In this document: positions 1-64,000 of the stretch, piece after piece | Numbering within the stretch: position 1 is the first letter of the stretch | How the letters are laid out: every line of letters starts with the position of its first letter | NCBI GenBank assembly: GCA_963714375.1 | Contig: CAVQOG010000008.1 | Coordinates: 413,171 to 477,170, forward strand | Origin: an uncultured Acidimicrobiia bacterium | Lineage (GTDB): Bacteria > Actinomycetota > Acidimicrobiia > Spongiisociales > UBA5794 | Direction of reading: 5' to 3' | DNA length: 64,000 bases | The notes under the pieces: model-generated | Told to the model about the DNA's origin: nothing | Database searches by the model: none | Seen by the model: the letters and a program-made list of their open reading frames with translations, nothing else | Made by a program: the position numbers and the translations under genes

Positions 1-519
<519 letters not shown>

Positions 520-546
520 ATCTGAGATTTGAGAGCGGGAGCTAAC

Positions 547-3500
547 GTGCCACAACTTTTCGACGAACTGAGAATCGGCCTCGCATCCTCGGACCAGATT
601 CGATCCTGGTCCTTTGGTGAGGTCAAGAAACCTGAAACGATCAACTACCGAACACTGAAGCCTGAAAAGGACGGCCTGTTCGATGAACGTATCTTTGGTC
701 CTACCCGGGACTGGGAGTGCTACTGCGGCAAGTACAAGCGCGTACGTTTCCGCGGTGTGATCTGCGAACGCTGTGGTGTTGAAGTGACCCGTGCAAAGGT
801 TCGTCGAGAGCGGATGGGCCACATTGAGCTCGCTGCACCTGTCACACACATTTGGTTCTTCAAGGGCGTTCCGAGCAGACTCGGGTATCTCCTCGATATG
901 TCCCCGAAGGATCTCGAAAAGGTCATCTACTTCGCCGCGTACCTGGTCACGTTTGTGGACGACGAAAAGCGAACGAAGGACCTCCCGGATCTGGAAGAAG
1001 CAGCCCGCCACGAGCGGCTGCTCATCACGGAGGAGTTCGAGGAGTGGAAGGAAGCTCGTCTTGAGCGCCTTGAGGGTGAACTCGCCCAGATGGAAGATGC
1101 TGGAGCAAAGCCGAACGAGATAAATGCCCGCAAGAAAGAGGTCGAGCGCGAGATCAAGGACCGCGACGATCGCGCCCGTGTTGAGGTAGATCTTCTTGAT
1201 GAAGCATTCGACAGCTTCAAGACCATGAAGCCTCGTGATCTCGTGGAATCAGAACAACTTTGGCGTGAGATCATCGACCGTTACGGCGACTACTACGTCG
1301 GCGGTATGGGCGCTGAGTTCGTCGGGGATCTCATCTCCCGAATGGATCTCCAGGAAGAGGTCGAGAGTCTCCGCAACGATCTCGATGCGAAGTCTCAACA
1401 GCGTCGCCAAAGGGCCATGAAACGTTTGAAGGTTGTTCAACCTTTTGCTGACGGCAAGAACGATCCGCTGTGCATGATTCTGCAGGCAATCCCTGTGATC
1501 CCGCCGGATCTTCGCCCCATGGTGCAGCTCGATGGTGGACGTTTTGCAACGTCAGACATGAATGACCTCTACCGCCGGGTGATCAACCGGAACAATCGTC
1601 TGAAGCGCCTGATTGACCTTGGTGCTCCCGAGATCATCGTCAACAACGAAAAGCGCATGCTGCAAGAAGCGGTCGATGCACTGTTCGACAATGGTCGACG
1701 TGGTCGCGCCGTGACTGGTCCGGGGTCTCGACCCCTCAAGTCTCTCTCTGACATGTTGAAGGGAAAGCAGGGTCGGTTCCGCCAGAACCTCCTTGGAAAG
1801 CGTGTTGACTACTCGGGCCGTTCCGTCATTGTGGTCGGTCCGGACCTCAGGCTGCACCAATGCGGTCTGCCAAAGATCATGGCACTTGAGCTCTTCAAGC
1901 CATTTGTGATGAAGCGTCTCGTCGATCTTGACATTGCACAGAACATCAAGGCTGCAAAGCGGATGGTTGAGCGTCGTCGCCCTCAGGTATGGGATGTCCT
2001 CGGTGATGTCATCCAGGAGCATCCTGTGTTGCTGAACCGGGCACCTACGTTGCACCGTCTCGGTATTCAGGCGTTTGAGCCTGTGATCATCGAGGGCAAG
2101 GCAATCCAGCTGCACCCACTGGTGTGTGAGGCATTCAACGCAGACTTCGATGGTGACCAGATGGCTGTGCACCTCCCGCTGTCGGCTGAAGCGCAGGCAG
2201 AGGCCCGCGTTCTGATGCTGTCTACGAACAACGTTCTGCGTCCAGCGGACGGTCGCCCGATCGTGACACCTTCCCAGGACATGATCATCGGGATGTACTA
2301 CTTGTCGGCGAAGAAGGAAGACGCCCCAGGTGCGGGTCGAGCTTTCTCATCCGTCGATGAAGCGATGATGGCGTACGAAAAGGGAGATCTCGGACTGCAC
2401 GCTCCGATCAAGTTGCGCGTGGGTTGGCTCGCCGGAGAAGACAAGCTCCACGCGGAGCTCAAGCCACTGCTCAAACATCTGATCGACGATGAGCCCGTCC
2501 AACCGAACGAACTCACCGACACCACGCTTGGGCGTGCCTTGGTGAACGGTGCTTTCCCCCCTGGCTTCCCGTATCTGAATGAGGTTCTCAAGAAGGGCGA
2601 TATCCGCACGATTGTCGAAGAGGTCATACACACCTACGACAAGCCGGACGTTGCAAACACACTTGACAACATCAAGGAGCTTGGGTTCCACTACGCAACC
2701 ACGGCCGGCCTCACGATCGGTCTTCAGGATGTGAAGACGCCTCCAGAGAAGAAGGAGATCCTTGCTGCGTTCGAGGCCGAGGCGGCAAAGGTCGAAAGCC
2801 AGTTTCAGAAGGGCATCATCACAGACGACGAAAAGCACTCAGCGCTGATCGAAATCTGGACCAATGCCACGGACAGCGTCAAGGATGCAATGCAACGGAC
2901 GCTGAAGGCTGATCCGTTCAATCCGATGGACATGATGGTCAACTCGGGTGCTCGGGGAAACATTATGCAGCTTCGCCAAATCGCTGGTATGCGTGGCCTT
3001 GTTGCGAACCCGAAGGGTGAGATCATCCCACAGCCGATCAAGGCGAACTTCCGTGAGGGCTTGACCGTTCTTGAGTACTTCATCTCGACGCACGGTGCCC
3101 GCAAAGGTCTTGCTGATACGGCGCTCCGCACGGCGGACTCGGGCTATCTCACTCGACGTTTGGTCGATGTCTCGCAGGAGATCATCATTCATGAAGAGGA
3201 GACCCCGGATCCGGGTCTCGTCATTCAGGTCAGAGATGCCAAGGGCGTCGTTGTTCGTCATCTCCGTGACCGGATCTTCGGGCGCATTCTTGCTGAGGAC
3301 GTCAAGGTAGATCGCAAGTTCGTGGAGCTTCCAGACGGACGCAAACTGAGAAAGGGATTCATTCTCGACCGCGAGGCAGTGAACGGTCTCAACGATATTG
3401 AGGAAGTCACGGAGCTACGTGTCCGGTCACCTTTGACCGATACGAGCCGTCACGGAATCTCGCAGCTGTCGTACGGGATCGATCTTGCCACAGGTGCAAT

Positions 3501-4461
3501 GGTCGAGCCGGGGACAGCGGTTGGCATCATGGCCGCCCAATCCATTGGAGAGCCAGGGACGCAGTTGACGATGCGTACGTTCCACACCGGCGGTATCGCT
3601 GGTGAGGACATCACGCACGGTCTCCCTCGAGTGACCGAGCTGTTTGAGGCCCGTACACCAAAGGGTGTTGCGATCCTTGCAGAGGCCGGCGGCGCGGTTC
3701 GGATCGAGAAGGATCCAGACACTGGTGATCGTTCGATCGTGATCGCTGATGGCGAGGATGAGATTTCCTACCCATTGCCCGTTCGTGCACGTCTCAAGGT
3801 TGCCGAAGGCGACATCATCGAGCCAGGCACGCAGTTGACAGAAGGTCCCTTGGACCCGAAAGAAGTACTGAACATCCAGGGTATTCGTGCGTGTCAGAGG
3901 TATCTCGTTGAGCAGGTGCAGGAGGTGTACCGCTCACAGGGTGTGGACATCCACGACAAGCACATCGAGCTCATCGTTCGTCAGATGCTACGTCGAGTGA
4001 GGATTGTGAACCCCGGAGACGGCCCTTGGCTCCCAGCGGAGTTGGTCGATAGCCAAGAGTTCCGCGACATCAACTTGGAACTCGTCGAGGCCGGTTCGAA
4101 GCCAGCCGAGGGGCGCCCAGAGCTGATGGGTATCACCAAGGCATCGCTTGCAACCGATTCGTGGCTCTCGGCCGCATCCTTCCAGGAGACGACGAGGGTG
4201 CTTACCGAGGCGTCGCTCAATGCCAAGTCCGACTACATGCGTGGTCTGAAGGAGAACGTCATCATCGGCAAGCTCATCCCTGCTGGCACCGGTTCAACCG
4301 GATACCAGAAGATCGAGCCGATGATCCCAGGTGCAGCCGTACCGACGGCGGGCGATCTCTTCGGAGACTTCGAAGTCGAGTCGAAGACCGAGGCACTCCC
4401 AGCCGACCCAGCCGAGTGGCTTGCGTCACTGGGTGGAGACACTGAACCAGCCACCGACTGA
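547..4461 (+). CDS. rpoC: RNA polymerase beta' subunit
   Basis: NADFDGD catalytic motif, Zn finger CYCGKYK...CERC and [13 protein letters not shown] at 547 follows a GGGA RBS (the ORF track starts at 529). Confidence 0.98.
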
Positions 4462-4475
4462 CGGCTCCCCTTCTC

Positions 4476-4545
4476 TCGGTCATCGGTTGTCTGACGTCTG
4501 ACGTCTGACGTCTGACGTCTGATGTCGGTCGTCGGTGATCGTTCG
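4476..4545. repeat. Phased 7-bp tandem array, 10 units
   Basis: tcggtca tcggttg (tctgacg)x4 tctgatg tcggtcg tcggtga tcgttcg. Confidence 0.9.
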
Positions 4546-4563
4546 GCCCCTTAGGCTCAGCCC

Positions 4564-5310
4564 ATGCTCAGCTTCCGGCTCCTCGGTATTCCCGTCGGTG
4601 TCCACGTGACGTTCCTGCTCATCGTGGTGCTTGGCCCGAGGGACTCCGCCATCTCGATGGCGTTGTGGGTCGTCGCGGCCTTCCTTGCGATCATCCTTCA
4701 CGAATTCGGACATGCCCTCACCGCCCGCGCATTCGGTGCCGAGGGTGTCAACGTAACGTTGTACGCACTGGGCGGACTGACGTCCTACACCACGAGACAG
4801 CAGATTTCACATGGCAAGTCCTTTGTGATCTCGGCAGCGGGTTCCGGAATAGGGATAGTTGCAGGACTCGCTCTTGTCGGTCTTGGGCGACTCGATCTCT
4901 TCGACGCGTGGCCAGTCGAGATTGTCGATTTCATCGGGTACTTCGTCTTCGTTGCTCTGGTGTGGGGCGTGTTGAACTGGATTCCGGTCCTTCCGCTCGA
5001 CGGCGGGCACATGGCGCAACACTTCATTGCGATCTTCAATGAAGAATGGGCTCCTCTGATCGCCCAGATTGTGACGTGGCTCGCCGTTGCTGTCATCGTT
5101 CCAGTGGCACTCGTCAACGGCTACACGTTTGCAGCTGTGATCGTCGTCGTGTTCGCGTTCATGGGGTATCGGGAGTACCAGCGTCAGAAGAAAACGCCGA
5201 TGACCGATGACTCACGACCGACAACCGACCCGGAGACACCGCGACCGGTACCCCCGGCGCCTCCGACCCCGCCCCAACCTCCGCCCGAGCCTCCGGTATT
5301 CCCCATCTGA
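4564..5310 (+). CDS. Site-2 protease (peptidase M50 family) with Pro-rich tail
   Basis: HEFGH zinc motif, NWIPVLPLDGGH motif, several hydrophobic helices. Confidence 0.85.
   Translation: MLSFRLLGIPVGVHVTFLLIVVLGPRDSAISMALWVVAAFLAIILHEFGHALTARAFGAEGVNVTLYALGGLTSYTTRQQISHGKSFVISAAGSGIGIVAGLALVGLGRLDLFDAWPVEIVDFIGYFVFVALVWGVLNWIPVLPLDGGHMAQHFIAIFNEEWAPLIAQIVTWLAVAVIVPVALVNGYTFAAVIVVVFAFMGYREYQRQKKTPMTDDSRPTTDPETPRPVPPAPPTPPQPPPEPPVFPI
5196..5230. repeat. 7-bp array inside the M50 protease tail, 5 units, inverted relative to the flanking arrays
   Basis: gccgatg accgatg actcacg accgaca accgacc, which encodes PMTDDSRPTTD. Confidence 0.75.
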
Positions 5311-5368
5311 TTTCTGAAGTCGGTCATCGGTCATCGGCCATCTGACTTCTGACTTCTGACTTCTGATT
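5306..5368. repeat. 7-bp array, 9 units, containing the M50 stop codon
   Basis: tctgatt tctgaag tcggtca tcggtca tcggcca (tctgact)x3 tctgatt. Confidence 0.9.
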
Positions 5369-5602
5369 TCCTGTGCGAATTGGCTAGCACCCTCCATATA
5401 CTCCCGCCTAGGTTTTCCCGACCGAACCCGCTGGTACCCGGAGGCCGTCTGAGCTGTGCTCAGATTGCTGTTGTGCTGGAAGTGGTTCACACATGGGATC
5501 GGCTCTGTCCGCCTTTGGCGACGGTGTCGATTTTCGTTCGTCAGAACTCCGATACCCGGGTGTCGGGTCGGAGTGCGTCAACAAGAGAGACGGAAGAGCA
5601 AC

Positions 5603-5974
5603 GTGCCAACCGTGCAGCAACTGGTCCGACAAGGCCGGAAGCCAAAGGCAAAGAAGATGAGGACCGTCGGTCTCGCCGGTTCCCCACAGCGCCGCGGCGT
5701 GTGCACTCGCGTGTACACCGTGACCCCAAAGAAGCCAAACTCTGCGCTTCGCAAGGTCGCTCGCGTGCGTCTCTCCTCGGGGGCGGAGATCACCGCATAC
5801 ATCCCTGGTGAAGGACACAACCTCCAGGAACACTCGATCGTCCTCGTCCGTGGTGGACGTGTGAAGGATCTTCCCGGTGTCCGCTACAAGGTCATTCGTG
5901 GTGCACTCGACGCAGCTGGCGTCGATGGTCGCAAGCAGGCGCGATCGCGCTACGGAACAAAGAAGGATTCCTGA
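5603..5974 (+). CDS. rpsL: 30S ribosomal protein S12
   Basis: GTG start at 5603, [25 protein letters not shown]. Confidence 0.98.
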
Positions 5975-6441
5975 TGCGGAGAGCACCAGCAGAAGTACGC
6001 AAGCTTGATCCCGATCCGATCTACCAGTCGGTTCTGGTCACACAGCTCATCAACAAGGTCCTTCTCAAGGGTAAGAAGGGTGCGGCACGCCGCATCGTCT
6101 ACACAGCCATGGACACCGTCGAGAAGCGCACCGGCTCTGAGCCATTGCCCGTCCTCAAGCGTGCAATCGACAACATCCGACCCCAGATGGAGGTCAGGAC
6201 ACGACGAGTCGGTGGCTCGTCCTACCAGGTTCCTGTCGAGGTTCGTTCCCGCCGCGCACAAACGCTTTCCGTCCGCTGGCTCGTCGAGTTTGCACGCAAG
6301 CGTCGTGAGAACACGATGTCAGAACGCCTCGCAAACGAAATCCTTGACGCTGCCAACCGCACTGGTGCGGCTGTGAAGCGTCGCGAAGACATCCACAAGA
6401 TGGCCGAATCCAACAAGGCCTTCGCCCACTACCGCTGGTAA
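5974..6441 (+). CDS. rpsG: 30S ribosomal protein S7
   Basis: [14 protein letters not shown] and [15 protein letters not shown], str operon position. Confidence 0.98.
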
Positions 6442-6447
6442 CAACTC

Positions 6448-8532
6448 ATGGCACGCACCATCCCACTCGAGACAATCCGCAATATCGGAATCATGGCCCA
6501 CATTGACGCGGGCAAGACGACGACGACTGAGCGAATTCTCTTCTATACGGGCCGCACCCACAAGATCGGTGAGGTTCATGAGGGCGCGGCCGTCATGGAC
6601 TGGATGGAGCAAGAACAAGAGCGCGGTATCACGATCACATCAGCGGCCACAACGACCGCATGGCACGGGCACACCATCAACATCATCGACACGCCTGGCC
6701 ACGTCGACTTCACCGTTGAGGTCGAGAGATCACTCCGCGTTCTCGACGGTGCCGTAGCTGTATTCGATGCCGTCTCTGGCGTTGAACCCCAGTCTGAGAC
6801 CGTTTGGCGTCAAGCTGACAAGTACGGTGTCCCGCGCATCTGTTTCATCAACAAGATGGATCGCATCGGTGCCGACTTTTTCGCAGCCAATCAGTCCATC
6901 ATCGATCGTCTCGGCGGAAACCCCGTTCCGATTCAGATTCCGATCGGGGCCGAGGCAGACTTCAAGGGTGTTGTCGACCTCGTCGAGATGAAGGCCTACT
7001 TGTGGCATGACGACGACGGTGTGAAGTGGGAAGACGCCGAGATTCCAACCGACCTGGTCGACCTGGCCAACGAGTGGCATCACAGGATGCTCGATGTCGT
7101 GGCAGCCGAGGATGAAGCCCTCATGGAGAAGTACCTCATGGAAGAGGAACTCACTCCAGACGAGATCCGATCCGTCATCCGCAAGGGAACGATCGATCGT
7201 GCCTTCGTCCCAGTGCTGTTGGGAACCGCCTTCAAGAACAAGGGTATCCAGCCGCTCCTTGACGCGGTCGTCGCCTACCTTCCGTCACCCGCTGACCTCC
7301 CACCAATGCAGGGATTCCGACCGGGACATGAAGAGGACATCAAGGAGCGTAAGGCGCTTGATTCGGAGCCGTTCTCCGCCCTCGCCTTCAAGATCATGTC
7401 TGATCCCTACGTCGGAAAGCTCACCTACTTCCGTGTCTATTCCGGGAGAGCGGACAAGGGCGATTCCGTTGTCAACACGACCAATGGCAAGAAGGAGCGC
7501 TTTGGACGTCTTCTGCGCATGCATGCTGCCAAGCAGGAAGATATCGACGAGATCATGACGGGTGACATTGTCGCAGCGGTCGGCCTCAAGAACACCAAGA
7601 CAGGTGACACGCTCTCAGCAACGAGTGACCTCGTGCAGCTCGAATCGATGACATTCCCCGATCCTGTGATCTCAGTGGCAATTGAGCCGAAGACCAAGTC
7701 CGACCAGGACAAGCTCGGAACAGGACTTGCGCGCCTCACCGAAGAGGATCCAACCTTCACCGTTCACAGCGACGACGAAACCGGCCAAACGATTATCGAA
7801 GGAATGGGGGAACTCCACCTCGAGGTCATCGTCGACAGGCTCTTCCGTGAGTTCAAGGTTGAGGCCAACGTCGGTCGTCCGCAGGTCGCCTATCGCGAGA
7901 CAATCAAGCGTCCGGTCAACAAGATCGATGCAAAGTTCAAGCGCCAAACCGGTGGTTCGGGAATGTACGGCCATGTCGTCATCGACCTTGAACCCCTCGA
8001 GCCGGGATCAGGTTTTGAGTTCGAGGATGCCGTCAAGGGCGGCAACGTTCCACGTGAGTACATCCCAGCTGTCGAAAAGGGCATGCGCGAGGCACTCGCC
8101 AGTGGCGTGCTCGCCGGGTATCCGCTCACGGACATCCGGGCTCGGCTCATCGATGGGTCGAGCCACAACGTCGACTCAAACGAAATGGCTTTCAAGATCG
8201 CAGGATCGATGGCGATCCAGTCAGCGGCAAAAGCCGCAGGCGTCAAACTCCTCGAACCCGTCATGTCCCTCGAGGTTGTGACACCTGAGGACTACATGGG
8301 TGATGTCATCGGAGACATCTCGTCACGTCGTGGCAAGGTCGAATCGATGGAGTCCCGAGGCGCAGCGAAGGTTGTCAACGCACTCGTCCCGCTCGCGGAG
8401 ATGTTCGGTTACGTAGGTGACCTGAGATCTCGTACGCAGGGCCGTGCGAACTACACGATGCAGTTCCACTCATACCAAGAAGTACCGACCCAGGCCGCAC
8501 AAGAAATCGTGGCCAAGGTCAGAGGCGAATAG
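6448..8532 (+). CDS. fusA: Elongation factor G
   Basis: [17 protein letters not shown] and NKMD G-domain motifs, 694 aa. Confidence 0.98.
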
Positions 8533-8542
8533 GAGATCCGTC

Positions 8543-9730
8543 ATGGCGAAGGAAAAGTTTGAGCGGTCGAAGCCGCATGTGAATATTGGCACGATGGGTC
8601 ATATTGATCATGGGAAGACGACGTTGACTGCGGCTATTACGAAGGTGTTGTCTGAGTCGGGTTCTGGTTCTGTGTTTACGGCGTTTGATGATATTGATAA
8701 GGCTCCTGAGGAGCGTGAGCGTGGGATTACGATTGCGATTTCTCATGTGGAGTATGAGACGGCGAATCGTCATTATGCCCATGTTGATATGCCGGGGCAT
8801 GCTGATTATGTCAAGAACATGATTACGGGTGCTGCTCAGGTTGATGGGGCGATTTTGGTGGTGTCTGCTGCTGATGGTCCAATGCCTCAGACTCGTGAGC
8901 ATGTGTTGTTGGCGCGTCAGGTTGGTGTGCCGGCTTTGGTTGTGTTTATGAACAAGGTTGATCAGGTTGATGATGATGAGTTGTTGGATTTGGTTGAGCT
9001 TGAGGTGAGGGATCTTCTCAATGAGTATGAGTTCCCTGGTGATGATATTCCTGTTGTTCGGGGTTCTGCTTTGAAGGCTTTGGAGGGTGATGAGGGGGCT
9101 GCGGCTCAGGTTGCTGAGTTGATGGATGCCGTTGATTCATATATTGAGGAGCCTGTTCGTGAGACGGATAAGCCCTTTGCGATGCCCATTGAGGATGTGT
9201 TTTCTATTACGGGTCGTGGCACTGTGGTGACGGGGCGTATTGAGCAGGGTGTTTTGAAGGTGGGGGATCACGTTGAGATTGTTGGTTTGCGTGATTTGCA
9301 GACAACGACGTGTACGGGTATTGAGATGTTCCGTAAGTTGTTGGATGAGGGTCGTGCGGGGGACAATGTTGGGCTTCTTCTCCGTGGTATTGGGAAGGAT
9401 GATGTGGAGCGTGGTCAGGTGGTCGCGGCTCCGGGTTCGATTACTCCTCATACGGTGTTTGAGGCCAATGTGTACATTTTGACCAAGGATGAGGGTGGGC
9501 GTCATAACCCGTTCTTTGATGGGTATCGTCCACAGTTTTATTTCCGTACCACGGATGTGACGGGTGCTGTGAAGTTGCCTGAAGGTACTGAGATGGTGAT
9601 GCCTGGTGATAACACTGAGATGACCGTGACGTTGGGTAAGCCCATTGCTATGGATGAGGGGCTGCGTTTTGCTATCCGTGAGGGTGGCCGCACGGTGGGT
9701 GCTGGCCGAGTAGTCAAGATCATCGAGTAA
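8543..9730 (+). CDS. tuf: Elongation factor Tu
   Basis: ATG at 8543 after an [31 protein letters not shown]. Confidence 0.98.
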
Positions 9731-9759
9731 CCAGTTATCGGGCCTACGGCTCACAAACG

Positions 9760-9787
9760 GCTGAAAGCTGAAAGCTGAAAGCTGTAA
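9760..9787. repeat. 7-bp array, 4 units, between tuf and rpsJ
   Basis: (gctgaaa)x3 gctgtaa. Confidence 0.85.
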
Positions 9788-9811
9788 GCAAACGAACGAA
9801 GAGAGTTTCAA

Positions 9812-10123
9812 ATGGCAGACGAGCATCGGATCCGGATCCGACTCAAGGCGTACGACCACTCGGTGGTTGATGAGTCGGCGAAGAAAATCGCGGAGACGGT
9901 GACGCGTACCCAGGCGAAGATCAAGGGGCCGGTTCCCCTTCCGACCCGCATCCATCGCTACACGGTCATCCGTGGACCACACGTTGACAAGACGTCTCGT
10001 GAGCACTTCGAAATGCGTATTCACAAGCGCCTCATCGACATCCTTGAACCAACCCCCAAGACAGTCGACTCGCTTATGCGTTTGGACCTTCCGGCTGGCG
10101 TGGAAGTAGAGATCAAGACATGA
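9812..10123 (+). CDS. rpsJ: 30S ribosomal protein S10
   Basis: [24 protein letters not shown]. Confidence 0.98.
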
Positions 10124-10758
10124 ACGCAATCATCGGAGAGAAGCTGGGCATGACCCAGATCTTCGACGAGGAGAACCGCGCGGTTCCTGTGACTGCCGTC
10201 AAGGCAGGCCCTGTTGTCGTGACGCAGATAAAGCGTCAGGAGACAGATGGATACACGGCGATTCAGATCGCATTCAAGGAGATGGCAGCCGACAAGGCGG
10301 GCCGCCCGGCAACGGGTCACTTCGCCAAGGCTGGTGTAACGCCTCATCGTCATCTCGTTGAGGTTCGCGTCGACGATGCTGATGCCTTCAAGCTCGGTCA
10401 ACAGATCACGATCGCTGACGTTCTTGAGGTGGGCCAGAAGGCCGACGTGACTGGCATTTCCAAGGGCAAGGGCTTCGCTGGCGTTATGAAGCGGTACAAC
10501 TTCAAGGGTCAGGGCGCCTCCCACGGTGCTCACAAGGTCCACCGCGCCCCAGGTGCCATAGGTGCCTGTGCCACACCGGCACGCGTCTTCAAAGGCAAGC
10601 GTCTCCCGGGCCGTATGGGCGGCGAACAGGTCACGATGATGAACATCGAAGTGATCCAAGTCGATCCCGAACGGAATCTCATCCTGCTTCGCGGTGCCGT
10701 ACCCGGCCCGAAAGGCTCGATTGTTGTTCTCAGAGAGGCGGTGAAAGCCAATGGCTGA
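10120..10758 (+). CDS. rplC: 50S ribosomal protein L3
   Basis: [28 protein letters not shown]. Confidence 0.97.
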
Positions 10759-11539
10759 AAAGCTCACCGCGGAGCTCTACACCGCAGATGGCACATCCAA
10801 GGGAACCGTTGACCTGAACCCTGACGTGTTCGGCATCGAACCGAACACTGCAGTCATGCATCAGGTCGTCACCGCCCAACTCGCAGCCAAGCGGGCAGGC
10901 ACACACTCCACCAAGACACGAGCCGAGGTTCGAGGCGGTGGTCGCAAGCCGTGGGCCCAGAAAGGCCTCGGACGTGCCCGCCACGGATCCATCCGTTCCC
11001 CACAATGGGCGGGCGGTGGCGTTGCCCACGGTCCCAAGCCCCGTGATTACAGCCAGCGGACACCAAAGAAGATGCGTCGTCTTGCACTTCGGAGTGCACT
11101 CTCGGTCCGTGCCGCAGACGCTCAGATCAAGGTTGTCGAGGATTTCGCAGCGTGGGCCGAGCCCAAGACGAAGAAGGCGACCGCATTGCTTGCGGCCATG
11201 GGGGTCACGGGCAAGGTGCTTCTCATTGCAGAGGACCACGAACGGACAGCTATCAAGTCCTTCCGCAATCTTGACCACGTGATCGCTCACAACCTTGGCC
11301 AGGCCAACACGTATGACGTGCTGTGGGCCGACACGATCATCATGAGCCAGGGAACGCTTGAACTCGGTCAGGGCGCCCCTCGTGGCACCGCCGAACACGC
11401 CGCCGGTGCGGAAGAAGTCAGAAGTGCGCCGACGACCGACGACCGACGACCGATGACCGACTCAGAAAGCGGAGCCACAGATGCCGAAGCTGAAAGCCAA
11501 GAGCTAAAAGCTAAAAGCTCTGACGAGGTGGCATCGTGA
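10751..11539 (+). CDS. rplD: 50S ribosomal protein L4 with a repeat-containing C-terminal extension
   Basis: [33 protein letters not shown]. 262 aa, of which the last ~58 aa are low complexity. Confidence 0.96.
11428..11523. repeat. Two 7-bp arrays (5 units each) inside the rplD extension
   Basis: 11428-11462: gccgacg accgacg accgacg accgatg accgact. 11489-11523: gctgaaa gccaaga gctaaaa gctaaaa gctctga. Confidence 0.85.
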
Positions 11540-11823
11540 AGAATCCTCGCGACATCATTTTTGAGCCTGTCGTATCCGAAAAGTCATACGACCTTGTTGC
11601 AGATGCCAACAGCTACACGTTTGTCGTACACCCGCGATCAAACAAGACCGAGATCAAGGAAGCAATCCAGACAATCTTCGACGTGAAGGTTGTCTCCGTC
11701 AACACGATGAACCGTCAAGGCAAGCGGAAGCGAACCGGGTACACGATCGGGAAGCGCAAAGACACCAAGCGCGCCGTCGTCACCCTCGCTGACGGCGATG
11801 CCATAGACGTGTTCGAGGTATAG
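11536..11823 (+). CDS. rplW: 50S ribosomal protein L23
   Basis: [24 protein letters not shown]10 operon position. Confidence 0.96.
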
Positions 11824-11826
11824 ACC

Positions 11827-12660
11827 ATGGGCATCAAGAAACTCAAGCCAACCTCACCGGGACGTCGATTCCAGACCGTCTCGGATTTCGACACGGTCAC
11901 AACGTCGAAACCGGAGAAGAGCCTGCTGGCGCCCAAGACACGTTCGTCTGGTCGCAACTCGTACGGCAGGATTACCTCGCGCCACCGTGGTGGAGGTCAC
12001 AAGCGTCGCTATCGCATCATCGATTTCCGTCGGAACAAGGACGGCATCCCTGCCAAGGTTGCAACGGTCGAATACGACCCAAACCGGAACGCACGCATCG
12101 CGCTGCTTCACTATGTGGACGGCGAGAAGCGGTACATCCTTGCCCCCATCGGTATCGCTGTCGGCGATATGCTCGAATCGGGATCCAAAGCCGAGATTCG
12201 GGTGGGAAACGCGCTTCCGCTGCGCAACATCCCGACCGGTACGGTGATTCACGGCGTAGAAATGCGTCCCGGTGGTGGAGCGAAAATGGGCCGCGCCGCT
12301 GGTACCGCGATTCAGCTGATGTCAAAGGAGCGCAACGTTGCCCTCCTGCGTCTGCCTTCGGGTGAGATGCGCCAGGTCCCCCTTGACTGTCGTGCAACGG
12401 TTGGGCAGGTCGGCAATGCCGAAGCAGAGCTCATCAAGATCGGAAAGGCCGGCCGTAACCGTTGGAAGGGCAAGCGCCCTCAGTCCCGCGGTGTTGCCAT
12501 GAACCCCGTCGATCATCCGCTCGGTGGTGGAGAGGGACGCAGCTCTGGCGGTCGTCATCCAGTCAGCCCATGGGGCAAACCGGAGAAGAAGACTCGTAAG
12601 AAGAACAAAGCAAGCGACAAGTACATCGTACGTCGTCGCTCTCAGAAGGGTAAGAGGTAA
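11827..12660 (+). CDS. rplB: 50S ribosomal protein L2
   Basis: [30 protein letters not shown]. Confidence 0.98.
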
Positions 12661-12663
12661 GCC

Positions 12664-12942
12664 ATGGCGAGAAGCCTGAAAAAGGGGCCGTTCGTCGACG
12701 AGCACCTCTTGGTGAAGATCGAGAGGGCGAATTCTGGCGGAGACAAGCGTGTCATCCGAACCTGGAGCCGTCGCTCGACAATCATTCCGGAGATGGTCGG
12801 TCACACCATTGCGGTCCACGACGGGCGAAAGCATGTCCCCGTCTACATCTCAGAGTCGATGGTTGGCCACAAGCTCGGAGAGTTCGCACCGACGCGTACG
12901 TTCCGCGGTCACATCACCGACCGGTCAGTGAGCAAGCGATGA
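12664..12942 (+). CDS. rpsS: 30S ribosomal protein S19
   Basis: [23 protein letters not shown]. Confidence 0.98.
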
Positions 12943-13304
12943 ACGCCCGAGCTCAGGCCAAATACATACGCGAGTCTCCGTACAAGGTAAGGCGTGTCCT
13001 CGACCTGGTCCGAGGCTTGCCGGTGGACGAGGCACAAGCGGTCTTGCAGTTCACCAATCGCAAGGCAGCTACCACGATCAAGAAGGTGCTCGATTCGGCT
13101 GTTGCCAACGCCGAGCACAACTTCGCCCTCGACGCTGATGAACTGTTTGTTGCTGAGGCCTATGCAGACGAGGGTCCGACGCTCAAGCGCTGGCGTCCAC
13201 GAGCTCGCGGCCGAGCGTCCCAGATCCTCAAGCGGACGAGCCACATCACCATTGTTGTCGCAGACGACGCGGCCGTTGTTCACGGCCGAAAGGAGAGTTC
13301 CTGA
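12939..13304 (+). CDS. rplV: 50S ribosomal protein L22
   Basis: [17 protein letters not shown]...TSHITIVV. Confidence 0.97.
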
Positions 13305-14509
13305 TGGGGCAAAAAAGCCATCCATACGGTCTGCGCCTCGGAATTGCCACTGATTGGACGGCGCGCTGGTACAGCGAGAAGGAATACGCCGCAAATGTGT
13401 TCGAGGACTACAAGATCCGTACGTTCTTGACAACCGAGCTCAAGCGCGGGGCACTGTCCCGCATCGACATCGAGCGCATCGGTGACAAGAAGGTCCAGGT
13501 CGATGTCCACACGGGTCGCCCGGGTGTTGTCATTGGCCGAGGCGGATCTGAGGCAGAGCGCATGCGCGCCGGTCTCGAGAATCTCTCTGGACGCAGAGTG
13601 AAGTTCAACGTCATCGAAGTTCACAACCCCGAGCTCGATGCAACCCTGCTTGCGCGCAGCGTTGCCGACCAGCTTGAAGGTCGTGTCTCGTTCCGTCGTG
13701 CGATGAAGCGAACGGTGTCAACCGCGCTCAAGGCCGGTGCTGAGGGCGTTCGCGTCCAGGCAACGGGCAGGCTGGGCGGTGCAGACATGGGCCGGCGCGA
13801 GTGGTATCTCGAGGGCCGAGTTCCCCTCCATACGCTTCGTGCAGACATTGACTACGGCGAAGCGACGGCGTCAACCACAGTTGGTGCTATCGGCGTGAAA
13901 GTCTGGGTTTACAAGGGCGACGTGATGAAGCGTCACGGTTCTGCAGCTGGTAAGGCTGCAGCCGAAGCCCGTTTGGCAGCCGGTGGCAAGCCTGAGCGCA
14001 GCCGTCGCAAGTCGATCAAGGCTCGTGCCGAGGAAGCAGCAGGAGCAGGCCGTGAAAGCCGGATCATCGAGGCTGGTGGCGGCAAGCGTGTCGTCGAGGC
14101 TGGTGGTGGCAAGCGCAGTTCACGACTGATCGAAGCGGGTGGAGGCAAGAAGGTCACAGCGGCCGAAGCAGAAGCAGAGCTGGAAGAAGCGAGAGAAGCT
14201 GTCAGCTCACAGCTCACAGCTGACAGCCCAGCACCAGAAGCCGCTGACGAAGATGTCGCTGGCGTGGCAACCCCGAGGGACACCGAAGCAGTGACGGAAG
14301 AGGTTGCGTCTCCTGACGGAGACGATGCAGTTGGCGAGCCAACTGCTGCTCCGGATGCTCAAGCTGAAAGCGGCGAGGCGTCTGCTGGCGCAGACGTTGC
14401 AGTTTCTGCCGAAACTGCTACTGCTGCTCCGGATGCTGGAGCTGAAAGCGGAGAGCTGAAAGCTGAAAGCAGCGAACCGGCCGAGCGCAGCGAGGACGGT
14501 GAAGCCTGA
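13304..14509 (+). CDS. rpsC: 30S ribosomal protein S3 with a very long C-terminal extension
   Basis: [36 protein letters not shown], then ~190 extra low-complexity residues (401 aa total). Confidence 0.95.
14198..14232. repeat. 7-bp array inside the rpsC extension
   Basis: gctgtca gctcaca gctcaca gctgaca gcccagc, which encodes [11 protein letters not shown]. Confidence 0.8.
14441..14475. repeat. 7-bp array inside the rpsC extension
   Basis: gctgaaa gcggaga gctgaaa gctgaaa gcagcga, which encodes [11 protein letters not shown]. Confidence 0.8.
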
Positions 14510-14922
14510 TGTTGATGCCAAAACGCACCAAGTACCGCAAGGTCATGACCGGTCGTAACAAGGGAACCGCCAAGGGTGGAACTCGGGTCTCGTTCGGTGA
14601 GTATGGACTCCAGGCGCAAGAGCGTGGTTGGATCACCTCGCGCCAGATCGAGGCTGCCCGTATCGCGATGACTCGCAAGATCAAGCGTGGAGGAAAGGTC
14701 TGGATCACCATCTTCCCGGACAAGCCGATCACGGAGAAGCCCGCCGAGACCCGTATGGGTTCGGGAAAGGGAAACCCCGAGTACTGGGTTGCCGTGATCA
14801 AGCCGGGACGTGTCCTGTTCGAGATGTCCGGTGTTGACGAGGAACTGGCGCGCGAAGCCATGCGTCTCGCGGCCCACAAGCTCCCCGTCAAGGCCAAGTT
14901 TGTGAAGCGGGAGGAGCTATGA
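14509..14922 (+). CDS. rplP: 50S ribosomal protein L16
   Basis: [20 protein letters not shown]. Confidence 0.98.
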
Positions 14923-15137
14923 ATGCCCTCGAGCTTCGCAAACTCAACTACAAGGAGCTCAGCGGCAAGCTGGATGAGTCGAAGGAAGAGCTTTTCAATT
15001 TGCGCTTCCAACTCGTCACGAACCAGCTTGATAACACCGCTCGACTCAAAGAGGTCAAACGCGACGTTGCACGCATCGCCACCGTGATGCGTGAGCAGGA
15101 AATCGCCGCGTGGCAGGCACAGCAGGAGGAGGCGTAG
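14919..15137 (+). CDS. rpmC: 50S ribosomal protein L29
   Basis: ELFNLRFQ...[10 protein letters not shown]. Confidence 0.96.
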
Positions 15138-15392
15138 ATGGAACGCGCAAGCCGCAAGGTACGCGTCGGAATCGTCGTTTCCGATGCTCGAGACAAGACC
15201 GTCACGGTCGAGGTGCGACACGCAAAGCGCCATACACGTTATGGCAAGACCATTCCGGTCCGTAAGAGGTATCACGCACACGATGAAGCGAACGATGCCC
15301 ATGTAGGTGACACCGTGCGGATCGAAGAAACCCGTCCACTTTCCAAGTCGAAGCGATGGCGCGTCGCGGCAGTCGTGGAGCGTGCCAGATGA
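15138..15392 (+). CDS. rpsQ: 30S ribosomal protein S17
   Basis: [25 protein letters not shown]. Confidence 0.97.
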
Positions 15393-15757
15393 TCCAGCAA
15401 GAAACCCGACTCAAGGTTGCCGACAACTCAGGGGCACGCGAGGTGCTGTGCATCCGTGTGCTCGGCGGATCCGGCAGACGCTATGCCTCCATCGGTGACG
15501 TAATCGTCGCAACTGTCAAGGATGCAACCCCAGGTGGTGGTGTGAAGAAGGGCGAAGTTGTCAAGGCAGTCGTGGTACGCACCGCAAAGGAAAACCGTCG
15601 TCAAGATGGCTCCTACATCCGCTTTGATGAGAACGCGTGTGTCATCATCAACGATCAGCGTCAACCCCGCGGCACCCGCATCTTCGGACCGGTTGCCAGG
15701 GAGCTTCGTGACAAGAAGTTCATGCGGATCGTCTCACTCGCACCGGAGGTGCTGTGA
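15389..15757 (+). CDS. rplN: 50S ribosomal protein L14
   Basis: [25 protein letters not shown]. Confidence 0.98.
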
Positions 15758-16065
15758 TGAAACTGCGCCACGGAGACACAGTCATGGTCATTTCGGGCAA
15801 GGATGCCGGAACCGAGTCCAAGATCGCGAGGGTCTTCCCTGAGAGCAATCGAATCATCGTTGAAGGTGTTGCAACTGCCAAACGTCACCAGCGGGCGACC
15901 GGCGAACTCAACACCGGAGGCATTATCGACAAGGACATGCCGATCGATGCTTCGAATGTGATGATCGTCTGCCCTGAGTGCGGTCCGACCAAGATTGGTG
16001 CTCGTATCGATGACAGCGGAAACAAGTATCGCGTTTGCCGCAAGTGCGGAGGTGACCTCTCATGA
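15754..16065 (+). CDS. rplX: 50S ribosomal protein L24
   Basis: [19 protein letters not shown], spc operon position. Confidence 0.95.
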
Positions 16066-16619
16066 CTCCACGTCTCAAGGACAAGTACAACACCGAGATC
16101 AAGGATCAACTCAAGGTCGATCTCGAACTCGACAACGTCATGCGGGTGCCACGACTTTCCAAGATCGTGGTCAACATGGGAGCAGGTGACGCCGCAGCCG
16201 ATGCCAAGCTCATCGACGGCGTCGTCGAGGATCTTCGGATCATCACTGGCCAGCAGCCACGCGTGAACCGTGCCCGCAAGTCGGTATCGAACTTCAAGCT
16301 TCGTGAGAACCAGGCAATCGGTGCCCACGTCACCCTCCGGGGAGACCGTATGTGGGAGTTCTTCGATAGGCTTGTGGCTCTCGCGATCCCGCGCATCCGT
16401 GACTTCCGCGGGTTGAGCCCAAAGGGCTTTGACGGGAGAGGGAACTACAGCTTCGGTGTGACCGAGCAGCTGATCTTCCCTGAGATTGACTACGACAAGG
16501 TTCAGAAGGTCCGCGGTATGGACATCACATTGGTGACGACCGCGGAGACTGACGCTGAGGGGAAAGCTCTCCTCGATGCGTTCGGGTTTCCATTCCGACG
16601 ACAGCAGGTAGGTGTCTGA
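16062..16619 (+). CDS. rplE: 50S ribosomal protein L5
   Basis: [28 protein letters not shown]. Confidence 0.98.
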
Positions 16620-16924
16620 TGGCGAAAACTTCAAAGATTGCCAAGAACAACAAGCGCGCAGTGCTCGTCGCACGCTATGCGGACCGACGTGCTGAGCTAC
16701 TCAAGATCATCAAGGACCCTGAGGCGTCCTATGGGGACAAGCGTGAGGCGTACGCCAAGATCGCCAAGATGCCGCGAGATGCGAGCGCTTCGCGATATCG
16801 CAATCGATGCAATGTCTCCGGACGTCCACGCGGGTATTTCCGTAAGTTTGGGTTGTCGCGTATTGCAGTTCGTGAGATGGCTCACCGGGGCGAATTGCCC
16901 GGGATCACAAAGGCTTCGTGGTAG
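16619..16924 (+). CDS. rpsN: 30S ribosomal protein S14, long zinc-independent form
   Basis: 101 aa, [15 protein letters not shown]...[11 protein letters not shown], only one Cys. Confidence 0.95.
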
Positions 16925-16926
16925 TC

Positions 16927-17322
16927 ATGTACACAGATCCAATATCTGACATGCTCACGAGGATCCGCAACGCAAATACTGCGCTCCACCCTGAGACCTC
17001 GATGCCCTCATCCAAGCTCAAGGAAGAGATCGCACGAATCCTCTCCGAGGAGGGCTTCATAGACTCATGGAAGACCCAGGACTCCACGGTCGGAGCCGAG
17101 CTTGTGGTGACGCTGCGATACGACGAGCACCGCAAGAGTGTGCTCAAAGGGATTCAGCGAATCTCCAAGCCGGGTCATCGCGTGTACAAAGGCGCCAAGG
17201 ACATTGACCGCATTCGCGGCGGTATCGGTGTCTCGATTCTTTCAACCTCCACCGGTGTCATGACGGACAGAGAGGCTCGTCGGCGCAACGTCGGCGGCGA
17301 GATTCTCTGCAAGGTGTGGTGA
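16927..17322 (+). CDS. rpsH: 30S ribosomal protein S8
   Basis: TDPISDMLTRIRNA, RISKPGHRVY, GGEILCKVW. Confidence 0.98.
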   Translation: MYTDPISDMLTRIRNANTALHPETSMPSSKLKEEIARILSEEGFIDSWKTQDSTVGAELVVTLRYDEHRKSVLKGIQRISKPGHRVYKGAKDIDRIRGGIGVSILSTSTGVMTDREARRRNVGGEILCKVW

Positions 17323-17325
17323 CCC

Positions 17326-17868
17326 ATGAGTCGTATTGGTAACAGCCCAATCAAGCTGCCAAGTGGCGTCGAGGTCAAGGTCAACGGTGACGTCGTCGAG
17401 GTCAAGGGTCCGAAGGGCGCCCTCACCCAGGCGATCACCGATCCGATCACAGTTTCGATCGACGATGGAACGGTTTCGATTGCGCGGGCAAACGATGAGC
17501 GAAACTCGCGGGCCCTTCACGGACTCACACGTGCGCTCATCAACAACATGGTCGTCGGTGTGTCCGAGGGATACTCCAAGGAACTAACCGCCGTGGGCGT
17601 CGGATACAGGGCGGCACTCAACGGCAAGCAGCTTGAGCTGCAAGTTGGTTTTTCGCACCCTGTGTCGATCGATGCACCGGACGGGATCACATTTGACGTT
17701 CCTGAACCGACGAGGATCATTGTTGGCGGGATTGACAAGCAGCTCGTTGGACAGGTGGCAGCGAATATCCGCGCGGTCCGTCCGCCAGAGCCCTACAAGG
17801 GCAAAGGCATCCGCTACGTCGACGAGCGTATTCGACGCAAGGCAGGTAAGGCAGGTGTAACCGGATGA
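17326..17868 (+). CDS. rplF: 50S ribosomal protein L6
   Basis: [22 protein letters not shown]. Confidence 0.98.
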
Positions 17869-18218
17869 GGGGTACACGAACAGACGCACGCCGTCGGAGA
17901 CATTTCAGAGTCCGCAAGTCGGTGCACGGCACCCAGGATCGTCCGCGCCTTGCCGTGTTCCGATCGAACAAGCACATCTATGCACAGCTCATTGACGACG
18001 ACAGTGGCCACACGATCACATCGGCATCGTCTGGCGAATCTGCCGTCAAGGCTGAGACGCTCACGGTGAGCGCTGCCGAACAGGTCGGGAAACTCATCGG
18101 CGCTCGTGCAACGGACAACGGAATCACCAAGGTCGTGTTCGATCGCGGTGGCTACAAGTACCACGGCCGGATTCAGGCGCTTGCTGATGGCGCCCGTGAA
18201 GCCGGACTCGAGTTCTAG
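17865..18218 (+). CDS. rplR: 50S ribosomal protein L18
   Basis: [29 protein letters not shown]. Confidence 0.98.
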
Positions 18219-18227
18219 GAGCGATCG

Positions 18228-18893
18228 ATGACGACCAATACGCCAAAGCCGTCAGGCGACCCGAAAGCAGCAGCGCTAGGCGCAGCCGCCGCGGGGAAGT
18301 CCGGCAACCAACAAAACAAGAAGCGCGGACGTCGCGATGGCGGACGCCCGCGCGAACGCGAACAGTCGGAGTTTGAAGAGCGTGTGATCGCGATCAACCG
18401 TGTGGCGAAGGTGGTCAAGGGTGGACGAAGGTTCTCCTTCACCGCATTGGTTGCCGTCGGAAATGGCAAGGGGAGGGTCGGCGTTGGGTATGGCAAAGCC
18501 AAGGAAGTGCCCGCGGCGATCCAGAAGGCTTTTGAGCTTGCGCGAAAAGAGATGTTCGACGTGCCGATGGCAGGGTCGACCATCATCCATGAGATCATCG
18601 GTGTTCAGGGTGCGAGCAGAGTCATGCTGAAGCCTGCAGCACCCGGTACGGGCGTCATCGCGGGTGGAGCCGTTCGCCAGATTCTCGAGGCTGCTGGCAT
18701 CCAGAACATTCTTGCCAAGTCCCTCGGTTCACCAACCCACATCAACGTTGCGGGTGCGACCGTGGATGCGCTCAAGAGTCAGCAGCGTCCTGACAAGGTC
18801 GCCAAGGCCAGAGGCAAGCGTGCGGAAGAGATATTCCCACCAGCCTTGCTCGCCGCCTACAACTCGTCAGAGTTGATGAGAACACAGGTATAG
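18228..18893 (+). CDS. rpsE: 30S ribosomal protein S5
   Basis: [28 protein letters not shown], plus an N-terminal extension. Confidence 0.97.
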
Positions 18894-18897
18894 CGCC

Positions 18898-19083
18898 ATG
18901 GCAAAAACACTCAAGATTACGCTGCGTCGCAGCCTCATCGGTGAGAGGCCGAAGGCTCGCGCAACTATCGAGAGCCTCGGGCTCAGAAAGATCAACTCGA
19001 GCGTTGAACGTCCAGACACCGATTCCGTTCGCGGAATGGTGCATGCGGTCAAGCATCTGCTTGAGGTAGAGGAAATCGGATGA
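18898..19083 (+). CDS. rpmD: 50S ribosomal protein L30
   Basis: LKITLRRSLIG...LGLRKI, position between rpsE and rplO. Confidence 0.95.
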   Translation: MAKTLKITLRRSLIGERPKARATIESLGLRKINSSVERPDTDSVRGMVHAVKHLLEVEEIG

Positions 19084-19520
19084 AACTCCATCACCTGAGA
19101 CCCGCCGAGGGTTCCAAGAAACGAAAGATCCGCGTCGGACGCGGTGAGGCTGGTCGTCGAGGCAAGACGGCTGGTCGCGGAACAAAGGGTCTCAAGGCCC
19201 GCAGCAAGGTTCGCCAGGGCTTTGAGGGCGGTCAGACCCCGTTGCAGCGTCGGTTGCCGAAGCTCAAGGGTTTCAAGAATCCAAATCGTGAAGAGTTCAC
19301 CGTGATCAATGTTGGTCGCCTTGGTGAACTCGACGCAGGAACGACCGTGACGCCCGAAACGATGCGCGTGGCCGGACTCGCCAAGAAGCGTGGAAAGATC
19401 AAGGTGCTCGGAGAGGGCGACATCAGTGTCGCGCTCACGATCAAGGCACATGCCTTTTCCGCAGGTGCAGCCGACAAGATCCAGTCCGCTGGTGGCTCAA
19501 TCGAGGTCATTGAATCGTGA
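19080..19520 (+). CDS. rplO: 50S ribosomal protein L15
   Basis: GKTAGRGTKG, GFEGGQTPL. Confidence 0.97.
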   Translation: MKLHHLRPAEGSKKRKIRVGRGEAGRRGKTAGRGTKGLKARSKVRQGFEGGQTPLQRRLPKLKGFKNPNREEFTVINVGRLGELDAGTTVTPETMRVAGLAKKRGKIKVLGEGDISVALTIKAHAFSAGAADKIQSAGGSIEVIES

Positions 19521-19562
19521 CGATCACCACCCCACGGACCCTCTAGAACGACTGGACCTCCC

Positions 19563-20870
<1,308 letters not shown>

Positions 20871-20885
20871 GTGGGAGAGAGATAC

Positions 20886-21443
20886 ATGGGACGCCGCATT
20901 CTGTTTCTTGGTCCTCCGGGCGCCGGCAAGGGCACTCAGGCTGAGCTGCTCGCCAAGGTGCTCGGCGTCCCGCACATCTCGACGGGTCAGATGCTCCGGG
21001 AAGCAATCGCTGAGGGAACCGAACTCGGAAGGCAGGTCGAAAAGGTCGTCGCCTCCGGGGCCCTCGTGTCGGATGATCTTGTACTTGCTCTTGTTGTGGA
21101 GCGTCTCGGGCGCGATGACGCCCAATGCGGATACCTTCTCGACGGCTATCCACGCAATGTTGCCCAAGCAGCGGCTCTTGCAGACGCCATGGGCGATGGC
21201 GCGATTGAGGTAGCGCTCCTCCTTGACGTAGACAACGACGAACTCGTTGCCCGCCTCTTGAAACGTGCCGCAGACCAGGGCCGGGCAGACGATACGGAAG
21301 ATGTCATCCGACATAGGCTCGACGTGTACCTCTCTGAGACCATGCCGCTGATTGATCACTATGGAGATGCTGTCATCAACGTCAATGGTGCAGGCGGGAT
21401 CGAGGAGATCTTCGCCAGAATCGTTCTCGCTCTCGCGAGATAG
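20886..21443 (+). CDS. adk: Adenylate kinase, short form without LID domain
   Basis: GPPGAGKGTQ P-loop, LDGYPR. An alternative GTG start lies at 20871. Confidence 0.95.
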   Translation: MGRRILFLGPPGAGKGTQAELLAKVLGVPHISTGQMLREAIAEGTELGRQVEKVVASGALVSDDLVLALVVERLGRDDAQCGYLLDGYPRNVAQAAALADAMGDGAIEVALLLDVDNDELVARLLKRAADQGRADDTEDVIRHRLDVYLSETMPLIDHYGDAVINVNGAGGIEEIFARIVLALAR

Positions 21444-21448
21444 CGGCC

Positions 21449-22243
21449 ATGAACGGCACTCGCCTCATCACGAAGAAGACGGACGCCGACTTCGAGAAGA
21501 TGCTTGTCGCTGGCAAGTGCGTTGCTGCGATCCATACAGCGACGCGTGAGGCCATCGTGCCGGGTACCACAACTCGCGAACTCGACATGATCGCCAGAGA
21601 GGTGCTCAAGGAATGGAATTGCCAATCTTCATTCCTTGGTTATGGCGGACCATCCAATCCGTTTCCCGGGGTCATCTGCACCTCTCCCAACTCGGTCATC
21701 GTCCACGGCATCCCTGGCGACTACGTTCTGCGCGACGGTGACATCATTGCGATCGATGCCGGTGCGATCTTTGAGGGCTGGCACGGGGATGCCGCGTTCA
21801 CGATGGCTGTCGGCGACGTTCCACATGACGTGGCAAATCTCCTTGATGTGACGGAGAAGGCTCTGTGGGCAGGAATTGAACAGGCCGTTCACAGCAATCG
21901 GCTCGGAGACATCGGAGCTGCAGTCGAAGCAGTTGCCCACCCGCACGGACTCGGGGTTGTCCGCGACTACGTGGGGCATGGCATTGGGAGACAGATGCAC
22001 GAAGCACCGTCGGTTCCCAATTACGGGCGCGCTGGCAAGGGGCTGCGGCTCAAGACAGGCATGGCGTTGGCCATCGAGCCAATGTTCAATCTGGGGACTG
22101 AGTCATCCAATGTTCTCGACGACGAATGGACTGTCGTCACAGCCGATGGCCAGTGGTCTGCACACTTCGAGCACACGGTGCTGCTGACCGAGGCTGGCTC
22201 AATCGTATCGACCCTTCCCGAGCCGCAACTCGTCACGCCTTAA
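21449..22243 (+). CDS. map: Type I methionine aminopeptidase
   Basis: VHGIP, HGDAA, YVGHGIG, AIEPM, AHFEHTV. Confidence 0.96.
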   Translation: MNGTRLITKKTDADFEKMLVAGKCVAAIHTATREAIVPGTTTRELDMIAREVLKEWNCQSSFLGYGGPSNPFPGVICTSPNSVIVHGIPGDYVLRDGDIIAIDAGAIFEGWHGDAAFTMAVGDVPHDVANLLDVTEKALWAGIEQAVHSNRLGDIGAAVEAVAHPHGLGVVRDYVGHGIGRQMHEAPSVPNYGRAGKGLRLKTGMALAIEPMFNLGTESSNVLDDEWTVVTADGQWSAHFEHTVLLTEAGSIVSTLPEPQLVTP

Positions 22244-22331
22244 AGATTTCCTCGGCTGTTGCCGACATCTGTGGCATGTGTGCCAACTCTGTCTAGTGTT
22301 GAGACCTCGAAAAGTAGCGTGTGGAGTGATC

Positions 22332-23063
22332 ATGAAGAAATATGCCATCGTCCTTGCCGTTGTTGGCGTTGTGGCAGCGTCGTGCTCGTCCGATGACGCA
22401 TCGTCAACAACCACAGTGCCTGTCACGCTCACATCGACTTCGTCGACAACCACAGCGCCGACAACGACCACGGTTCCTGAGACAACGACCACGGTCACTG
22501 AGACGACCACGACGTCGCCAACAACAACGACGACCCCACCAGCTGCCGTCAAAGTTGAACTCTCCGACGAAGGGATCCAGGCAGGCGACCAGTGGATCTA
22601 CTTCGGATTCGATGACGACGATGCCGTGACGCACATCTCAGGAGTTCTCGGTGCCCCCTCCAAGGACACGGGCTGGATCGGTCCCTTCGGTGACTACGGG
22701 GTCTGCCTCGGGCCGAAGATGCGAGCGGTCGAGTGGGGTTCGCTCGTCACGCTGTACACCAACGGCGACACAGATTTCTGGTTCGGTGGAGTTGAGCATT
22801 TCTACGGCTACTACTACACGGACGTCACGAACCCACCGGACCTTCGGACCTCCGCGGGCATTGGCATCGGGTCGAGCCTTGGCCAACTCAGGGCGGCCTA
22901 CGATCCAACGAAGATCGTGATCGATGAGGCGTTCTTCGATCCCTCAGTCGGGTACTGGTCCTATGACCAGCAAACCTGGACCGGCATGTGGGGTTACGCA
23001 ACCGGACAGTCCGATGCACACGCCATCACGTCGATCAACGGGGGACAGGGCTGCGGCGAGTAG
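22332..23063 (+). CDS. Putative lipoprotein with Thr-rich linker
   Basis: Signal peptide MKKYAIVLAVVGVVAASC (lipobox), poly-Thr stalk, then a globular domain with two Cys. Confidence 0.75.
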   Translation: MKKYAIVLAVVGVVAASCSSDDASSTTTVPVTLTSTSSTTTAPTTTTVPETTTTVTETTTTSPTTTTTPPAAVKVELSDEGIQAGDQWIYFGFDDDDAVTHISGVLGAPSKDTGWIGPFGDYGVCLGPKMRAVEWGSLVTLYTNGDTDFWFGGVEHFYGYYYTDVTNPPDLRTSAGIGIGSSLGQLRAAYDPTKIVIDEAFFDPSVGYWSYDQQTWTGMWGYATGQSDAHAITSINGGQGCGE

Positions 23064-23128
23064 CAGCCCCATGGAACGTTGGTTCCCGGCGTGAGACAAT
23101 GACGGCACACGCGACCAACAGGTAGGTC

Positions 23129-24103
23129 ATGGCTGTCGACAGTGCCAAGGTTCAGGACTGGGTAGCCGCAGGGATCATCACGGCCGATCAGGCACGTGAG
23201 ATCCTCGCAACCGAAACGCTGCAAGCTTCGCGTCGCTCGCCGTCCATCGCCGAGATCAGGCAAACGAATGCCGTTGAGATCCTCGGATACATCGGAGCAG
23301 CACTCGTTCTCATCGCAGCCGTGATTCTCGTGTCAGATGCCTGGGGTGATATGACACCGGCAGCGCAAATCGCCTTTTCCGGCGCCGGTGGAGGGATACT
23401 GGCCGGTGTTGGATTCGTATCGATTCGTTCCGAGCTGCAGGTCCTCACCAGGATTGGTCACCTTTCGCTCATGCTTGCGCTTGTGCCGATCGGCATCGCC
23501 GTGGGAACGCTGATGGGTGAATTCACCAGTCCCGATTTGGCGACCTTCTTTTCGTTTGTGGTCGTCCTTGGCTTCAGCATCTGGTGGTACCGGCTGACGG
23601 TGAGCGCCCTGCAACACATTGCCCTTTTCGTATCGGCGAATGGCACGGTTGTGAGTGCTGGTGCGGTGTTCCTTCCCGATGGAAACTGGAGTTGGGTGGT
23701 GGGCCTGGCCATCCTCACACTGGGAGGTTCGTGGCTCGCGACATCTGCGTCGAACCGATTCGCACAACGCCGTCTCGGGGAGGGACTTGGGATCGCCTCA
23801 TGGCTGGTAGGAGAGCTGATTGTCTTCTTCTCGATCGAGTCCCAGAGCGAGCTGATCGCCACACTGACGCTTGCCGCGTTCGTTGCCGTCGCCATTGCTA
23901 TGACCGCCTTTGGCGTGACGAGGGATCGAACCTCGCTGATCGTCGGTGGGATGCTCGGTCTCTGGCTCTTCCTGCCTGTGCTGATCTACCAGGTCTTTGG
24001 CGGAGCTGTCGGTGTGCCGTTGGCGTTTCTCGTTGGTGGCACCGTCCTCATCGGCTCAGCAATCATCCTTGCGAAGCGCTCGGAACGCGTTCGATCAACC
24101 TGA
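23129..24103 (+). CDS. Polytopic membrane protein, DUF2157-like
   Basis: N-terminal WVAAGIITADQA motif followed by ~10 hydrophobic segments. Family assigned from recall only. Confidence 0.65.
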   Translation: MAVDSAKVQDWVAAGIITADQAREILATETLQASRRSPSIAEIRQTNAVEILGYIGAALVLIAAVILVSDAWGDMTPAAQIAFSGAGGGILAGVGFVSIRSELQVLTRIGHLSLMLALVPIGIAVGTLMGEFTSPDLATFFSFVVVLGFSIWWYRLTVSALQHIALFVSANGTVVSAGAVFLPDGNWSWVVGLAILTLGGSWLATSASNRFAQRRLGEGLGIASWLVGELIVFFSIESQSELIATLTLAAFVAVAIAMTAFGVTRDRTSLIVGGMLGLWLFLPVLIYQVFGGAVGVPLAFLVGGTVLIGSAIILAKRSERVRST

Positions 24104-24169
24104 ACCGTTCTCCGCGGTATCGTCGTGCGCTGGTAGGGTTCGAGCCGCCATTGTTCCACAGGAGTGACC

Positions 24170-24817
24170 ATGAAGAAGAGCGCAATTGCAGCTGTTGTCC
24201 TACTTGTCGCCGCGGCGTGCAGCTCAAGCAGTACCGATACCACGACGACGATCGCTGGCGGAGCTGGAGCCACCACCACGACTTCTGCTGCGTCCGATAC
24301 GACGGTCACCACCACCACGACGACCGAGGCACCTCCAGACGAGCCAGCGGCAGATGGTCTTGCTGGGTGTGTCCTTGGGACGTGGGAACTCGATAGCCAA
24401 CACTTCTTCGATCAGCTCGCTGATGAACTTGCCGAAGAGGATGAGGGCGCTGAGTTCGAGTACCTCGGCGGTGCGTATCAGATTGCCGCAATGCCAGATG
24501 GAACCTTCACGGCCAACCGCATTGATTGGTCATTCGGCGCCGTTTCTGACTTCGGTGAGATTGAGATAACGATGAATCACCTACAGGAAGGCACGTACAC
24601 CGTTGATGGCGGCACGATGTCGACGAGCATCCCTGCAGGTGGAGAACCCGCCGACCTGGAGATCAAGATCGACGGCGTGCCATTCGACTTTCCCGGCGGA
24701 GTCAACCCCATTGAACCGCCCGATGCCTCGTTCGAATCGGCTGTCCCCGACTGCAGTGATGAAGCACTGACTGTCACTGCTGACGGCTACACCTCAATCT
24801 GGAACCGCGTCGGCTAA
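24170..24817 (+). CDS. Putative lipoprotein with Thr-rich linker
   Basis: MKKSAIAAVVLLVAAAC lipobox, Thr runs, acidic beta-rich domain. Confidence 0.75.
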   Translation: MKKSAIAAVVLLVAAACSSSSTDTTTTIAGGAGATTTTSAASDTTVTTTTTTEAPPDEPAADGLAGCVLGTWELDSQHFFDQLADELAEEDEGAEFEYLGGAYQIAAMPDGTFTANRIDWSFGAVSDFGEIEITMNHLQEGTYTVDGGTMSTSIPAGGEPADLEIKIDGVPFDFPGGVNPIEPPDASFESAVPDCSDEALTVTADGYTSIWNRVG

Positions 24818-24820
24818 TCG

Positions 24821-24875
24821 CGCGTACCCAGGGTATGAACCGACCGCGACGGTGGGTCACAGCCCACAGAACGCC
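24821..24875. repeat. 55-bp REP-like dispersed element, copy 1
   Basis: Its reverse complement matches 45618-45672. It contains GTGGG...CCCAC and TACC...GGTA palindromes. Confidence 0.85.
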
Positions 24876-24898
24876 GGATCGGTCGCCCCGGTGCGAAC

Positions 24899-26929
24899 GT
24901 GCGGCTCAGACGCCGACCGGGGTGCGGTGGAGATTGGGCGGGTAGACTTATCCGACCCAGACAGGATCGATCAATCACCGCGCTGCCAACCGGAACCGTC
25001 ACGTTTCTCTTCACCGATGTCGAAGCGAGCACCCGCCTGTGGGAAGCGCACCCCGGCGGTATGAAGCAGGCGATCGCACGCCACGACGATGTTGTGAAGA
25101 GATCGATCGAATCTGCAGATGGAGCAGTCTTTACTACAGCTGGTGACGCTTTCTGCGCGGCGTTCTCATCGCCAAGACGCGCACTTGATGCCGCCATCGG
25201 AGCCCAGTTGGCGCTGCGTGCACAGGATTGGGCCGAAGTCGGAGACCTTCGCGTCCGGATGGCGCTCCATACCGGGAATGCCGATGAACGCGGCGGGGAT
25301 TACTTCGGCCCACCCCTCAATCGCTGTGCGCGATTGCTTGCGATCGGACACGGAGGTCAGATACTCGTTTCGGCTACCACAGCCGGACTCCTCGTTCAGG
25401 ATCTCCCGCCCGAGGTCAGCTTGAACGATCTTGGAACTCACATGCTCAAGGACATGGACCGAGAAGAGCACGTCTTTGAGGTGACCCATCCGAGCCTGAT
25501 GTCTGATTTTGCTGAGTTGCGCTCAGAACGGACGACACCAACTCTCGAACAACTACTCACTGAAGCGCGACGGGCCCATGACGATGATGAATGGCAGGCT
25601 GCCTACCACGGCTTCGCAATGGCGAGGGAAACTGGTGAGCTGTCGTCTGGCGACCTGCATCGATTCGCCGATACTGCTTTTTGGACCGGACGCATTGATG
25701 AGGCCGTACCGCTCAAAGAGCTTGCCTACGCAGGACTCATTGGAGATGGTGACCATGAGCTGGCGGCGTTGACCGCTCTTGACCTCGCATTGCTGTACAA
25801 ATACCGGCTCGCGACTGCGATTGCCAAGGCGTGGGTTGCTCGAGCCGAGAAGCTGGTCACCGGACATGAGGGTGGTCGTTCACACGGATACCTCCAACGA
25901 TGGAAGGCCGTGTATGCCTTCGAGACCACGGGCGACCCAGATGCTGCCCTTGCGTATGCCGAGTCCGTGATCCAGATCGCGCGGGAGATCGGCGACCGAT
26001 CCCTCGAAGCACTCGGGCTGATGGACAAGGGCCGTTTTCTCGTGGCGATTGGGCGCATCGACGAGGGTATGAAGCTCGTTGATGAATCGATGATCGCAGC
26101 GGTTGCCGGAGAGATCAATGCCGACGCCATCGGCAGGAACTACTGCAACATGCTCGGTGTCTGTGATCAGATCGCCGACTATGAGCGAGCGAGTGAGTGG
26201 AGCGATGCGGCTGAAGCGTGGTGCGAGAAGAACGCCGATTCTGCTTACCCCGGCATCTGCCGAGTATTCCGAGCCGAACTCAAGTGGCTGCAGGGTGATT
26301 GGGAATCGGCCACGTCGGACCTCCGCAACGCAATGGACGAACTCGCAGGCTTTACCCCGTTGATCGGCGCTGCCCTGTACCAGATCGGGTTGGTGGAGCT
26401 GCGGCGCGGCAACCATAGCGAGGCGGAATCCAACTTTCGGTCCGCCAACGAACACGGATTCCCTCCTTTGCCTGGGATGGCTGAGCTTCGGCTCCGTGAA
26501 GGGGATCCACTCGCAGGTGAACAGATGGTGCTCGATGCGCTGCTCTCGAACCCTCGACCGCTTGATCGGGCCCGGTTCCTTCCGACGCTCATCGATATCG
26601 AAATCGCACTCGGGAACACAAGCGAGGTCGATTCGTTCTTGACCGAGCTGGCTTCCACGGCCGAACTGTGCGATTCCACAGCGATGCGAGCCCAGACTTC
26701 CGATCGCCGCGGGTCTGTTGCTCTTGCTGGGGACGATCCGGGTGCGGCGACGCGGTATTTCGGTGAAGCGGTTCGCGGGTGGACGCACCTGAGGATGCCG
26801 TTCGAGGCCGCGCAATCGAGGATGCAACTCGGCGCTGCCTACCGAATGCTCGGCAATGAGGGCTCGGCTTCGATGGAGATCCAAACGGCGCAAGCAACGC
26901 TCGACCGGTTGATGCCTGCCGAGAAATGA
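24899..26929 (+). CDS. Class III nucleotide cyclase domain fused to a TPR/MalT-like helical region
   Basis: TFLFTDVEAST, GDAF, RVRMALHTG and YFGPPLNRCARL, followed by ~450 aa of helical repeats. Start codon uncertain. Confidence 0.8.
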   Translation: MRLRRRPGCGGDWAGRLIRPRQDRSITALPTGTVTFLFTDVEASTRLWEAHPGGMKQAIARHDDVVKRSIESADGAVFTTAGDAFCAAFSSPRRALDAAIGAQLALRAQDWAEVGDLRVRMALHTGNADERGGDYFGPPLNRCARLLAIGHGGQILVSATTAGLLVQDLPPEVSLNDLGTHMLKDMDREEHVFEVTHPSLMSDFAELRSERTTPTLEQLLTEARRAHDDDEWQAAYHGFAMARETGELSSGDLHRFADTAFWTGRIDEAVPLKELAYAGLIGDGDHELAALTALDLALLYKYRLATAIAKAWVARAEKLVTGHEGGRSHGYLQRWKAVYAFETTGDPDAALAYAESVIQIAREIGDRSLEALGLMDKGRFLVAIGRIDEGMKLVDESMIAAVAGEINADAIGRNYCNMLGVCDQIADYERASEWSDAAEAWCEKNADSAYPGICRVFRAELKWLQGDWESATSDLRNAMDELAGFTPLIGAALYQIGLVELRRGNHSEAESNFRSANEHGFPPLPGMAELRLREGDPLAGEQMVLDALLSNPRPLDRARFLPTLIDIEIALGNTSEVDSFLTELASTAELCDSTAMRAQTSDRRGSVALAGDDPGAATRYFGEAVRGWTHLRMPFEAAQSRMQLGAAYRMLGNEGSASMEIQTAQATLDRLMPAEK

Positions 26930-26945
26930 AGTCGCTGTTGGAACG

Positions 26946-27623
26946 CTAACGATCGACGGCATACCCTTTGAGTAGCCGTGCCACCTGGACGATGTCGGGA
27001 GCCCGAAACGTCGGCGGGGGAAAGCTCAAGCTGTATTGCTGATCTTGGCGCTCAATGAACGCACCAGCGAGACCGGCGGCCATCGCTCCGGCGATATCCC
27101 AATCGTGGGCCGCAACCATGACAAGGTCGACCGGATCGGCGTCGACGTGCTCCGCGGCCGCGAGATAAACCGATCGATGCGGCTTGAACCGCCGGACCAT
27201 CTCGACAGACATGATATCGGTGAAGAACCCGTCGATCCCTGCGTTGGCAAGCTGGGTCTTGGCCATGGCAAGTGGCGAGTTTGTCAGCGCGGCAAGCCTG
27301 TAGCCCTCTCGCTTGAGCACGGCCAGTCCATCCGGAACGTCATCGTGGGCGGGTAGCGTCGTGAGAGTTGCCTTGACTTCGGCCAGATCGACATCGGACA
27401 CCGAGGCGCCCGCACGGGTGACCACGGTGGCGAGCGCATGCGACGCGAGTTCGGTGAATGGTGAGTAGTTGTCGATGGCAGACGAGACAAACGAAAGGCG
27501 AAGGAACTCGGCGAACCATTCGGTCGCTGTCGGTCCATCGCTGAACCTTGTCTGAAACCAGTCCCGTACCGGTGAGAGGCTGAGGAGGGTTTCGTTGACA
27601 TCGAACAAAATGGTTTGCGTCAT
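26946..27623 (-). CDS. Haloacid dehalogenase type II (HAD superfamily)
   Basis: ILFDVNETLL, ALTNS, RFKP, MVAAHDWDIAGA. Confidence 0.88.
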   Translation of the reverse strand: MTQTILFDVNETLLSLSPVRDWFQTRFSDGPTATEWFAEFLRLSFVSSAIDNYSPFTELASHALATVVTRAGASVSDVDLAEVKATLTTLPAHDDVPDGLAVLKREGYRLAALTNSPLAMAKTQLANAGIDGFFTDIMSVEMVRRFKPHRSVYLAAAEHVDADPVDLVMVAAHDWDIAGAMAAGLAGAFIERQDQQYSLSFPPPTFRAPDIVQVARLLKGYAVDR

Positions 27624-27733
27624 GCCGACAAACTACCCCTCAAGCAATCACGCGTTTGCCGGAACCAAGCGTAGAATCAGCTCAGCAAATTGGCGGCACA
27701 AACATGTGTGACGTCACCAGAGAGGGGACCTTG

Positions 27734-28240
27734 ATGAGACATGTGGTGGTACTTCTAGCGATGCTTGCTGTCGTCGTGGCTGGCTGTTCGTCACCAAGCG
27801 ACACGATCGCCGAGAACATTGCCGGCAACATTGACGGTGTCAACGACGTCGATATCAACTCGAATACCGGTGAGATCAAGGTAGAAACGGACGAGGGGTC
27901 CATCAGTATCGGAGGGGGCAACGTTCCAAGCGATCTCTTTGTTTCCCTGCCGGGCGGCTACGACGTCCAAGCGGTCGTTGAAACCGACAGTGGAAGCAGC
28001 GTCAGCGTTGCGTACGATCAAGGCCGATACGACGAACTCGTGACGTACTTCAACGACTGGACCAACTCCGATTCTCCTGATTGGGAGCATGGTTCGATCA
28101 ACATGGACCAAGGTGGGACGAATTTCCGATCCGATAGTTGGAACATGTCAGACCACGGGATCAATCTTGCCGATTGTATGACCGCGGAATCGACCGATGG
28201 GAAGCCGAACGCCGCGTGCGTGATCGTCATCTCTGAGTAG
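27734..28240 (+). CDS. Putative lipoprotein
   Basis: MRHVVVLLAMLAVVVAGC lipobox, followed by a VKVETDEGS-type beta repeat. Confidence 0.7.
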   Translation: MRHVVVLLAMLAVVVAGCSSPSDTIAENIAGNIDGVNDVDINSNTGEIKVETDEGSISIGGGNVPSDLFVSLPGGYDVQAVVETDSGSSVSVAYDQGRYDELVTYFNDWTNSDSPDWEHGSINMDQGGTNFRSDSWNMSDHGINLADCMTAESTDGKPNAACVIVISE

Positions 28241-28264
28241 CGTTGATCTGGCGTCTCTCAACTC

Positions 28265-28294
28265 TTGGCGTTAGGAAACCGGGCGTTCTACACT
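28265..28294 (+). promoter_or_regulatory. Putative housekeeping-sigma promoter for rpmJ and the alpha operon
   Basis: TTGGCG-N18-TACACT, about 225 nt upstream of rpmJ. Confidence 0.5.
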
Positions 28295-28519
28295 TCTGCC
28301 AACGGCTCGCGAGAGCTGTGATTTGTTGTGAAAAGACGACGTCGTTGATATCGGCGGACCGCCAAGCCTCCACACCCAACCAACGGGTTTAGCTCGGCCG
28401 TCGCTGGAGTAGAGGTTCATCACACAGGAAACCCGACCGGGGTCCTGCGTGCTTGGCGCTCACCTCTCCGCATCTGGTATCGACGGTGTCCTGACCGAGA
28501 ACAGAGACAGGAAACCACC

Positions 28520-28633
28520 ATGAAAGTCAGAGCCTCTGCAAAGAAGATGTGCGACAACTGTCGCGTCATCCGCAGGCATGGCCGTGTGTGGGTTATCTGT
28601 CAGAACCCACGCCACAAGCAGCGTCAGGGGTAA
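28520..28633 (+). CDS. rpmJ: 50S ribosomal protein L36, zinc-binding form (missing from the ORF track)
   Basis: Hand translation gives [37 protein letters not shown]. Confidence 0.97.
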
Positions 28634-28639
28634 CCACGA

Positions 28640-29017
28640 ATGGCACGAATCGGCGGAGTTGACCTCCCACGAGACAAGCGCATCGAGATCGGTTTGACCT
28701 ATGTCTTCGGCATCGGAATTTCGGGCTCACGCACCATCCTTTCAGCACTCGAAATTGATATGGACACCAAGGTCAGGGATCTCTCCGACGCAGAGGTCCT
28801 CAAGATCAGGCAGTTCATAGATGGCAACTTCACCATCGAAGGTGATCTGCGTCGAGAGATCGCTCAGAACATCAAGCGCAAGATCGAAATTGGTTGCTAC
28901 CAGGGTCTGCGTCACCGCCGTGGGCTCCCCGTGCGCGGACAGAGGACGCACACCAACGCTCGTACCCGCAAGGGCAAGCGCGTCGCAATCGCAGGCAAGA
29001 AGAAGGTCACCAAGTAA
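28640..29017 (+). CDS. rpsM: 30S ribosomal protein S13
   Basis: [28 protein letters not shown]. Confidence 0.98.
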
Positions 29018-29547
29018 TGACCACAGAAGCATCCGAGCAGGCTGTACCCGAGCAGGCTGTACCCGAGCAGGCTGTACCCGAGCAGGCTGTACCCGAGCAG
29101 GCTGCACCCGAGCAGGCTGCACCCGAGCAGGCTGCACCGCAGCAGGCTGCACCCGATGCGGCAGCAGCCCTGCAGCCGCGTCGTCGCAGGTCCAAGAGGA
29201 CGATTTCGCACGGCCAGGTCCATATCAAGGCGAGTTTCAACAACACGATTCTTACGATCACGGATCAGGACGGCAAGGTTGCCGCATGGACCTCAGGCGG
29301 ATCGGTCGGCTTCAAGGGCTCACGCAAGTCGACCCCCTATGCCGCCCAGGTTGCAGCCGAACAGGCAGCCCGCAAAGCAGGCGAAATGGGAATCCGCAAG
29401 CTTGACGTCATCGTCCGAGGTTCGGGCTCGGGTCGCGAGACGGCGATCCGAACACTTCAGAACATGGGTATTGAGATAACGGGCATCAAGGACGTCACAC
29501 CGGTACCGCACAACGGCTGCCGCCCGAAGAAGCGGAAGGGTCGTTAG
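29017..29547 (+). CDS. rpsK: 30S ribosomal protein S11 with a repetitive N-terminal extension
   Basis: ATG overlaps the rpsM stop. [33 protein letters not shown]. Confidence 0.97.
29035..29154 (+). repeat. In-frame 15-bp tandem repeat, 8 units, in rpsK
   Basis: (gagcaggctgtaccc)x4, then three gagcaggctgcacc(c/g) units and one cagcaggctgcaccc. Encodes (EQAVP)4(EQAAP)3QQAAP. Confidence 0.95.
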
Positions 29548-29549
29548 AC

Positions 29550-30155
29550 ATGGCTCGTTACACAGGCCCACGCACCAAGGTCAGCCGTCGTGCCCGCCAA
29601 CTTCTCGACGAGAACAAGGCCAAGTACTACGACAGGCGGCCCTATCCACCTGGTCAGCATGGTCGTGGACGCATCCGCGAGTCCCAATACCAGATCCAGC
29701 TCCGTGAAAAGCAGAAGCTCAAGTTCATGTACGGGGTACTCGAAAAGCAGTTCCGCAAGTACTACAAGAACGCAGCGAAGAAGAGCGGGATCACCGGAAC
29801 CAATCTGCTTGTGATCCTTGAGACACGCCTCGACAACGTCGTGTATCGCGCAGGCTTCGCAAGCACGCGGCCACAGGCACGTCAACTTGTGAATCACGCC
29901 CACTTTCTTGTCAACGATCGTAAGGTCGACATCCCGTCGTATGAAGTACGTCCCGGTGATGTCGTCACGATCAAGGATCGCAGCAAGGAGATCCTCCCGA
30001 TCCAGCATTCGATTGACACTGTCGGCCGCTCGACACCCGAGTGGCTGGTGCCTGATACCAAAGAACGGTCCATCACGATCGATTCGCTTCCGAGTAGGGA
30101 ACAAATCGATACCGAAATCAAGGAACAACTCATCGTCGAGCTCTACTCCAAGTAG
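29550..30155 (+). CDS. rpsD: 30S ribosomal protein S4
   Basis: MARYTGP, PPGQHG, LETRLDNVVYR, LIVELYSK. Confidence 0.98.
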   Translation: MARYTGPRTKVSRRARQLLDENKAKYYDRRPYPPGQHGRGRIRESQYQIQLREKQKLKFMYGVLEKQFRKYYKNAAKKSGITGTNLLVILETRLDNVVYRAGFASTRPQARQLVNHAHFLVNDRKVDIPSYEVRPGDVVTIKDRSKEILPIQHSIDTVGRSTPEWLVPDTKERSITIDSLPSREQIDTEIKEQLIVELYSK

Positions 30156-30193
30156 ACCCGATGGCGAGCAACGAATCGAACACAGGAGCGAAC

Positions 30194-31150
30194 GTGCTCA
30201 TCACCCAACGCCCCACAATCGAAGAAGAAAATGTTGCAGACGAACGGTCGAAGTTCATCTGCGGGCCACTGGAGCCTGGCTTCGGATACACCCTTGGGAA
30301 CACCATGCGCCGTACCTTGCTCGCCCGTATCCCGGGTGCTGCGATCACGTCCGTGCGTATCGACGGTGTCCAGCACGAGTTCTCGACAATCGACGGAGTC
30401 GTCGAAGACGTTGTCGATCTCATTCTGAACCTCAAGCAGGTTGTCCTCAGGATCGAGGATGACGAGCCACAAACCATGTATCTGTCAGCGAAGGGCAAGG
30501 GTGAGGTCACGGCTGGTGACATCAATGCTCCAGCGGGTGTCGAAGTGATCAACAAGGGTCTCCATCTCGCTGAGTTGTCGGCGAGTGGCAAGCTCGAGAT
30601 CGAATTGACCGCTGAGCGTGGCGTTGGCTACCGCTCCGCAGATCGGAACAAGAAGAGCGAAACCATCGGTGTGATTCCGATCGACTCGATTTTCTCACCC
30701 GTCCGCAAGGTTGCATACCGTGTTGAGAACACACAGGTTGGACAGCGAACCGACTTCGACAAGTTGATACTCGATGTCGAGACCGACGATTCGATCACAC
30801 CCGCTGAGGCGATTGCCTCCGCCGGTGGAACCTTGCGGAATCTCTTTGAACTGTTCGCTGAGATGGAAGAATACGACGCCCTTGCTCTCGACGAGCTCGC
30901 TCCGATCGAGGCATCTGGCCAAGAGCACCTGGACCTTCCCATTGAAGCACTCGACCTTTCAGAGCGTCCCCGGAACTGTCTGCGGCGAGCACAGGTTCAG
31001 ACCGTTGGTGAACTCATCGAAAAGACAGAGGAAGACCTTCTCAATATCACGAACTTTGGTATGAAGAGCCTCGAAGAGGTGGTCGCAAAGCTTGATGAGC
31101 TCGGTTTTGGTTTGAAGAACTACGCAGACGCAGATTCGAGTCCTGTCTGA
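30194..31150 (+). CDS. rpoA: RNA polymerase alpha subunit
   Basis: GTG at 30194 after AGGAG gives MLITQRP. EPGFGYTLGNTMRR, NFGMKSLEE. Confidence 0.97.
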   Translation: MLITQRPTIEEENVADERSKFICGPLEPGFGYTLGNTMRRTLLARIPGAAITSVRIDGVQHEFSTIDGVVEDVVDLILNLKQVVLRIEDDEPQTMYLSAKGKGEVTAGDINAPAGVEVINKGLHLAELSASGKLEIELTAERGVGYRSADRNKKSETIGVIPIDSIFSPVRKVAYRVENTQVGQRTDFDKLILDVETDDSITPAEAIASAGGTLRNLFELFAEMEEYDALALDELAPIEASGQEHLDLPIEALDLSERPRNCLRRAQVQTVGELIEKTEEDLLNITNFGMKSLEEVVAKLDELGFGLKNYADADSSPV

Positions 31151-31500
31151 TGCCTCGCCCAAAGAAGGGTGCCCGTCTCGGTGGGGGTCCATCGCACCAG
31201 CGTAAGATCTTGGCGAACCTCACTGTCTCGCTCATTGAGCATGAGGAAGTGACGACGACCCATGCCAAAGCAAGAGTGCTTCGCCCGTACGCAGAGAAGG
31301 TCATCACCAAGGCTCGCCGAGGGGATCTTCACGCACGACGGACGATTCTCAGGAAGATCGAGAACAACGATGCCGTCACGAAGCTGTTCGACGATGTAGC
31401 CCCGCGCTACACAGAACGGCCGGGTGGATATCTCCGCATCACCAAGCTCGGACCCCGCAAGGGTGACGGCGCCGAAATGGCGAAGGTGGAACTCGTTTAG
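31150..31500 (+). CDS. rplQ: 50S ribosomal protein L17
   Basis: MPRPKKGARLGG, RPGGYLRITK, RKGDGAEMA. Confidence 0.97.
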   Translation: MPRPKKGARLGGGPSHQRKILANLTVSLIEHEEVTTTHAKARVLRPYAEKVITKARRGDLHARRTILRKIENNDAVTKLFDDVAPRYTERPGGYLRITKLGPRKGDGAEMAKVELV

Positions 31501-31520
31501 CGAGCTTCGCTCGCCAAACA

Positions 31521-31548
31521 GCTTTCAGCTTTCGGCTCACAGCTTTCG
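31521..31548. repeat. 7-bp array, 4 units, after the rplQ stop
   Basis: gctttca gctttcg gctcaca gctttcg, the reverse complement of the gctgaaa type. Confidence 0.8.
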
Positions 31549-31562
31549 GCTTCGGTAATCTG

Positions 31563-32132
31563 TTGAGCATGCTTGGGCCCAGTGACATCGACGCTGACAT
31601 TGAGGCGGTGGTTCGTGGGTACCGACCCGCCGGTGACACTGCCTCGTATGACACCGCCCTGGCTGCCCTCTCTCAAGAGCGTCCCATGTGGCCGCGGACG
31701 GAGTTTTCGCCGGGACATTTCACCGCATCAGGCTTCGTTGCTTCGTCTGATCGCGAGTCACTCCTTCTCATCCGCCACGCAAAGCTTGGGCGATGGCTCC
31801 AACCCGGTGGGCACATAGAACCTGACGATGACACGGTTGAGGCTGCGGCACGGCGTGAGGTCGCGGAGGAGACCGGTATTGCGGATCTCGTGCGAGTGGG
31901 GTCGTCGCTTGTGCGGGTTGATGCACATTCGATTCCTGCCCACGGACCAGAGCCTCTCCACATGCATCTTGATCTCGCTGTCGGGTTTGTTGCGACGTCG
32001 AACCGGATAGGACCTCTCGACGAAGTGCTCGATGCACAATGGGTCCCATTCGATTCCCTCGCCGATTTCGACCTGGATACGGCAGCCACCGCCGGTGCCC
32101 GACGGCTGTTCGAGATTCTGTCCTCGGGTTGA
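31563..32132 (+). CDS. NUDIX hydrolase
   Basis: Nudix box GGHIEPDDDTVEAAARREVAEETG. An alternative ATG lies at 31569. Confidence 0.88.
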   Translation: MSMLGPSDIDADIEAVVRGYRPAGDTASYDTALAALSQERPMWPRTEFSPGHFTASGFVASSDRESLLLIRHAKLGRWLQPGGHIEPDDDTVEAAARREVAEETGIADLVRVGSSLVRVDAHSIPAHGPEPLHMHLDLAVGFVATSNRIGPLDEVLDAQWVPFDSLADFDLDTAATAGARRLFEILSSG

Positions 32133-32202
32133 ATTGGTTCCCGGAACCGTTCGACACGTGCGGCGGTACTCTTGCGACGACGCACGAAGGGGGTAACCAC
32201 TC

Positions 32203-32733
32203 GTGGGCGTAGTGTTTCACCGCCTTCTCCAAACCATCAAGCTTGAGCGTGACGCGTTCGTATGGATGGACTTCAACGACCGCGCCACGGGCGACGGGGC
32301 AGTCCTCGTGGGTATCACACAGGTCCTTCTCCTTCTCGGAACTGGGGTATCTGTCGGGGATTTGGTGAGGAATCCACTCGATCTGGTTGCGATCTTCGTG
32401 TCGACCGCAGTCTTTTGGCTGCTGTACTCGGGAGCTACTTATGCCATTGTGCGCTTTCTCTTCAACGGCCGCGGAGAGTTTCCGATGTACCTGCGGATTT
32501 CGGGTTTCGCCTTCCCGACGCTCTTGCTCCTGATCTTTTCGAACCTGCTGTTCGATGATCGCCAATTCGCTCTGATCCTCATCCTCGGTGGAACGTGGTT
32601 CGTTCTGATCGTCGCGAGAGGAATCACCTACGCATCCGACCTTGAGACGCCTCGGGCGCTTCTCGCCGCGGTCGGTGGCTATGTGGCCGTCGTCGTGGTT
32701 CAACAGATCGCGAGCAGTCTGAGGATCTTCTAG
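32203..32733 (+). CDS. Membrane protein, Yip1-like
   Basis: About 5 hydrophobic helices and an RISGFA motif. Family assignment is tentative. Confidence 0.6.
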   Translation: MGVVFHRLLQTIKLERDAFVWMDFNDRATGDGAVLVGITQVLLLLGTGVSVGDLVRNPLDLVAIFVSTAVFWLLYSGATYAIVRFLFNGRGEFPMYLRISGFAFPTLLLLIFSNLLFDDRQFALILILGGTWFVLIVARGITYASDLETPRALLAAVGGYVAVVVVQQIASSLRIF

Positions 32734-33501
32734 GTGCCGACCTATCGCATGGACCTCGCCTATGACGGATCGTCATTCTTCGGTTATGGGATCCAGAAGG
32801 ACGTGCGAACCGTTCAGGGGGAGCTCGAACGAGCACTCCGACCCCACACTGCTGGCGCCTCGACGCAAGTTGCCGGACGCACGGACAAAGGCGTGCATGC
32901 CTCACAACAGGTCGTCTCGTTCGTGTCGCGTGAGATCAACACCGACTATGTCCTCCGGTCCCTCAACAAGCAGCTCGGGCCCGAGATCGCCGTCCAGAGT
33001 CTGACCGAGGTCGATCGGGATTTTCATGCTCGCTTCTCGGCCACGGGTCGTGCCTACCGGTACCAGATCCTCAACTCGAACATCCACGACCCACTCACGA
33101 GTACCACGACTTGGCATGTGCGGGATCAAATCGATGTCAGACTGATGAACCTGGCGGCTGATCATCTCGTTGGGGAGCACGATTTTGCGGCATTCTGCCG
33201 CCGCTACCGGGATCGGTCCACCATCCGACGGCTTGAATGGGCTCGGTGGAAACGCGTAGGGGATCGCCTCGATCTATCGATCGGTGCTGCCGCATTCTGT
33301 CACCAGATGGTTCGCTCGATCGCCGCATTCTGTGTTGCTGTCGGGACCGGTGAGCTGGATCCTGACACGGTCCCCGAGATTCTTGTATCGGGCGATCGGA
33401 GTCTCACCAAAGGTGTCGCTCCTGCGCACGCCCTGTTTCTTGTCGCGGTCTCGTACGGAGACGAACCCCTTCCACGCCCGGCGTGGGCCGTATTCCGATG
33501 A
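32734..33501 (+). CDS. truA: tRNA pseudouridine(38-40) synthase
   Basis: LAYDGS, AGRTDKGVHA, FHARFSA, FCHQMVR. Confidence 0.96.
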   Translation: MPTYRMDLAYDGSSFFGYGIQKDVRTVQGELERALRPHTAGASTQVAGRTDKGVHASQQVVSFVSREINTDYVLRSLNKQLGPEIAVQSLTEVDRDFHARFSATGRAYRYQILNSNIHDPLTSTTTWHVRDQIDVRLMNLAADHLVGEHDFAAFCRRYRDRSTIRRLEWARWKRVGDRLDLSIGAAAFCHQMVRSIAAFCVAVGTGELDPDTVPEILVSGDRSLTKGVAPAHALFLVAVSYGDEPLPRPAWAVFR

Positions 33502-33657
33502 CCGACGTCCGACGTCCGATGTCCGATGTCCGATGTCCGATGACCGTGTTCCGATGACCGAAAGCCCAGATCTGACGTCCGACGTCTGACGTCTGAAATC
33601 TGACTTCGTCTCCGCTTTCTTATCGGTAATCGGAATTCGGTAGTCGGTTATCGGTCC
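33494..33657. repeat. Composite 7-bp array: 16 units, a short spacer, then 5 inverted units, between convergent truA and ilvA
   Basis: 33494-33605 holds tccgatg/accgacg/tccgacg/tctgacg-type units in register. 33623-33657 is tcggtaa tcggaat tcggtag tcggtta tcggtcc. Confidence 0.92.
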
Positions 33658-33664
33658 TTCCGAC

Positions 33665-34858
33665 CTATTCAACGACGTAGGTACTGAGCGCCTCTCGAAT
33701 CTCGGCGTAGTGGTCGGCCGAGCGGGTCTCGATGGAAAGCTTGATCTTGACCGTGCCGAATTCAAGGCCGGTGCCCTCTCGATGATGCTCCACGGACAGC
33801 ACGTTTCCTCCGCGGTTCCCCACTTCCGTCAACACCTGCGCCAGATTGCCAGGCTCGTCGGGAACGACAACAGAGAATGATGCAAACCGACCCCGTGTCT
33901 GGAGACCGTGACGGATCATCGAGTCGAGCAGGAGAAGGTCGACGTTTCCACCCGACAGCACCACGACCGTCTTACCCGTGTTCTTCACCGCACTGTTGAG
34001 TATTGCAGCGACTCCCGCGGCCCCGGATGGCTCGACCAGGTACTTCGCCCGCTCGAGGAGCAATGTCACGGACTCCATTATTTGACGGTCGGTGACGGTG
34101 ACAAGTTCATCGACCAGTGCTTCGATGATTTCGAAGCAGATCTGGGACGGTCGCGACACGGCGATTCCGTCGGCAACCGTCGGGTGGCCCTCGATCTGTC
34201 TGGCCACACCAGTGCGTCTGGCCTCAATGTATGTCGGGACTGCCTCGGCGTGGACCCCGATGATGCGTACTTTGGGAAGCAGCGCCTTGATTGCGACGGC
34301 GGAACCTGAGATGAGGCCGCCACCTCCTACCGGGATCACGACGGTCTCCACGTCAGGGACCTGGCGCACGAGCTCGAGTCCCAGGGTTCCCTGACCGGCG
34401 ATGATGTTTCGATCGTCATACGGGTGGATCATGGATGCGCCCGATTCGTCTGCGAATGCAAGCCCTCGATCGGTTGCCTCCGCGAGATCGGCACCGCCGA
34501 GTCTCACGGTTGCGCCATATTCGGCAGTGGCAGAGACTTTGGGAATAGCAGCATTTTCTGGCATGAATACTGTGGAAGTGCTGCCAAGTTCCCGTGCAGC
34601 CAGCGCCACCCCCTGCGCATGGTTGCCGGCAGACGCCGCCACGACACCCATCTCCTTCTGTGCATCCGTGAGCTGGGCGATGGCGTTGAGCGCGCCCCGA
34701 ATCTTGAATGAACCGGTCCGCTGGAGATTCTCGGCCTTGAGCAAGAGGTCGCATCCCGTCAGGCGGGAAAACGACGTCGATGGCAACGTCGGTGTTTCCA
34801 GAACGACTCCACGGATTCGCTCTTCTGCTGCCCTGATTGTGTCAATGGTGATCGGCAT
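33665..34858 (-). CDS. ilvA: Threonine ammonia-lyase with C-terminal ACT domain
   Basis: LKAENLQRTGSFKIRGA PLP motif, ASAGNHAQG, PVGGGGL, SGGN. Start placed at MPITID. Confidence 0.92.
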   Translation of the reverse strand: MPITIDTIRAAEERIRGVVLETPTLPSTSFSRLTGCDLLLKAENLQRTGSFKIRGALNAIAQLTDAQKEMGVVAASAGNHAQGVALAARELGSTSTVFMPENAAIPKVSATAEYGATVRLGGADLAEATDRGLAFADESGASMIHPYDDRNIIAGQGTLGLELVRQVPDVETVVIPVGGGGLISGSAVAIKALLPKVRIIGVHAEAVPTYIEARRTGVARQIEGHPTVADGIAVSRPSQICFEIIEALVDELVTVTDRQIMESVTLLLERAKYLVEPSGAAGVAAILNSAVKNTGKTVVVLSGGNVDLLLLDSMIRHGLQTRGRFASFSVVVPDEPGNLAQVLTEVGNRGGNVLSVEHHREGTGLEFGTVKIKLSIETRSADHYAEIREALSTYVVE

Positions 34859-34908
34859 CAGCAGAACAGTAGACAGATCGGAAGTTGGGTGAGATTCTGT
34901 GATTCTGG

Positions 34909-34967
34909 TTGCCGATTGAGGCAAACGGTCGATATCATCGGTGCTCGCCCCCAAGCGGGGGCTTTTT
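34909..34967 (+). promoter_or_regulatory. Putative rplM promoter followed by a leader hairpin and U-tract
   Basis: TTGCCG-N18-TATCAT (34909-34938), then GCCCCC-aagc-GGGGGC-TTTTT (34947-34967). Confidence 0.5.
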
Positions 34968-34997
34968 CCTGACGTCTTTCTCAAGGGATAGTTGCCC

Positions 34998-35462
34998 GTG
35001 AAGCCAAAGCTCCAAAGAACGTTCTCGCCGAAACCCGGTGACATTTCGCGTTCGTGGTATGTCATCGATGCAGCGGACGTGCCGCTCGGTCGTCTCGCGT
35101 CTGAGGTCGCCCAGATACTCCGTGGTAAGCACAAGCCTACTTATGCGCCCCATGTCGATGGTGGCGACTTCGTAATCGTGGTCAACGCCGACAAGGTTCA
35201 CGTTTCGGGAAACAAGGAGATCGAAAAGATCTATTACCGCCACTCGGGCTACCCGGGTGGTCTGCGCGCTGAGACGTTCTCCCAGGTTCGCAAGGACCAT
35301 CCCGAGCGTCTTGTCGAGGCAGCGATCCGGGGAATGCTGCCCCACAACCGTCTGGGTCGGCAGATATTCCGCAAGCTCAAGGTGTATGCCAGCCCTGACC
35401 ATCCTCACGATGCTCAGATGCCTCAGCCACTCACTCTCAAGTACCGAAAGGTTGATGCCTGA
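34998..35462 (+). CDS. rplM: 50S ribosomal protein L13
   Basis: [37 protein letters not shown]. Confidence 0.98.
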
Positions 35463-35860
35463 TGGCAAACGCCAAGCCCCTTACACAGTCCACCGGTCGT
35501 CGCAAGCGATCGGTTGCTCGTGTCCGCCTGTACGACGGAACGGGTGAGTACACACTCAACGGGCGAACGCTTGATGACTACTTCCAGGATCCGGCACTTC
35601 GCCGTCGTGTCCACGAGGCATTCAAGATCACAGATCTTGAGGGCCGTTACGACGTCAACGCCACCCTGCATGGTGGCGGTACGACGGGGCAGAGCGATGC
35701 GCTTCGACTGGGGATTGCCCGTGGGCTCATCATCATCGATCCCGAGTTGCGTCCTGCCTTGAAGAAGGAAGGCATGCTCACCCGCGACGACCGCCGTGTC
35801 GAGCCAAAGAAGTACGGTCTTCGCAAAGCACGTCGCGCACCTCAGTTCACCAAGCGGTAG
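35462..35860 (+). CDS. rpsI: 30S ribosomal protein S9
   Basis: TGRRKRSVARV, GGGTTGQ, KKYGLRKARRAPQFTKR. Confidence 0.98.
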   Translation: MANAKPLTQSTGRRKRSVARVRLYDGTGEYTLNGRTLDDYFQDPALRRRVHEAFKITDLEGRYDVNATLHGGGTTGQSDALRLGIARGLIIIDPELRPALKKEGMLTRDDRRVEPKKYGLRKARRAPQFTKR

Positions 35861-35897
35861 ATTGCCTTCGGGTTCTCGCCCGGAGGGATCGCACAGC

Positions 35898-37220
35898 ATG
35901 GAAGACACAAACCCACGCCTGTTCGGAACGGACGGTGTTCGTGGGGTCGCAAACTCAGATCTCACAGCCGACCTGGCGCTGAACCTTGCACGCGCTGCGG
36001 GCTCGACGATTGACGGGCATGTCGTGATCGGACGTGATACCCGTCGATCCGGCCCGATGCTCAGCTCTGCTGTAGCTGCTGGCTTCAACTCGGTTGGCGT
36101 GGACACCGTCGATCTCGGGATCATCCCTGTCGGTGGTGTTAGTCGCCTGGCGCGCGATACAGGTGCCGCTCTCGGCGTGATGGTCTCTGCCTCTCACAAT
36201 CCAGCCGAGGACAATGGCATCAAGTTCTTCGGCAAGGACGGTTCGAAGCTCTCGGACGATCTGGAAGCAGCAATCGAAGCCAGATACATCAGTTCAGAGG
36301 TGTATTCACGGCCCTTGGGGTCCAACGTCGGGCTACAGACGCAGATGACCGATTCCGTGCCCCGCTATGTCGACAAGATCTCTCAGACGGTTGAGTACTC
36401 GATGCGTGGCCTTGAGTTCGTCGTGGATTGTGCCAATGGAGCCGCCTTCTCAGCGGCACCTGCATTGTTCAACAAGGTCGGTGCATCGATCGAGATCATC
36501 GCCGATACACCCGACGGAATGAACATCAACGACGGAGTCGGGGCGACACACCCCGAAGCGGTAGCCGCTGTTGCAAATGGCAGGGTCGCCTTCGCATTCG
36601 ATGGCGATGCTGACCGGCTGATCGCTGTCGATGAGACCGGTGCAGTGTGCGATGGCGACGTCATCATGGCGATATTCGCAAAGTGGCAGCATGAGCGGGG
36701 GAAGCTGAAGCACGACACGGTTGTCGCGACAGTGATGTCCAATCTTGGTTTTCACCACGCAATGGAGCTACTCGGGATAAAGGTGGTCGTCACCCCCGTT
36801 GGGGATCGGTATGTGGTCGAGGCGATGCGCAAGACCCAGGCGATCGTGGGCGGGGAACAATCGGGCCACATCCTTCTTGAGGATCGTTGTACCGGGGACG
36901 GACTCCGCACGGCACTGAGGCTCATGGAAGTCCTGGCAGCAACGGGCCAACCGCTCTGTGAGCTGCGGAAGGTCATGACGGAACTGCCACAGGTATTGCT
37001 GAATGTTCGTGTTGGCTCCAAGGATGGCTGGGAATCAGATCCTGAGATCGCTACGTCTGTGAAACTTGCCGAGCGGGCCCTCGGTCCACGAGGCCGGGTT
37101 CTTGTTCGCGCATCGGGAACAGAGCCACTGATTCGGGTGATGGTGGAAGCACCAAGTGCTGGCGAAGCGACCACGGTCGCAGAATCGATCGTTGACGTTG
37201 TCAAGGACCGTCTCACCTGA
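35898..37220 (+). CDS. glmM: Phosphoglucosamine mutase
   Basis: LFGTDGVRG, SASHNP, DGDADR, GGEQSGH, RASGTEP. Confidence 0.96.
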   Translation: MEDTNPRLFGTDGVRGVANSDLTADLALNLARAAGSTIDGHVVIGRDTRRSGPMLSSAVAAGFNSVGVDTVDLGIIPVGGVSRLARDTGAALGVMVSASHNPAEDNGIKFFGKDGSKLSDDLEAAIEARYISSEVYSRPLGSNVGLQTQMTDSVPRYVDKISQTVEYSMRGLEFVVDCANGAAFSAAPALFNKVGASIEIIADTPDGMNINDGVGATHPEAVAAVANGRVAFAFDGDADRLIAVDETGAVCDGDVIMAIFAKWQHERGKLKHDTVVATVMSNLGFHHAMELLGIKVVVTPVGDRYVVEAMRKTQAIVGGEQSGHILLEDRCTGDGLRTALRLMEVLAATGQPLCELRKVMTELPQVLLNVRVGSKDGWESDPEIATSVKLAERALGPRGRVLVRASGTEPLIRVMVEAPSAGEATTVAESIVDVVKDRLT

Positions 37221-37300
37221 CACTCGCACGGGATTCCTGGCGGACGCCAAAATGGACCCTATGCTTTGTTCACAATCGAATATGACGCGGAGATGCACAA

Positions 37301-37447
37301 CTGTTCAGCGCCCGCCCTTGGCATAGCCAAGGCGACGAGGAAGAGGGAGTATCGAATCGTTCGGCGGATGCCCTCTCGGCCATTCACGGTCGTAACGGTC
37401 TGGACGAAATCCGGGGAGTGATCTCCGGGACAGAACCCAGTCCGGTG
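37301..37447 (+). ncRNA. glmS riboswitch-ribozyme (GlcN6P-activated self-cleaving RNA)
   Basis: AGCGCC cleavage motif (A37307/G37308), P1 CCTTGGC/GCCAAGG, GACGAGG, ATCGA...TCGGCGGATG, P2 AGAGGG/CCCTCT and a P4 arm with GTGA loop. Lies directly upstream of glmS. Confidence 0.93.
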
Positions 37448-37518
37448 TGAAGGCGTGAACCTCCCGGTTCACGTTGTCGCCGTATCTCTGTCTCACCGAC
37501 AAAAGGAGATCGCGCGCG

Positions 37519-39342
37519 ATGTGTGGAATCATGGGATACGTCGGGTCGCAGGAAGCTGGCCCGATTCTTGTCGATGGACTCCGAAGACTTGAGTATCGCG
37601 GGTACGACTCGGCTGGAATTGCCGTAACCAATGGGTCAATCAACGTGCGTAAGGCGCAGGGGAAGATAGCGAACCTTGATGCCTTGCTCGAGTCGGATCC
37701 ACTTGCTGGAACAATTGGCATCGGGCATACCCGCTGGGCAACCCACGGTGCTCCCACGGATGCCAACGCACATCCACACACGGACCCCTCTGGTGACTTC
37801 GTCGTGGTCCACAACGGGATCATCGAGAATTTCCAATCGCTGAGGGCCGAGTTGGCCTCTGGAGGATCCGAATTCGTCAGTGAGACGGATTCCGAGATCC
37901 TCGCTCACCTTGTTGCGCGCGAATACGACGGGAATCTTGCCGATGCCGTGCGTAGAACAGTGGCGCTGTCTGAGGGTGCCTATGCCATGGTTGCGATGTC
38001 GCGTCACGAGCCGCGCACAATCGTGGCTGTCCGAAAGATCAGTCCGCTCGTTGTCGGCATCGGGGTTGGAGAAATGTTTCTTGCATCCGATATCCCTGCT
38101 GTTCTCCATCGCACCCGAGACTTCCTGATCATCGAGGACGACGAGATGGTCATCGTGACCGAGGACGGCGCTGTGATAGAGACGATCGCAGGTGACACTG
38201 TCGAACGCGACATGGTCCACATCGACTGGGACGCTGAACAGGCAGAAAAGGGTGGCTATGACACCTTCATGCTCAAGGAGATCCATGAGCAACCGGCGGT
38301 GATTGCCGAAACCCTCGCAAGCCGCCTTGACCAAGACGGTGCAGTGTGGCTCGAAGACGTGGGATTCGACGACGAATACGTCGCGGCGATTGATCGAGTC
38401 TGGATCACCGCCTGCGGCACCGCGTTTCACGCAGGTCTTATCGGTCAGGAAATCTTCCGGAGGGTCCTCAGGCTGCCAGCCAACGTCGAGTATGCCCATG
38501 AGCTTCGGTACGCCGACCCCATCATTGGCGTGAATGATTTGACGATCGCTATTTCGCAGTCAGGTGAGACCGCAGACACCCTTGCTGCCGCGCGGTTGGC
38601 CGTGGACTCGGGTTCACGGATGCTTGCGATAACGAATGTCGTTGGGTCCACCCTGTCGCGGTATGCAGACGACGTTCTTTACACGAGGGCCGGGCCAGAG
38701 ATATCGGTCGCATCAACCAAGGCCTACATGGCGATGTTGATCGCCCAATATCTGCTCGCGCTCCGACTCGGGGCAGCCAGAGGAACCGTCGATGCCGAGC
38801 TCGCAGGACGGGTTGCCCATGGGCTTCACCTCCTGCCTGCTGCGATCGAAGTAGTCCTTGAGCGCGAGGGCCCTGTGATAGCCGCAGCAGAGTCCATAGT
38901 TGATGCGGATGACGTCTACTTCATCGGGAGAGGGCTCGACTATGCAATAGCCATGGAAGGGTCGCTCAAACTCAAAGAGCTGTCGTATCTCCACTCCGAG
39001 GCAATGCCTGCCGGTGAGCTGAAGCACGGAACGCTTGCACTGGTCACGGACGGGGTACCTGTTGTTGTTCTGCTTACGCAGCGTGCCGTGTACGACAAGG
39101 TGATCTCAGCCGTTCAGGAGGTCAAGGCGCGTGGTGGTCGGATCATTGCCGTGGCCTATGACAGTGACACGGAAATCGCGGAACATGCAGACATCGTTCT
39201 CCGGATTCCGGATATGGAGGATCTCCTCGCACCGGTCGCGGCCGTTGTCCCGTTGCAACTCCTTGCCTATCACGTTGCGAGGCTCCGTGGTCATGACATC
39301 GACCAACCCAGGAACCTGGCAAAGAGCGTGACGGTCGAATAG
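37519..39342 (+). CDS. glmS: Glutamine--fructose-6-phosphate aminotransferase
   Basis: MCGI N-terminus, EYRGYDSAG, GHTRWATHG, PRNLAKSVTVE. Confidence 0.98.
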   Translation: MCGIMGYVGSQEAGPILVDGLRRLEYRGYDSAGIAVTNGSINVRKAQGKIANLDALLESDPLAGTIGIGHTRWATHGAPTDANAHPHTDPSGDFVVVHNGIIENFQSLRAELASGGSEFVSETDSEILAHLVAREYDGNLADAVRRTVALSEGAYAMVAMSRHEPRTIVAVRKISPLVVGIGVGEMFLASDIPAVLHRTRDFLIIEDDEMVIVTEDGAVIETIAGDTVERDMVHIDWDAEQAEKGGYDTFMLKEIHEQPAVIAETLASRLDQDGAVWLEDVGFDDEYVAAIDRVWITACGTAFHAGLIGQEIFRRVLRLPANVEYAHELRYADPIIGVNDLTIAISQSGETADTLAAARLAVDSGSRMLAITNVVGSTLSRYADDVLYTRAGPEISVASTKAYMAMLIAQYLLALRLGAARGTVDAELAGRVAHGLHLLPAAIEVVLEREGPVIAAAESIVDADDVYFIGRGLDYAIAMEGSLKLKELSYLHSEAMPAGELKHGTLALVTDGVPVVVLLTQRAVYDKVISAVQEVKARGGRIIAVAYDSDTEIAEHADIVLRIPDMEDLLAPVAAVVPLQLLAYHVARLRGHDIDQPRNLAKSVTVE

Positions 39343-39388
39343 GCCAACTCTGGCGGTGCGCGATCGGCGTGTCGCTACGCTCACATGT

Positions 39389-39781
39389 ATGGAAATAGTG
39401 GGGCTTGGAGTTGACCTAGCTGAGGTGTCGCGGGTGCGGCATTTGCTGGCCCGTGACTCTGAACGGTTCAGGCGACGATGCTTCACCGACGAAGAATGGG
39501 CATACGGGCAGCGCTTCAGCGATCCTTCCGAACGACTCGCTGCGCGGTTTGCGGGCAAAGAAGCGGTGATGAAATCCATGTTCACCGGGTGGCGCCGTGT
39601 TCCCTGGACCGACGTCGAGATCACAGGGGGTGGGCCGCCAAGAGTCAACGTCTATCGAAAAGCCGCGCAGCGAGCGCAGATGCTCGGGATTACCGGCTTC
39701 AAGATCACGATCACCCACACCGGAAACACGGCACTCGTGTTTGTCGTGTCCGTCGGTGCTCACAAGGACGGACAGACGTGA
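39389..39781 (+). CDS. acpS: Holo-ACP synthase
   Basis: GLGVDLAE, AARFAGKEAVMKS, ITITH. Confidence 0.9.
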   Translation: MEIVGLGVDLAEVSRVRHLLARDSERFRRRCFTDEEWAYGQRFSDPSERLAARFAGKEAVMKSMFTGWRRVPWTDVEITGGGPPRVNVYRKAAQRAQMLGITGFKITITHTGNTALVFVVSVGAHKDGQT

Positions 39782-41205
39782 AGCCGATCCTGTCGGTCTC
39801 TGAAATGCGACGAGTCGACGCCAAAGCGAGCGCCGATGTTGACCTGTTGATGGATGCGGCAGGCTTTGCGGTGGCGCTCGCAGCCGTCGATCTTGGTGCT
39901 GGATACGGCACGACCATCGACATCCTGTGTGGCAAGGGAAACAACGGTGGAGACGGGTATGTTGCCGCCACCTACCTTTCCCAGCGAGGAGCGGCCGTTC
40001 GCGCCCACTCAGTCGGCGATCCCAGTCCCGGTACGCCAGCGCACCGGGCGATGTGTCGCGCTCAGCGTGCTGGAGTCCAGATCGCACCACTTCGTCCTCC
40101 AAAGCCCACTGACCTTGTGATCGACGCTGTTGTTGGAACGGGATTTCAAGGTGAGCTTGCAGCAGAGGTCTCGAAGTGGATTGGATTTGGCACCGCTGTC
40201 GTTGCCGTCGATATCCCGTCCGGCCTCAACGGTGACACTGGAGTCGTATCCGGTGCCGTTTTCGATGCGGACATCACGGTTGCGTTCCACGCGCTCAAAC
40301 CGGGTCATGTCCTTGGCAAGGGTCCAGACGTGTGCGGTGAAGTCCGCGTCATTGATATCGGGTTGTCGGGCGGTATCACGGACATGATGCTGATGGATGA
40401 CAGCGATGTCTTCATCCCGAGGCGTGGTCGGACTGCTCACAAGTGGTCATCGGGTGCCGTAGCGACCATTGGCGGAATGCCGGGACTGACGGGCGCCGCG
40501 CTCCTGGCTGCCCAAGCTGCGCTTGCCGCTGGTGCCGGTGTCTCAAATCTCGTTGCCCAGCCCTCCACTGCCCGGATCTATACCGCCGCAGTTCCTGACA
40601 TCCCATCGATGGTCGTCGAAGGGATCGAATCCCATGCGGATGCGTCCTCGCTCGTCGAGCGGCTTGCCCGGTTCGATACCATCATCGTCGGGCCCGGACT
40701 CGAACCTGCGTCGCGACCATTCATCGAGGGGCTCGTTGATGCATTCGACGGAGTGCTCATTCTTGACGCCGGTGCCCTCAATGCCCTCTCATCGCCGGAG
40801 TCCCTTGCTGGTCGTTCGGCCACCACCGTTCTGACGCCCCACGCCGGGGAATTCACCCGATTGACGGGAGAGCAGCCCGGAGTCGAATCCGCCAGACACC
40901 TGGCCGAGGTCACCGGTGCGGTGGTCGTCCTCAAAGGCAACCCGACGCTGGTGGTCGCAGATCGGGTCATTGTGATCAACTCGGGGGGGCCAGAACTCGC
41001 GACCATCGGGAGTGGGGACGTGCTCGCTGGGATTATCGGTGCGTTCGTGGCAACGAGTCCAGATCCTGTGACCGCGGTGGCTTCGGCGGTGCACCTCCAT
41101 GGCGTGGCTGGATCGATTTCGGCTGATCTTGGAACCGTGACTGCATCCGAACTGCTGACGGCGATCGGGCCAACCGTCGCAGCCTTCTCAGCACTAGCCG
41201 AGTAG
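39778..41205 (+). CDS. nnr: Bifunctional NAD(P)H-hydrate epimerase/dehydratase
   Basis: CGKGNNGGDG, VDIPSG, VGPGL, TPHAGEF, GSGDVLAG. Confidence 0.93.
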   Translation: MKPILSVSEMRRVDAKASADVDLLMDAAGFAVALAAVDLGAGYGTTIDILCGKGNNGGDGYVAATYLSQRGAAVRAHSVGDPSPGTPAHRAMCRAQRAGVQIAPLRPPKPTDLVIDAVVGTGFQGELAAEVSKWIGFGTAVVAVDIPSGLNGDTGVVSGAVFDADITVAFHALKPGHVLGKGPDVCGEVRVIDIGLSGGITDMMLMDDSDVFIPRRGRTAHKWSSGAVATIGGMPGLTGAALLAAQAALAAGAGVSNLVAQPSTARIYTAAVPDIPSMVVEGIESHADASSLVERLARFDTIIVGPGLEPASRPFIEGLVDAFDGVLILDAGALNALSSPESLAGRSATTVLTPHAGEFTRLTGEQPGVESARHLAEVTGAVVVLKGNPTLVVADRVIVINSGGPELATIGSGDVLAGIIGAFVATSPDPVTAVASAVHLHGVAGSISADLGTVTASELLTAIGPTVAAFSALAE

Positions 41206-41257
41206 TCCGAAATCCGTGGGCCGACTACCGTTGCGATGTTCCCGAGACCGGAGATTC

Positions 41258-42394
41258 ATGCGCCCCTCGTGGATCGAGATCGATCTCGATGCAATCGAAC
41301 ACAATGCCAGGCAGATCACAGCGCACATTGCACCAGCGCAGTTGTGTGCGGTTATCAAGGCGGATGCCTACGGGCATGGAGATGTTCCTGCTGCTGAGGC
41401 GGCCACACGTGGAGGAGCAGCAATGCTCGCCGTGGCCCTTGTCGAGGAAGGTGTACGGCTACGCGAAGCCGATGTCGACGATTCCATCGTGGTCCTTTCA
41501 GAGCCTCGACTTGCGGATACCGCAGCGATCGTCACGCATTCACTCACCCCCACGGCGTACCGCATGGAATTCGTTGAACGACTTGCTCACGAAGCCGAAG
41601 CTGTCGGGAATATCCCCTATCCGGTCCATCTCAAGGTGGACACCGGCATGCACAGGGTCGGTGCTCCTATTCCCGCTGCCTTGGCCATGGCAAGGATGAT
41701 TCACGCCGATCCGCGTCTCGAGCTGACCGGAATCTACACCCACTTCCCGGTGGCCGATGAGGACCACGAATTCACATTGCGCCAGAATGCTGAGTTCGGA
41801 GGCTTTCTCGACACGTTGGCAGCAGAAGGCATTGAGCCAAAACTCATCCACGCCGCGAATACAGCAGCGGCATTCGACCTCCCGGACACCCGCCACGCGA
41901 TGTGTCGTGTTGGGCTTGGGCTGTATGGGATGCGACCGACGCTTGAAAGTGGACCAGACCTTGACCTGCGTCCGGCCATGCGCGTGGTGAGCCACGTTGC
42001 CTACGTGCGTGAACTGTCGGCCGGCGCTCGTCCGTCTTACGGCCGTATCAAGGAACTCGGTGCGGACGGTAACGTCGCGATTGTGCCGATCGGGTACGCA
42101 GACGGTGTCCCACGAAGTCTGAGCCAGACCGGCGCCGTCCTCATTGGTGGGAAGCGATATCCCTATGCCGGAACAGTCACCATGGACATGGTGATCGTCG
42201 ACGTGGGCACAGACCCGATCCAGCGTGGTGATGAAGTTGTTCTGCTCGGCGCCCAAGGTGATGATGCGATCAGGGCGGAAGAATGGGCGCAACTCCTCGG
42301 CACAATCAACTACGAGATTGTCTGCCATTTTGGTCCGAGACTTCCGCGGAGATACATTCCTCGGGCACCCGGTGGGGAGCCGTCAAGTGGATAA
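41258..42394 (+). CDS. alr: Alanine racemase
   Basis: AVIKADAYGHG, HLKVDTGMHRVG, PIGYADG, GTVTMD. Confidence 0.97.
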   Translation: MRPSWIEIDLDAIEHNARQITAHIAPAQLCAVIKADAYGHGDVPAAEAATRGGAAMLAVALVEEGVRLREADVDDSIVVLSEPRLADTAAIVTHSLTPTAYRMEFVERLAHEAEAVGNIPYPVHLKVDTGMHRVGAPIPAALAMARMIHADPRLELTGIYTHFPVADEDHEFTLRQNAEFGGFLDTLAAEGIEPKLIHAANTAAAFDLPDTRHAMCRVGLGLYGMRPTLESGPDLDLRPAMRVVSHVAYVRELSAGARPSYGRIKELGADGNVAIVPIGYADGVPRSLSQTGAVLIGGKRYPYAGTVTMDMVIVDVGTDPIQRGDEVVLLGAQGDDAIRAEEWAQLLGTINYEIVCHFGPRLPRRYIPRAPGGEPSSG

Positions 42395-43274
42395 CACAAC
42401 GATCACCCTGGTTCCCGGTGTTGAGGTTGGCCACCGGACGAATACAGCTGCCATGACCGGCGTAACCGTCATCACTGTTCCGGCACCGAACGTCGCCGTT
42501 GTCGATGTACGCGGTGGGGGTCCAGGAACAAGAGAAACCGGAGTGCTTGGAGATGCCATCAAGCCAGTTTCCGTAGATGCCATTGTCTTTTCTGGGGGGT
42601 CTGCGTTCGGGCTTGGTTCAGCAGACGGAGTCATGGCGGAACTCGAATTGCTCGGGAGGGGTGTTCCGACACCAGCTGGCAACGTCCCGATTGTTCCAGC
42701 AGCCATCATCTTTGATCTCGCGGTTGGCGACGGCACCGTCCGTCCGACCGCTGAAGATGGTGCAGCCGCATTTCGTGCGCGGTCCACTGAACCTGTACCG
42801 ATGGGTTCAGTCGGCGCGGGGACCGGTGCGACGATCAACAAATGGGCTGGCTTGGCCGGCATCAAGAAATCGGGAATCGGCACGTTCGCGATGGATATCG
42901 GAGGGTCAGCGGTCGGAGCGCTGGTTGTGCTCAACGCGGTCGGGACGCTGGTTGATGGTGAGTTGTACGACCGCGACAACCCATCGACTGGCCTGGCGTC
43001 AGCGTTTGCCCTTGACGTTGCTCAGAACACGACGCTGATGTGCGTCGTTACCGATGCCGGGATCAGCGATCGAAACGAACTTCGAAGGATCGCGATCCGG
43101 GCGCATGACGCTCTCGGTGCAACAGTCGTTCCAGCCCACACACGCTACGACGGAGACACAGCGTTCGTCATTTCAACAGGAACGGATACACCCCAAGGTG
43201 ACGTCGACATCGTGGCTGAAGCCGCTTTTCGTTGTGTTGCTGAGTCGATCAGGTTGGCAGTGGAGCACGCATGA
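42387..43274 (+). CDS. P1 family (S58, DmpA-like) peptidase
   Basis: GVEVGH, DVRGGGPGTRET, GGSAFGL, VGAGTGA, DGDT. Confidence 0.88.
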   Translation: MDNTTITLVPGVEVGHRTNTAAMTGVTVITVPAPNVAVVDVRGGGPGTRETGVLGDAIKPVSVDAIVFSGGSAFGLGSADGVMAELELLGRGVPTPAGNVPIVPAAIIFDLAVGDGTVRPTAEDGAAAFRARSTEPVPMGSVGAGTGATINKWAGLAGIKKSGIGTFAMDIGGSAVGALVVLNAVGTLVDGELYDRDNPSTGLASAFALDVAQNTTLMCVVTDAGISDRNELRRIAIRAHDALGATVVPAHTRYDGDTAFVISTGTDTPQGDVDIVAEAAFRCVAESIRLAVEHA

Positions 43275-43942
43275 CCACTGACCTTGGACATGTGGGAACC
43301 CTTGAAGAACTCGAAGCTATGGCGTCTGTGTGCACCGATTGCGTGCTTTCCGAGACGCGGACCACTGTGGTCTTCGCGTCAGGAACGCAGCAGGCGCAGG
43401 TCATGGTGGTCGGTGAGGGGCCGGGACAGCAGGAGGACGAGCAGGGGGTGCCATTTGTGGGCCGATCCGGTCAGCTCTTGATGAAGTTGCTTTCGGAGGC
43501 CGGCATAGAGCGGGATGACGTTTACATAGCGAACGTCGTCAAGTGTCGCCCACCACGCAATCGGGATCCCAGGCAGGACGAGATTGATGCCTGCAAGCCG
43601 TATCTCAGGCGTCAGATCGAACTGGTGGATCCGAGGGTTGTGGTCACGCTTGGAAACTTCTCCTCCAAACTCCTGATGCCGACGACGATGGGTATCACCA
43701 AGCTTCGCGGACAGGCATATGAATGGTGGGATCGCTACCTGGTTCCGACTTTCCATCCTGCAGCCGCGCTGCGCGGCGGCGAAACAGTGACTGACGACAT
43801 TCGATCTGATGTTGCGCTCGTGCGGTCGTTGCTCGACGGTAGGCTCGCTACCAACACCGAGGACACTGCGGTAGCTGGAGATGGCGGTGCCAAGGACCCC
43901 GAGGATGAGCAGCTCGATCTGTTCGGAGCAACACCGCGATGA
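43271..43942 (+). CDS. Family 4 uracil-DNA glycosylase (Fe-S)
   Basis: CTDCVL, VGEGPG, PFVGRSG, NVVKCRPP, FHPAA. Confidence 0.92.
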   Translation: MTTDLGHVGTLEELEAMASVCTDCVLSETRTTVVFASGTQQAQVMVVGEGPGQQEDEQGVPFVGRSGQLLMKLLSEAGIERDDVYIANVVKCRPPRNRDPRQDEIDACKPYLRRQIELVDPRVVVTLGNFSSKLLMPTTMGITKLRGQAYEWWDRYLVPTFHPAAALRGGETVTDDIRSDVALVRSLLDGRLATNTEDTAVAGDGGAKDPEDEQLDLFGATPR

Positions 43943-44391
43943 GCATCCCCTTCGTAACTTCACATCCTGATGAAACAAGGACCCTCGGTCGGAAACTTGC
44001 CGCGCTCCTGACTGCCGGAGACGTCATTGTGCTTTCTGGCAGACTCGGCTCTGGCAAGACCCTCTTCGTGTCCGGTATCGCCGAAGGCCTCGGTATCGGA
44101 GCGCGGATCACGAGCCCCACCTTTCTCATCGCCAAGTCTTATGCCGATGGATTCCTCCCACTGATTCATGCTGATGTGTACCGGCTTGGGTCAGTTGCTG
44201 AGTTCGCCGACCTAGGACTGATCGATAGTGGTGCAGACGGTGCGGTTGTGATCGAGTGGGGTGAGGCCGTTGCCGAAGCCCTCCCCGAGGATCGGCTGAT
44301 CGTTTCCTTCACAATGGATGGAGATGCGAGAACAATCGTGTTCCAACCTGTTGGTGGATGGGTGGCGCGCGACCTTGGTGTTCTGGCATGA
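43939..44391 (+). CDS. tsaE: t6A biosynthesis ATPase TsaE
   Basis: GRLGSGKT, ITSPTF, HADVYRL, IEWG. Confidence 0.94.
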   Translation: MSIPFVTSHPDETRTLGRKLAALLTAGDVIVLSGRLGSGKTLFVSGIAEGLGIGARITSPTFLIAKSYADGFLPLIHADVYRLGSVAEFADLGLIDSGADGAVVIEWGEAVAEALPEDRLIVSFTMDGDARTIVFQPVGGWVARDLGVLA

Positions 44392-45098
44392 GAACGCTCG
44401 CGATCGAAACAGGCACACCAGCGTCTTCCGTTGCGATCGGTGAGGGCACGGCATTGCGTGCGCTGTCGATGAATGTTGATTCTCGCGGTCACGTCAGCTT
44501 TCTCATGCCAGCGATCGACTTCTGTCTCAAGCAGGCCGGATGGCTCCCGTCTGATATTGAGCTTGTCGCTGTTGATGTCGGTCCGGGCCCATACACCGGC
44601 CTTCGTGCTGGAGTGGCCACCGCCCAGGCGTTCGCCGCCGCTGTTGGTGCTCAGATGGCTCCCGTGTCGTCGCTGACAGTGATTGCCTTTCGAGCAGCGA
44701 CAGGACGCAGACGAATCTGGCCGGTCGTCGACATGCGACGAGGCCAGGTTGCGGTGGCGCCGTATCGGCCGCTTCCGGGCGGCGTCGCCCCCGATGGGTC
44801 TCCCGAGGTTGTGCGACCTGAGGACTTCAAGGCAATCCTTGAATCTGAGCCAGGCGACTCGCTGGTTGTGGGCGATTGGCAGGTTCTGCCCGACAGCACA
44901 TGGACCGGACTGCATCGGGTGCGTCGCGGGCGGCCGCGCTATCCCTCTGCGGAGACACTCCTTGAGATTGCGGACATGTATCAGGAACACGACAAGTTGA
45001 GTGCTGCAGGCGACGTCCGCCCCAAATACATGCGAGAGCCTGACGTCCAGATCAATTGGAGCGCGTTCCGATCCGAGGGGGCGTGGCCGGATGCCTGA
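44388..45098 (+). CDS. tsaB: t6A biosynthesis protein TsaB
   Basis: LAIETG, GPGPYTGLRAG, VDMRRGQV. Confidence 0.92.
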   Translation: MRTLAIETGTPASSVAIGEGTALRALSMNVDSRGHVSFLMPAIDFCLKQAGWLPSDIELVAVDVGPGPYTGLRAGVATAQAFAAAVGAQMAPVSSLTVIAFRAATGRRRIWPVVDMRRGQVAVAPYRPLPGGVAPDGSPEVVRPEDFKAILESEPGDSLVVGDWQVLPDSTWTGLHRVRRGRPRYPSAETLLEIADMYQEHDKLSAAGDVRPKYMREPDVQINWSAFRSEGAWPDA

Positions 45099-45594
45099 GT
45101 TCCCGATCCGAGCGATGGCACGACGTGACATCCCGGCAGTCGCTGCACTTGAGTCTGTGATCTACCCGACTCCGTGGTCCCCACGGGTGTTCTTCGACGA
45201 ACTAGCGATGGAGAATCGCAGCTATCTGGTTATCGAGGGGGCTGACGGCATTGTGGGATATGGGGGCCTCCTCATGGTTGAGGAGGATGCCCACATCACG
45301 ACACTTGCGGTCGCACCCGAGATGCGGGGGAAGCGACTTGGTGTGCAACTGATGCTGGCGTTGGTGGATGAGGCCTTGGCTCACGCGGCCCGGCACCTCA
45401 CGCTCGAGGTCAGGGTATCCAACACTTCCGCTCAAGGTCTCTATGAGCGTTTCGGGTTCAACCCGGTCGGACGGCGCAAGGACTATTACCCCGATGAGGA
45501 TGCACTGGTCATGTGGGCGACGGATATTGACACACCTGAGTACGCCGATCGGATCGCTGGCATCCGCAATTCTCTCGACAGTGGGACGCCATGA
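45091..45594 (+). CDS. rimI: Ribosomal protein S18 alanine N-acetyltransferase
   Basis: TPWS, HITTLAV, LEVRVSN...LYERFGF...RKDYY. Confidence 0.92.
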   Translation: MPEFPIRAMARRDIPAVAALESVIYPTPWSPRVFFDELAMENRSYLVIEGADGIVGYGGLLMVEEDAHITTLAVAPEMRGKRLGVQLMLALVDEALAHAARHLTLEVRVSNTSAQGLYERFGFNPVGRRKDYYPDEDALVMWATDIDTPEYADRIAGIRNSLDSGTP

Positions 45595-45617
45595 GGGAGC
45601 GAACGACATCACACCAC

Positions 45618-45672
45618 GGCGTTCTGTGGGCTGTAGCCCACCTTGTGCGTGGGTTCATACCCTGGGTACGCG
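45618..45672. repeat. 55-bp REP-like dispersed element, copy 2
   Basis: ggcgttctgtgggctgtagcccaccttgtgcgtgggttcataccctgggtacgcg, inverted relative to 24821-24875. Confidence 0.85.
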
Positions 45673-45691
45673 GGATGGGTGGTGCTGACGC

Positions 45692-46705
45692 ATGAGTGGG
45701 CCCCTTGTTCTTGGGATTGAGACGAGTTGTGATGAAACAGGCGTGGCCGTGATTGAGGGCTACGACGTCAGGAGCTCGGTTCTCTCAAGCCAAGTTGATG
45801 AGCACGCACGATTCGGCGGAGTCGTACCCGAGGTGGCTGCGCGGGCACATGTCGAGGCAATTCGGCCCCTCGTGCACCAGGCGATCACACGAGCCGGGGT
45901 TCATCCAGACCAGCTCGACGCCATAGCGGTGACACGGGGACCCGGACTTGTCGGCGCTCTATCGGTCGGATACGCCTATGGAAAATCTCTCGCGTATTCC
46001 CTTGGGAAATCCCTCTACGGGATTGACCACATGGAGGGGCACCTTTTTGCACCTCGATTGTCGTTCGACGGCTATGAGCCGCCCGCTGTCGTGTTGCTTG
46101 CGAGCGGAGGGCACAGCCAGATTGTGCACGTGAGGAGTTGGGGGGACTACGAGATACTTGGTGGAACCATCGACGATGCAGCAGGAGAAGCGTTCGACAA
46201 ATTGGCCCGGTTCATGGGTCTTGGATATCCGGGTGGCCCAGCGATTGACGCTGATGCCACAGGAGGCGATCCCGAGGCCGTGCAGTTCCCACGGGCTCTC
46301 AGGGATCGACCTTTCGACTTCTCATTCTCGGGTCTCAAGACCTCCGTCATCACCTACCTGGAGAAGGCCAAAGAGGCAGGATCCCTCCCACCGAGATCCG
46401 ACGTGTCAGCGTCCATTCAAGAAGCAATTGTCGATGTTCTCGTGGAAAAGACGTTCAACGCGGTGGAATCGACCGGCGTGCAGATCGTTGGGGCTGGCGG
46501 CGGTGTACTCGCGAATCGCCGGCTGCGCGAGAGGCTCGAAGCTGAGGCGGACCGTCGCGGTGTGGGCCTGTTCGTACCAGAGGCGTCACTGTGTACCGAC
46601 AATGGGGCGATGATCGCAAGCGTGGCGGTCGACAGGCTTCACGCCGGATTCGAGCCAGATGCCCTGACGTTCGATGTTGACCCCGGGCTCGGGCTCGGAT
46701 CGTGA
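45692..46705 (+). CDS. tsaD: t6A synthase TsaD
   Basis: GIETSCDET, HMEGH, SGGH, DDAAGEAFDK, CTDNGAMIA. Confidence 0.97.
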   Translation: MSGPLVLGIETSCDETGVAVIEGYDVRSSVLSSQVDEHARFGGVVPEVAARAHVEAIRPLVHQAITRAGVHPDQLDAIAVTRGPGLVGALSVGYAYGKSLAYSLGKSLYGIDHMEGHLFAPRLSFDGYEPPAVVLLASGGHSQIVHVRSWGDYEILGGTIDDAAGEAFDKLARFMGLGYPGGPAIDADATGGDPEAVQFPRALRDRPFDFSFSGLKTSVITYLEKAKEAGSLPPRSDVSASIQEAIVDVLVEKTFNAVESTGVQIVGAGGGVLANRRLRERLEAEADRRGVGLFVPEASLCTDNGAMIASVAVDRLHAGFEPDALTFDVDPGLGLGS

Positions 46706-47766
46706 ATGGCGGTATCCGCCTCGGCACCGTTGGGGGCATCGAGCTGATCGTGGATGCTTCGGCATCCGTTCTGGCACTGTTGTTCGGAGCAACGGTCATG
46801 GTTGATCTCTTGTCGCGAGATCTCGTCTCCTCCAACGAACGGGCCGTCACGTTTGGTGTGTTCGCCGGTTTGGCGATTGTCGGATGTGTCTTTGCTCACG
46901 AGGCCGCACATGCCGTTGTGGCGAAGCTGAAAGGCCAGCGGGTTCTCAGCATCCGTGTGTTCTTCTTCGGGGGGTATTCGGTCATCGAGGGTGAGCCAGA
47001 GCCGATGACCGAGTTCCAGGTCGCGGCGGCGGGACCGGCGGCATCGATCCTGCTTGCCTTCGGGTTCTGGATGCTGCAAATGGCTGACCTCGGGCACGGC
47101 TTCACGGCTACGATGCGGGCCCTTGCCCTCGCCAACCTTGCCATCGGCTTGTTCAATTTGTTCCCAGGATTCCCGCTAGACGGTGGCCGCGTGCTGCGCG
47201 GCCTTGTTGCAGAGCACACGGGTAATCGTGTCGTCGCAACCCGCTTCGTTGCACGGGTCGGGCGCTATACCGGCTGGGCAATTCTCATTGCTGGCTGTCT
47301 CCTCTTGGCATTGCAGGAGCCGTTTGGGCTGTTTTGGATCATTGTGGGCTGGTTCCTTGCTGCGACAGCCGTGCAGACCGGCAGGCGTGAGGAGCTCGCG
47401 GTCGCCTACAGCGGCCGAACGGTTCGCTCTGCGATGCGCCCCGTTGACAAAGCCGTTCCGGGTTCGATGCCGGTTGCGACCATGGTCGACACCTACTCCA
47501 TGGGAAGAGACATGCACTCGCAACCTGTTGAGGTTGCAGGTCGCGTCGTTGGGGTCATCGGGCATGACGAACTCGACGCCACTGCCCCGGCACGCTGGGT
47601 TTCCACCAGCGTTGAACGGCTCATGACGCGGATCGGTCCCGACGACGTCGTGGAAGCCGACCAGCCGCTCCAGACAGTGGTCCTGGACCGGCATGACACA
47701 CGCAGGCCGCTGGTCGTTATCGACAACGACAGGGTGATCGGCATCATCGACCCGGGGTCCTTCTGA
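46702..47766 (+). CDS. Site-2 protease (M50) with C-terminal CBS domains
   Basis: HEAAH, AAAGP, NLFPGFPLDGGR, then CBS-like repeats. Confidence 0.85.
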   Translation: MNGGIRLGTVGGIELIVDASASVLALLFGATVMVDLLSRDLVSSNERAVTFGVFAGLAIVGCVFAHEAAHAVVAKLKGQRVLSIRVFFFGGYSVIEGEPEPMTEFQVAAAGPAASILLAFGFWMLQMADLGHGFTATMRALALANLAIGLFNLFPGFPLDGGRVLRGLVAEHTGNRVVATRFVARVGRYTGWAILIAGCLLLALQEPFGLFWIIVGWFLAATAVQTGRREELAVAYSGRTVRSAMRPVDKAVPGSMPVATMVDTYSMGRDMHSQPVEVAGRVVGVIGHDELDATAPARWVSTSVERLMTRIGPDDVVEADQPLQTVVLDRHDTRRPLVVIDNDRVIGIIDPGSF

Positions 47767-47775
47767 ACACAGGAC

Positions 47776-47803
47776 CCAACGGTTAACGCCCAACGCTCAA
47801 CGC
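47776..47803. repeat. 7-bp array (caacg type) overlapping the amidohydrolase stop
   Basis: ccaacgg ttaacgc ccaacgc tcaacgc. Confidence 0.65.
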
Positions 47804-48864
47804 ATGACGAGGGCTCCGGCTCGCATTATCACGGACGGGTGGTCGAGCACAGAGAGGTCTTCGCGGGGGTCACCAGGAAAGATGACCAGGTCGGCAGGCT
47901 GGCCGAACTCGATTCCGGGAAGTCCCAGGTATTCCCTCGCGATCCATGACCCGGACGCCAGCGCTGCTTCGGCCGGCAGCCCGAAGGCGTGGAGTAGTCG
48001 GATCTCGTCCGCCACAACCCCGTGTGGTGTCATACCGGCGTCGGTACCCGCGAGGATCCGGACACCAGCGTCATGAGCTTGTCTGATGCGTTCTCCGTGG
48101 TCCTCCATGCGTGCGTTGAACTCGGCAGCTCCGTTGGGACCGAGCATGTCCGGGGTCATGCCACGCACGAGGTCGTCGATAATCGCCGTCGGGGTCCATG
48201 TCATGTCGGCGCTCGCCATCTGGGCGACCTGACTCTCCTCAATGACGTTTCCGTGTTCGATGCCGTCGAATCCAGCGTCGATCGCGAGCTGAATGGACTC
48301 GGGGATGGACGCGTGCATAGTGATGCGGCCCCCTCTCGAATGGACCTTCTCGGCTGTCTCGGTCAGGGCCTCGAGTTGATAGTTCGTGGTCAATCGGGAA
48401 TCGCGAATGAAGTCACCGATCACCTTGACCCAGCCGCCCGAGTGGTCGAGTTCCTCAAGCGCCGCTTCATGGAGTCCGGCGCCCTCCACCTCTCGCGCCA
48501 GTCCGGGGAAGTATGCCCCGGGAGCGGTCAGGAATCGACCTGCGGTGATCACCGTCGGTAGCCCGTCGCCGTTGCCCAGACCAAACGATGCATGGTTCGG
48601 GCTGCCGGGCTCGCGGACCGATAGGACACCGGCTTCAAGGTGCTGGCGTGCCGACGCACGGACCAGCTCGTCGTCGGACCCCTCGGCCAGGGGGCTCGCC
48701 AACGCCAGGTGGGCGTGTGCATCAACGAGACCAGGGATCGCATAGCCACCTTCATGGATTGACATGGCATCCGGGGCCTCATCGACCCATACACCGCCCT
48801 TGACCCAGAGATTCGTCGACACGCCCCCCGGCAGGACACTCGTTGCAAGGTGCATGGCACCCAT
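47797..48864 (-). CDS. Amidohydrolase family protein
   Basis: PGLVDAHAH metal motif, GWVKVIGD, IEHG, AGTDAG, GQPADLV. Start placed at MGAMH, after GGAG. Confidence 0.88.
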   Translation of the reverse strand: MGAMHLATSVLPGGVSTNLWVKGGVWVDEAPDAMSIHEGGYAIPGLVDAHAHLALASPLAEGSDDELVRASARQHLEAGVLSVREPGSPNHASFGLGNGDGLPTVITAGRFLTAPGAYFPGLAREVEGAGLHEAALEELDHSGGWVKVIGDFIRDSRLTTNYQLEALTETAEKVHSRGGRITMHASIPESIQLAIDAGFDGIEHGNVIEESQVAQMASADMTWTPTAIIDDLVRGMTPDMLGPNGAAEFNARMEDHGERIRQAHDAGVRILAGTDAGMTPHGVVADEIRLLHAFGLPAEAALASGSWIAREYLGLPGIEFGQPADLVIFPGDPREDLSVLDHPSVIMRAGALVMR

Positions 48865-48933
48865 TCGATTCTCCGTTCTCTCGCTTCGGTGGAGACAATA
48901 CTTCAGCGAATCTGTCGCGGCTCTCGCCTGAAG

Positions 48934-48954
48934 TCCATCGTCCAACGCCCAACG
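48934..48954. repeat. Short 7-bp array (caacg type)
   Basis: tccatcg tccaacg cccaacg. Confidence 0.5.
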
Positions 48955-48979
48955 CCAATTGCATCGGAATATCTTCCGC

Positions 48980-49035
48980 TTAGCACTCGTTGCAGGAGAC
49001 TGCTAGTATTGGCAGTCGTAAGCATTGACTGCTAA
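48980..49035 (+). promoter_or_regulatory. Two tandem CIRCE elements (HrcA operators)
   Basis: TTAGCACTC-N9-GACTGCTAG (48980-49006) and TTGGCAGTC-N9-GACTGCTAA (49009-49035), directly upstream of groES. Confidence 0.92.
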
Positions 49036-49058
49036 CGCAACGCGAAGGAGAAAGTTGG

Positions 49059-49346
49059 ATGAAACTGACACCTTTGGGCGACCGAATTGTCGTGAAGCCC
49101 CAAGATGAGGACGAGGTACGCACATCAGGCGGCCTCGTGATTCCTGACACCGCCAAGGAGAAGCCCCAGTTGGGTGAAGTCCTTGCCGTTGGCCCAGGTG
49201 AGTTCAAGGACGGGGAGCGTATCCCTGTCGACGTCAACGTCGGCGATGTCGTCTTCTATTCGAAGTACGGCGGCACCGAGGTGAAGCACGAAGGTGATGA
49301 TCTTCTGATCCTCTCAAGCCGCGACGTGCTCGCCATACTGAGTTAG
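49059..49346 (+). CDS. groES: Co-chaperonin GroES
   Basis: [31 protein letters not shown]. Confidence 0.98.
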
Positions 49347-50996
<1,650 letters not shown>

Positions 50997-51018
50997 TCCA
51001 GTTCCCATCGGAGAACTC

Positions 51019-51048
51019 GAAGGGGAGGTCCTTGCGGACCTCCCCTTC
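51019..51048. terminator. Hairpin after groEL
   Basis: Perfect 13-bp stem GAAGGGGAGGTCC-ttgc-GGACCTCCCCTTC. Confidence 0.85.
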
Positions 51049-51053
51049 TGCGT

Positions 51054-51137
51054 TCCGATATCCGATGACCGATATCCGATATCCGATGACCGATGACCGA
51101 TGACCGAAATCCGTAATCCGACGTCCGACGTCCGACG
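51054..51137. repeat. 7-bp array, 12 units, between convergent groEL and the DoxX-like gene
   Basis: tccgata tccgatg accgata tccgata tccgatg accgatg accgatg accgaaa tccgtaa (tccgacg)x3. Confidence 0.92.
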
Positions 51138-51142
51138 TCTGC

Positions 51143-51532
51143 CTACGACTTCGGTTCGATCGGGTACAGCCTTGCCCTGCCATACGCGACGAAGCCGAGG
51201 ATTGCTCCGATGATCACGTTTTGTGCGATTGACGAGGTCTCGCTTCGAGTTGCGTGCCAGATGATCGCTCCGATCATCACCAATACCAGACCGATTGCCG
51301 CATACACCGTCAGCTCGGGCCGTATGCGCGTCACGCTTGGGAGTATCAAGCCGAGACCTCCGAGAACTTCTGCGATGCCGACAATGCTGTGTGTCGTATC
51401 GCTCAGCTCGTACATCCACTCCATCGGGCCCGGAAGCCCTTCAGGCAGGACGAAGTGCATGACTCCGACGAAGATGAAGTAGATCCCAAAGAATATCTGC
51501 AGAATCCAAAGCAACCGGTTCTTCCACGGCAT
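51143..51532 (-). CDS. DoxX-like family membrane protein
   Basis: Four TM segments, with GIAEVLGGLGLILP...MIGAIIWH. Confidence 0.8.
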   Translation of the reverse strand: MPWKNRLLWILQIFFGIYFIFVGVMHFVLPEGLPGPMEWMYELSDTTHSIVGIAEVLGGLGLILPSVTRIRPELTVYAAIGLVLVMIGAIIWHATRSETSSIAQNVIIGAILGFVAYGRARLYPIEPKS

Positions 51533-51605
51533 GGATTGCCTCCTCAGTTTGGGTGACGGTCACGATAGAGGGAGAGCAGCTACCGCGCACATCGGTCCTC
51601 GGTAC

Positions 51606-52205
51606 TCACGCGTGCGCGTCGTCGATCCACAGGTCGGCGGGACGAGCAGCCCACTCGGTGTCGAGCATCGACCAACTCGTGTGGTCAAGCCATTGCGATC
51701 CGACCTTCACCTCATCTCGGAGGGTCCCCTCGTAGGTGAAGCCGAGCTTCTCGGCCATCTTCTCGGAAGCAACGTTTCCGACGGCAATGCGAAGGACGAC
51801 CTTGTGGAGCTCCAGTTCATTGAAACCGACACCTATCGCCATCGCTGCAGCCTCGGTTCCGTAGCCGTGGCCCGTTTCGTCCGAACGGATCCAATATCCG
51901 ACCTCGCCGGTCTTGTTCTGGTGTGAGATCGGCCAGACTGACACGTTGCCGATGTGACGCTCGAGGTCGTTCAATGGCCTGATCGTGAAGTCGTATGCTC
52001 GTTGTTCTGACCATGATCCGACGGACTCGCGGATGAACCGTTGCGCAAACCCTCTGTCATAGCCATCGATCCAAGGAAGCCATGGCTGGAGCTCACCAAC
52101 CGAAGCGGTGATGGCATCGTGCAGCGTTCCCACATCACGCCGTCGGAACGGTCTCAACATGAGCCGTCTCGTGTAGCGGGGTTGGCTGTGGACGTGATTC
52201 GCCAT
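51606..52205 (-). CDS. RimJ/RimL-type GNAT acetyltransferase
   Basis: GEVGYWI, GHGYGTEA, NVASEKMAEKLGFTYEG. Confidence 0.88.
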   Translation of the reverse strand: MANHVHSQPRYTRRLMLRPFRRRDVGTLHDAITASVGELQPWLPWIDGYDRGFAQRFIRESVGSWSEQRAYDFTIRPLNDLERHIGNVSVWPISHQNKTGEVGYWIRSDETGHGYGTEAAAMAIGVGFNELELHKVVLRIAVGNVASEKMAEKLGFTYEGTLRDEVKVGSQWLDHTSWSMLDTEWAARPADLWIDDAHA

Positions 52206-52237
52206 GCGAGTCAGCCTATCGGGATATGCTCCGCTGA

Positions 52238-52786
52238 ATGGACAAATGGTCGGTATACAGAAGCCTCCCAGCAGTCGTAGACCCTCCAGGGTCCGAGGCC
52301 GCGGTTCTCGTTGCCCTCTATGAGGACGCAAACGAAGATATTCGGGTCATCCTCACCAAGCGGCCTGACGACATGCCGACACATCCGGGAGATGTCGTCT
52401 TCCCCGGTGGCCACCGAGAGGGTGGTGAAGAGCCGATCTCGACGGCAACCAGAGAAGCATGGGAAGAAATCGGCCTGCCTCCCGCAAACATCCTTGAGGT
52501 CTTCGGAAGCCTTGAGCCGGTCACGACGCGGGACCGAGACAAACCGATCGTTCCCGTCGTCGTTCGCATAGATCGGCCAGACCACCTCGTGGCCGATCCC
52601 AAGGAAGTCGATGTCATCATTGAACCGACCATCGCTGAACTTCTCAACGAGGACGCTTGGACGACCAGGCCATGGTTCGGATATTCGTTGTGGTTCTACG
52701 AGTTTGAAGAGGGGATCCTCTGGGGCGCAACGGCCTTCATGATGAGGAACCTTCTTGATGTCGTCCGTTCCAACGGATCGTCCTGA
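52238..52786 (+). CDS. Nudix CoA pyrophosphatase
   Basis: AAVLVAL, HPGDVVFPGG, ATREAWEEIGL, ILWGATA. Confidence 0.88.
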   Translation: MDKWSVYRSLPAVVDPPGSEAAVLVALYEDANEDIRVILTKRPDDMPTHPGDVVFPGGHREGGEEPISTATREAWEEIGLPPANILEVFGSLEPVTTRDRDKPIVPVVVRIDRPDHLVADPKEVDVIIEPTIAELLNEDAWTTRPWFGYSLWFYEFEEGILWGATAFMMRNLLDVVRSNGSS

Positions 52787-52815
52787 CGAACCCCACGGCC
52801 CGCCGATATGCAACC

Positions 52816-54240
52816 ATGACGACCATGCCGAGTGACACTCCCAATCCGCCAGATCACATGACCCGCGATGAGTTCCGCCGAAACGGCTATGCGATGATCG
52901 ACTGGGTCGCCAACTATCTCGAAACAGCAGGTGACTCCCCTGTGTTCTCCCACGTGGAACCGGGCGAGATTGCGGCCATGATCCCTGACGCGGCACCCGA
53001 ACGCGGCGAATCATTTGAACGAGTGCTCGGAGACCTCGACGATGTCGTCATGCCTGGCATCACGCACTGGCAGTCGCCGAATTGGTTCGCCTACTTCCCT
53101 GCGAACACATCGCCGCCATCGATCCTTGCCGAGCTCGCGTCCGCAGGTCTGGGGGTTCAGGGGATGCTGTGGTCCACATCGCCAGCGGCAACGGAGATCG
53201 AGTCGAAGGTGCTCGACTGGCTCGTCGACATGATGGCCCTACCGCAGTCGTGGAAATCGACCGGACCAGGTGGGGGAGTCATCCAGATGAGCGCATCGGA
53301 CTCGACTCACGCCACCTTGGTGGTCGCACGGCACAAGAACCAGCACCGCGGACACACTGAAGACATGGTTGTGTATGCCTCGACGCAGGCTCATTCCTCT
53401 GTTGCGAAGGGTTGCACGGTCGCAGGAATCGGTCACGTTCGTGAGATCACCGTCGACGACACATGGGCGATGCGTCCCGATGCACTCCGGAAGGCCGTTG
53501 AGACCGATATCGAGAATGGATTGCTCCCGATCGCAGTGGTGTCAGTGGTCGGAACGACCGGGACGACCGCCGTCGATCCCGTGTCGGAGATTGCGGACGT
53601 CGCGTTCGAGTACGACCTGTGGCATCACGTCGATGCGGCGTATGCGGGGAACGCGATGGTGTGTGAAGAGTTTCGGCACCACATCAAGGGAGTTGACCGG
53701 GTTGACAGCTACACCTTCAACCCACACAAGTGGATGATGGTGAACTTCGATTGCAACGTCCTGTGGGTCGCTGATCGTGCTCCGCTGATCGAAACGCTGA
53801 GCATCCTGCCCCCGTATCTTGTGAACAAGGCAACGGAGTCCGGTGCGGTCATCGACTACCGCGACTGGCATGTGCCGCTCGGCCGCCGGTTCCGAGCACT
53901 GAAGCTGTGGTGGGTCATCCGAAGCTACGGGGTATCAGGGATTCAAGCGTTGGTACGTAGCCACGTGGCGCTTGCCGATTCGTTTGCCGAACGCATCGAA
54001 AGGGATGACCGATTCGACCTGTTTGCCCCCCATCCGTTCGGTCTTGTCTGTTTCACGCACCGCAACGGCAACGACGCAACATCGGCGCTGGCCGAGGGGC
54101 TGAACAACTCGGGAAAGGTCGCGGTTACGCCATCAACCCTCGACGAAACCACTTTCATCCGCGTCGTCGTTGGCCAGGCACGAACCACGAGTGACCATGT
54201 CGATGCGCTTTGGAACCTGATCGACGAACTGGCGGGATGA
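52816..54240 (+). CDS. Group II PLP-dependent decarboxylase, aromatic-L-amino-acid decarboxylase type
   Basis: THWQSP, YFPAN, SPAATEIE, HVDAAYAG, FNPHKW, LGRRFRALKLW. Confidence 0.88.
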   Translation: MTTMPSDTPNPPDHMTRDEFRRNGYAMIDWVANYLETAGDSPVFSHVEPGEIAAMIPDAAPERGESFERVLGDLDDVVMPGITHWQSPNWFAYFPANTSPPSILAELASAGLGVQGMLWSTSPAATEIESKVLDWLVDMMALPQSWKSTGPGGGVIQMSASDSTHATLVVARHKNQHRGHTEDMVVYASTQAHSSVAKGCTVAGIGHVREITVDDTWAMRPDALRKAVETDIENGLLPIAVVSVVGTTGTTAVDPVSEIADVAFEYDLWHHVDAAYAGNAMVCEEFRHHIKGVDRVDSYTFNPHKWMMVNFDCNVLWVADRAPLIETLSILPPYLVNKATESGAVIDYRDWHVPLGRRFRALKLWWVIRSYGVSGIQALVRSHVALADSFAERIERDDRFDLFAPHPFGLVCFTHRNGNDATSALAEGLNNSGKVAVTPSTLDETTFIRVVVGQARTTSDHVDALWNLIDELAG

Positions 54241-54257
54241 TGCTCGCTTCTCTCGCA

Positions 54258-54379
54258 GCTTTCAGCTTTCCGCTCTTCGCTTCTCTGACTTCGGCTACCC
54301 GACTGCGTCGGGTCGCTTGGGTCCAGCAAGCCGGACGTCTGACTTCTGACTTCTGACTTCTGACGTCCGTAATCCGACA
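54258..54379. repeat. Two 7-bp arrays after the decarboxylase stop
   Basis: 54258-54285: gctttca gctttcc gctcttc gcttctc. 54331-54379: ccggacg (tctgact)x3 tctgacg tccgtaa tccgaca. Confidence 0.82.
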
Positions 54380-54381
54380 AT

Positions 54382-54413
54382 AAAGAGAAGGCCCCCGAAG
54401 AGGCCTTCTCTTT
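54382..54413. terminator. Bidirectional intrinsic terminator
   Basis: AAAGAGAAGGCC-N8-GGCCTTCTCTTT between convergent genes. Confidence 0.85.
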
Positions 54414-54428
54414 GTCGCGGACCTGGCG

Positions 54429-55166
54429 CTAGACGGTTGAGTCTTGCGGAACCCAGGTCTCGGGAACGGTCTCAGGGACGAGTTCCTCATTCTTGCCCCG
54501 TGAGACCCAAACCATGCCGAGTCCGACAAAGCCGAACGTCAGGCCGAGTCCGAAGAGCAACGCTGTTACGCCGAGCCCAAGCTGGAGCGTGGAGGCCGTA
54601 ACGGTTCCGACACCGAGCTCACCGTAGAGAGCGTGTGCGGTTCCTGACCATGCCTTCTCTCGAGCTGGACCCTCAAGCGGGTGCGAGCGGTCGAAGTCGG
54701 TCCAGTAGCCGCCAAGACCCGCCGCGACGCGTTCTGGGCTTCCTACCTCGTGGATCACTACTTCGTAGCTACCCGCTGGGAACGTCTCGCCGTCGTATTC
54801 GACTGCTTCGTCGAGCACCACGGTCTGCGTGCTGTGCACGGTGTGATAGCCGATCGTGGCCATCTGGTACATGTACTCAGTCGCCGTGTTGACGAGCGGA
54901 TCGTTCGGATCCAAATCTGCCTCGTTGACGGGGTAGTTCCAATCGTCGACAAGCACGCTCATGATCGCGTCGGCACCTTCGGTGGTACCGCGATCGACGA
55001 GTTGGCCGTCTTCGTTGTATGAGAGTGTTACGTTCTGCGCTTCGCTGAATGACTGCAGTGAGTCGTAGCCTGCTTGAACCTGCATGTAGGCGTAGCCGCC
55101 ACCAAACAGGAAGAGGACTCCGATTACCGCAACGACAATCCCGAGTGTGCGGAGTCGAGTGAGCAT
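54429..55166 (-). CDS. Hypothetical membrane protein with N- and C-terminal TM helices
   Basis: Open frame with normal codon use, hydrophobic ends and an RBS-like AAGGGA. An alternative ATG lies at 55172. Confidence 0.75.
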   Translation of the reverse strand: MLTRLRTLGIVVAVIGVLFLFGGGYAYMQVQAGYDSLQSFSEAQNVTLSYNEDGQLVDRGTTEGADAIMSVLVDDWNYPVNEADLDPNDPLVNTATEYMYQMATIGYHTVHSTQTVVLDEAVEYDGETFPAGSYEVVIHEVGSPERVAAGLGGYWTDFDRSHPLEGPAREKAWSGTAHALYGELGVGTVTASTLQLGLGVTALLFGLGLTFGFVGLGMVWVSRGKNEELVPETVPETWVPQDSTV

Positions 55167-55193
55167 TTCCATTCCCTTCTTTCCTGGAACCAG

Positions 55194-55234
55194 TTGTGAT
55201 TCAACTCACAATCTTCTTGTGATTCCTTTCACAA
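55194..55234. promoter_or_regulatory. Two tandem TTGTGA-N6-TCACAA operators (Crp/GlxR-like or Rex-like)
   Basis: TTGTGA-ttcaac-TCACAA (55194-55211) and TTGTGA-ttcctt-TCACAA (55217-55234). Confidence 0.8.
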
Positions 55235-55367
55235 GGTATCACAGGTTGGGATCTATTGCTAGGGGTTTTCTCATGAATCTTTCATGGACATCGGTGAATC
55301 TCGTACATCGGCGGCGCTCGCACCAGGTGGAGTTGGTTGTTTGAGCAGAATCGACCACCATGGGTCC

Positions 55368-55655
55368 ATGAGCATCGCAGCCGTCATTTCAGAACTCACC
55401 GAAGCCCACAACGCGGGAAGCCTTGTGTCGATTCATATGCACGATGGTGTTCTCATTGAGTACGCGGAGGTGGTTGACTTCCCAAAGCCCGGGACCGGGC
55501 CGGAGAAAGTGCGCGTCCAGCCATATCGGGTTCTGAGCGGGTCACGGTTGTCCAAGCGAGGGACCCGCAGACACCTCACGATCAATCAGATCGCATATGT
55601 CACCGTCCTGGAGGAACGACCGGTACCTCAGACCGAGAACGATCCTCGCGACTGA
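55368..55655 (+). CDS. Small hypothetical protein, 95 aa
   Basis: It is the only plausible ORF filling the gap. No motif recognised. Confidence 0.5.
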   Translation: MSIAAVISELTEAHNAGSLVSIHMHDGVLIEYAEVVDFPKPGTGPEKVRVQPYRVLSGSRLSKRGTRRHLTINQIAYVTVLEERPVPQTENDPRD

Positions 55656-55671
55656 AGTGGTGCCGGGGCTA

Positions 55672-57252
55672 CTACGCCGATTCGGCCCGTTCACGGTGGC
55701 GGACCAAACCCATCAAGAGTCCGTCAGATATGGCTGTCCAGGATGCATCGATGATGTTCTGGTGGACGCCGACGCTGCCCCACGTTGAGTCGATGTCCGT
55801 GTGTTCGGTGAGGACGCGGACCCTCGCGCTCGTGCCGTCGGAGCTATCAAGGTCTCGCACGCGGTAGTCGGTCAGCTTGATCGAATCGACATTGGGGTAC
55901 CGGTCGGCCAACGCCGCCCGCAGCGCACGGTCAAGCGCCGAAACCGGGCCATCCCCTTCACGGGTAGAAACGATCCGCTTGCCGTCTACGACGACTTTCA
56001 CCGTTGCCTCGGCCACGACATCACCGCCACGATGCTCAACGAAGACGCGGTAGGACTCGACGTCGAAGAAGTCCTGATCCCATCCTGCCGCCTCGCGTGC
56101 CAGCAGCTCGAAGGATCCACCGGCTGATTCATAGGTGTACCCAAGGTGTTCGCGTTCTTTGATCCGATCGATCACCAACTGCGCTTGTGACGATGTCAGG
56201 TCGAGTCCCGACTCTTTCGCTTTCGCCACGACTGTCGACCTACCGGCGAGCTCGGATACAACCATGCGAGTCTCGTTGCCTACCGCGGTTGGTGCCATGT
56301 GCTCGTACGCATCGGGTCTCCGAGCCATGGCTGATGTGTGTAGCCCTGCCTTGTGCGTGAATGCTGATGCACCGACGTAGGGGAGATGTGGGTCAAGTGT
56401 CAGATTCACGACATCGGCAATGTGATGGGAGATCGCCGTCAACCTGCCGAGCCGATCTTTCGGGATTGTGTCGTATCCCATCTTGAGACTGAGGTTCGGA
56501 ATGACCGAACACAAGTCGGCATTGCCAGTTCGTTCGCCGTATCCGTTCACACAGCCCTGAACCTGCAAGACCCCATTGCGAACCGCCGTGAGCGAGTTCC
56601 CGACGGCCAAGCCTGTGTCATTGTGGAAGTGGCATCCGAAGGTTCCACCTGAAATGGCTTCCGTCACCTCACCGACCGTCTGCTCGACCTCATGGGAGAG
56701 AAACCCGCCGTTGGTATCGCACAGAACGAGACGTGTGGCTCCTGCATCGTGGGCCGCTTGGAGCACCGCGAGAGCAAAATCTGGGTTGGAGCGATAGCCG
56801 TCGAAGAAATGCTCGGAATCGAAGAACACTTCGCGATCGTGCGACCGAAAGAAGGCGACCGTGTCGCCCACCATTGCGACTGCTTCGTCGAGTGAGGTGC
56901 GAAGGGCGTGTTCAACGTGGTAGTCCCACGACTTCCCGACCAGACACACGGTCCCGGTTTCGGCCGCAAGAATCTTGTGTACTTGCTCGTCATCCTCGGC
57001 AGTGACGCCAGCCTTTCGTGTCGCACCGAAAGCTACGAGCTTGGCATTCTGCATGGACAGTTCGGTGCGGGCCATCTGGAAGAACTCGTCCTCCTTTGGG
57101 TTCGCACCGGGCCATCCGCCCTCCACATAGGCAACCCCGAGATCGTCGAGCAGGCGGCAGACGGCGAGCTTGTCCTTTGGGGTCAGCGAGATGCCTTCTT
57201 GCTGAGTCCCATCTCGGAGGGTGGTGTCGTAGATCTCGACTGTCTGATTCAT
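55672..57252 (-). CDS. cimA: Citramalate synthase (LeuA/CimA family)
   Basis: YDTTLRDGTQQEG, EGGWPGANPK, FFDSEHFFDGY, HFHND, YGERTGNAD and a C-terminal regulatory domain. Confidence 0.9.
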   Translation of the reverse strand: MNQTVEIYDTTLRDGTQQEGISLTPKDKLAVCRLLDDLGVAYVEGGWPGANPKEDEFFQMARTELSMQNAKLVAFGATRKAGVTAEDDEQVHKILAAETGTVCLVGKSWDYHVEHALRTSLDEAVAMVGDTVAFFRSHDREVFFDSEHFFDGYRSNPDFALAVLQAAHDAGATRLVLCDTNGGFLSHEVEQTVGEVTEAISGGTFGCHFHNDTGLAVGNSLTAVRNGVLQVQGCVNGYGERTGNADLCSVIPNLSLKMGYDTIPKDRLGRLTAISHHIADVVNLTLDPHLPYVGASAFTHKAGLHTSAMARRPDAYEHMAPTAVGNETRMVVSELAGRSTVVAKAKESGLDLTSSQAQLVIDRIKEREHLGYTYESAGGSFELLAREAAGWDQDFFDVESYRVFVEHRGGDVVAEATVKVVVDGKRIVSTREGDGPVSALDRALRAALADRYPNVDSIKLTDYRVRDLDSSDGTSARVRVLTEHTDIDSTWGSVGVHQNIIDASWTAISDGLLMGLVRHRERAESA

Positions 57253-57263
57253 GGTGGTTCTCC

Positions 57264-57295
57264 AACGAAAGAACCCTCCGGGTTTCGGAGGGTTC
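57264..57295 (-). terminator. Attenuator terminator upstream of cimA
   Basis: Minus strand reads GAACCCTCCG-aaacc-CGGAGGGTTC-TTTCGTT, a 10-bp perfect stem ending about 12 nt before the cimA ATG. Confidence 0.8.
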
Positions 57296-57325
57296 GTCAG
57301 CGCACACGCGTTTCGCGTGGGCGCC

Positions 57326-57361
57326 CTACGTAATAATGATGGTGGTTGCGGTCTTGATCAT
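57326..57361 (-). CDS. Thr/Ile-rich leader peptide MIKTATTIIIT of the cimA attenuator
   Basis: ATG ATC AAG ACC GCA ACC ACC ATC ATT ATT ACG TAG, with 4 Thr and 4 Ile among 11 codons. Confidence 0.85.
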   Translation of the reverse strand: MIKTATTIIIT

Positions 57362-57370
57362 GAATTCGTG

Positions 57371-57399
57371 AGTATGGACGGTTTCTGTCAGTAGGTCAA
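57371..57399 (-). promoter_or_regulatory. Housekeeping-sigma promoter of the cimA leader
   Basis: Minus strand reads TTGACC-N17-CATACT, 9 nt before the leader ATG. Confidence 0.8.
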
Positions 57400-57511
57400 G
57401 ACGCGACCCAACACGCCGGCGGTCCGCCGGCATGTATCCTCGCCCAGACCGCACGCCACGAGGTGGCGCCGGGCCGTGTAGCAAGAGCGATGCAAGACAA
57501 GGGAGAAGCCG

Positions 57512-58507
57512 GTGGGGAGCGAGGGAAAGCAGCGGATCTTTTCGGGTGTGCAGCCCACCGGGCAGCCTCATCTTGGAAACTACCTCGGAGCATTTCGCAA
57601 CTGGGCTCGACTCCAGAGTGACTACGACGCGATCTACTGCATCGTCGACTTGCATGCCATGACCGTTGAATACAGCCCTGTTGATCTCGAAGCGGCAAGG
57701 GTTGACACAGCTCGGGTGCTTCTGGCGCTTGGTATCGATCCTTCGCGTTCGCTCCTGTACACCCAGAGCCAGGTGTCCGGTCACGCCGAGCTTGCGTGGA
57801 TTCTGAGCACGTTGATGCCGATGGGTGTGTTGAACCGCATGACCCAGTTCAAGGACAAGACGACTGCGGGCCACGCATCCAACCTCGGCTTGTACTCATA
57901 TCCAGTTCTGATGGCTGCCGACATTCTGTTGTACCGAGCGAATCTCGTTCCCGTCGGTGACGATCAGCGACAGCACCTTGAGGTGACGCGGGATGTTGCC
58001 GAGCGATTCAACAACCGCTTCGGCGATGTGTTTCCCATTCCCGAGGCCTACATCCCCGAAACCTCAGCGCGTGTCATGTCGTTGACAGATCCGACGGCGA
58101 AAATGTCCAAGTCCGATAGCCAGCCGAAGGCGTCCATATCGATCCTCGACGACGCAGACGTGATCAGCAAGCGGATCAGAAGCGCGGTCACCGACAGTGA
58201 TCCTGTTGTCCGCTACGACACCGATGCAAAGCCAGGGATATCAAATCTCCTCGAGATCATGGCTGCTTGCACGGACCGATCGATCGATGATCTCGTCAAG
58301 GAATACGGAGACGGTGGCTATGGGGCGTTCAAGGCTGCAGTTGCCGAAGCTGTTGTCGAAGAGTTGGCTCCCGTCAAAGCCGCATACAACGCCTTGAAGA
58401 ACGGCGACGTGCGTGAGGTGTTGCGAACCTCGGGGGAAAAGGCCCGTGAGCTTTCTGTTGGGTACCAGCGCGAGGTGTATCGGGCAGTCGGGATGAAGGG
58501 CTACTAA
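57512..58507 (+). CDS. trpS: Tryptophan--tRNA ligase
   Basis: FSGVQPTGQPHLGNYLG, YPVLMAADILLY, VPVGDDQRQH, KMSKS. Confidence 0.97.
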   Translation: MGSEGKQRIFSGVQPTGQPHLGNYLGAFRNWARLQSDYDAIYCIVDLHAMTVEYSPVDLEAARVDTARVLLALGIDPSRSLLYTQSQVSGHAELAWILSTLMPMGVLNRMTQFKDKTTAGHASNLGLYSYPVLMAADILLYRANLVPVGDDQRQHLEVTRDVAERFNNRFGDVFPIPEAYIPETSARVMSLTDPTAKMSKSDSQPKASISILDDADVISKRIRSAVTDSDPVVRYDTDAKPGISNLLEIMAACTDRSIDDLVKEYGDGGYGAFKAAVAEAVVEELAPVKAAYNALKNGDVREVLRTSGEKARELSVGYQREVYRAVGMKGY

Positions 58508-58616
58508 CGCCCGGTATGGCGACTGACCATTCGCCCACTTCCTCGCAGTGCTGGAATCGACCAGCGCCCAGGAACGAGTAGCCTGCCGATTGCTGGCACC
58601 AACCGGAGGTTCTCTC

Positions 58617-59774
58617 GTGGAAATCGAGATCGGTATCGCAAAAACTGGTCGACGGGCGTGGGGGTTCGACGACATTGCGATCGTTCCTTCCCGGCGCACA
58701 CGGGATCCAGAAGACGTTGATCTGTCGTGGGAACTCGACGCATTCACCTTCGATCTTCCTTTGATGGCATCAGGCATGGACTCGGCTGTCACTCCAGCCA
58801 CTGCAATCGAGATCGGCAGGCTCGGCGGCCTGGCATGTCTCAATCTTGAGGGCCTGTGGACACGATACGAGGATCCGATACCTGTCTACGACGAGATCGC
58901 ATCGTTGACAAACGAAAAGGCGACCCAGCGTATGCAGGAGCTGTATGCGGTGCCGGTGAACCCCGATCTCATCACCAAGCGTGTGCGGCAGATCAAGGAT
59001 GCAGGCGTTGCCGCATGCGGGAGTCTTACCCCGCAAAACGTGGCTTCGTACATCGACTACGCCAAGGCAGGCGGACTCGATGTGCTCGTCATCCAGGGGA
59101 CGGTCGTGTCCGCCGAGCATGTGAGTTCACGAACAGAGCCTCTTGATCTCTTTGCCTTCATTCGCGAAGTCGAGATGCCGGTCATCGTCGGGGGCTGTGC
59201 CTCCTACTCGGGTGCCCTCCACCTCATGCGTACAGGTGCCGTCGGAGTCCTGGTCGGTGTCGGCCCCGGGGCGGCATGCACAACGCGGGGCGTGCTCGGT
59301 ATTGGTGTGCCGCAAGCGACGGCAATCGCAGATGCTGCGGGAGCTCGAACCTCCTACCTTGAGGAGACGGGCCGCTATGTTCACGTCATCGCCGATGGCG
59401 GGATGCGAACGGGGGGCGACATATCCAAGGCGATCGCATGCGGCGCTGATGCCGTGATGCTTGGATCTCCCATCGCGTCGAGTTCTGAGTCCCCCTCTGG
59501 CGGGTATCACTGGGGAATGGCAACGTTCCATCCGACACTTCCCCGTGGCTCTCGTGTTGAAACAGGGACGCTCGGATCGCTTGAGGAGATTCTTGTTGGC
59601 CCGGCACACGAGAATGATGGACGAAGGAATCTTTTCGGTGGACTCCGAGGTTCAATGGCAACCACCGGATACGCTACGGTCAAGGAATTCCAGAAGGCCG
59701 AAGTCATGGTTGCCCCTGCCCTCCAGACAGAGGGAAAGCGGCTGCAACGATCCCAGGGTGTGGGGATGGGCTGA
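58617..59774 (+). CDS. GuaB3-family IMP dehydrogenase-related protein
   Basis: [45 protein letters not shown], no CBS domains. Confidence 0.9.
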
Positions 59775-61342
59775 TGGCGGCACCGTCCGTCTCTGGCCAT
59801 GCATCCACGGGTGATTTCGATCGGGTCCTCGTTGTCGATTTTGGGGCTCAGTACGCCCAGTTGATTGCACGGCGGGTCCGCGAGGCCAACGTCTTTTCCG
59901 AAATCGTATCTCGCGAGATCACTGCAGCCGAAGTGCTGGCCAAGGCACCGATCGGGATCATTCTCTCGGGAGGGCCAGCGTCGGTTTACGCCACGGATGC
60001 ATACGGGATTGACGAGTCGATTTTCGGCCTTGGGATCCCGGTGCTTGGGATTTGCTACGGCCATCAGGTGCTTGCGAAGGCGCTCGGTGGCACGGTCGCC
60101 TCGACGGGGAAATCCGAGTTCGGACCTGCCGACCTCACCGTCTCTGACGATGGTTGCCTCTTTCGGGAACTCCCTGGGACACAAACGGTGTGGATGAGCC
60201 ACAACGATGCCGTGTCAGTCGCTCCCGAGGGGTTCACAGTGACGGCTTCAACACCCGATGCAGCGGTCGCAGCCATGGAAGACCGCAAGCGAGGCCTGTA
60301 TGGGGTGCAATTCCATCCCGAAGTCGGCCACACGCAACACGGACAAGCGGTTCTCGAACGGTTCCTTGCCGATGCATGTGGCGCACGACCGTCGTGGACG
60401 AATGACAGCATCATCGAACAGTCCGTTGCATCGATCCGCGAGATGGTTGGGGAAGGGATAGCGATCTGCGGGTTGTCCGGTGGCGTTGACTCTTCTGTTG
60501 CCGCGGCATTGGTTCACAGGGCGATCGGCGACCAGCTCGTTTGCGTGTTTGTCGACCACGGATTGATGCGGCTCGGTGAGGGCGAGCAGGTTGAGGACAC
60601 ATTCCGCAACCATTTCCACATGAACCTGATTCATGTCAAAGCTCAGGACAGGTTCCTCGATGCGCTGTCAGGGGTGACCGATCCGGAGGAAAAGCGGAAG
60701 ATCATCGGGGAGACCTTCATCCGGGTGTTTGAAGAGGTTGCATCCGAGATCGACGGTGCCGATCACCTCGTCCAGGGCACGCTGTACCCAGACGTGATCG
60801 AATCGGGTACGAAGGATGCCGCGAAGATCAAGAGCCACCACAACGTCGGCGGTCTCCCGGACGAAATGCATTTTGACCTTGTCGAACCATTGAGAGACCT
60901 CTTCAAGGACGAGGTCCGTAGCGTCGGCGAAGAGCTCGGACTTCCCGATGAAATCGTATGGCGACAGCCTTTTCCCGGTCCGGGGCTCGCGGTCCGGATT
61001 ATCGGCGATATCACGCTCGAAAGGCTCGACATCCTTCGGGCAGCAGATGCGATCGTGCTCGACGAGATCCGCAAGGCCGGTCTCTATCGAAAGATCTGGC
61101 AGTCATTCGGAGTGCTTCCAGCGATCAAGACCGTGGGGGTGCAGGGTGATGGGCGCACCTATGCCTATCCGCTGATTCTGCGAGCCGTGACCTCCGACGA
61201 TGCCATGACCGCCGATTGGGCCCGCATTCCCTACGACATACTCGCCAAGATCTCCTCTCGCGTAATCAACGAGGTGCCAGGCATCAATCGCGTCGCATAT
61301 GACATCTCGAGCAAACCACCTGCCACCATCGAGTGGGAGTAG
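59774..61342 (+). CDS. guaA: GMP synthase (glutamine-hydrolysing)
   Basis: [37 protein letters not shown]. Confidence 0.98.
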
Positions 61343-61344
61343 GA

Positions 61345-61473
61345 GCTTTCAGCTTTCAGCTCACAGCTTTCGGCCAGCCGAAATCTGGGGAGCCACGCGG
61401 AAGGGCTTTCATCTTGCGCACTGATCGAACTCTGACTGGCTGTGAGCTGTGAGCTTTGAGCTGTGAGCTCAAG
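61345..61473. repeat. Pair of mutually inverted 7-bp arrays after guaA
   Basis: 61345-61372: gctttca gctttca gctcaca gctttcg. 61439-61473: gctgtga gctgtga gctttga gctgtga gctcaag. Confidence 0.85.
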
Positions 61474-61549
61474 GGCCATAGTCCTCAAGCCCTATGCGGC
61501 GGGATCCGATATGCACTAGTAGAACCAATGCGGCAACGCAGGGACATGA

Positions 61550-64000
61550 ATGGCTGTGCAATACGATCCCGACCTCGAGAGTCTGTTCCGTGAGGAACTC
61601 ACTGAACGGGCGTCATCCCTGGCCGAAGGCGCCAAGGCCGTCATCGACGGCCAGGTGACCATCGAGCTCGCAGGGCGTATGGTGCGCGAGGGCCACACCA
61701 TCAAGGGCACCGGTCGGGTCATGGGACACGAGGTGATCGCCAGGGGAGGCGAGACATGTGAGGTTGTGTGGCGTTGGATCCAACACGGTGAGGTCCAACC
61801 CGCTGTGATGCTCGGAAGGGCACTCAGTCTCTTGGTTGAGGCGCTACCGGATGCCTTGGGCGGCGATCCCGATGGGGTGTCCGGTGCGATTGAGGCAATT
61901 CGAACCCTGATCGCGGAACCTGCCAGACTCGCCGAGCTGCCAGAGCCGATGTATGCAGAACCAGCCGAGGTGAAGACGTACGACGTACACCTGACATCAG
62001 ACGTCGGACAACAGACGTCGGACGTCGGACCGAGAGACTCCGAGGACGAACCGCCATCCGATGACGATCCGCCGCCTTCCGATGATGTACCACCGACGTC
62101 CGACGTCCGACGTCCGACGTCCGATATTGAAGCGCCGACGTCCGATGAAGGACCGCCTTCCGATGATGGAATACCGACGTCCGACGTCCGACGTCCGACG
62201 TCCGACGAACCGCCGACCTCCGACGACGAATCGTTCGACAGCCTGGTGTTCGAGCCAGGCCCCGATGGCAAGCTCCGGATGCCTGTCGTCACCATTGAGA
62301 TCGTTAGATCTGCCTTCGCGGGCGGAGCAGGGCACGCTGCGGCTGCTCATCGCACACAGCCCGATGAGCTAGCCGCCGCTGCCCGACCTGTGCATGTATC
62401 CGACCCCTTGGGGAGAATCGACGGGGAAATCGACGGGGAAATCGACATCTCGTTCCTCGACATTGAAGGGTTGACGCTCGACGGTGACGCGATCCCGGTC
62501 TATGGACTGGGGGGTCTCGCCAGTGCCGTCGAAGCGTGGGCCGCCGAGGAGTCAGTTCCTGTCAATGCGGGCCGGTTGTATCGAATGATCAATGATGCCG
62601 CGGCCCTCCGCATGGATCTGCAGTCTCTCAGCACGCACGCTGGTCACGTTCTCCAGACCGCCGAGGCGAAGTCGATTCCCGCAGCCGAAGGCGCGCTTGA
62701 GGCGATCGAAACTGCAAGACGCTCGTCGTTGGAACTTGAGAACCGTGCCTTGGGGTTGACCTCCCTCTCCATGGAATCCACCTTGTCAACGCTTCCGCAA
62801 GTGATGAAGTACCTCGCCAAGAAGTGTCAAAAGCGTGTTGAGCTTGTCGTGACAGGTGAAGAGACCATTGTTGATAGGCAGTTGGTTGATCGCGTCGGTG
62901 AAGTCGTACGCCAGTTGATGGTGAATGCGGTCGTACACGGAATCGAGCCTCACGACGACCGCGTTCGAGCAGGCAAGTCTTCAAGAGGAACCGTCTCCAT
63001 AGGGTTTGAAAGCGACGGACAGCACGTGACGATCGAGGTGGCTGACGATGGAGCCGGCATCGACTGGACGGCGGTACGAGAAACCGCGTTGGGGCTCGGG
63101 CTCGTGGAAGGTGACCCAACGTCAGAGGAGTTGCGGTCTGCATTGTTCTCCGAAGGGTTCTCAACGAACCCGCAATCATCTGAGTTCACAAGCGAAGGAG
63201 ATGGACTGTGGCGCATCTCCCAGATCGTCGAAGAGGTGTATGGGTCGCTTGCAATGACGTCGTCGTCTGACGGCGTGGCGTTCACGATCACCATCCCGGC
63301 GCACCGTGCCCTCCAAAGAGCCCAGCTCTTCGAGGCTGGCGGTCGTTCTTGGGGTCTTCCGGCGGTAACTGTTGTCGGGTCGGTTCCCATCGGCGATGTT
63401 GAGATCGAGGTCTCGGAGCGAGGCTCAACGATCGCCTTCGACGATGGGCGGATTCCGTACTCATCTTTCGCGACGGTTGCGGGACTCGATGTTGAGGGCA
63501 TGCCATCTGAGGTAATGATCATTCAGTGTCCCATTGGTCCGATTGCGCTTGCAGTCGACAAGATGCTCGATGTCCAGGAGGTCGTCACGAAGGATCTGGG
63601 TCCGCTCCTGTCCGGATCCACTGTGGTCACCGGAGTGGCACTTCTCGGCGGCGATGACACTGTGCTGCTTGTTGATGCCGGGCGTCTTGCGTCGAACCTT
63701 CAGGACGACGAAACTCGAGCGTCGGGACCGGTCAGCACAGTGCTGGTCGTCGACGACAGCCAAGGAGTTCGCCAGGTCGTGTCCGGTGTGCTTGCATCAC
63801 ACGGGTTTGCAACGCTCTCGGCAGGTTCGGTCGCGGAAGCTCTGTCGGTGCTCGGTGAGAGCACGATCGATGCGTTGGTCGTTGATTTCTCGATGCCCCG
63901 GGCCGATGGTGTGGCTCTTATCCACCTTGTTCGACAACGATACGGGAGTATTCCGATCGTGATGCTGTCGGGCGTGGCGTCTGAGGAGGACAAGGAGCGC
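61550..64000 (+). CDS. CheA-like hybrid histidine kinase (Hpt-linker-HATPase-CheW-REC), 3' end beyond the window, missing from the ORF track
   Basis: Hand translation is open to 64000: Hpt GHTIKG, N-box QLMVNAVVHGIE, ADDGAGID, LFSEGFST, a CheW-like segment, and REC VLVVDDS...DFSMP...IVMLSG. Confidence 0.88.
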   Translation, partial: MAVQYDPDLESLFREELTERASSLAEGAKAVIDGQVTIELAGRMVREGHTIKGTGRVMGHEVIARGGETCEVVWRWIQHGEVQPAVMLGRALSLLVEALPDALGGDPDGVSGAIEAIRTLIAEPARLAELPEPMYAEPAEVKTYDVHLTSDVGQQTSDVGPRDSEDEPPSDDDPPPSDDVPPTSDVRRPTSDIEAPTSDEGPPSDDGIPTSDVRRPTSDEPPTSDDESFDSLVFEPGPDGKLRMPVVTIEIVRSAFAGGAGHAAAAHRTQPDELAAAARPVHVSDPLGRIDGEIDGEIDISFLDIEGLTLDGDAIPVYGLGGLASAVEAWAAEESVPVNAGRLYRMINDAAALRMDLQSLSTHAGHVLQTAEAKSIPAAEGALEAIETARRSSLELENRALGLTSLSMESTLSTLPQVMKYLAKKCQKRVELVVTGEETIVDRQLVDRVGEVVRQLMVNAVVHGIEPHDDRVRAGKSSRGTVSIGFESDGQHVTIEVADDGAGIDWTAVRETALGLGLVEGDPTSEELRSALFSEGFSTNPQSSEFTSEGDGLWRISQIVEEVYGSLAMTSSSDGVAFTITIPAHRALQRAQLFEAGGRSWGLPAVTVVGSVPIGDVEIEVSERGSTIAFDDGRIPYSSFATVAGLDVEGMPSEVMIIQCPIGPIALAVDKMLDVQEVVTKDLGPLLSGSTVVTGVALLGGDDTVLLVDAGRLASNLQDDETRASGPVSTVLVVDDSQGVRQVVSGVLASHGFATLSAGSVAEALSVLGESTIDALVVDFSMPRADGVALIHLVRQRYGSIPIVMLSGVASEEDKER
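61997..62207. repeat. Three 7-bp arrays (both orientations) inside the CheA-like linker
   Basis: 61997-62031: tcagacg tcggaca acagacg tcggacg tcggacc. 62092-62126 and 62173-62207: accgacg plus tccgacg runs. Confidence 0.88.

What the first reader, a model, noticed from the sequence alone, without database searches (positions are those of the whole stretch)
4476..62207. Dispersed family of phased 7-bp tandem arrays targeted to gene 3' ends
Seen: about 21 arrays of 3-16 units, starting at 4476, 5196, 5306, 9760, 11428, 11489, 14198, 14441, 31521, 33494, 33623, 47776, 48934, 51054, 54258, 54331, 61345, 61439, 61997, 62092 and 62173. Unit sequence varies (TCTGACG, TCCGACG, ACCGATG, TCTGACT, GCTGAAA, GCTCACA, CCAACGC), yet different units sit side by side in exact 7-nt register. 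Period is therefore conserved more than sequence. Many unit junctions form palindromes (GACGTC, GATATC, AGCT). Most intergenic arrays overlap or lie within about 20 nt of a stop codon: M50, truA and the amidohydrolase overlap theirs, and rpoC, rplQ, ilvA, doxX, the decarboxylase and guaA are close. Both orientations often occur together. I saw none in the 22.2-28.5 kb accessory block, and the window has no transposase. Known precedent: heptameric STRR repeats of filamentous cyanobacteria. Inference: an active process seeds or expands 7-nt units near gene ends in this lineage, acting as a REP-like mRNA 3'-end signal, a protein-binding lattice or a recombination substrate.
Basis: partly seen in the sequence, partly recalled or inferred. 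Interest (0 to 1): 0.8.

Follow-up and report, generated by a model that had tools for sequence, protein, structure and literature searches.

The report
Seven-base repeat arrays behind genes
This Acidimicrobiia genome segment is peppered with short runs of 7-base repeats that sit just behind stop codons or inside floppy protein tails. This is a known but still unexplained class of bacterial repeat, here found in a new lineage and also in its likely phages.

Summary
The window holds 23 period-7 arrays against 1.6 expected from shuffles, and no other period is enriched. Ten of 14 array loci lie within 30 nt of a stop codon (2.0 expected).

- About ten arrays are coding. They lie in the C-terminal tails of L4, S3 and M50, and in the linker of a CheA-like kinase at least 1.8 kb from that gene's 3' end.
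- The palindromic unit junctions are no more frequent than chance.
- The empty accessory block is not significant.

New findings:
- Arrays have a preferred size of 25-35 nt (4-5 units).
- Neighbouring arrays are often inverted copies that form imperfect hairpins.
- Each genome has its own few unit families.
- The trait is on or off between sister Acidimicrobiia lineages.
- Bona fide phage contigs carry the same families, flush against stop codons.

This matches the syndrome described for cyanobacterial STRR and Xanthomonas GGGAATC heptamers, whose function is unknown. My best reading is slippage-driven arrays, homogenised between loci, that depend on an unidentified trans-acting determinant and survive only in tolerated 3' slots. 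A selected RNA or protein-lattice role is not excluded. Verdict: new member of a known kind, moderate interest.

The parts
510..534 (.). Weak, degenerate heptamer array (TGAGATC-like, about 3.7 units) overlapping the rpoB stop codon at the rpoB-rpoC junction.
4476..4545 (.). Composite in-register array: TCGGTCA x2, TCTGACG x4, one TCTGATG, then TCGGTCG-like units. It fills the rpoC-M50 spacer, starting 14 nt after the rpoC stop. It folds to -45.5 kcal/mol (z = -4.2).
   Evidence: the orthologous array in L001 has different units
5197..5228 (+). CCGATGA/CCGACAA units inside the M50 ORF, encoding the C-terminal tail TPMTDDSRPTTD. It is conserved as a longer array in L001 and L008.
5304..5370 (.). 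Nine-unit array that begins in register at the TCTGA containing the M50 stop codon: TCTGATT, TCTGAAG, TCGGTCA x2, TCGGCCA, TCTGACT x3, TCTGATT. A related metagenome contig lacks the 54-nt stretch 5311-5364 (three other bases, CCG, stand in its place), which removes everything after the first unit except the last two units' shared bases.
9760..9789 (.). GCTGAAA x4.3 in the tuf-rpsJ spacer, 29 nt after the tuf stop and 22 nt before the rpsJ start.
11429..11460 (+). CCGACGA x4.6 inside the L4 (rplD) ORF, forming part of a C-terminal extension.
   Evidence: a metatranscriptome contig from a relative spans it
11487..11519 (+). AGCTGAA/AGCTAAA x4.7 inside the L4 tail, 20 nt before the stop codon that overlaps the rplW start.
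14198..14228 (+). AGCTGTC/AGCTCAC x4.4 inside the long acidic C-terminal tail of S3 (the ORF is 401 aa).
14440..14470 (+). AGCTGAA x4.4 inside the S3 tail, 39 nt before the stop codon that overlaps the rplP start.
31519..31552 (.). CAGCTTT x4.9, starting 18 nt after the rplQ stop. It is 30/31 identical to the array at 61344, including the order of unit variants.
33494..33604 (.). About 16 units (TCCGATG / ACCGACG / TCCGACG / TCTGACG) overlapping the truA stop codon, in the convergent truA / ilvA-like gap.
33622..33655 (.). ATCGGTA x4.9, the inverted partner of the previous array, 9 nt from the ilvA-like stop codon. Together the two fold into a long imperfect hairpin (-58 kcal/mol, z = -3.8).
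47775..47809 (.). nnnAACG x5 (CCCAACG-type, weak) overlapping the amidohydrolase stop codon, in the convergent gap with the second M50 gene.
48933..48956 (.). GTCCAAC/GCCCAAC x3 (weak) at the 5' end of the amidohydrolase gene. It has the same family and orientation as the array at 47775.
51054..51139 (.). Twelve in-register units (TCCGATA / ACCGATG ... TCCGACG x3) between the groEL terminator-like hairpin and the doxX stop codon (3 nt away).
54256..54281 (.). CAGCTTT x2.7-3.7, starting 15 nt after the decarboxylase stop codon.
54331..54367 (.). GACGTCT/GACTTCT x5 in the same convergent gap, separated from the previous array by a plain hairpin.
61344..61374 (.). AGCTTTC AGCTTTC AGCTCAC AGCTTTC GGC, starting 1 nt after the guaA stop codon. 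This is the left arm of a hairpin.
61436..61470 (.). GCTGTGA x4.4, the inverted right arm. The two arms plus a 58-nt spacer fold to -66 kcal/mol (z = -4.8).
61993..62030 (+). GACGTCG-type units inside the CheA-like kinase ORF (linker region, encoding TSDVG).
62093..62124 (+). CCGACGT x4.6 (perfect) in the same linker, encoding PTSDVRRPTSD.
62174..62207 (+). CCGACGT x4.9 (perfect) in the same linker. It lies 81 nt from the previous array, so the two keep codon register rather than 7-nt register.

Best explanation
These are a lineage-specific family of heptanucleotide simple-sequence arrays. They belong to the class described as STRR in heterocystous cyanobacteria and as 'heptameric long SSRs' in Xanthomonas, Burkholderia and others.

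Origin (inferred). Arrays are born, resized and homogenised in place by slipped-strand mispairing in 7-nt register. Whole arrays, or their unit variants, are copied between loci by ectopic conversion or template switching. That gives each genome a few unit 'dialects'. The process needs an unidentified trans-acting determinant that is present in some Acidimicrobiia lineages and absent from their sisters. It also acts on, or is exploited by, resident phages.

Placement (partly shown). Arrays persist only where a 7-nt indel or a 30-nt insert is harmless. Such places are directly behind stop codons, intercistronic spacers, convergent gaps, and in-frame positions in disordered protein tails and linkers. 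They are rare in promoter-bearing divergent gaps and in folded coding sequence.

Effect (inferred). They are transcribed as 3'-UTR or intercistronic RNA. Inverted pairs give long imperfect hairpins. In a genome that shows no excess of hairpin-plus-U-tract terminators, these could serve as 3'-end barriers. In my reading that is a by-product or an occasional exaptation, not the reason the family exists.
For: - Period specificity: 23 arrays at period 7 against 1.6 in shuffles, and 0-7 at other periods. In array-rich lineages, exact-run counts at lag 7 are 30-40 times those at neighbouring lags.
- In-place turnover: orthologous arrays in the window, L001, L008 and L017 keep their position but differ in unit number and carry array-wide unit changes, for example CCGACGA versus CCGACAG in the L4 tail. 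Composite arrays keep register. A relative precisely lacks the stretch after M50, and that array begins in register at the stop-codon heptamer.
- Copying between loci: the arrays at 31520 and 61344 are 30/31 identical, including variant order. The array aligned as window 11465-11545 (reverse strand) and those at 14441, 31520 and 61344 carry a GCTC-type variant unit in third place, and the one at 54257 carries a similar unit shifted by one place. 'TCCGTAATCCGAC' is shared by the arrays at 51110 and 54368.
- Tolerance filter: array density is 0.17/kb in coding sequence, 1.65/kb in codirectional gaps, 3.27/kb in convergent gaps and 1.08/kb in divergent gaps. The two phage sets give the same ordering, and pooled convergent versus divergent gives P=1e-6. 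Coding arrays sit in variable tails. Array-free L4 proteins are 226-232 aa and array-bearing ones are 243-276 aa.
- On/off trait: all rich lineages fall in one L4 clade and have array-free sisters.
- No sense-strand folding advantage.
- Canonical terminators are not enriched, and none coincides with an array.
- Literature: heptanucleotides are the most abundant long-SSR class in many prokaryotes, and a polymerase-slippage explanation was proposed by Mrazek et al. 2007, as summarised in PMC4679880 and PMC4692102.
Against: - Simple local slippage from random seeds does not predict genome-specific unit families, nor that phages share them. Phage L113 carries both families seen in Acidimicrobiia locus L025.
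- Array length is peaked at 25-35 nt with a trough at 18-24 nt, rather than decaying monotonically. Length-dependent slippage models can produce a peak, however.
- In compact phage genomes, arrays start 0-3 nt after stop codons. Within a family, orientation differs between 'after stop' and 'before start' positions (P=0.013-0.024). Both points hint at transcript-level selection.
- Nothing here explains biochemically why the period is 7. One lineage and one phage also carry 8-nt arrays.
- The trans-acting determinant is inferred, not seen.
Confidence: 0.5

Rival explanations
1. Selected RNA cis-element. The arrays are 3'-UTR or intercistronic modules of about 32 nt, recognised by host machinery. 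Paired modules would act as exonuclease-blocking or terminator-like hairpins. Single modules would act as a lattice for a single-strand-binding OB-fold protein with a one-heptamer footprint, such as a cold-shock-domain protein. Phages copy the host dialect to use the same machinery.
For: - Arrays sit flush against stop codons in the host and in compact phage genomes.
- Convergent gaps are enriched over divergent gaps.
- Module size is peaked at 25-35 nt across unrelated unit sequences. Xanthomonas heptamers show a similar preference for four units.
- Inverted pairs are frequent and fold strongly, with z from -3 to -4.8.
- Orientation is asymmetric. AGCUUUC-sense arrays predominate after stop codons (13 vs 4) and GCUGAAA-sense arrays before start codons (7 vs 2).
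- Unit families are shared between host and phage.
- B. subtilis CspB binds heptamer direct repeats, one protein per heptamer (Sachs 2012 and Morgan 2007, as cited in PMC4679880).
- Phage L116 has a csp gene flanked by inverted arrays.
Against: - There is no sense-strand folding advantage across 31 regions.
- Single arrays, such as those after tuf and rplQ, fold no better than shuffles.
- Several unrelated unit families coexist in one genome, at least six in phage locus L112. That would require many factors, or one with almost no sequence specificity.
- Sister lineages do without arrays at the same essential operon junctions.
- Arrays also lie inside ORFs.
Confidence: 0.3
2. Mobile REP/REPIN-like or MITE-like element. 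A module of about 30 nt, or an inverted doublet, is copied to new sites near gene ends by a dedicated enzyme encoded elsewhere in the genome (RAYT-like HUH nuclease, transposase or reverse transcriptase).
For: - Near-identical arrays occur at distant loci with the same variant order.
- Families are genome-specific, module size is uniform, and inverted doublets sit in extragenic 3' positions.
- The phylogenetic distribution is patchy.
- One relative shows whole-array presence/absence.
Against: - Flanks, terminal motifs and target-site duplications are not conserved around arrays.
- The window contains no transposase or HUH gene.
- Orthologous arrays change by unit gain, loss and homogenisation rather than by excision or insertion.
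- Arrays are tandem repeats, not single imperfect palindromes.
Confidence: 0.08
3. Double-stranded DNA function. The arrays would be a binding lattice for a nucleoid, replication or segregation protein, or programmed recombination and slipped-DNA substrates. Where they lie in ORFs (the CheA-like kinase), they would be phase-variation switches, because 7 is not a multiple of 3.
For: - Folding energies are symmetric between strands.
- Direct arrays of one family flank the amidohydrolase gene on both sides.
- Two perfect arrays of 4.6-4.9 units lie mid-ORF in a signalling kinase, where a one-unit slip would shift the frame.
- Heptanucleotide phase variation is known in other bacteria (papers listed).
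Against: - Unit sequences are too diverse for one DNA-binding specificity.
- Placement and orientation follow transcription units, not replication.
- Most neighbouring genes are housekeeping genes, for which on/off switching makes no sense.
- The core motifs are neither avoided nor enriched outside arrays.
Confidence: 0.08
4. Chance or an assembly artefact.
For: Short-read contigs do break inside arrays.
Against: - The excess over shuffles is fifteen-fold and specific to period 7.
- An independent contig reproduces part of one array exactly.
- Orthologous arrays occur in many independent assemblies and in phage contigs.
Confidence: 0.01

Closest known systems
STRR (short tandemly repeated repetitive) heptamers of heterocystous cyanobacteria (Mazel et al. 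1990; mentioned in PMC4692102)
   Same: Both are tandem 7-nt units in a few genome-specific families, dispersed at many loci, mostly extragenic, restricted to certain lineages, and of unknown function. From memory, STRR2 is TTGGTCA, one base away from the TCGGTCA unit seen here.
   Different: The phylum differs (Actinomycetota, class Acidimicrobiia) and so do the unit sequences. Here arrays are also embedded in-frame in ribosomal-protein tails, and they are shared with phage contigs. The STRR sequences themselves were not compared with tools.
GGGAATC / GGGGA(C/T)T heptameric repeats of Xanthomonas and Nostoc (Rehm et al. 2015, PMC4692102)
   Same: The syndrome is almost identical. About 90% of those repeats are intergenic, they lie on average 28 nt behind the upstream ORF but 160 nt from the next one, four units is the modal size, about 70 occur as inverted pairs, divergent gaps are depleted, length and sequence vary between sister species at the same loci, the neighbouring genes are housekeeping, and no function has been found.
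   Different: The units here are not G-rich and cannot form G-quadruplexes. The shared preference for 4-5 units therefore argues that module size is not set by G4 formation. The window also holds several unit families rather than one.
TAACTGA direct repeats of marine Beggiatoaceae, some Cyanobacteria and Bacteroidetes (MacGregor 2015, PMC4679880)
   Same: Both are heptamer arrays of 2-6 copies at more than 100 sites per genome, including ribosomal-protein operons, with a patchy phylogenetic distribution. A cold-shock-domain protein was proposed there as a one-heptamer binder.
   Different: Those repeats lie mostly just upstream of start codons and are almost always in direct orientation. Here arrays are closer to stop codons and are often in inverted pairs.
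Heptanucleotide long SSRs in prokaryotic genomes (Mrazek, Guo and Shah 2007, as summarised in PMC4679880 and PMC4692102)
   Same: Both show a general over-representation of 7-nt units among long SSRs, including in some Actinobacteria. Polymerase slippage with a 7-nt preference was the proposed cause.
   Different: That survey did not describe Acidimicrobiia, phages, module size, inverted pairing or on/off sister lineages. I could not read the original paper; it is not held in the library.
REP / BIME / REPIN elements with RAYT transposases
   Same: Both are short, genome-specific, extragenic elements at gene 3' ends, often as inverted doublets that form hairpins, with a patchy distribution.
   Different: REPs are single imperfect palindromes with conserved ends, not tandem heptamers. 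No RAYT-like gene and no conserved flank was seen here.
Tandem repeats that create disordered protein regions in Borg elements (PMC9879509)
   Same: In both, fast-evolving tandem repeats lie in intergenic DNA and in ORFs, where they add low-complexity, disordered segments.
   Different: The Borg repeat regions described in the abstract seen lie in archaeal extrachromosomal elements, not a bacterial chromosome. Here the unit is 7 nt, so three units encode a 7-residue repeat read in all three frames.

Membership tests
Heptanucleotide long SSR / STRR-like arrays (broad class) | Head-to-tail repeats of a 7-nt unit, three or more copies, over-represented relative to other periods | tested here: met
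   23 arrays against 1.6 in shuffles; periods 4-12 give 0-7
Heptanucleotide long SSR / STRR-like arrays (broad class) | Many dispersed loci per genome, drawn from a few unit families | tested here: met
   14 loci in 64 kb, in three families: nCYGAYn, AGCTnnn and CCAACGC. Each relative has its own families.
Heptanucleotide long SSR / STRR-like arrays (broad class) | Predominantly extragenic | tested here: met
   Density is 10-20 times higher in intergenic than in coding DNA. However, about 10 of 23 window arrays are in ORF tails or linkers.
Heptanucleotide long SSR / STRR-like arrays (broad class) | Lineage-restricted, patchy distribution with length and sequence turnover between relatives | tested here: met
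STRR sensu stricto (cyanobacterial) | Host is a heterocystous cyanobacterium; units are CCCCAGT, TTGGTCA or CAACAGT (recalled from memory) | tested here: not met
   The closest genome is Acidimicrobiia bacterium UBA5794, and the units differ. This works like STRR but is not a member.
G-quadruplex heptamers (Xanthomonas/Nostoc type) | A G-tract of three or more G per unit, able to form G4 | tested here: not met
   No unit has a GGG tract
G-quadruplex heptamers (Xanthomonas/Nostoc type) | Placement just behind the upstream ORF, inverted pairs, modal size of about 4 units | tested here: met
   compared
REP/REPIN | Each copy is an imperfect palindrome of 20-40 nt with conserved sequence and conserved ends | tested here: not met
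   Copies are tandem heptamers, flanks are not conserved, and unit self-complementarity is at chance
REP/REPIN | Cognate RAYT (IS200/IS605-like TnpA) gene in the genome | not testable with these tools
   Only 64 kb of the genome is available, and no such gene lies in it
Intrinsic (Rho-independent) terminator | G+C-rich hairpin followed directly by a U-tract | tested here: not met
   No terminator-like site coincides with an array, and such sites are not above shuffle expectation
Known RNA families (Rfam) | Match to a curated covariance model | tested here: not met
   The only hit in the window is the glmS ribozyme at 37296-37453
Phase-variation contingency SSR | Repeat in a 5' coding or promoter region of a surface or variable gene; unit number polymorphic within populations | tested here: inconclusive
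   Most neighbouring genes are housekeeping genes and most arrays are 3'-proximal. The CheA-like kinase arrays are mid-ORF and perfect. No deep reads of this organism were available.

The most novel reading that the evidence does not exclude
Heptamer arrays are the cis-half of an undiscovered two-part system that varies between lineages. The other half would be a trans-acting factor: either a single-strand RNA/DNA-binding protein with a one-heptamer footprint (cold-shock-domain-like), or an enzyme that propagates repeats. This factor would recognise or generate modules of about 32 nt placed directly behind stop codons. Its specificity would drift, giving each lineage its own unit 'dialect'. 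Phages would adopt the dialect of their host. Losing the factor would erase the arrays, which would explain the array-free sister lineages.
Probability: 0.25. Interest if true: 0.85.

Novelty: new member of a known kind. Interest (0 to 1): 0.5.

Why it matters
Heptanucleotide arrays were reported in bacteria in 1990 and shown in 2007 to be the commonest long-SSR class. Nobody yet knows why the period is 7, what sets the unit sequence, or whether the arrays do anything.

This lineage adds three handles on the problem:
1. Array-rich and array-free sister lineages about 20% apart in L4 protein. Whole-genome phylogenetic profiling of these could name the determinant.
2. Non-G-rich units that show the same 4-5-unit modules, stop-codon placement and inverted pairs as the Xanthomonas G-rich repeats. 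This argues against the G-quadruplex explanation of that syndrome.
3. Phage contigs that share unit dialects with cellular genomes. This points to a cell-level cause and could help link phages to hosts.

There are also practical consequences. The arrays break short-read assemblies. They shift or extend annotated ORF ends. They add disordered tails to core proteins such as L4 and S3.

Tried and rejected
- **Sense-strand RNA selection (G-U wobble asymmetry).** I folded both strands of 31 array regions. Sense was more stable in 14 and antisense in 17 (P=0.81), so there is no support.
- **Palindromic unit cores or restriction-site-like cores.** Unit self-complementarity equals that of shuffled units. 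AGCT, GACGTC, GATATC, GTAC, GAGTC, CCWGG and TCGCGA occur at expected frequency outside arrays, so there is no avoidance signature. A restriction- or nickase-driven origin gains no support.
- **Canonical terminators at arrays.** None was found.
- **Rfam.** No family matches an array.
- **Position within codirectional gaps.** Arrays lie a median of 13 nt from the stop and 27 nt from the next start, which is not significant. They simply fill small spacers.
- **Exact-protein look-up of the M50 gene.** It is not on record.
- **Raw reads of the same organism.** Only low-share Logan contigs from two metagenomes were available, so copy-number heterogeneity could not be measured. Metatranscriptome contigs come from relatives and show only that array-bearing sequence is present in RNA libraries.
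- **Near-identical phage contig pairs.** They were too similar (99.6-100%) to test conservation of arrays against flanks. The one indel between L105 and L114 is not in an array.
- **Host of phage L116.** Cultured phages give at most 28% portal identity, so the host stays unknown.
- **Mrazek et al. 2007.** The paper could not be read; it is not held.
- **SARP heptameric promoter repeats.** These are spaced, not contiguous, and are not comparable.

Full report

Yes. A lag-p self-match scan finds 17-23 arrays at period 7, depending on threshold, and 0-7 at every other period from 2 to 15. Block shuffles give 1.6 on average and at most 4.

The units fall into three families:
- nCYGAYn: TCTGACG, TCCGACG, TCCGATG, ACCGATG, TCCGATA, TCTGACT, and the reverse complement TCGGTCA.
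- AGCTnnn: AGCTTTC / GCTGAAA, AGCTCAC / GCTGTGA, AGCTAAA.
- A weak CCAACGC family.

Composite arrays keep exact 7-nt register across unit changes. The array at 4476-4545 is contiguous, 33494 to 33571 is 77 nt, and 51054 to 51117 is 63 nt.

The arrays are not an assembly artefact. An independent Logan contig reproduces 4368-4521 without a difference, and unrelated assemblies carry orthologous arrays.

**2. Where is the window from, and what are the neighbouring genes?**

G+C is 59%. The closest reference genome is Acidimicrobiia bacterium UBA5794, with 84% M50 protein identity and 87-90% DNA identity over rpoB to fusA.

The window runs through rpoB/C, the str/S10/spc/alpha ribosomal operons, secY-adk-map, glmS with its ribozyme, alr, the tsaEBD genes, groES/EL, leuA, trpS, guaB-like and guaA genes, and a CheA-like kinase. 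No transposase was found.

**3. Corrections to the description**

Five of the listed arrays are coding. The arrays at 11429 and 11487 lie in a C-terminal extension of L4, and those at 14198 and 14440 lie in a long acidic tail of S3. Both ORFs run through the arrays to stop codons that overlap the next start codon. The array at 5197 lies in the M50 tail.

The three arrays at 61993-62207 are not intergenic. They lie in the linker of a + strand ORF that starts at 61550 and has no stop codon before the window ends at 64000. That ORF has HATPase_c, CheW and REC domains, and the arrays encode PTSDVRR repeats. At least 1.8 kb of the ORF lies downstream of them.

The 'palindromic junctions' are what base composition predicts. 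Observed units have a mean self-complementarity mismatch of 3.00, against 3.09 for shuffled units, and near-palindromic units make up 12% in both sets.

The array-free 14.5-31.5 kb stretch contains little intergenic DNA, so zero arrays there is unremarkable.

A further weak array overlaps the rpoB stop codon at 510-534.

**4. Placement**

In the window, 10 of 14 array loci lie within 30 nt of a stop codon, against 2.0 expected (P<0.0002). When random placement is confined to non-coding DNA, the figure is 8 of 8 against 2.3 expected (P=0.0002). Proximity to start codons is at chance. All five convergent gene junctions in the window carry arrays.

Array density by context, in arrays per kb:

| Data set | Coding | Codirectional gaps | Convergent gaps | Divergent gaps |
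|---|---|---|---|---|
| Window plus 15 array-rich relatives | 0.17 | 1.65 | 3.27 | 1.08 |
| AGCT-family phage loci | 0.16 | about 3.2 | 5.21 | 0.25 |
| Larger phage set, 32 loci | 0.24 | 2.60 | 2.85 | 1.29 |

In small operon spacers the arrays simply fill the gap. They lie a median of 13 nt from the stop and 27 nt from the next start, which is not significant.

The gene calls behind these statistics are my own codon-usage caller and are approximate. For example, tuf had to be added by hand.

**5. Anatomy**

*Module size.* With a tolerant detector, array length is bimodal. There is a chance-level heap at 13-17 nt, a trough at 18-24 nt, and a peak of 52 of 85 arrays at 25-35 nt, which is 4-5 units. 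Few arrays exceed 35 nt, and most of those are composites. An independent phage set peaks at 29-35 nt.

*Inverted pairs.* An array's neighbour within 200 nt is within two mismatches of its reverse complement in 21 of 32 cases, against 109 of 355 for distant pairs in the same locus (P=1e-4). The two arms have similar lengths. The resulting hairpins are strong:

| Region | Energy (kcal/mol) | z-score |
|---|---|---|
| rpoC-M50 spacer | -45.5 | -4.2 |
| truA / ilvA-like gap | -58 | -3.8 |
| downstream of guaA | -66 | -4.8 |

Single arrays behind tuf, rplQ and the second M50 gene fold no better than shuffles.

*Strand symmetry.* Across 31 regions with a defined sense strand, sense RNA was the more stable in 14 and antisense in 17 (P=0.81). 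G-U wobble therefore gives no sign of RNA-level selection.

*Terminators.* Canonical hairpin-plus-U-tract terminators are not enriched in this DNA, and none coincides with an array. Arrays often follow a plain hairpin, as after groEL and after rpoC in L025 and L001. In the window's rpoC-M50 spacer no such plain hairpin is present and only the arrays follow the rpoC stop.

**6. Evolution**

*In-place turnover.* The window, L001 and L008 keep arrays at the same three sites around M50 but differ in unit number and block structure. The L4-tail array is CCGACGA x4 in the window and CCGACAG x4 in L017. That is an array-wide substitution, the signature of concerted evolution.

A related contig from a freshwater metagenome, about 83% identical in M50, lacks the 54-nt stretch 5311-5364 behind M50. 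The window array starts in register at the TCTGA that contains the M50 stop codon.

*The same slots are filled in different lineages with unrelated units.* The L4 tail carries arrays in the window, L017, L020, L021, L025 and L032, with four or five different unit types. Array-free L4 proteins are 226-232 aa long and array-bearing ones are 243-276 aa. The tuf-rpsJ spacer behaves in the same way.

*Copying between loci.* The arrays at 31520 and 61344 are 30/31 identical, including the order TTC, TTC, CAC, TTC. One search aligned eight AGCT-family arrays. The one entered as window 11465-11545 (reverse strand) and those at 14441, 31520 and 61344 have a GCTC-type variant unit in third place. The array at 54257 has a similar unit shifted by one place. 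Flanks are not conserved. 'TCCGTAATCCGAC' links the arrays at 51110 and 54368.

*On/off trait.* On an L4 tree, every array-rich locus falls in one clade, and that clade also holds array-free sisters: L018/L019, L023/L026, L039 and L052. Clades outside it have 1 array in about 220 kb. In the poor lineages, even two-unit exact runs at lag 7 are at the level of lags 5, 8 and 10. In the rich ones they are 5-40 times higher. The groups were defined by array count, so the contrast is partly circular. The bimodality is still stark.

One rich lineage (L025) and one phage (L116) also carry 8-nt arrays, so the rule is not absolute.

**7. Phages**

Exact-pattern scans of IMG/VR found the following:

| Pattern | Viral contigs with a match |
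|---|---|
| AGCTTTCAGCTTTCAGCTNNCAGCT | 20 |
| (GAGTCRA)x3 | 23 |
| (TCTGACK)x3 | 67 |
| (CCGATGW)x3 | 3 |
| (TCCGACG)x3 | 1 |

These are genuine phages of several kinds. L116 has large and small terminase subunits, a Mu-like portal, an endolysin and a holin. L103, L108, L112 and L113 have portal, capsid, protease or terminase genes. They carry up to 17 period-7 arrays per 10 kb.

In L116 and other phage contigs, arrays start 0-3 nt after stop codons. Phage L113 carries GAGTCGA and CAGTTGA/CAGTCGA arrays, the same two families as Acidimicrobiia locus L025. G+C among array-rich phage contigs ranges from 0.41 to 0.70, so the phenomenon is broader than one host clade. Hosts are unknown.

Within a family, orientation depends on context. 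For the AGCT family, AGCUUUC-sense arrays predominate within 25 nt after stop codons (13 vs 4) and GCUGAAA-sense arrays within 40 nt before start codons (7 vs 2; P=0.013). The TCTGAC family shows a comparable asymmetry (P=0.017). Part of this is trivial, because an orientation that contains UGA cannot lie in an ORF and will itself end any ORF that runs into it.

**8. What is known**

Heptanucleotides were reported as the most abundant long-SSR class in many prokaryotes. A slippage bias tied to the DNA polymerase was proposed (Mrazek et al. 2007, read only through PMC4679880 and PMC4692102).

The Xanthomonas GGGAATC repeats show the same syndrome point for point. They are 89-93% intergenic, lie on average 28 nt behind the upstream ORF, have four units as the modal size, include about 70 inverted pairs, are depleted in divergent gaps, vary in length and sequence between sister species, and have no known function.

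The TAACTGA repeats of Beggiatoaceae differ in lying upstream of start codons. That paper noted that B. subtilis CspB binds heptamer direct repeats with one protein per heptamer.

I found no paper on such arrays in Acidimicrobiia or in phages.

**9. Interpretation**

Shown:
- a period-7-specific array family;
- stop-codon-proximal and 3'-gap placement;
- 4-5-unit modules and inverted pairing;
- genome-specific dialects;
- in-place turnover;
- near-identical arrays at distant loci;
- an on/off distribution among relatives;
- presence in phages.

Inferred:
- Slipped-strand mispairing resizes arrays and ectopic copying spreads variants.
- A trans-acting determinant exists.
- Selection removes arrays from promoters and from folded coding sequence.

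I put 0.5 on this mutational-origin-plus-tolerance model, with hairpins as a by-product or an occasional exaptation. I put 0.3 on a selected RNA element or single-strand protein lattice. That reading better explains the flush placement in compact phages, the orientation asymmetry and the shared dialects. It fits poorly with the many families per genome, the weak structure of single arrays and the array-free sisters. A REP/RAYT-like mobile element and a dsDNA or phase-variation role get about 0.08 each. Artefact gets 0.01.

**10. Verdict**

This is a real and well-marked feature. It is a new member, in Acidimicrobiia and their probable phages, of a known but mechanistically unexplained class. 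Interest is moderate. The sighting itself is not surprising to a specialist. However, the non-G-rich units undercut the G-quadruplex reading of the Xanthomonas case. The on/off sister lineages and the phage sharing also make the old question 'what makes heptamer arrays?' testable by comparative genomics.

Noticed in passing
window 24817-24876 and 45617-45676: A 60-nt dispersed inverted repeat, 85% complementary. Both copies lie in intergenic gaps just upstream of + strand genes (an adenylate-cyclase/TPR protein and tsaD). There is no Rfam match, and folding is only weakly better than shuffles.
   Followed up: partly
window 29029-29156: A 15-nt tandem repeat (GCACCCGAGCAGGCT x8.5) at the start of the ORF after rpsM. 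It encodes (V/A)PEQA pentapeptide repeats and looks like an N-terminal extension of ribosomal protein S11.
   Followed up: no
window 37296-37453 (+): A glmS ribozyme (Rfam RF00234, 92 bits) directly upstream of glmS (37474-39342).
   Followed up: yes
window 48975-49045: Two CIRCE-like inverted repeats (TTAGCACTC-N9-GACTGCTAG and TTGGCAGTC-N9-GACTGCTAA) upstream of groES. This looks like an HrcA operator; the consensus was recalled from memory.
   Followed up: no
window 47775-47809 and 48933-48956: The amidohydrolase gene is on the - strand, while its immediate neighbours are on the + strand. It is flanked at both ends by direct arrays of the same CCAACGC-type family. This could mark an inserted cassette or a recombination-prone segment.
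   Followed up: no
window 61550-64000 (+): A CheA-like hybrid kinase (HATPase_c, CheW, REC) carries two perfect CCGACGT arrays of 4.6-4.9 units in mid-ORF. A one-unit slip would shift the reading frame, so this gene could be phase-variable.
   Followed up: partly
window 14064-14151: The S3 tail also contains three copies of a 27-36-nt repeat encoding (I/V)EAGGGK(R/K). At 401 aa, the S3 ORF is much longer than I recall for bacterial S3 proteins (roughly 220-280 aa; not checked here).
   Followed up: no
window 57271-57295 (-): The only strong hairpin-plus-U-tract site in this half of the window lies in the leader upstream of leuA (55672-57252, - strand). It may be an attenuator.
   Followed up: no
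L025 4190-4650: A 460-nt repetitive block behind a stop codon. It consists of an 8-nt array (AGTAGCYC x11) followed by inverted CTGNGCTA units organised in a 37-nt higher-order repeat of about 9 copies. So period 8 also occurs.
   Followed up: partly
L116 2636-2942 (phage contig IMGVR_UViG_3300046697_000185): A phage cold-shock-protein gene is bracketed by GCTGATA x4 upstream and AGCTTTC x4.6 downstream, which are inverted relative to each other. The same phage has 8-nt AGGGACCA arrays and a conserved AAAAAC motif after three of its arrays.
   Followed up: partly
L098-L210 (IMG/VR viral contigs): Heptamer arrays are common in uncultivated phage genomes over a wide G+C range (0.41-0.70). There are 314 arrays in 897 kb of the array-selected loci, against about 22 per other period. 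I found no description of this in the literature searched.
   Followed up: partly
L008 (QQUL01000183.1, labelled Armatimonadetes MAG): This 3.6-kb contig carries the array-encoded M50 tail and TCGGTCA/TCTGACG arrays typical of the window's lineage. It is probably an Acidimicrobiia fragment that was mis-binned.
   Followed up: no
L108 4017-5123 and L100 4284-5318: Transposase-family matches occur in two array-rich phage contigs: a strong match to phrog_506 in L108 and a weak match to phrog_513 in L100. No link to the arrays was established.
   Followed up: no

Follow-up and report, generated by a model that had tools for sequence, protein, structure and literature searches.

Why should the gene of an intact and conserved EF-Tu end nine out of ten codons in G or T when the genes on both sides of it do not? 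This question is raised by tuf copy A of G000, the genome of an Acidimicrobiia bacterium, situated in the 64-kb window C8:413171-477170 (the window being the whole stretch of DNA that was analyzed; Table 1). Its third positions (A 9, C 33, G 169, T 185) are G or T in 354 of 396 codons, corresponding to a GT3 of 0.894 and a z of 8.4 relative to the genome mean (0.475, sd 0.050; 3689 candidate ORFs). For the neighboring genes rpoC, rpsG, fusA, rpsJ, rplC, rplD, rplW, and rplB, GT3 ranges from 0.43 to 0.55, and within the 64-kb window a keto skew above 0.22 (300-nt windows) was found for tuf only. The bias is also seen in the leucine codons, 20 out of 27 being TTG, and in the two-fold pyrimidine codons, 86% of which end in T compared to a genome mean of 35%. 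Overall, T makes up 47% and C 8% of the third positions, and GC3 is 0.51 vs. approximately 0.6–0.7 in the neighbors. The counts reported in the original prediction, namely a single C-ending and a single A-ending codon among the first 52 codons of tuf (and likewise among the first 78) as well as 23 C-ending codons among the first 52 of fusA, proved to be exact, as did the listed final codons (GGC CGA GTA GTC AAG ATC ATC GAG).

Table 1. Positions of the tuf locus and its parts in the window (counted from the first nucleotide of the window).
Feature	Position (strand)	Description	Basis
tuf copy A	8543..9730 (+)	EF-Tu, 395 aa + TAA (396 codons); str-operon context fusA-tuf-rpsJ	ORF and translation
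G/T-recoded part of tuf	8543..9685 (+)	codons 1–381; third positions ~92% G/T, bias weakening 5′ to 3′	
Last 15 codons of tuf	9686..9730 (+)	codons 382–396; ordinary C-preferring codon use, inside the identical tract	
Tract identical to second tuf locus (conversion tract)	8542..9811 (+)		base-by-base comparison
Identical 3′ non-coding flank	9731..9811 (+)	heptad repeat GCTGAAA x3; A-rich, keto fraction 0.42, not recoded	
fusA, gene 5′ of tuf	6448..8532 (+)	normal composition (C3 0.42, GT3 0.43)	control
rpsJ, gene 3′ of tuf	9812..10123 (+)	normal composition	control

Expression bias had already been dismissed as the cause of this composition, and this view is confirmed: rpoC, fusA, the r-protein genes, and groEL (49347-50993; C3 0.40) all prefer C, the proportion of T in their two-fold pyrimidine codons being 0.18–0.31 vs. 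0.86 in tuf. Translational codon optimization was rejected as an explanation, as the preferred codons are not common to tuf and the other highly expressed genes. G/T-rich tuf contigs, 94–99% identical and broken at the gene borders, were also found in independent metagenomes from rhizosphere, bioreactor, and sludge. Their occurrence in independent metagenomes excludes an assembly artefact, and breaks at the tuf borders are what a collapsed two-copy repeat would give. The G/T bias of tuf is therefore confirmed to be real.

A whole-genome search located a second tuf on the same strand at C8:402128-403315, that is, 19.6 kb upstream of copy A and 9.9–11 kb upstream of the window start. A second copy had been predicted, for example near rpmG-secE, and the one present lies in the context tRNA-Met–tuf–rpmG (L33). 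Both copies were assembled on one contig, each with unique flanks, and are identical at 1188 out of 1188 nt of the coding sequence. Near-identity had been expected up to about position 9705; in fact, the identical tract extends from 1 nt before the ATG to 81 nt past the stop codon (position 9811), where the start codon of the next gene is reached, and megablast aligned the two loci over 1275 bp at 99.92% (C8:402127-403401 vs. C8:421712-422986). The GC skew of C8 changes to positive near 60 kb and remains so from there on, including both tuf loci, which places both copies on the leading strand, co-directional with replication. While the G000 pair shows no internal difference, its tuf differs from that of the nearest relative, G009, at 51 synonymous sites, and paralogs closer within a genome than orthologs between genomes were also observed in 31 other genomes. 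Repeats are few in G000. An exact 1442-bp IS110-like pair is of normal composition (GT3 0.45), which indicates that recent duplication alone yields no bias; the suggestion that other repeats might be skewed in the same way as tuf is thus not borne out by this pair. When partners of other keto-rich G000 genes were sought in this assembly, none were found except for histidine-kinase paralogs.

The comparison was extended to tuf genes gathered from about 70 genomes of the same order and phylum; fragmented MAGs often lack tuf entirely. Near-identical pairs had a GT3 of 0.67–0.995, single or divergent copies one of 0.39–0.51. Within the order, 31 of the 32 genomes with copies at most 23 differences apart showed values of 0.71–0.995, the highest being those of G167 (0.995), G059 (0.967), and G067 (0.954). 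By comparison, GT3 was 0.45–0.51 in the two genomes of the order with divergent copies (157 and 177 differences) and 0.42–0.51 for the single-copy tuf of five closed or near-closed assemblies, and this relation recurs elsewhere in the phylum. In an EF-Tu tree, where the proteins group by family, at least five contrasts between a biased homogenized pair and an unbiased single or divergent tuf fall within families (f1, f3, f14, f50, f15/f20). In inverted pairs located on opposite replichores, the coding strand is still G/T-rich in both copies. The G:T ratio of tuf tracks the GC content of the host, the keto share being high throughout. In a reference set of tuf genes from 80 diverse bacteria, GT3 spanned 0.32–0.78 outside Acidimicrobiia, and neither among these nor among 30 Rhodospirillales was a value above 0.78 found outside Actinomycetota, only weak and partly polar excesses. 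All these observations support that the bias occurs in the relatives only where two copies are kept near-identical, and the core of the original prediction, a homogenized duplicate tuf behind the skew, is in line with both the identical second copy and this association.

Repeated conversion had been proposed as the cause of the skew. This holds insofar as the bias tracks homogenized pairs, but conversion alone is insufficient, since six genomes of other actinobacterial classes (G380, G508, G551, G434, G560, and G377) carry identical tuf pairs (0–3 differences) that are unbiased (GT3 0.36–0.46), all six being without a NucS hit. Other genomes sampled from the phylum had intermediate tuf GT3 values of 0.67–0.91. 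NucS/EndoMS is the mismatch enzyme of the MutS-less Actinomycetota. G000 encodes a full-length NucS on C1 (NucS_N and NucS_C, 219-aa protein), and a search for MutS in this genome gave no MutS_V hit. When 37 genomes were searched for NucS_C in all six frames, all 14 with homogenized duplicates and NucS had a GT3 of 0.67–0.995, and all seven with homogenized duplicates but no NucS hit one of 0.36–0.55, so that the two ranges do not overlap. Six of these seven genomes are 95–100% complete, two of them closed, and the seventh, G030, is 85% complete. The contrast is significant (Mann-Whitney p = 3e-4; p = 2.5e-4 on the means of 10 vs. 6 families), although it is phylogenetically clumped, the NucS-negative lineages belonging mostly to basal classes, and amounts to perhaps two to four independent contrasts. 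These lineages may also differ in further repair genes. Where NucS is present but tuf is single or divergent, GT3 was normal, reaching 0.51 at maximum. GC content was rejected as the reason for the unbiased pairs: G434, with a GC3 of 0.53 and no NucS, has a GT3 of 0.46, and at high GC3 the value is 0.40 for G380 (GC3 0.87, no NucS) vs. 0.79 for the NucS-positive G436 (GC3 0.84).

Some observations fit this division less well. G291 is a possible counter-example, having a GT3 of 0.81 without a NucS hit in a genome that is 72% complete and belongs to a heterogeneous genus. In genus g21 (G030 and relatives; genomes 72–85% complete, tuf copies frameshifted), considered as a possible natural NucS knock-out, NucS hits do not track GT3. 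Moreover, a Rhodospirillales genome that lacks NucS and carries two identical copies displays a weaker polar bias (GT3 0.76, falling from 0.90 to 0.41), the range for tuf of Rhodospirillales being 0.39–0.76. This indicates that NucS is not needed for a milder keto preference, which might stem from graded mismatch preferences of MutS. Within Actinomycetota, as far as comparisons between genomes can show it, the bias would require both ongoing homogenization and NucS/EndoMS.

The kind of change that is favored was derived from differences per synonymous codon between G000 and relatives of the same genus, with the flanking genes fusA, rpsJ, and rplC compared to tuf. Transitions were found at 0.053 in tuf and 0.22 in the flanks, C↔G changes at 0.025 and 0.084, and A↔T changes at 0.004 and 0.024, respectively. 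For G↔T, the value in tuf was 0.113, and the same mutation class (G↔T and A↔C) reached 0.075 in the flanks. Hence, changes between keto and amino bases are suppressed 3–6 times in tuf, and G↔T changes occur at about the neutral rate to 1.5–2 times the rate of the neutral class. This spectrum points to a fixation bias and not to a mutation bias. A bias from C to T and from A to G had been proposed; the bias is, however, not simply of this kind but one of keto (G, T) over amino (A, C) bases, in which G and T exchange freely and which acts at fixation. In extreme lineages the protein is affected as well, with Val, Gly, Arg, and Leu raised and Lys, Ile, Thr, and Glu lowered. The EF-Tu of G167 contains 64 Val (vs. 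43), 32 Arg (vs. 23.5), 9 Lys (vs. 17.7), and 15 Ile (vs. 24), and the keto content at second codon positions of its gene is 0.558 vs. 0.468±0.006. No amino-acid shift of this kind was seen in the EF-Tu of G000. In the EF-Tu tree, the G167 protein was placed with the wrong family.

The bias is furthermore not uniform along the gene. Non-keto third positions number 5, 5, 10, and 21 in the successive quarters of tuf (Mann-Whitney p = 2.7e-5), and codons 382–396 contain 9 of the 42 in total; without these last 15 codons the gradient persists (p = 0.007). Across 26 biased lineages, GT3 in bins of 33 codons was 0.97, 0.96, 0.93, 0.97, 0.90, 0.97, 0.93, 0.88, 0.91, 0.86, 0.84, and 0.63. It dropped to 0.37 and 0.28 in the penultimate and final five codons, respectively, the latter value being not above that of unbiased lineages. 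Identity in 32 pairs starts 0–10 nt before the start codon and ends 0–109 nt after the stop codon, and the identical 3′ flanks of the pairs are not G/T-rich (keto fractions 0.30–0.58). As for the claim that the skew relaxes over roughly the last eight codons, these codons are as listed, but the fading is longer and takes up the last 15–45 codons. Similarly, the skew does start at the ATG, which is the 5′ border of homology, but does not end where homology ends. The bias thus begins at the 5′ border of homology and declines 3′-ward, the final 15 codons or so and the 3′ flank being homogenized yet unrecoded.

All of this can be brought together in one reading, which we consider the probable one: the tuf pair is kept identical by strand-asymmetric, keto-biased gene conversion, with NucS/EndoMS as the most likely molecular cause. 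A G or T allele on the coding strand would overwrite an A or C allele but not the reverse, and G and T would exchange freely, so that every variable site would drift to G/T, in the most extreme relatives with changes of amino acids, too. NucS acts on G-T, G-G, and T-T mismatches only, removing them from the incoming strand within a short patch. If this incoming donor strand is the antisense strand, having the polarity of the nascent lagging strand for a gene co-directional with the fork, a coding T or G of the donor would create A-x or C-x mismatches, which would escape repair and become fixed. A coding C or A of the donor would lead to G-T, G-G, T-G, or T-T mismatches, erased whenever the coding base of the recipient is G or T. 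The keto state would in this way be absorbing, with free G↔T exchange, and the process would be anchored at the 5′ homology border and weaken 3′-ward.

Experiments in Mycobacterium smegmatis with single-stranded DNA annealed to the lagging-strand template showed that A-C, C-A, A-A, C-C, G-A, and A-G mismatches are retained (PMC11551744), whereas G-T, G-G, and T-T mismatches are lost almost completely in a NucS-dependent manner and in a patch of about 6–9 nt (PMC11551744; also PMC11551767, PMC4838380). The changes blocked in tuf match the G-T, G-G, and T-T mismatches and the allowed ones match the other mismatches, taking the specificity from that work (PMC11551744). Keto enrichment is predicted for the lagging-strand template; given the co-directional orientation of both copies, this corresponds to the coding strand of tuf. 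As the pairs include no head-on duplicate, the polarity of replication is not separable from that of transcription. From these patterns, we infer that NucS is the cause, which strand comes in, and where the gradient originates; that the last 15 codons and the 3′ flank are not recoded would fit the NucS model only by assumption.

Conversion might also be keto-biased through another lineage-specific factor that co-occurs with NucS, such as other mismatch or glycosylase activities, the strand polarity of RecA/RuvAB/AdnAB, or, where MutS exists, MutS-type recognition. The phylogenetic clumping of the NucS contrast would leave room for such a factor, and the weaker polar bias of the NucS-less alphaproteobacterium with identical copies, the high GT3 of G291, and the association of GRINS with RuvA variants (PMC8256042) are compatible with it. 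Nevertheless, this appears rather unlikely, considering that NucS status separates the 21 genomes from 16 families completely, GC-matched pairs included, that the changes blocked and allowed in tuf coincide exactly with the NucS mismatch set and their polarity fits the lagging-strand data (PMC11551744), and that the sampled bacteria outside Actinomycetota, both the 80 diverse ones and the 30 Rhodospirillales, stay at or below a GT3 of 0.78.

Another explanation would be a local mutation bias, with conversion merely spreading its result. Variants of it are deamination (C to T, A to G) of whichever strand is exposed, non-template or lagging-template, and tautomer-related or error-prone replication as suggested for GRINS. 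In its favor, tuf ranks among the most strongly transcribed genes, deamination of a single-stranded coding strand would give a skew of this sign, and a 5′-to-3′ gradient is typical of transcription-linked mutagenesis. However, raised C-to-T and A-to-G mutation would, at equilibrium, give at least as many transitions as in the flanks, and tuf has four times fewer, which disfavors mutation pressure. In addition, G is favored over C and T over A, which deamination does not produce. fusA of the same operon is normal, as are the single or divergent, presumably equally expressed tuf genes of sister lineages, and NucS-negative lineages with identical pairs are unbiased. We therefore regard mutation bias as quite improbable.

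A very improbable cause is selection on the tuf mRNA or its translation, by which G/U-ending codons would be favored for a weakly structured, nuclease-resistant, or rapidly translated message in lineages that also keep two tuf copies for dosage. Such selection could account for the unrecoded state of the homogenized 3′ non-coding flank, which makes the bias look confined to coding sequence, and optimized codons can spread by concerted evolution (PMC6053082). It is opposed by the fact that the preference of tuf runs counter to that of all other highly expressed genes of the genome, is absent from single-copy tuf of the same family as well as from NucS-negative lineages with two identical copies, fades over the last 15–45 codons of one and the same mRNA, and drags the amino-acid composition along in extreme lineages. 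Finally, horizontal replacement in situ from a G/T-rich donor, raised as an alternative in the original prediction, or an assembly or sequencing artefact is scarcely credible and was rejected: either would suit the sharp compositional boundary at the ATG, but the pattern recurs across the order, in both copies, in dozens of relatives from many families, and in independent metagenomes, the G:T ratio follows the GC content of each host, the EF-Tu groups with its own family, no donor-like tuf was found (none above a GT3 of 0.78 among those sampled outside Actinomycetota), and the protein is intact and conserved.

Several known systems are related to the keto-biased conversion proposed here. GC-biased gene conversion (gBGC), reportedly described by Lassalle et al. 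in 2015 (as cited in PMC13061034), enriches both strands in G and C. It shares with the tuf case that a repair bias in the recombination heteroduplex has an effect on base composition like that of selection and may lead to the fixation of slightly deleterious changes. It differs in that in tuf a single strand is affected, the favored bases being G and T, and that the GC3 of tuf (0.51) lies below that of its neighbors. A reading of tuf as gBGC was rejected, since G and C are not favored over A and T, T being the most and C among the least frequent third bases.

Concerted evolution of tufA and tufB by gene conversion was reportedly described by Abdulkarim and Hughes in 1996 and by Lathe and Bork in 2001. 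It is by now classical (PMC5485169) and has been recorded for Actinobacteria (PMC6053082). Common to these systems and ours are the two contexts (str operon and tRNA-tuf-rpmG), the gene-bounded homogenization of the coding sequence, and the long persistence across lineages. Conversion between the tuf genes of Salmonella starts uniformly and runs in both directions (PMC5485169), whereas the G/T recoding seen here is polar and strand-specific. In the published accounts of tufA/tufB concerted evolution, no compositional effect is reported.

NucS/EndoMS is said to have been characterized as a non-canonical mismatch repair by Castaneda-Garcia in 2017. [quoted passage not shown] It is known as a factor of replication-error repair and anti-recombination, and an influence on the composition of converted paralogs is no more than hinted at, namely in an M. 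tuberculosis preprint, according to which recombination-associated repair asymmetries involving NucS might reshape paralog composition (PMC13061034).

The closest parallel is provided by GRINS, described in PNAS in 2021 as duplicated sequences longer than 500 bp and more than 80% identical, which show intense and correlated GC and TA skews and are linked to gene conversion (PMC8256042). They are most prominent in Actinobacteria, particularly in Streptomyces PKS genes, and their mechanism was left open by the authors, who suggested tautomerism or error-prone replication and proposed that the skew promotes conversion (PMC8256042). NucS, mismatch repair, and tuf are not mentioned in that paper (PMC8256042), and four later papers citing GRINS deal with PKS and NRPS assembly lines, not with the mechanism. 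With 1275 bp at 99.92% identity, the tuf pair lies within the length and identity limits. Its mean |GC skew| of 0.365 and |TA skew| of 0.255 (150-nt windows, step 30) both exceed the GRINS threshold of 0.15, compared to −0.02 to 0.04 and −0.05 to −0.17, respectively, in neighboring genes, and the two skews correlate along tuf with a Pearson r of 0.64 (38 windows), the value for GRINS overall being 0.70. By the published definition, the tuf pair is thus a GRINS, residing in a universal housekeeping gene.

This suggests a broader proposal, for and against which we see about equal weight: keto-keto repair by NucS on one recombination strand may constitute a keto-biased conversion drive in Actinomycetota that is the engine behind GRINS and recodes any pair homogenized for long. 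As far as we have searched, comparative evidence for such a putative NucS-dependent, strand-asymmetric drive is new. If it exists, it would represent a second kind of biased gene conversion, keto-favoring and one-stranded, and a role of NucS beyond replication fidelity. An essential EF-Tu would be pushed toward amino-acid changes (I to V, K to R, A to V, E to G), and phylogenies built from converted genes would be distorted. More generally, tuf and other converted genes can mislead analyses of codon usage, HGT detection, and phylogeny. GRINS are relevant to the evolution and engineering of polyketide synthases, and the open question of their origin is turned here into a specific, falsifiable hypothesis, for which tuf is a much cleaner natural system: a universal gene in two copies, with hundreds of lineages that either carry or lack the second copy as well as lineages with and without NucS.

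Both GRINS and the tuf pair consist of G+T-rich duplicated coding DNA that is tied to conversion and still encodes a functional protein. The published GRINS lie in PKS modules, in transposases, and in repair genes; neither tuf nor any other translation gene is among them. Within 1 kb of a PKS gene the skew can take either sign, whereas that of tuf is of uniform sign and decays from 5′ to 3′. Lastly, cause and effect would be reversed: where the authors of the GRINS study propose that the skew promotes conversion, the tuf data suggest that it is conversion, together with NucS, that produces the skew.

tuf was undetectable in about half of the MAGs of the order (e.g., G003-G005, G008, and G013-G016), and in many of the remaining ones it was located at a contig end. 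These observations imply that short-read assemblies are evidently broken by the exact two-copy tuf repeat, and a universal marker gene is thereby systematically lost from the MAGs of this order. Some second tuf copies, namely L036 (genome G021) and L193-L200 (genus g21), contain an in-frame TGA or frameshifts, which stem from errors in long-read assembly or else mark copies in decay.

In the EF-Tu tree, sequence L156 from genome G167 (family f3) clusters with family f10 (G059, G067) and not with its f3 relatives; this EF-Tu also failed the composition test. Its misplacement probably reflects convergent amino-acid drift under a keto-biased (G/T-biased) conversion drive common to G167 and f10, which calls for caution with tuf-based phylogenies.

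The exact IS110-like direct repeat of the host genome G000 was of ordinary composition, with a G or T share of third codon positions (GT3) of 0.45, which shows a recent duplicate that has stayed unrecoded. The heptad repeat is the same 3′ of both tuf copies and is A-rich, not G/T-rich.

Repeats and keto-skewed features of G000 (positions on contigs C1, C7, and C8 lie outside the window; Y2T, T share in two-fold pyrimidine codons)
Feature	Position	Properties
IS110-like transposase, direct repeat	C8:663570-665011; C8:670173-671614	exact, 1442 bp each
Heptad tandem repeat	window 9762-9789, 3′ non-coding flank of tuf	GCTGAAA x3, then GCTGTAA
Keto-rich ORF	C1:116-631	GT3 0.87, Y2T 0.79, TTG-Leu 0.79
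Partly keto-rich ORF	C1:2163-3011	GT3 0.72
Mobile-element-like region	C1:179000-188000	relaxase, IS3-type transposase
PG_binding_1 protein gene, keto-skewed	C1:184050-185114	GT3 0.77
IS3 OrfA-like ORF, keto-skewed	in C1:179000-188000	GT3 0.76
Histidine-kinase paralogs	C8:172441-173699; C7:9294-10554; C7:11481-12635	keto skew 0.27-0.41

The ORF at the extreme start of C1 is G/T-recoded on par with tuf, and its contig-end location suggests that it is part of an unresolved repeat. Recoding of the ORF downstream of it is partial. Neither ORF had a match in Pfam, and no paralogous partner was found for them within the G000 assembly. Several keto-skewed genes also lie within the mobile-element-like region, where the skew goes with the strand of each gene.

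Contig C7 appears to be a second version of the C8:160.4-173.6 kb stretch and may represent a strain variant. Given that the histidine-kinase paralogs on these two contigs share 79% and 100% identity and are all keto-skewed, they constitute a second candidate in G000, besides tuf, for a GRINS-like system of duplicated, converting repeats with correlated GC and TA skews (PMC8256042).

Follow-up and report, generated by a model that had tools for sequence, protein, structure and literature searches.

Background

[quoted passage not shown] 2005 (PMC1262725), who found that components of the attenuator were often missing. [quoted passage not shown] Termination may also be controlled by a neighboring structure: in experiments, an intrinsic terminator was suppressed by a folded RNA located less than 5 nt 5' of it, with no sequence shared between the two, and about 10% of the natural ZTP riboswitches have this "tug-of-war" architecture, their spacers being shorter than 5 nt and their terminators lying below -15 kcal/mol (Bushhouse, Fu and Lucks 2026, 10.64898/2026.06.17.733018).

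We analyzed the leader of cimA, a gene on the minus strand of a stretch of 64,000 nt (hereafter, the window), and its counterparts in the Acidimicrobiia. Through citramalate synthase, pyruvate and acetyl-CoA are committed to a route that leads to 2-oxobutanoate and isoleucine without threonine, and Thr is the substrate of the competing IlvA route. To our knowledge, little is known about how bacteria choose the citramalate route beyond feedback inhibition of the enzyme. The leader is, with high probability, a ribosome-mediated transcription attenuator by which cimA would be set by charged tRNA-Ile and, in most lineages, charged tRNA-Thr.

Organization of the cimA leader

An earlier note on this DNA had listed a promoter, a short leader reading frame (uORF), two hairpins and a ribosome-binding site (RBS) before cimA, and every one of these features was present on the minus strand of the window, as follows:

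57394..57399, minus strand: -35 hexamer TTGACC (promoter scan; TTGACN with a 17-nt spacer in 71 of 74 aligned relatives)
57371..57376, minus strand: -10 hexamer CATACT (promoter scan; CATACT in 66 of 74 relatives, GATACT in 6)
57326..57361, minus strand: leader uORF MIKTATTIIIT with stop codon UAG, without a Shine-Dalgarno (SD) sequence (reading frame and relatives)
57332..57340, minus strand: Ile run AUC AUU AUU, putative regulatory codons (codon counts)
57350-57352, 57341-57346 and 57329-57331, minus strand: Thr codons of the uORF
57299..57325, minus strand: hairpin hp1, GGCGC.CACGCG aaa CGCGUG.GCGCU (-18.1 kcal/mol)
57296..57298, minus strand: spacer GAC between hp1 and the terminator (3 nt)
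57271..57295, minus strand: predicted intrinsic terminator stem-loop GAACCCUCCG aaacc CGGAGGGUUC (10 bp, -18.1 kcal/mol)
57264..57270, minus strand: interrupted U tract UUUCGUU, expected 3' end of the attenuated transcript
57260..57263, minus strand: SD sequence of cimA, GGAG (7 nt 5' of the ATG)
55672..57252, minus strand: cimA, (R)-citramalate synthase, 526 aa, ATG at 57252 (TIGR00977)

The promoter TTGACC-N17-CATACT, with a spacer of 17 nt in the window, was the sole sigma-70-like match in a 2-kb scan. The ATG of the uORF (57361-57359) is located 9 nt 3' of the -10 box, and its stop codon TAG at 57328-57326; the position of the -10 box implies a transcription start that would make the transcript near-leaderless, its 5' UTR measuring about 0-4 nt. 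The element takes up about 100 nt of RNA with a uORF of 11 codons, and upon folding the 131-nt leader was more stable than its shuffles (z = -5.2). Among the RNA runs searched for the window sequence and for that of one relative (L063), no run containing either was found. The product of cimA (526 aa) reached 653 bits against the TIGR00977 citramalate synthase equivalog (cutoff 450). NCBI annotates the CimA proteins of the relatives as citramalate synthase, too, and their domains are HMGL-like, HCS_D2 and LeuA_dimer. The stretch from the terminator to the ATG is too short to hold a second promoter for cimA, so cimA would be expressed by read-through.

A run of three Ile codons alone is not unusual (6 matches in the window versus 3.4 expected); the significance of the leader comes from the conservation of the whole arrangement in the relatives and not from the Ile run alone. 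A second promoter-uORF of the same type was absent from the window. At the gathering threshold of Rfam, the whole window matched only glmS, elsewhere, and the best match in the leader, Phe_leader, reached 27.3 bits (gathering 55, E = 0.04). The view of the earlier note that the element had not been described agrees with our searches, which returned no Rfam family and, in the literature searched, no paper.

Conservation of the leader among relatives

We compared 79 usable cimA loci from genomes of Acidimicrobiia (CimA 62-95% identical), 74 of which are in the alignment. The shared order, i.e., TTGAC-N17-CATACT, start codon, uORF, stop codon, hp1, spacer, terminator and cimA RBS, is kept in 78 of the 79 loci, in 18 metagenome loci and in 3 more distant loci, in which the hp1 sequence differs but its position is unchanged. 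The central proposal of the earlier note, a ribosome-sensed, Thr/Ile-rich and near-leaderless uORF followed by a terminator before cimA, was borne out to the extent that the arrangement it was based on recurs in these 78 loci. The best 120 matches of the CimA protein searches were close Acidimicrobiia relatives only. When metagenomes were scanned for the pattern of hp1 plus terminator, 18 of the 19 matches were located 5' of cimA, and the remaining one was a chance match. We also considered hp1 as a general platform that would serve runs of other amino acids or other genes, and rejected this, the scan having given Thr/Ile uORFs before cimA only.

The uORF begins with ATG in 73 of the 78 loci and with GTG in L005, L035, L051 and L060, while L075 is degenerate. 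In 73 of the 74 aligned loci the start codon is located 7-11 nt (mode 9) 3' of the -10 box and has no SD sequence. The uORFs are 7-15 codons long, and their N-terminal part varies in both length and sequence, the Thr/Ile codons alone being retained. Alignment of the upstream regions, which had been suggested as a check, showed that the Thr/Ile codons are kept and that compensatory changes are present in the stems.

hp1 was found in all 74 aligned loci (-21.0 +/- 2.9 kcal/mol), with 96% of the alignment cells paired and compensatory changes in 8 of 8 consensus pairs, and the terminator likewise in 74 of 74 (-16.7 +/- 1.7 kcal/mol), with 98% of the cells paired and compensatory changes in 4 of 8 pairs. 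For both helices together, 97% of the cells are paired and 12 of 16 pairs show compensatory changes; none of 500 shuffles reached the observed values, and controls slid along the alignment were 31-68% paired. On this comparative evidence, both helices are real. In 69 of the 74 loci hp1 exceeds the terminator in stability, and in 64 of the 74 its pairing opens with the third base of the stop codon. The spacer between the two hairpins measures 0-7 nt with a mode of 3 (at most 4 nt in 60 and at most 5 nt in 69 of the 74 loci), and it drifts far less than the length of the uORF or the distance from the end of the terminator to the cimA ATG (16-57 nt, median 21, 74 loci). A U-rich tail follows the terminator stem in all loci, mostly interrupted (e.g., UUCUUUCG and UUUUCUCU) and perfect in a few (UUUUUUCU).

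In hp1, the conservation of the stem sequence, above all of the 3' arm CGUGUGCGC, exceeds the needs of pairing, which could indicate a sequence-specific partner. hp1 might then be a ribosome-gated recognition element for a protein (an antiterminator, or NusA/NusG) or for the polymerase, or else a pause hairpin only. The put RNA of phage HK022 binds the polymerase and leads to resistance to termination, and the pause hairpins of the trp and his leaders sit right after the leader stop codon, as hp1 does. The 3' arm is near-invariant even where its partner base was lost (as for U58 of the window/L003 and of the L028-L032 group, which is left unpaired), and an alternative RNA partner is absent. 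However, the hp1 loops vary freely in length (3-8+ nt) and in sequence, the distant loci L043, L049, L066, L074, L080 and L100 have swapped much of the stem sequence while keeping its position, and no candidate protein gene is linked to cimA, the neighbors of which are trpS and a PLP decarboxylase gene. Furthermore, the terminator stem is equally conserved, so that slow evolution of GC-rich stems may suffice to explain the conservation of hp1. With this balance, we regard a role of hp1 in such recognition, or in pausing only, as rather unlikely. A reading of hp1 as the operator of a dimeric transcription factor was rejected because the half-site spacer ranges from 3 to more than 8 nt and the arms covary as RNA.

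Probable signal codons of the uORF

Across the 74 loci, Ile accounts for 30.6% of the uORF residues versus 3.5% in CimA (8.7-fold enriched) and Thr for 28.6% versus 6.8% (4.2-fold enriched). Val and Leu, by contrast with these, are about 5-fold depleted in the uORFs, so the leader is not a general branched-chain leader. The Ile run is located 0-1 codon 5' of the stop codon in 71 of the 74 loci (with one codon between the last Ile and the stop in 65 and with none in 6). Judged from the codon counts, Ile is the universal signal of the leader. Only 8 of the 74 uORFs have no Thr 5' of the Ile run, and in metagenome loci the runs of Thr extend to 7 codons. Among the Ile codons of the uORFs, the wobble-read AUU makes up 29% versus 7% in cimA (4-fold enriched), and AUA is unused. 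The stop codon is UAG in 69 of the 74 uORFs versus 46% of the cimA genes; it appears to be preferred here because its G pairs within hp1.

These biases bear on whether any amino acid is sensed at all, the uORF and terminator being otherwise a constitutive damper or a separate gene for a hydrophobic peptide. In the ilvB leader of Streptomyces coelicolor, candidate regulatory codons were mutated without effect, according to a passage of PMC1262725 that cites the work. Here, however, the peptide is unconserved save for its Ile and Thr codons, the enriched residues are the product of the pathway and the substrate of the alternative route, the uORFs are poor in Val and Leu and rich in AUU, and there is no space for a cimA promoter 3' of the terminator. 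A leader that senses no amino acid is, in our view, very improbable.

We also considered a +1 frameshift at hungry Ile codons that would join the uORF to cimA, the frame being open in the window. It was rejected because the ATG-to-ATG distance modulo 3 varies among the relatives.

Search for alternative base pairing

The classical leaders of trp, his, thr, ilv and leu switch by way of a segment that is left free by a stalled ribosome and can then pair with an arm of the terminator. For this role the earlier note had proposed CGUAGGG (RNA nt 32-38), which would pair with CCCUCCG (nt 70-76) in the terminator 5' arm. In the window, 6 of the 7 bases can indeed pair (duplex -5.8 kcal/mol), and conservation of both UAG-GG and CCCUCC means that 82% of the alignment cells at these positions hold standard pairs. 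The pairing does not hold up as an antiterminator in the relatives, though: it shows no covariation on the alignment (207-334 of 500 shuffles match each observed measure), and the duplex of the stop region with the terminator 5' arm has a mean of -3.5 kcal/mol versus -4.3 in the shuffles, i.e., it is weaker, and reaches -6 kcal/mol in only 11% of the loci. The pairing takes bases that also build the base of hp1 (its two G residues form the first pairs of the hp1 stem), and in the window it can be imposed only at a cost of 2.3 kcal/mol before the terminator 3' arm is present and of 15 after. Judged from the footprint geometry, some of its bases would be hidden by a ribosome that stalls at the last Ile codon.

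A classical attenuator might also use an antiterminator that escaped detection. We compared 25 segment pairs by duplex energy with shuffles and with non-cognate loci, and the cross-pairings among the uORF, hp1 arms, hp1 loop, spacer and terminator arms were all at or below the level of the shuffles. The segment formed by the hp1 3' arm, the spacer and the terminator 5' arm, where a pairing of the 2:3 type would be expected, is less structured than its shuffles (-4.7 versus -7.2 kcal/mol, z = +10). Folding of alternative structures had been suggested in the earlier note; partition functions with the ribosome masked gave no antiterminator, and the equilibrium probability of the terminator stem was 0.97-0.98 without a ribosome or with a ribosome on the first Ile codon, the last Ile codon or the stop codon. 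Small overlaps can matter, since the ilvBNC attenuator of C. glutamicum works with a three-nucleotide overlap (PMC11857589). A corresponding competition for a boundary trinucleotide, with the base of hp1 extending into the spacer and terminator, was tried and rejected, as it offered just 2-3 weak and unconserved pairs. A mutually exclusive antiterminator of the usual kind is not supported by these comparisons, and a classical attenuator, whether based on this pairing or on another one, is improbable here.

The same set of pairings may be read at the level of translation or mRNA fate, if a ribosome on the uORF altered how the anti-SD-like 5' arm of the terminator (CCUCC) or the 3' arm of hp1 pairs with the cimA RBS; the leaderless polycysteine sORFs of mycobacteria are a precedent (Canestrari et al. 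2020, 10.1101/834739). The terminator 5' arm pairs with the RBS better than do shuffles (-7.2 versus -5.0 kcal/mol, z = -8.6), but cognate and non-cognate pairs score alike (-7.2 versus -7.0), so there is no covariation between the two. The hp1 3' arm plus spacer is weakly enriched for pairing with the RBS (z = -3.7), and when folding was constrained by a ribosome on the stop codon, the hp1 3' arm paired with the SD region in several loci. In the minimum-energy folds the SD sequence is unpaired, and the 10-bp terminator hairpin beats the RBS pairings in every fold. Pairings of the RBS with the uORF (z = +3.8) and with the Ile run (z = +6.6) are weaker than in shuffles, the RBS is 30-57 nt away from the terminator in about 15 loci, and the canonical stem and U tract in all loci argue for termination. 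We consider such translational control hardly probable.

A ribosome-gated tug-of-war as a possible switch

With attenuation of transcription as the preferred reading, we tentatively propose a ribosome-gated "tug-of-war", in which the switch would be hp1 itself, folded or unfolded, governing termination sterically and not by alternative base pairing; we hold this to be plausible and would not yet call it probable. One promoter would give a near-leaderless transcript, the first 36 nt of which would encode MIKTATTIIIT. When Ile-tRNA and Thr-tRNA are ample, the lead ribosome would reach UAG and take about 10 of the about 12 nt of the hp1 5' arm inside it; hp1 would be unfolded and the 5' flank of the terminator slack, and RNA polymerase would stop at about 57264-57270. 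A ribosome stalled on the Thr or the first Ile codons would halt short of hp1, which would stay folded and compete sterically for the RNA-exit channel of the polymerase, so that the base of the terminator stem could not close and cimA would be read through. hp1 probably also serves as a pause hairpin, giving a ribosome time to load on the leaderless AUG before the polymerase moves on. The distance from the P site to the 3' edge of the ribosome footprint is about 15 nt; with this value, the ribosome is predicted to enclose a median of 0 nt of the hp1 5' arm when its A site is on the first Ile codon, 4 nt on the last Ile codon and 10 of 12 nt on the stop codon.

Several properties of the leader are those of a tug-of-war. 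hp1 and the terminator are separate modules, i.e., distinct helices with arm-arm pairings depleted relative to shuffles, the single-stranded spacer between them is below about 5 nt (3 nt in the window), and the terminator, at about -15 kcal/mol or stronger (mean -16.7, window -18.1), is balanced against the upstream structure. The greater stability of hp1 in most loci, the interruptions of the U tract and the preference for UAG, with its G paired in hp1, fit this architecture as well. A ligand-binding aptamer is not among these properties, hp1 being a plain stem-loop that matches no Rfam aptamer; the element would at most work like a tug-of-war element and is not a tug-of-war riboswitch. Across the loci, spacer length does not correlate with terminator strength (rho 0.11), and its correlation with the stability of hp1 is weak (rho -0.26, p 0.04, uncorrected for phylogeny). 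As a comparative test of the tug-of-war, the relation between spacer length and hairpin strength was uninformative and was set aside.

In the riboswitch experiments, a simple upstream hairpin clearly affected the weakest terminator only, and with E. coli polymerase the stable terminators, which had a perfect U8 tract, hardly responded to it (10.64898/2026.06.17.733018). The terminator stems of the cimA leaders are fairly strong, a counterpoint to a tug-of-war here. The tug-of-war predicts that an untranslated uORF would allow read-through, which is the opposite of classical superattenuation and physiologically less tidy.

Implications

For an entire class of Actinomycetota, most of them uncultured, the leader offers a clear and testable answer to the question of how the citramalate route is chosen: according to the proposed logic, the route would be switched on when Ile-tRNA or Thr-tRNA runs short. 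It is, in all probability, a clean natural example of a leader-peptide attenuator that has a conserved terminator and lacks an antiterminator, and "incomplete" actinobacterial attenuators have been puzzling since 2005. If the steric model is true, a translating ribosome would control termination by folding or unfolding a neighboring hairpin, the tug-of-war principle would be extended from ligand-binding riboswitches to translation-coupled sensing, and this could account for many actinobacterial attenuators that seem to "lack components". The element is compact (about 100 nt) and modular, which makes it an attractive part for engineering.

Comparison with known leaders

The enterobacterial thrL (Rfam Thr_leader) and ilv leaders resemble the cimA leader in their short, Thr/Ile-rich leader ORF, in the intrinsic terminator before the first biosynthetic gene and in the read-through expected from a hungry ribosome. 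The cimA leader differs from them in that it has no mutually exclusive antiterminator, in that its uORF is near-leaderless and much shorter (11 codons, about 100 nt of RNA) than their SD-led leader ORFs, and in the regulated gene, which is cimA and not thrABC or ilv.

Among the actinobacterial systems, the survey of Seliverstov et al. 2005 (PMC1262725) covered neither cimA nor the Acidimicrobiia, and its leader ORFs overlap the terminator hairpin, whereas the cimA uORF ends at a separate hairpin upstream. The ilvBNC leader of C. glutamicum (Morbach 2000; Ryabchenko et al. 2025, PMC11857589) likewise combines an actinobacterial leader peptide with an intrinsic terminator, uses branched-chain codons as a signal and has a first hairpin that was proposed to pause the polymerase. 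It has three hairpins, with an antiterminator and a terminator sharing a boundary trinucleotide, whereas the cimA leader has two hairpins that share nothing; its signal codons are those of Leu, Val and Ile, and the regulated gene is a different one. With the polycysteine sORFs of mycobacteria (10.1101/834739), the cimA leader has in common a run of codons for the product and would share a leaderless ORF and ribosome stalling as the sensor. The mycobacterial system is translational, the stalled ribosome blocking a duplex that hides the RBS, and has no terminator, whereas the cimA leader keeps a canonical terminator and has no duplex between the uORF and the RBS.

The tug-of-war riboswitches (10.64898/2026.06.17.733018) resemble the cimA leader in having a stable module less than 5 nt 5' of the terminator, without overlap or complementarity between the two, in terminator stems of about -15 kcal/mol or below, and in occurring in a Gram-positive lineage. 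In the cimA leader, unlike in these riboswitches, the upstream module is a plain hairpin, the folding of which would be set by the position of the ribosome and not by a ligand, and which would presumably act on the terminator by the same steric effect.

Anatomy of the cimA leader

The leader element spans positions 57399-57252 of the window on the minus strand and ends at the ATG of cimA, the product of which (526 aa) scores 653 bits against the TIGR00977 citramalate synthase equivalog (cutoff 450). Every feature that an earlier note had placed there was found in its place. The leader of 131 nt is more stably folded than shuffled sequences (z = -5.2).

Features of the cimA leader and neighboring genes in the window
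Minus strand: promoter TTGACC-N17-CATACT, the sole sigma-70-like site in a 2-kb scan
ATG at 57361, UAG at 57328-57326, minus strand: upstream ORF (uORF) of 11 codons, MIKTATTIIIT
57325-57299, minus strand: hp1, a GC-rich hairpin (-18.1 kcal/mol)
Between hp1 and the terminator, minus strand: spacer of 3 nt
57295-57271, minus strand: terminator, a 10-bp stem-loop (-18.1 kcal/mol) followed by UUUCGUU
57260-57263, minus strand: cimA Shine-Dalgarno GGAG, downstream of the terminator
57512-58507, plus strand: class-I Trp/Tyr-type aminoacyl-tRNA synthetase gene (331 aa), probably trpS
52816-54240, plus strand: PLP-dependent decarboxylase gene, downstream of cimA and convergent with it

The uORF starts 9 nt past the -10 box without a Shine-Dalgarno sequence. 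The putative trpS is divergent from the leader promoter (its start lies about 110 nt away), cimA looks monocistronic, and the order trpS-cimA-decarboxylase recurs in a distant locus (L101). The window has a G+C content of about 59%. When its 64 kb were scanned with Rfam at gathering thresholds, only a glmS ribozyme/riboswitch (RF00234; 37296-37453, plus strand; 92 bits versus a gathering score of 37) was found, and none of the families matched the leader.

Conservation in Acidimicrobiia

A scan of the genome collection with CimA, in which the nearest relatives of the window were uncultured Acidimicrobiia, yielded 80 Acidimicrobiia loci (62-95% protein identity), one of them without the 5' end of the gene. 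An ATG-started uORF with a terminal Ile run was present at the same position in 73 of the 79 usable loci, a GTG-started version in 4 more and a degenerate one (…SIVG) in another. The element was absent only from L027, where a tandem direct repeat of ~70 nt (…ttccgcgggccagaaagc.gcgccacgcggctctgtaaccctgggttctggagccgc… twice; L027:2136-2365) stands upstream of cimA in place of the leader; mis-binning or rearrangement is possible, because this MAG is labelled Acidobacteria. A metagenome scan with the hp1-terminator pattern added 18 examples, each with a Thr/Ile uORF before cimA, and one chance match. Three loci at the distant end of the family have the element as well, and their hp1 sequences differ in part. 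Among the 74 aligned leaders, TTGACN-N17 was kept in 71 and CATACT or GATACT in 72; the start codon lies 7-11 nt (mode 9) past the -10 box, which implies a 5' leader of only 0-4 nt from the predicted transcription start. A search of RNA-seq runs found none that contains this sequence or that of a relative. Aligning the cimA upstream regions, a check suggested in the earlier note, showed that the Thr/Ile codons are kept and that both stems carry compensatory changes.

Coding signal of the uORF

The uORFs have 7-15 codons, and their N-terminal part varies in length and sequence while the Ile and Thr codons are retained. Ile and Thr make up 30.6% and 28.6% of uORF residues in the 74 loci (3.5% and 6.8% in CimA), whereas Val and Leu remain below 2% (about 9% in CimA); by this composition the predicted leader peptide would sense Ile and Thr in particular and not the branched-chain amino acids as a group. 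The longest Ile run has at least 3 codons in 56 of the 74 loci, and it is separated from the stop by one codon in 65 and by none in 6. AUU accounts for 29% of the uORF Ile codons (7% in cimA) and AUA is never used; AUU is read by wobble and AUA by another tRNA. Thr precedes the Ile run in 66 of the 74 loci, and two metagenome loci, L081 and L088 (Ga0316187_10000803 and Ga0316196_10000015; leader peptides MTGSGTTTTTIIIT and MTGSGTTTTTTTIIIT), have expanded Thr runs with seven consecutive Thr codons. The Thr tract appears to expand and contract by codon-repeat changes, the Ile run and both hairpins being fixed. On codon content, the putative signal is Ile throughout, often joined by Thr, which fits the pathway, because the citramalate route of CimA supplies 2-oxobutanoate for Ile without consuming Thr.

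The +1 frame of the uORF is free of stops into cimA in the window (57361-57252, minus strand; ATG-to-ATG distance 109 = 3n+1). A +1 shift at hungry Ile codons, by which both hairpins would be translated, was rejected; this open frame is probably a coincidence, because the distance (104-154 nt) is not conserved modulo 3 in relatives.

Two independent hairpins

Both hairpins are present in all 74 aligned leaders (hp1, -21.0 +/- 2.9 kcal/mol; terminator, -16.7 +/- 1.7 kcal/mol, its tail U-rich but usually interrupted). Standard pairs fill 97% of the alignment cells, and 12 of the 16 consensus pairs show compensatory changes; none of 500 shuffles matched these values, and pairing fell to 31-68% when the partner was moved by 1-3 columns. 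The median distance from the end of the terminator to the cimA ATG is 21 nt, which leaves no space for a separate promoter, so that cimA would depend on read-through; this argues for conditional termination before the gene.

The terminator might also act on translation, as its 5' arm (in the stem at 57271-57295, minus strand) contains an anti-SD-like CCUCC and its 3' arm an SD-like GGAGG, and in the 74 loci the 5' arm is more complementary to the cimA RBS than shuffles are (-7.2 versus -5.0 kcal/mol, z = -8.6), although without covariation. A second layer of control at the RBS is possible, but mainly translational control of cimA is quite improbable. The CCCUCCG of the 5' arm (57286-57292, minus strand) is repeated within cimA at 57215-57221 (minus strand), in the codons of the conserved DTTLRDG motif, so that in read-through transcripts this part of the gene is a possible partner of the terminator 3' arm as well (weak enrichment over shuffles, z = -3.4; no covariation).

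Hairpin hp1 is more stable than the terminator in 69 of the 74 loci, and its spacer to the terminator is at most 4 nt in 60, while other leader distances vary widely. In 64 loci hp1 opens with the third stop-codon base, which accounts for the preference for UAG (69 of 74 uORFs; 46% of cimA genes). The hp1 3' arm (CGUGUGCGC; 57299-57311, minus strand; alignment A1 columns 72-80) is nearly invariant, and its U is kept even in lineages without the pairing partner (the 5' arm has a C in the window and in L003, and a deletion in L028-L032, L039 and L047). This near-invariance would be compatible with a sequence-specific partner of hp1, either a protein or the polymerase itself as for the put RNA of phage HK022, an explanation that we regard as unlikely.

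The earlier note had proposed that CGUAGGG, a segment across the uORF stop codon, pairs with CCCUCCG in the terminator 5' arm as an antiterminator. This pairing did not hold up: the duplex is weak in the window (-5.8 kcal/mol) and occupies the two G residues that open hp1, and to impose it on the fold takes 2.3 kcal/mol as long as the terminator 3' arm is still missing and 15 kcal/mol once it has been made. In relatives the equivalent duplex is weaker than in shuffles (mean -3.5 versus -4.3 kcal/mol; only 11% of loci reach -6), and the alignment columns show no covariation. We tested 25 pairings among the uORF, Ile run, stop region, hp1 arms and loop, spacer, terminator arms, U tract, RBS and first 60 nt of cimA; the two real helices stood out (z = -34 and -32), and all cross-pairings of a terminator arm with an upstream segment were at or below shuffle level. 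The segment corresponding to a "2:3" hairpin (hp1 3' arm, spacer and terminator 5' arm) is even less structured than shuffles (-4.7 versus -7.2 kcal/mol, z = +10). In the equilibrium computation the terminator stem forms with a probability of 0.97-0.98, both without a ribosome and with one placed on the first Ile codon, the last Ile codon or the stop. Because there is no cross-pairing and this probability is the same at every ribosome position, the two hairpins look as if selected for mutual independence. Neither pairing nor folding revealed in this leader the antiterminator that defines classical attenuators, and a switch of that kind which escaped both is very unlikely.

A possible ribosome-gated mechanism

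As there is no alternative pairing, the state of hp1 would be all that distinguishes a stalled ribosome from one that moves on. The 3' edge of a bacterial ribosome footprint lies about 15 nt beyond the P site; by this geometry a median of 0, 4 and 10 of the 12 nt of the hp1 5' arm lie under a ribosome on the first Ile codon, the last Ile codon and the stop, respectively. According to a 2026 preprint, intrinsic termination is suppressed by RNA structures that lie less than 5 nt upstream and share no sequence with the terminator; the authors see the cause in a contest for the exit channel of the polymerase, and a longer spacer brings termination back (10.64898/2026.06.17.733018). On the basis of hp1 coverage, the short spacer, hp1 stability and this published steric architecture, we tentatively propose a ribosome-gated tug-of-war between hp1 and the terminator, a model we hold to be possible, at somewhat less than even chances. 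A ribosome stalled on Thr or Ile codons would leave hp1 folded and the polymerase would read through into cimA, whereas a ribosome reaching the uORF stop would unfold hp1 and the polymerase would terminate; hp1 may also serve as a pause hairpin, giving the ribosome time to load on the putatively leaderless AUG. If this is true, cimA expression would be high without translation of the uORF. Among natural ZTP riboswitches about 10% have the published layout; they are mostly from Gram-positive bacteria, and their terminators are below -15 kcal/mol. Only the weakest terminator responded markedly to a plain hairpin (10.64898/2026.06.17.733018); the terminator stems of the cimA leaders are fairly strong, though their U tracts are interrupted. 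Comparative proxies (spacer length versus hairpin strengths) were weak.

Comparison with known systems

Taken together, the element is very probably an Ile/Thr-sensing leader-peptide attenuator of cimA, judged from sequence comparison. The earlier reading was thus right about the sensed signal and the controlled gene and wrong about the construction of the switch, which has no antiterminator. In the paper library searched, nothing on citramalate synthase or cimA in connection with leader peptides, attenuators or T-boxes described the element, and it matched no Rfam family. It would work in the manner of the enterobacterial thr and ilv leaders, with which it shares the kind of signal codons and a terminator, but falls outside their structural definition. 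Its predicted near-leaderless initiation resembles that of the Corynebacterium glutamicum ilvBNC leader (PMC11857589) and of the polycysteine sORFs of mycobacteria (10.1101/834739); in the former, however, the antiterminator and terminator hairpins overlap, and the latter have no terminator and act at the level of translation. Seliverstov et al. 2005 (PMC1262725) had noted that components are frequently missing from actinobacterial attenuators, in a study that included neither cimA nor Acidimicrobiia. What is known is leader-peptide attenuation; what is new is the conserved layout before cimA, predicted to be leaderless, antiterminator-less and built of two independent hairpins.
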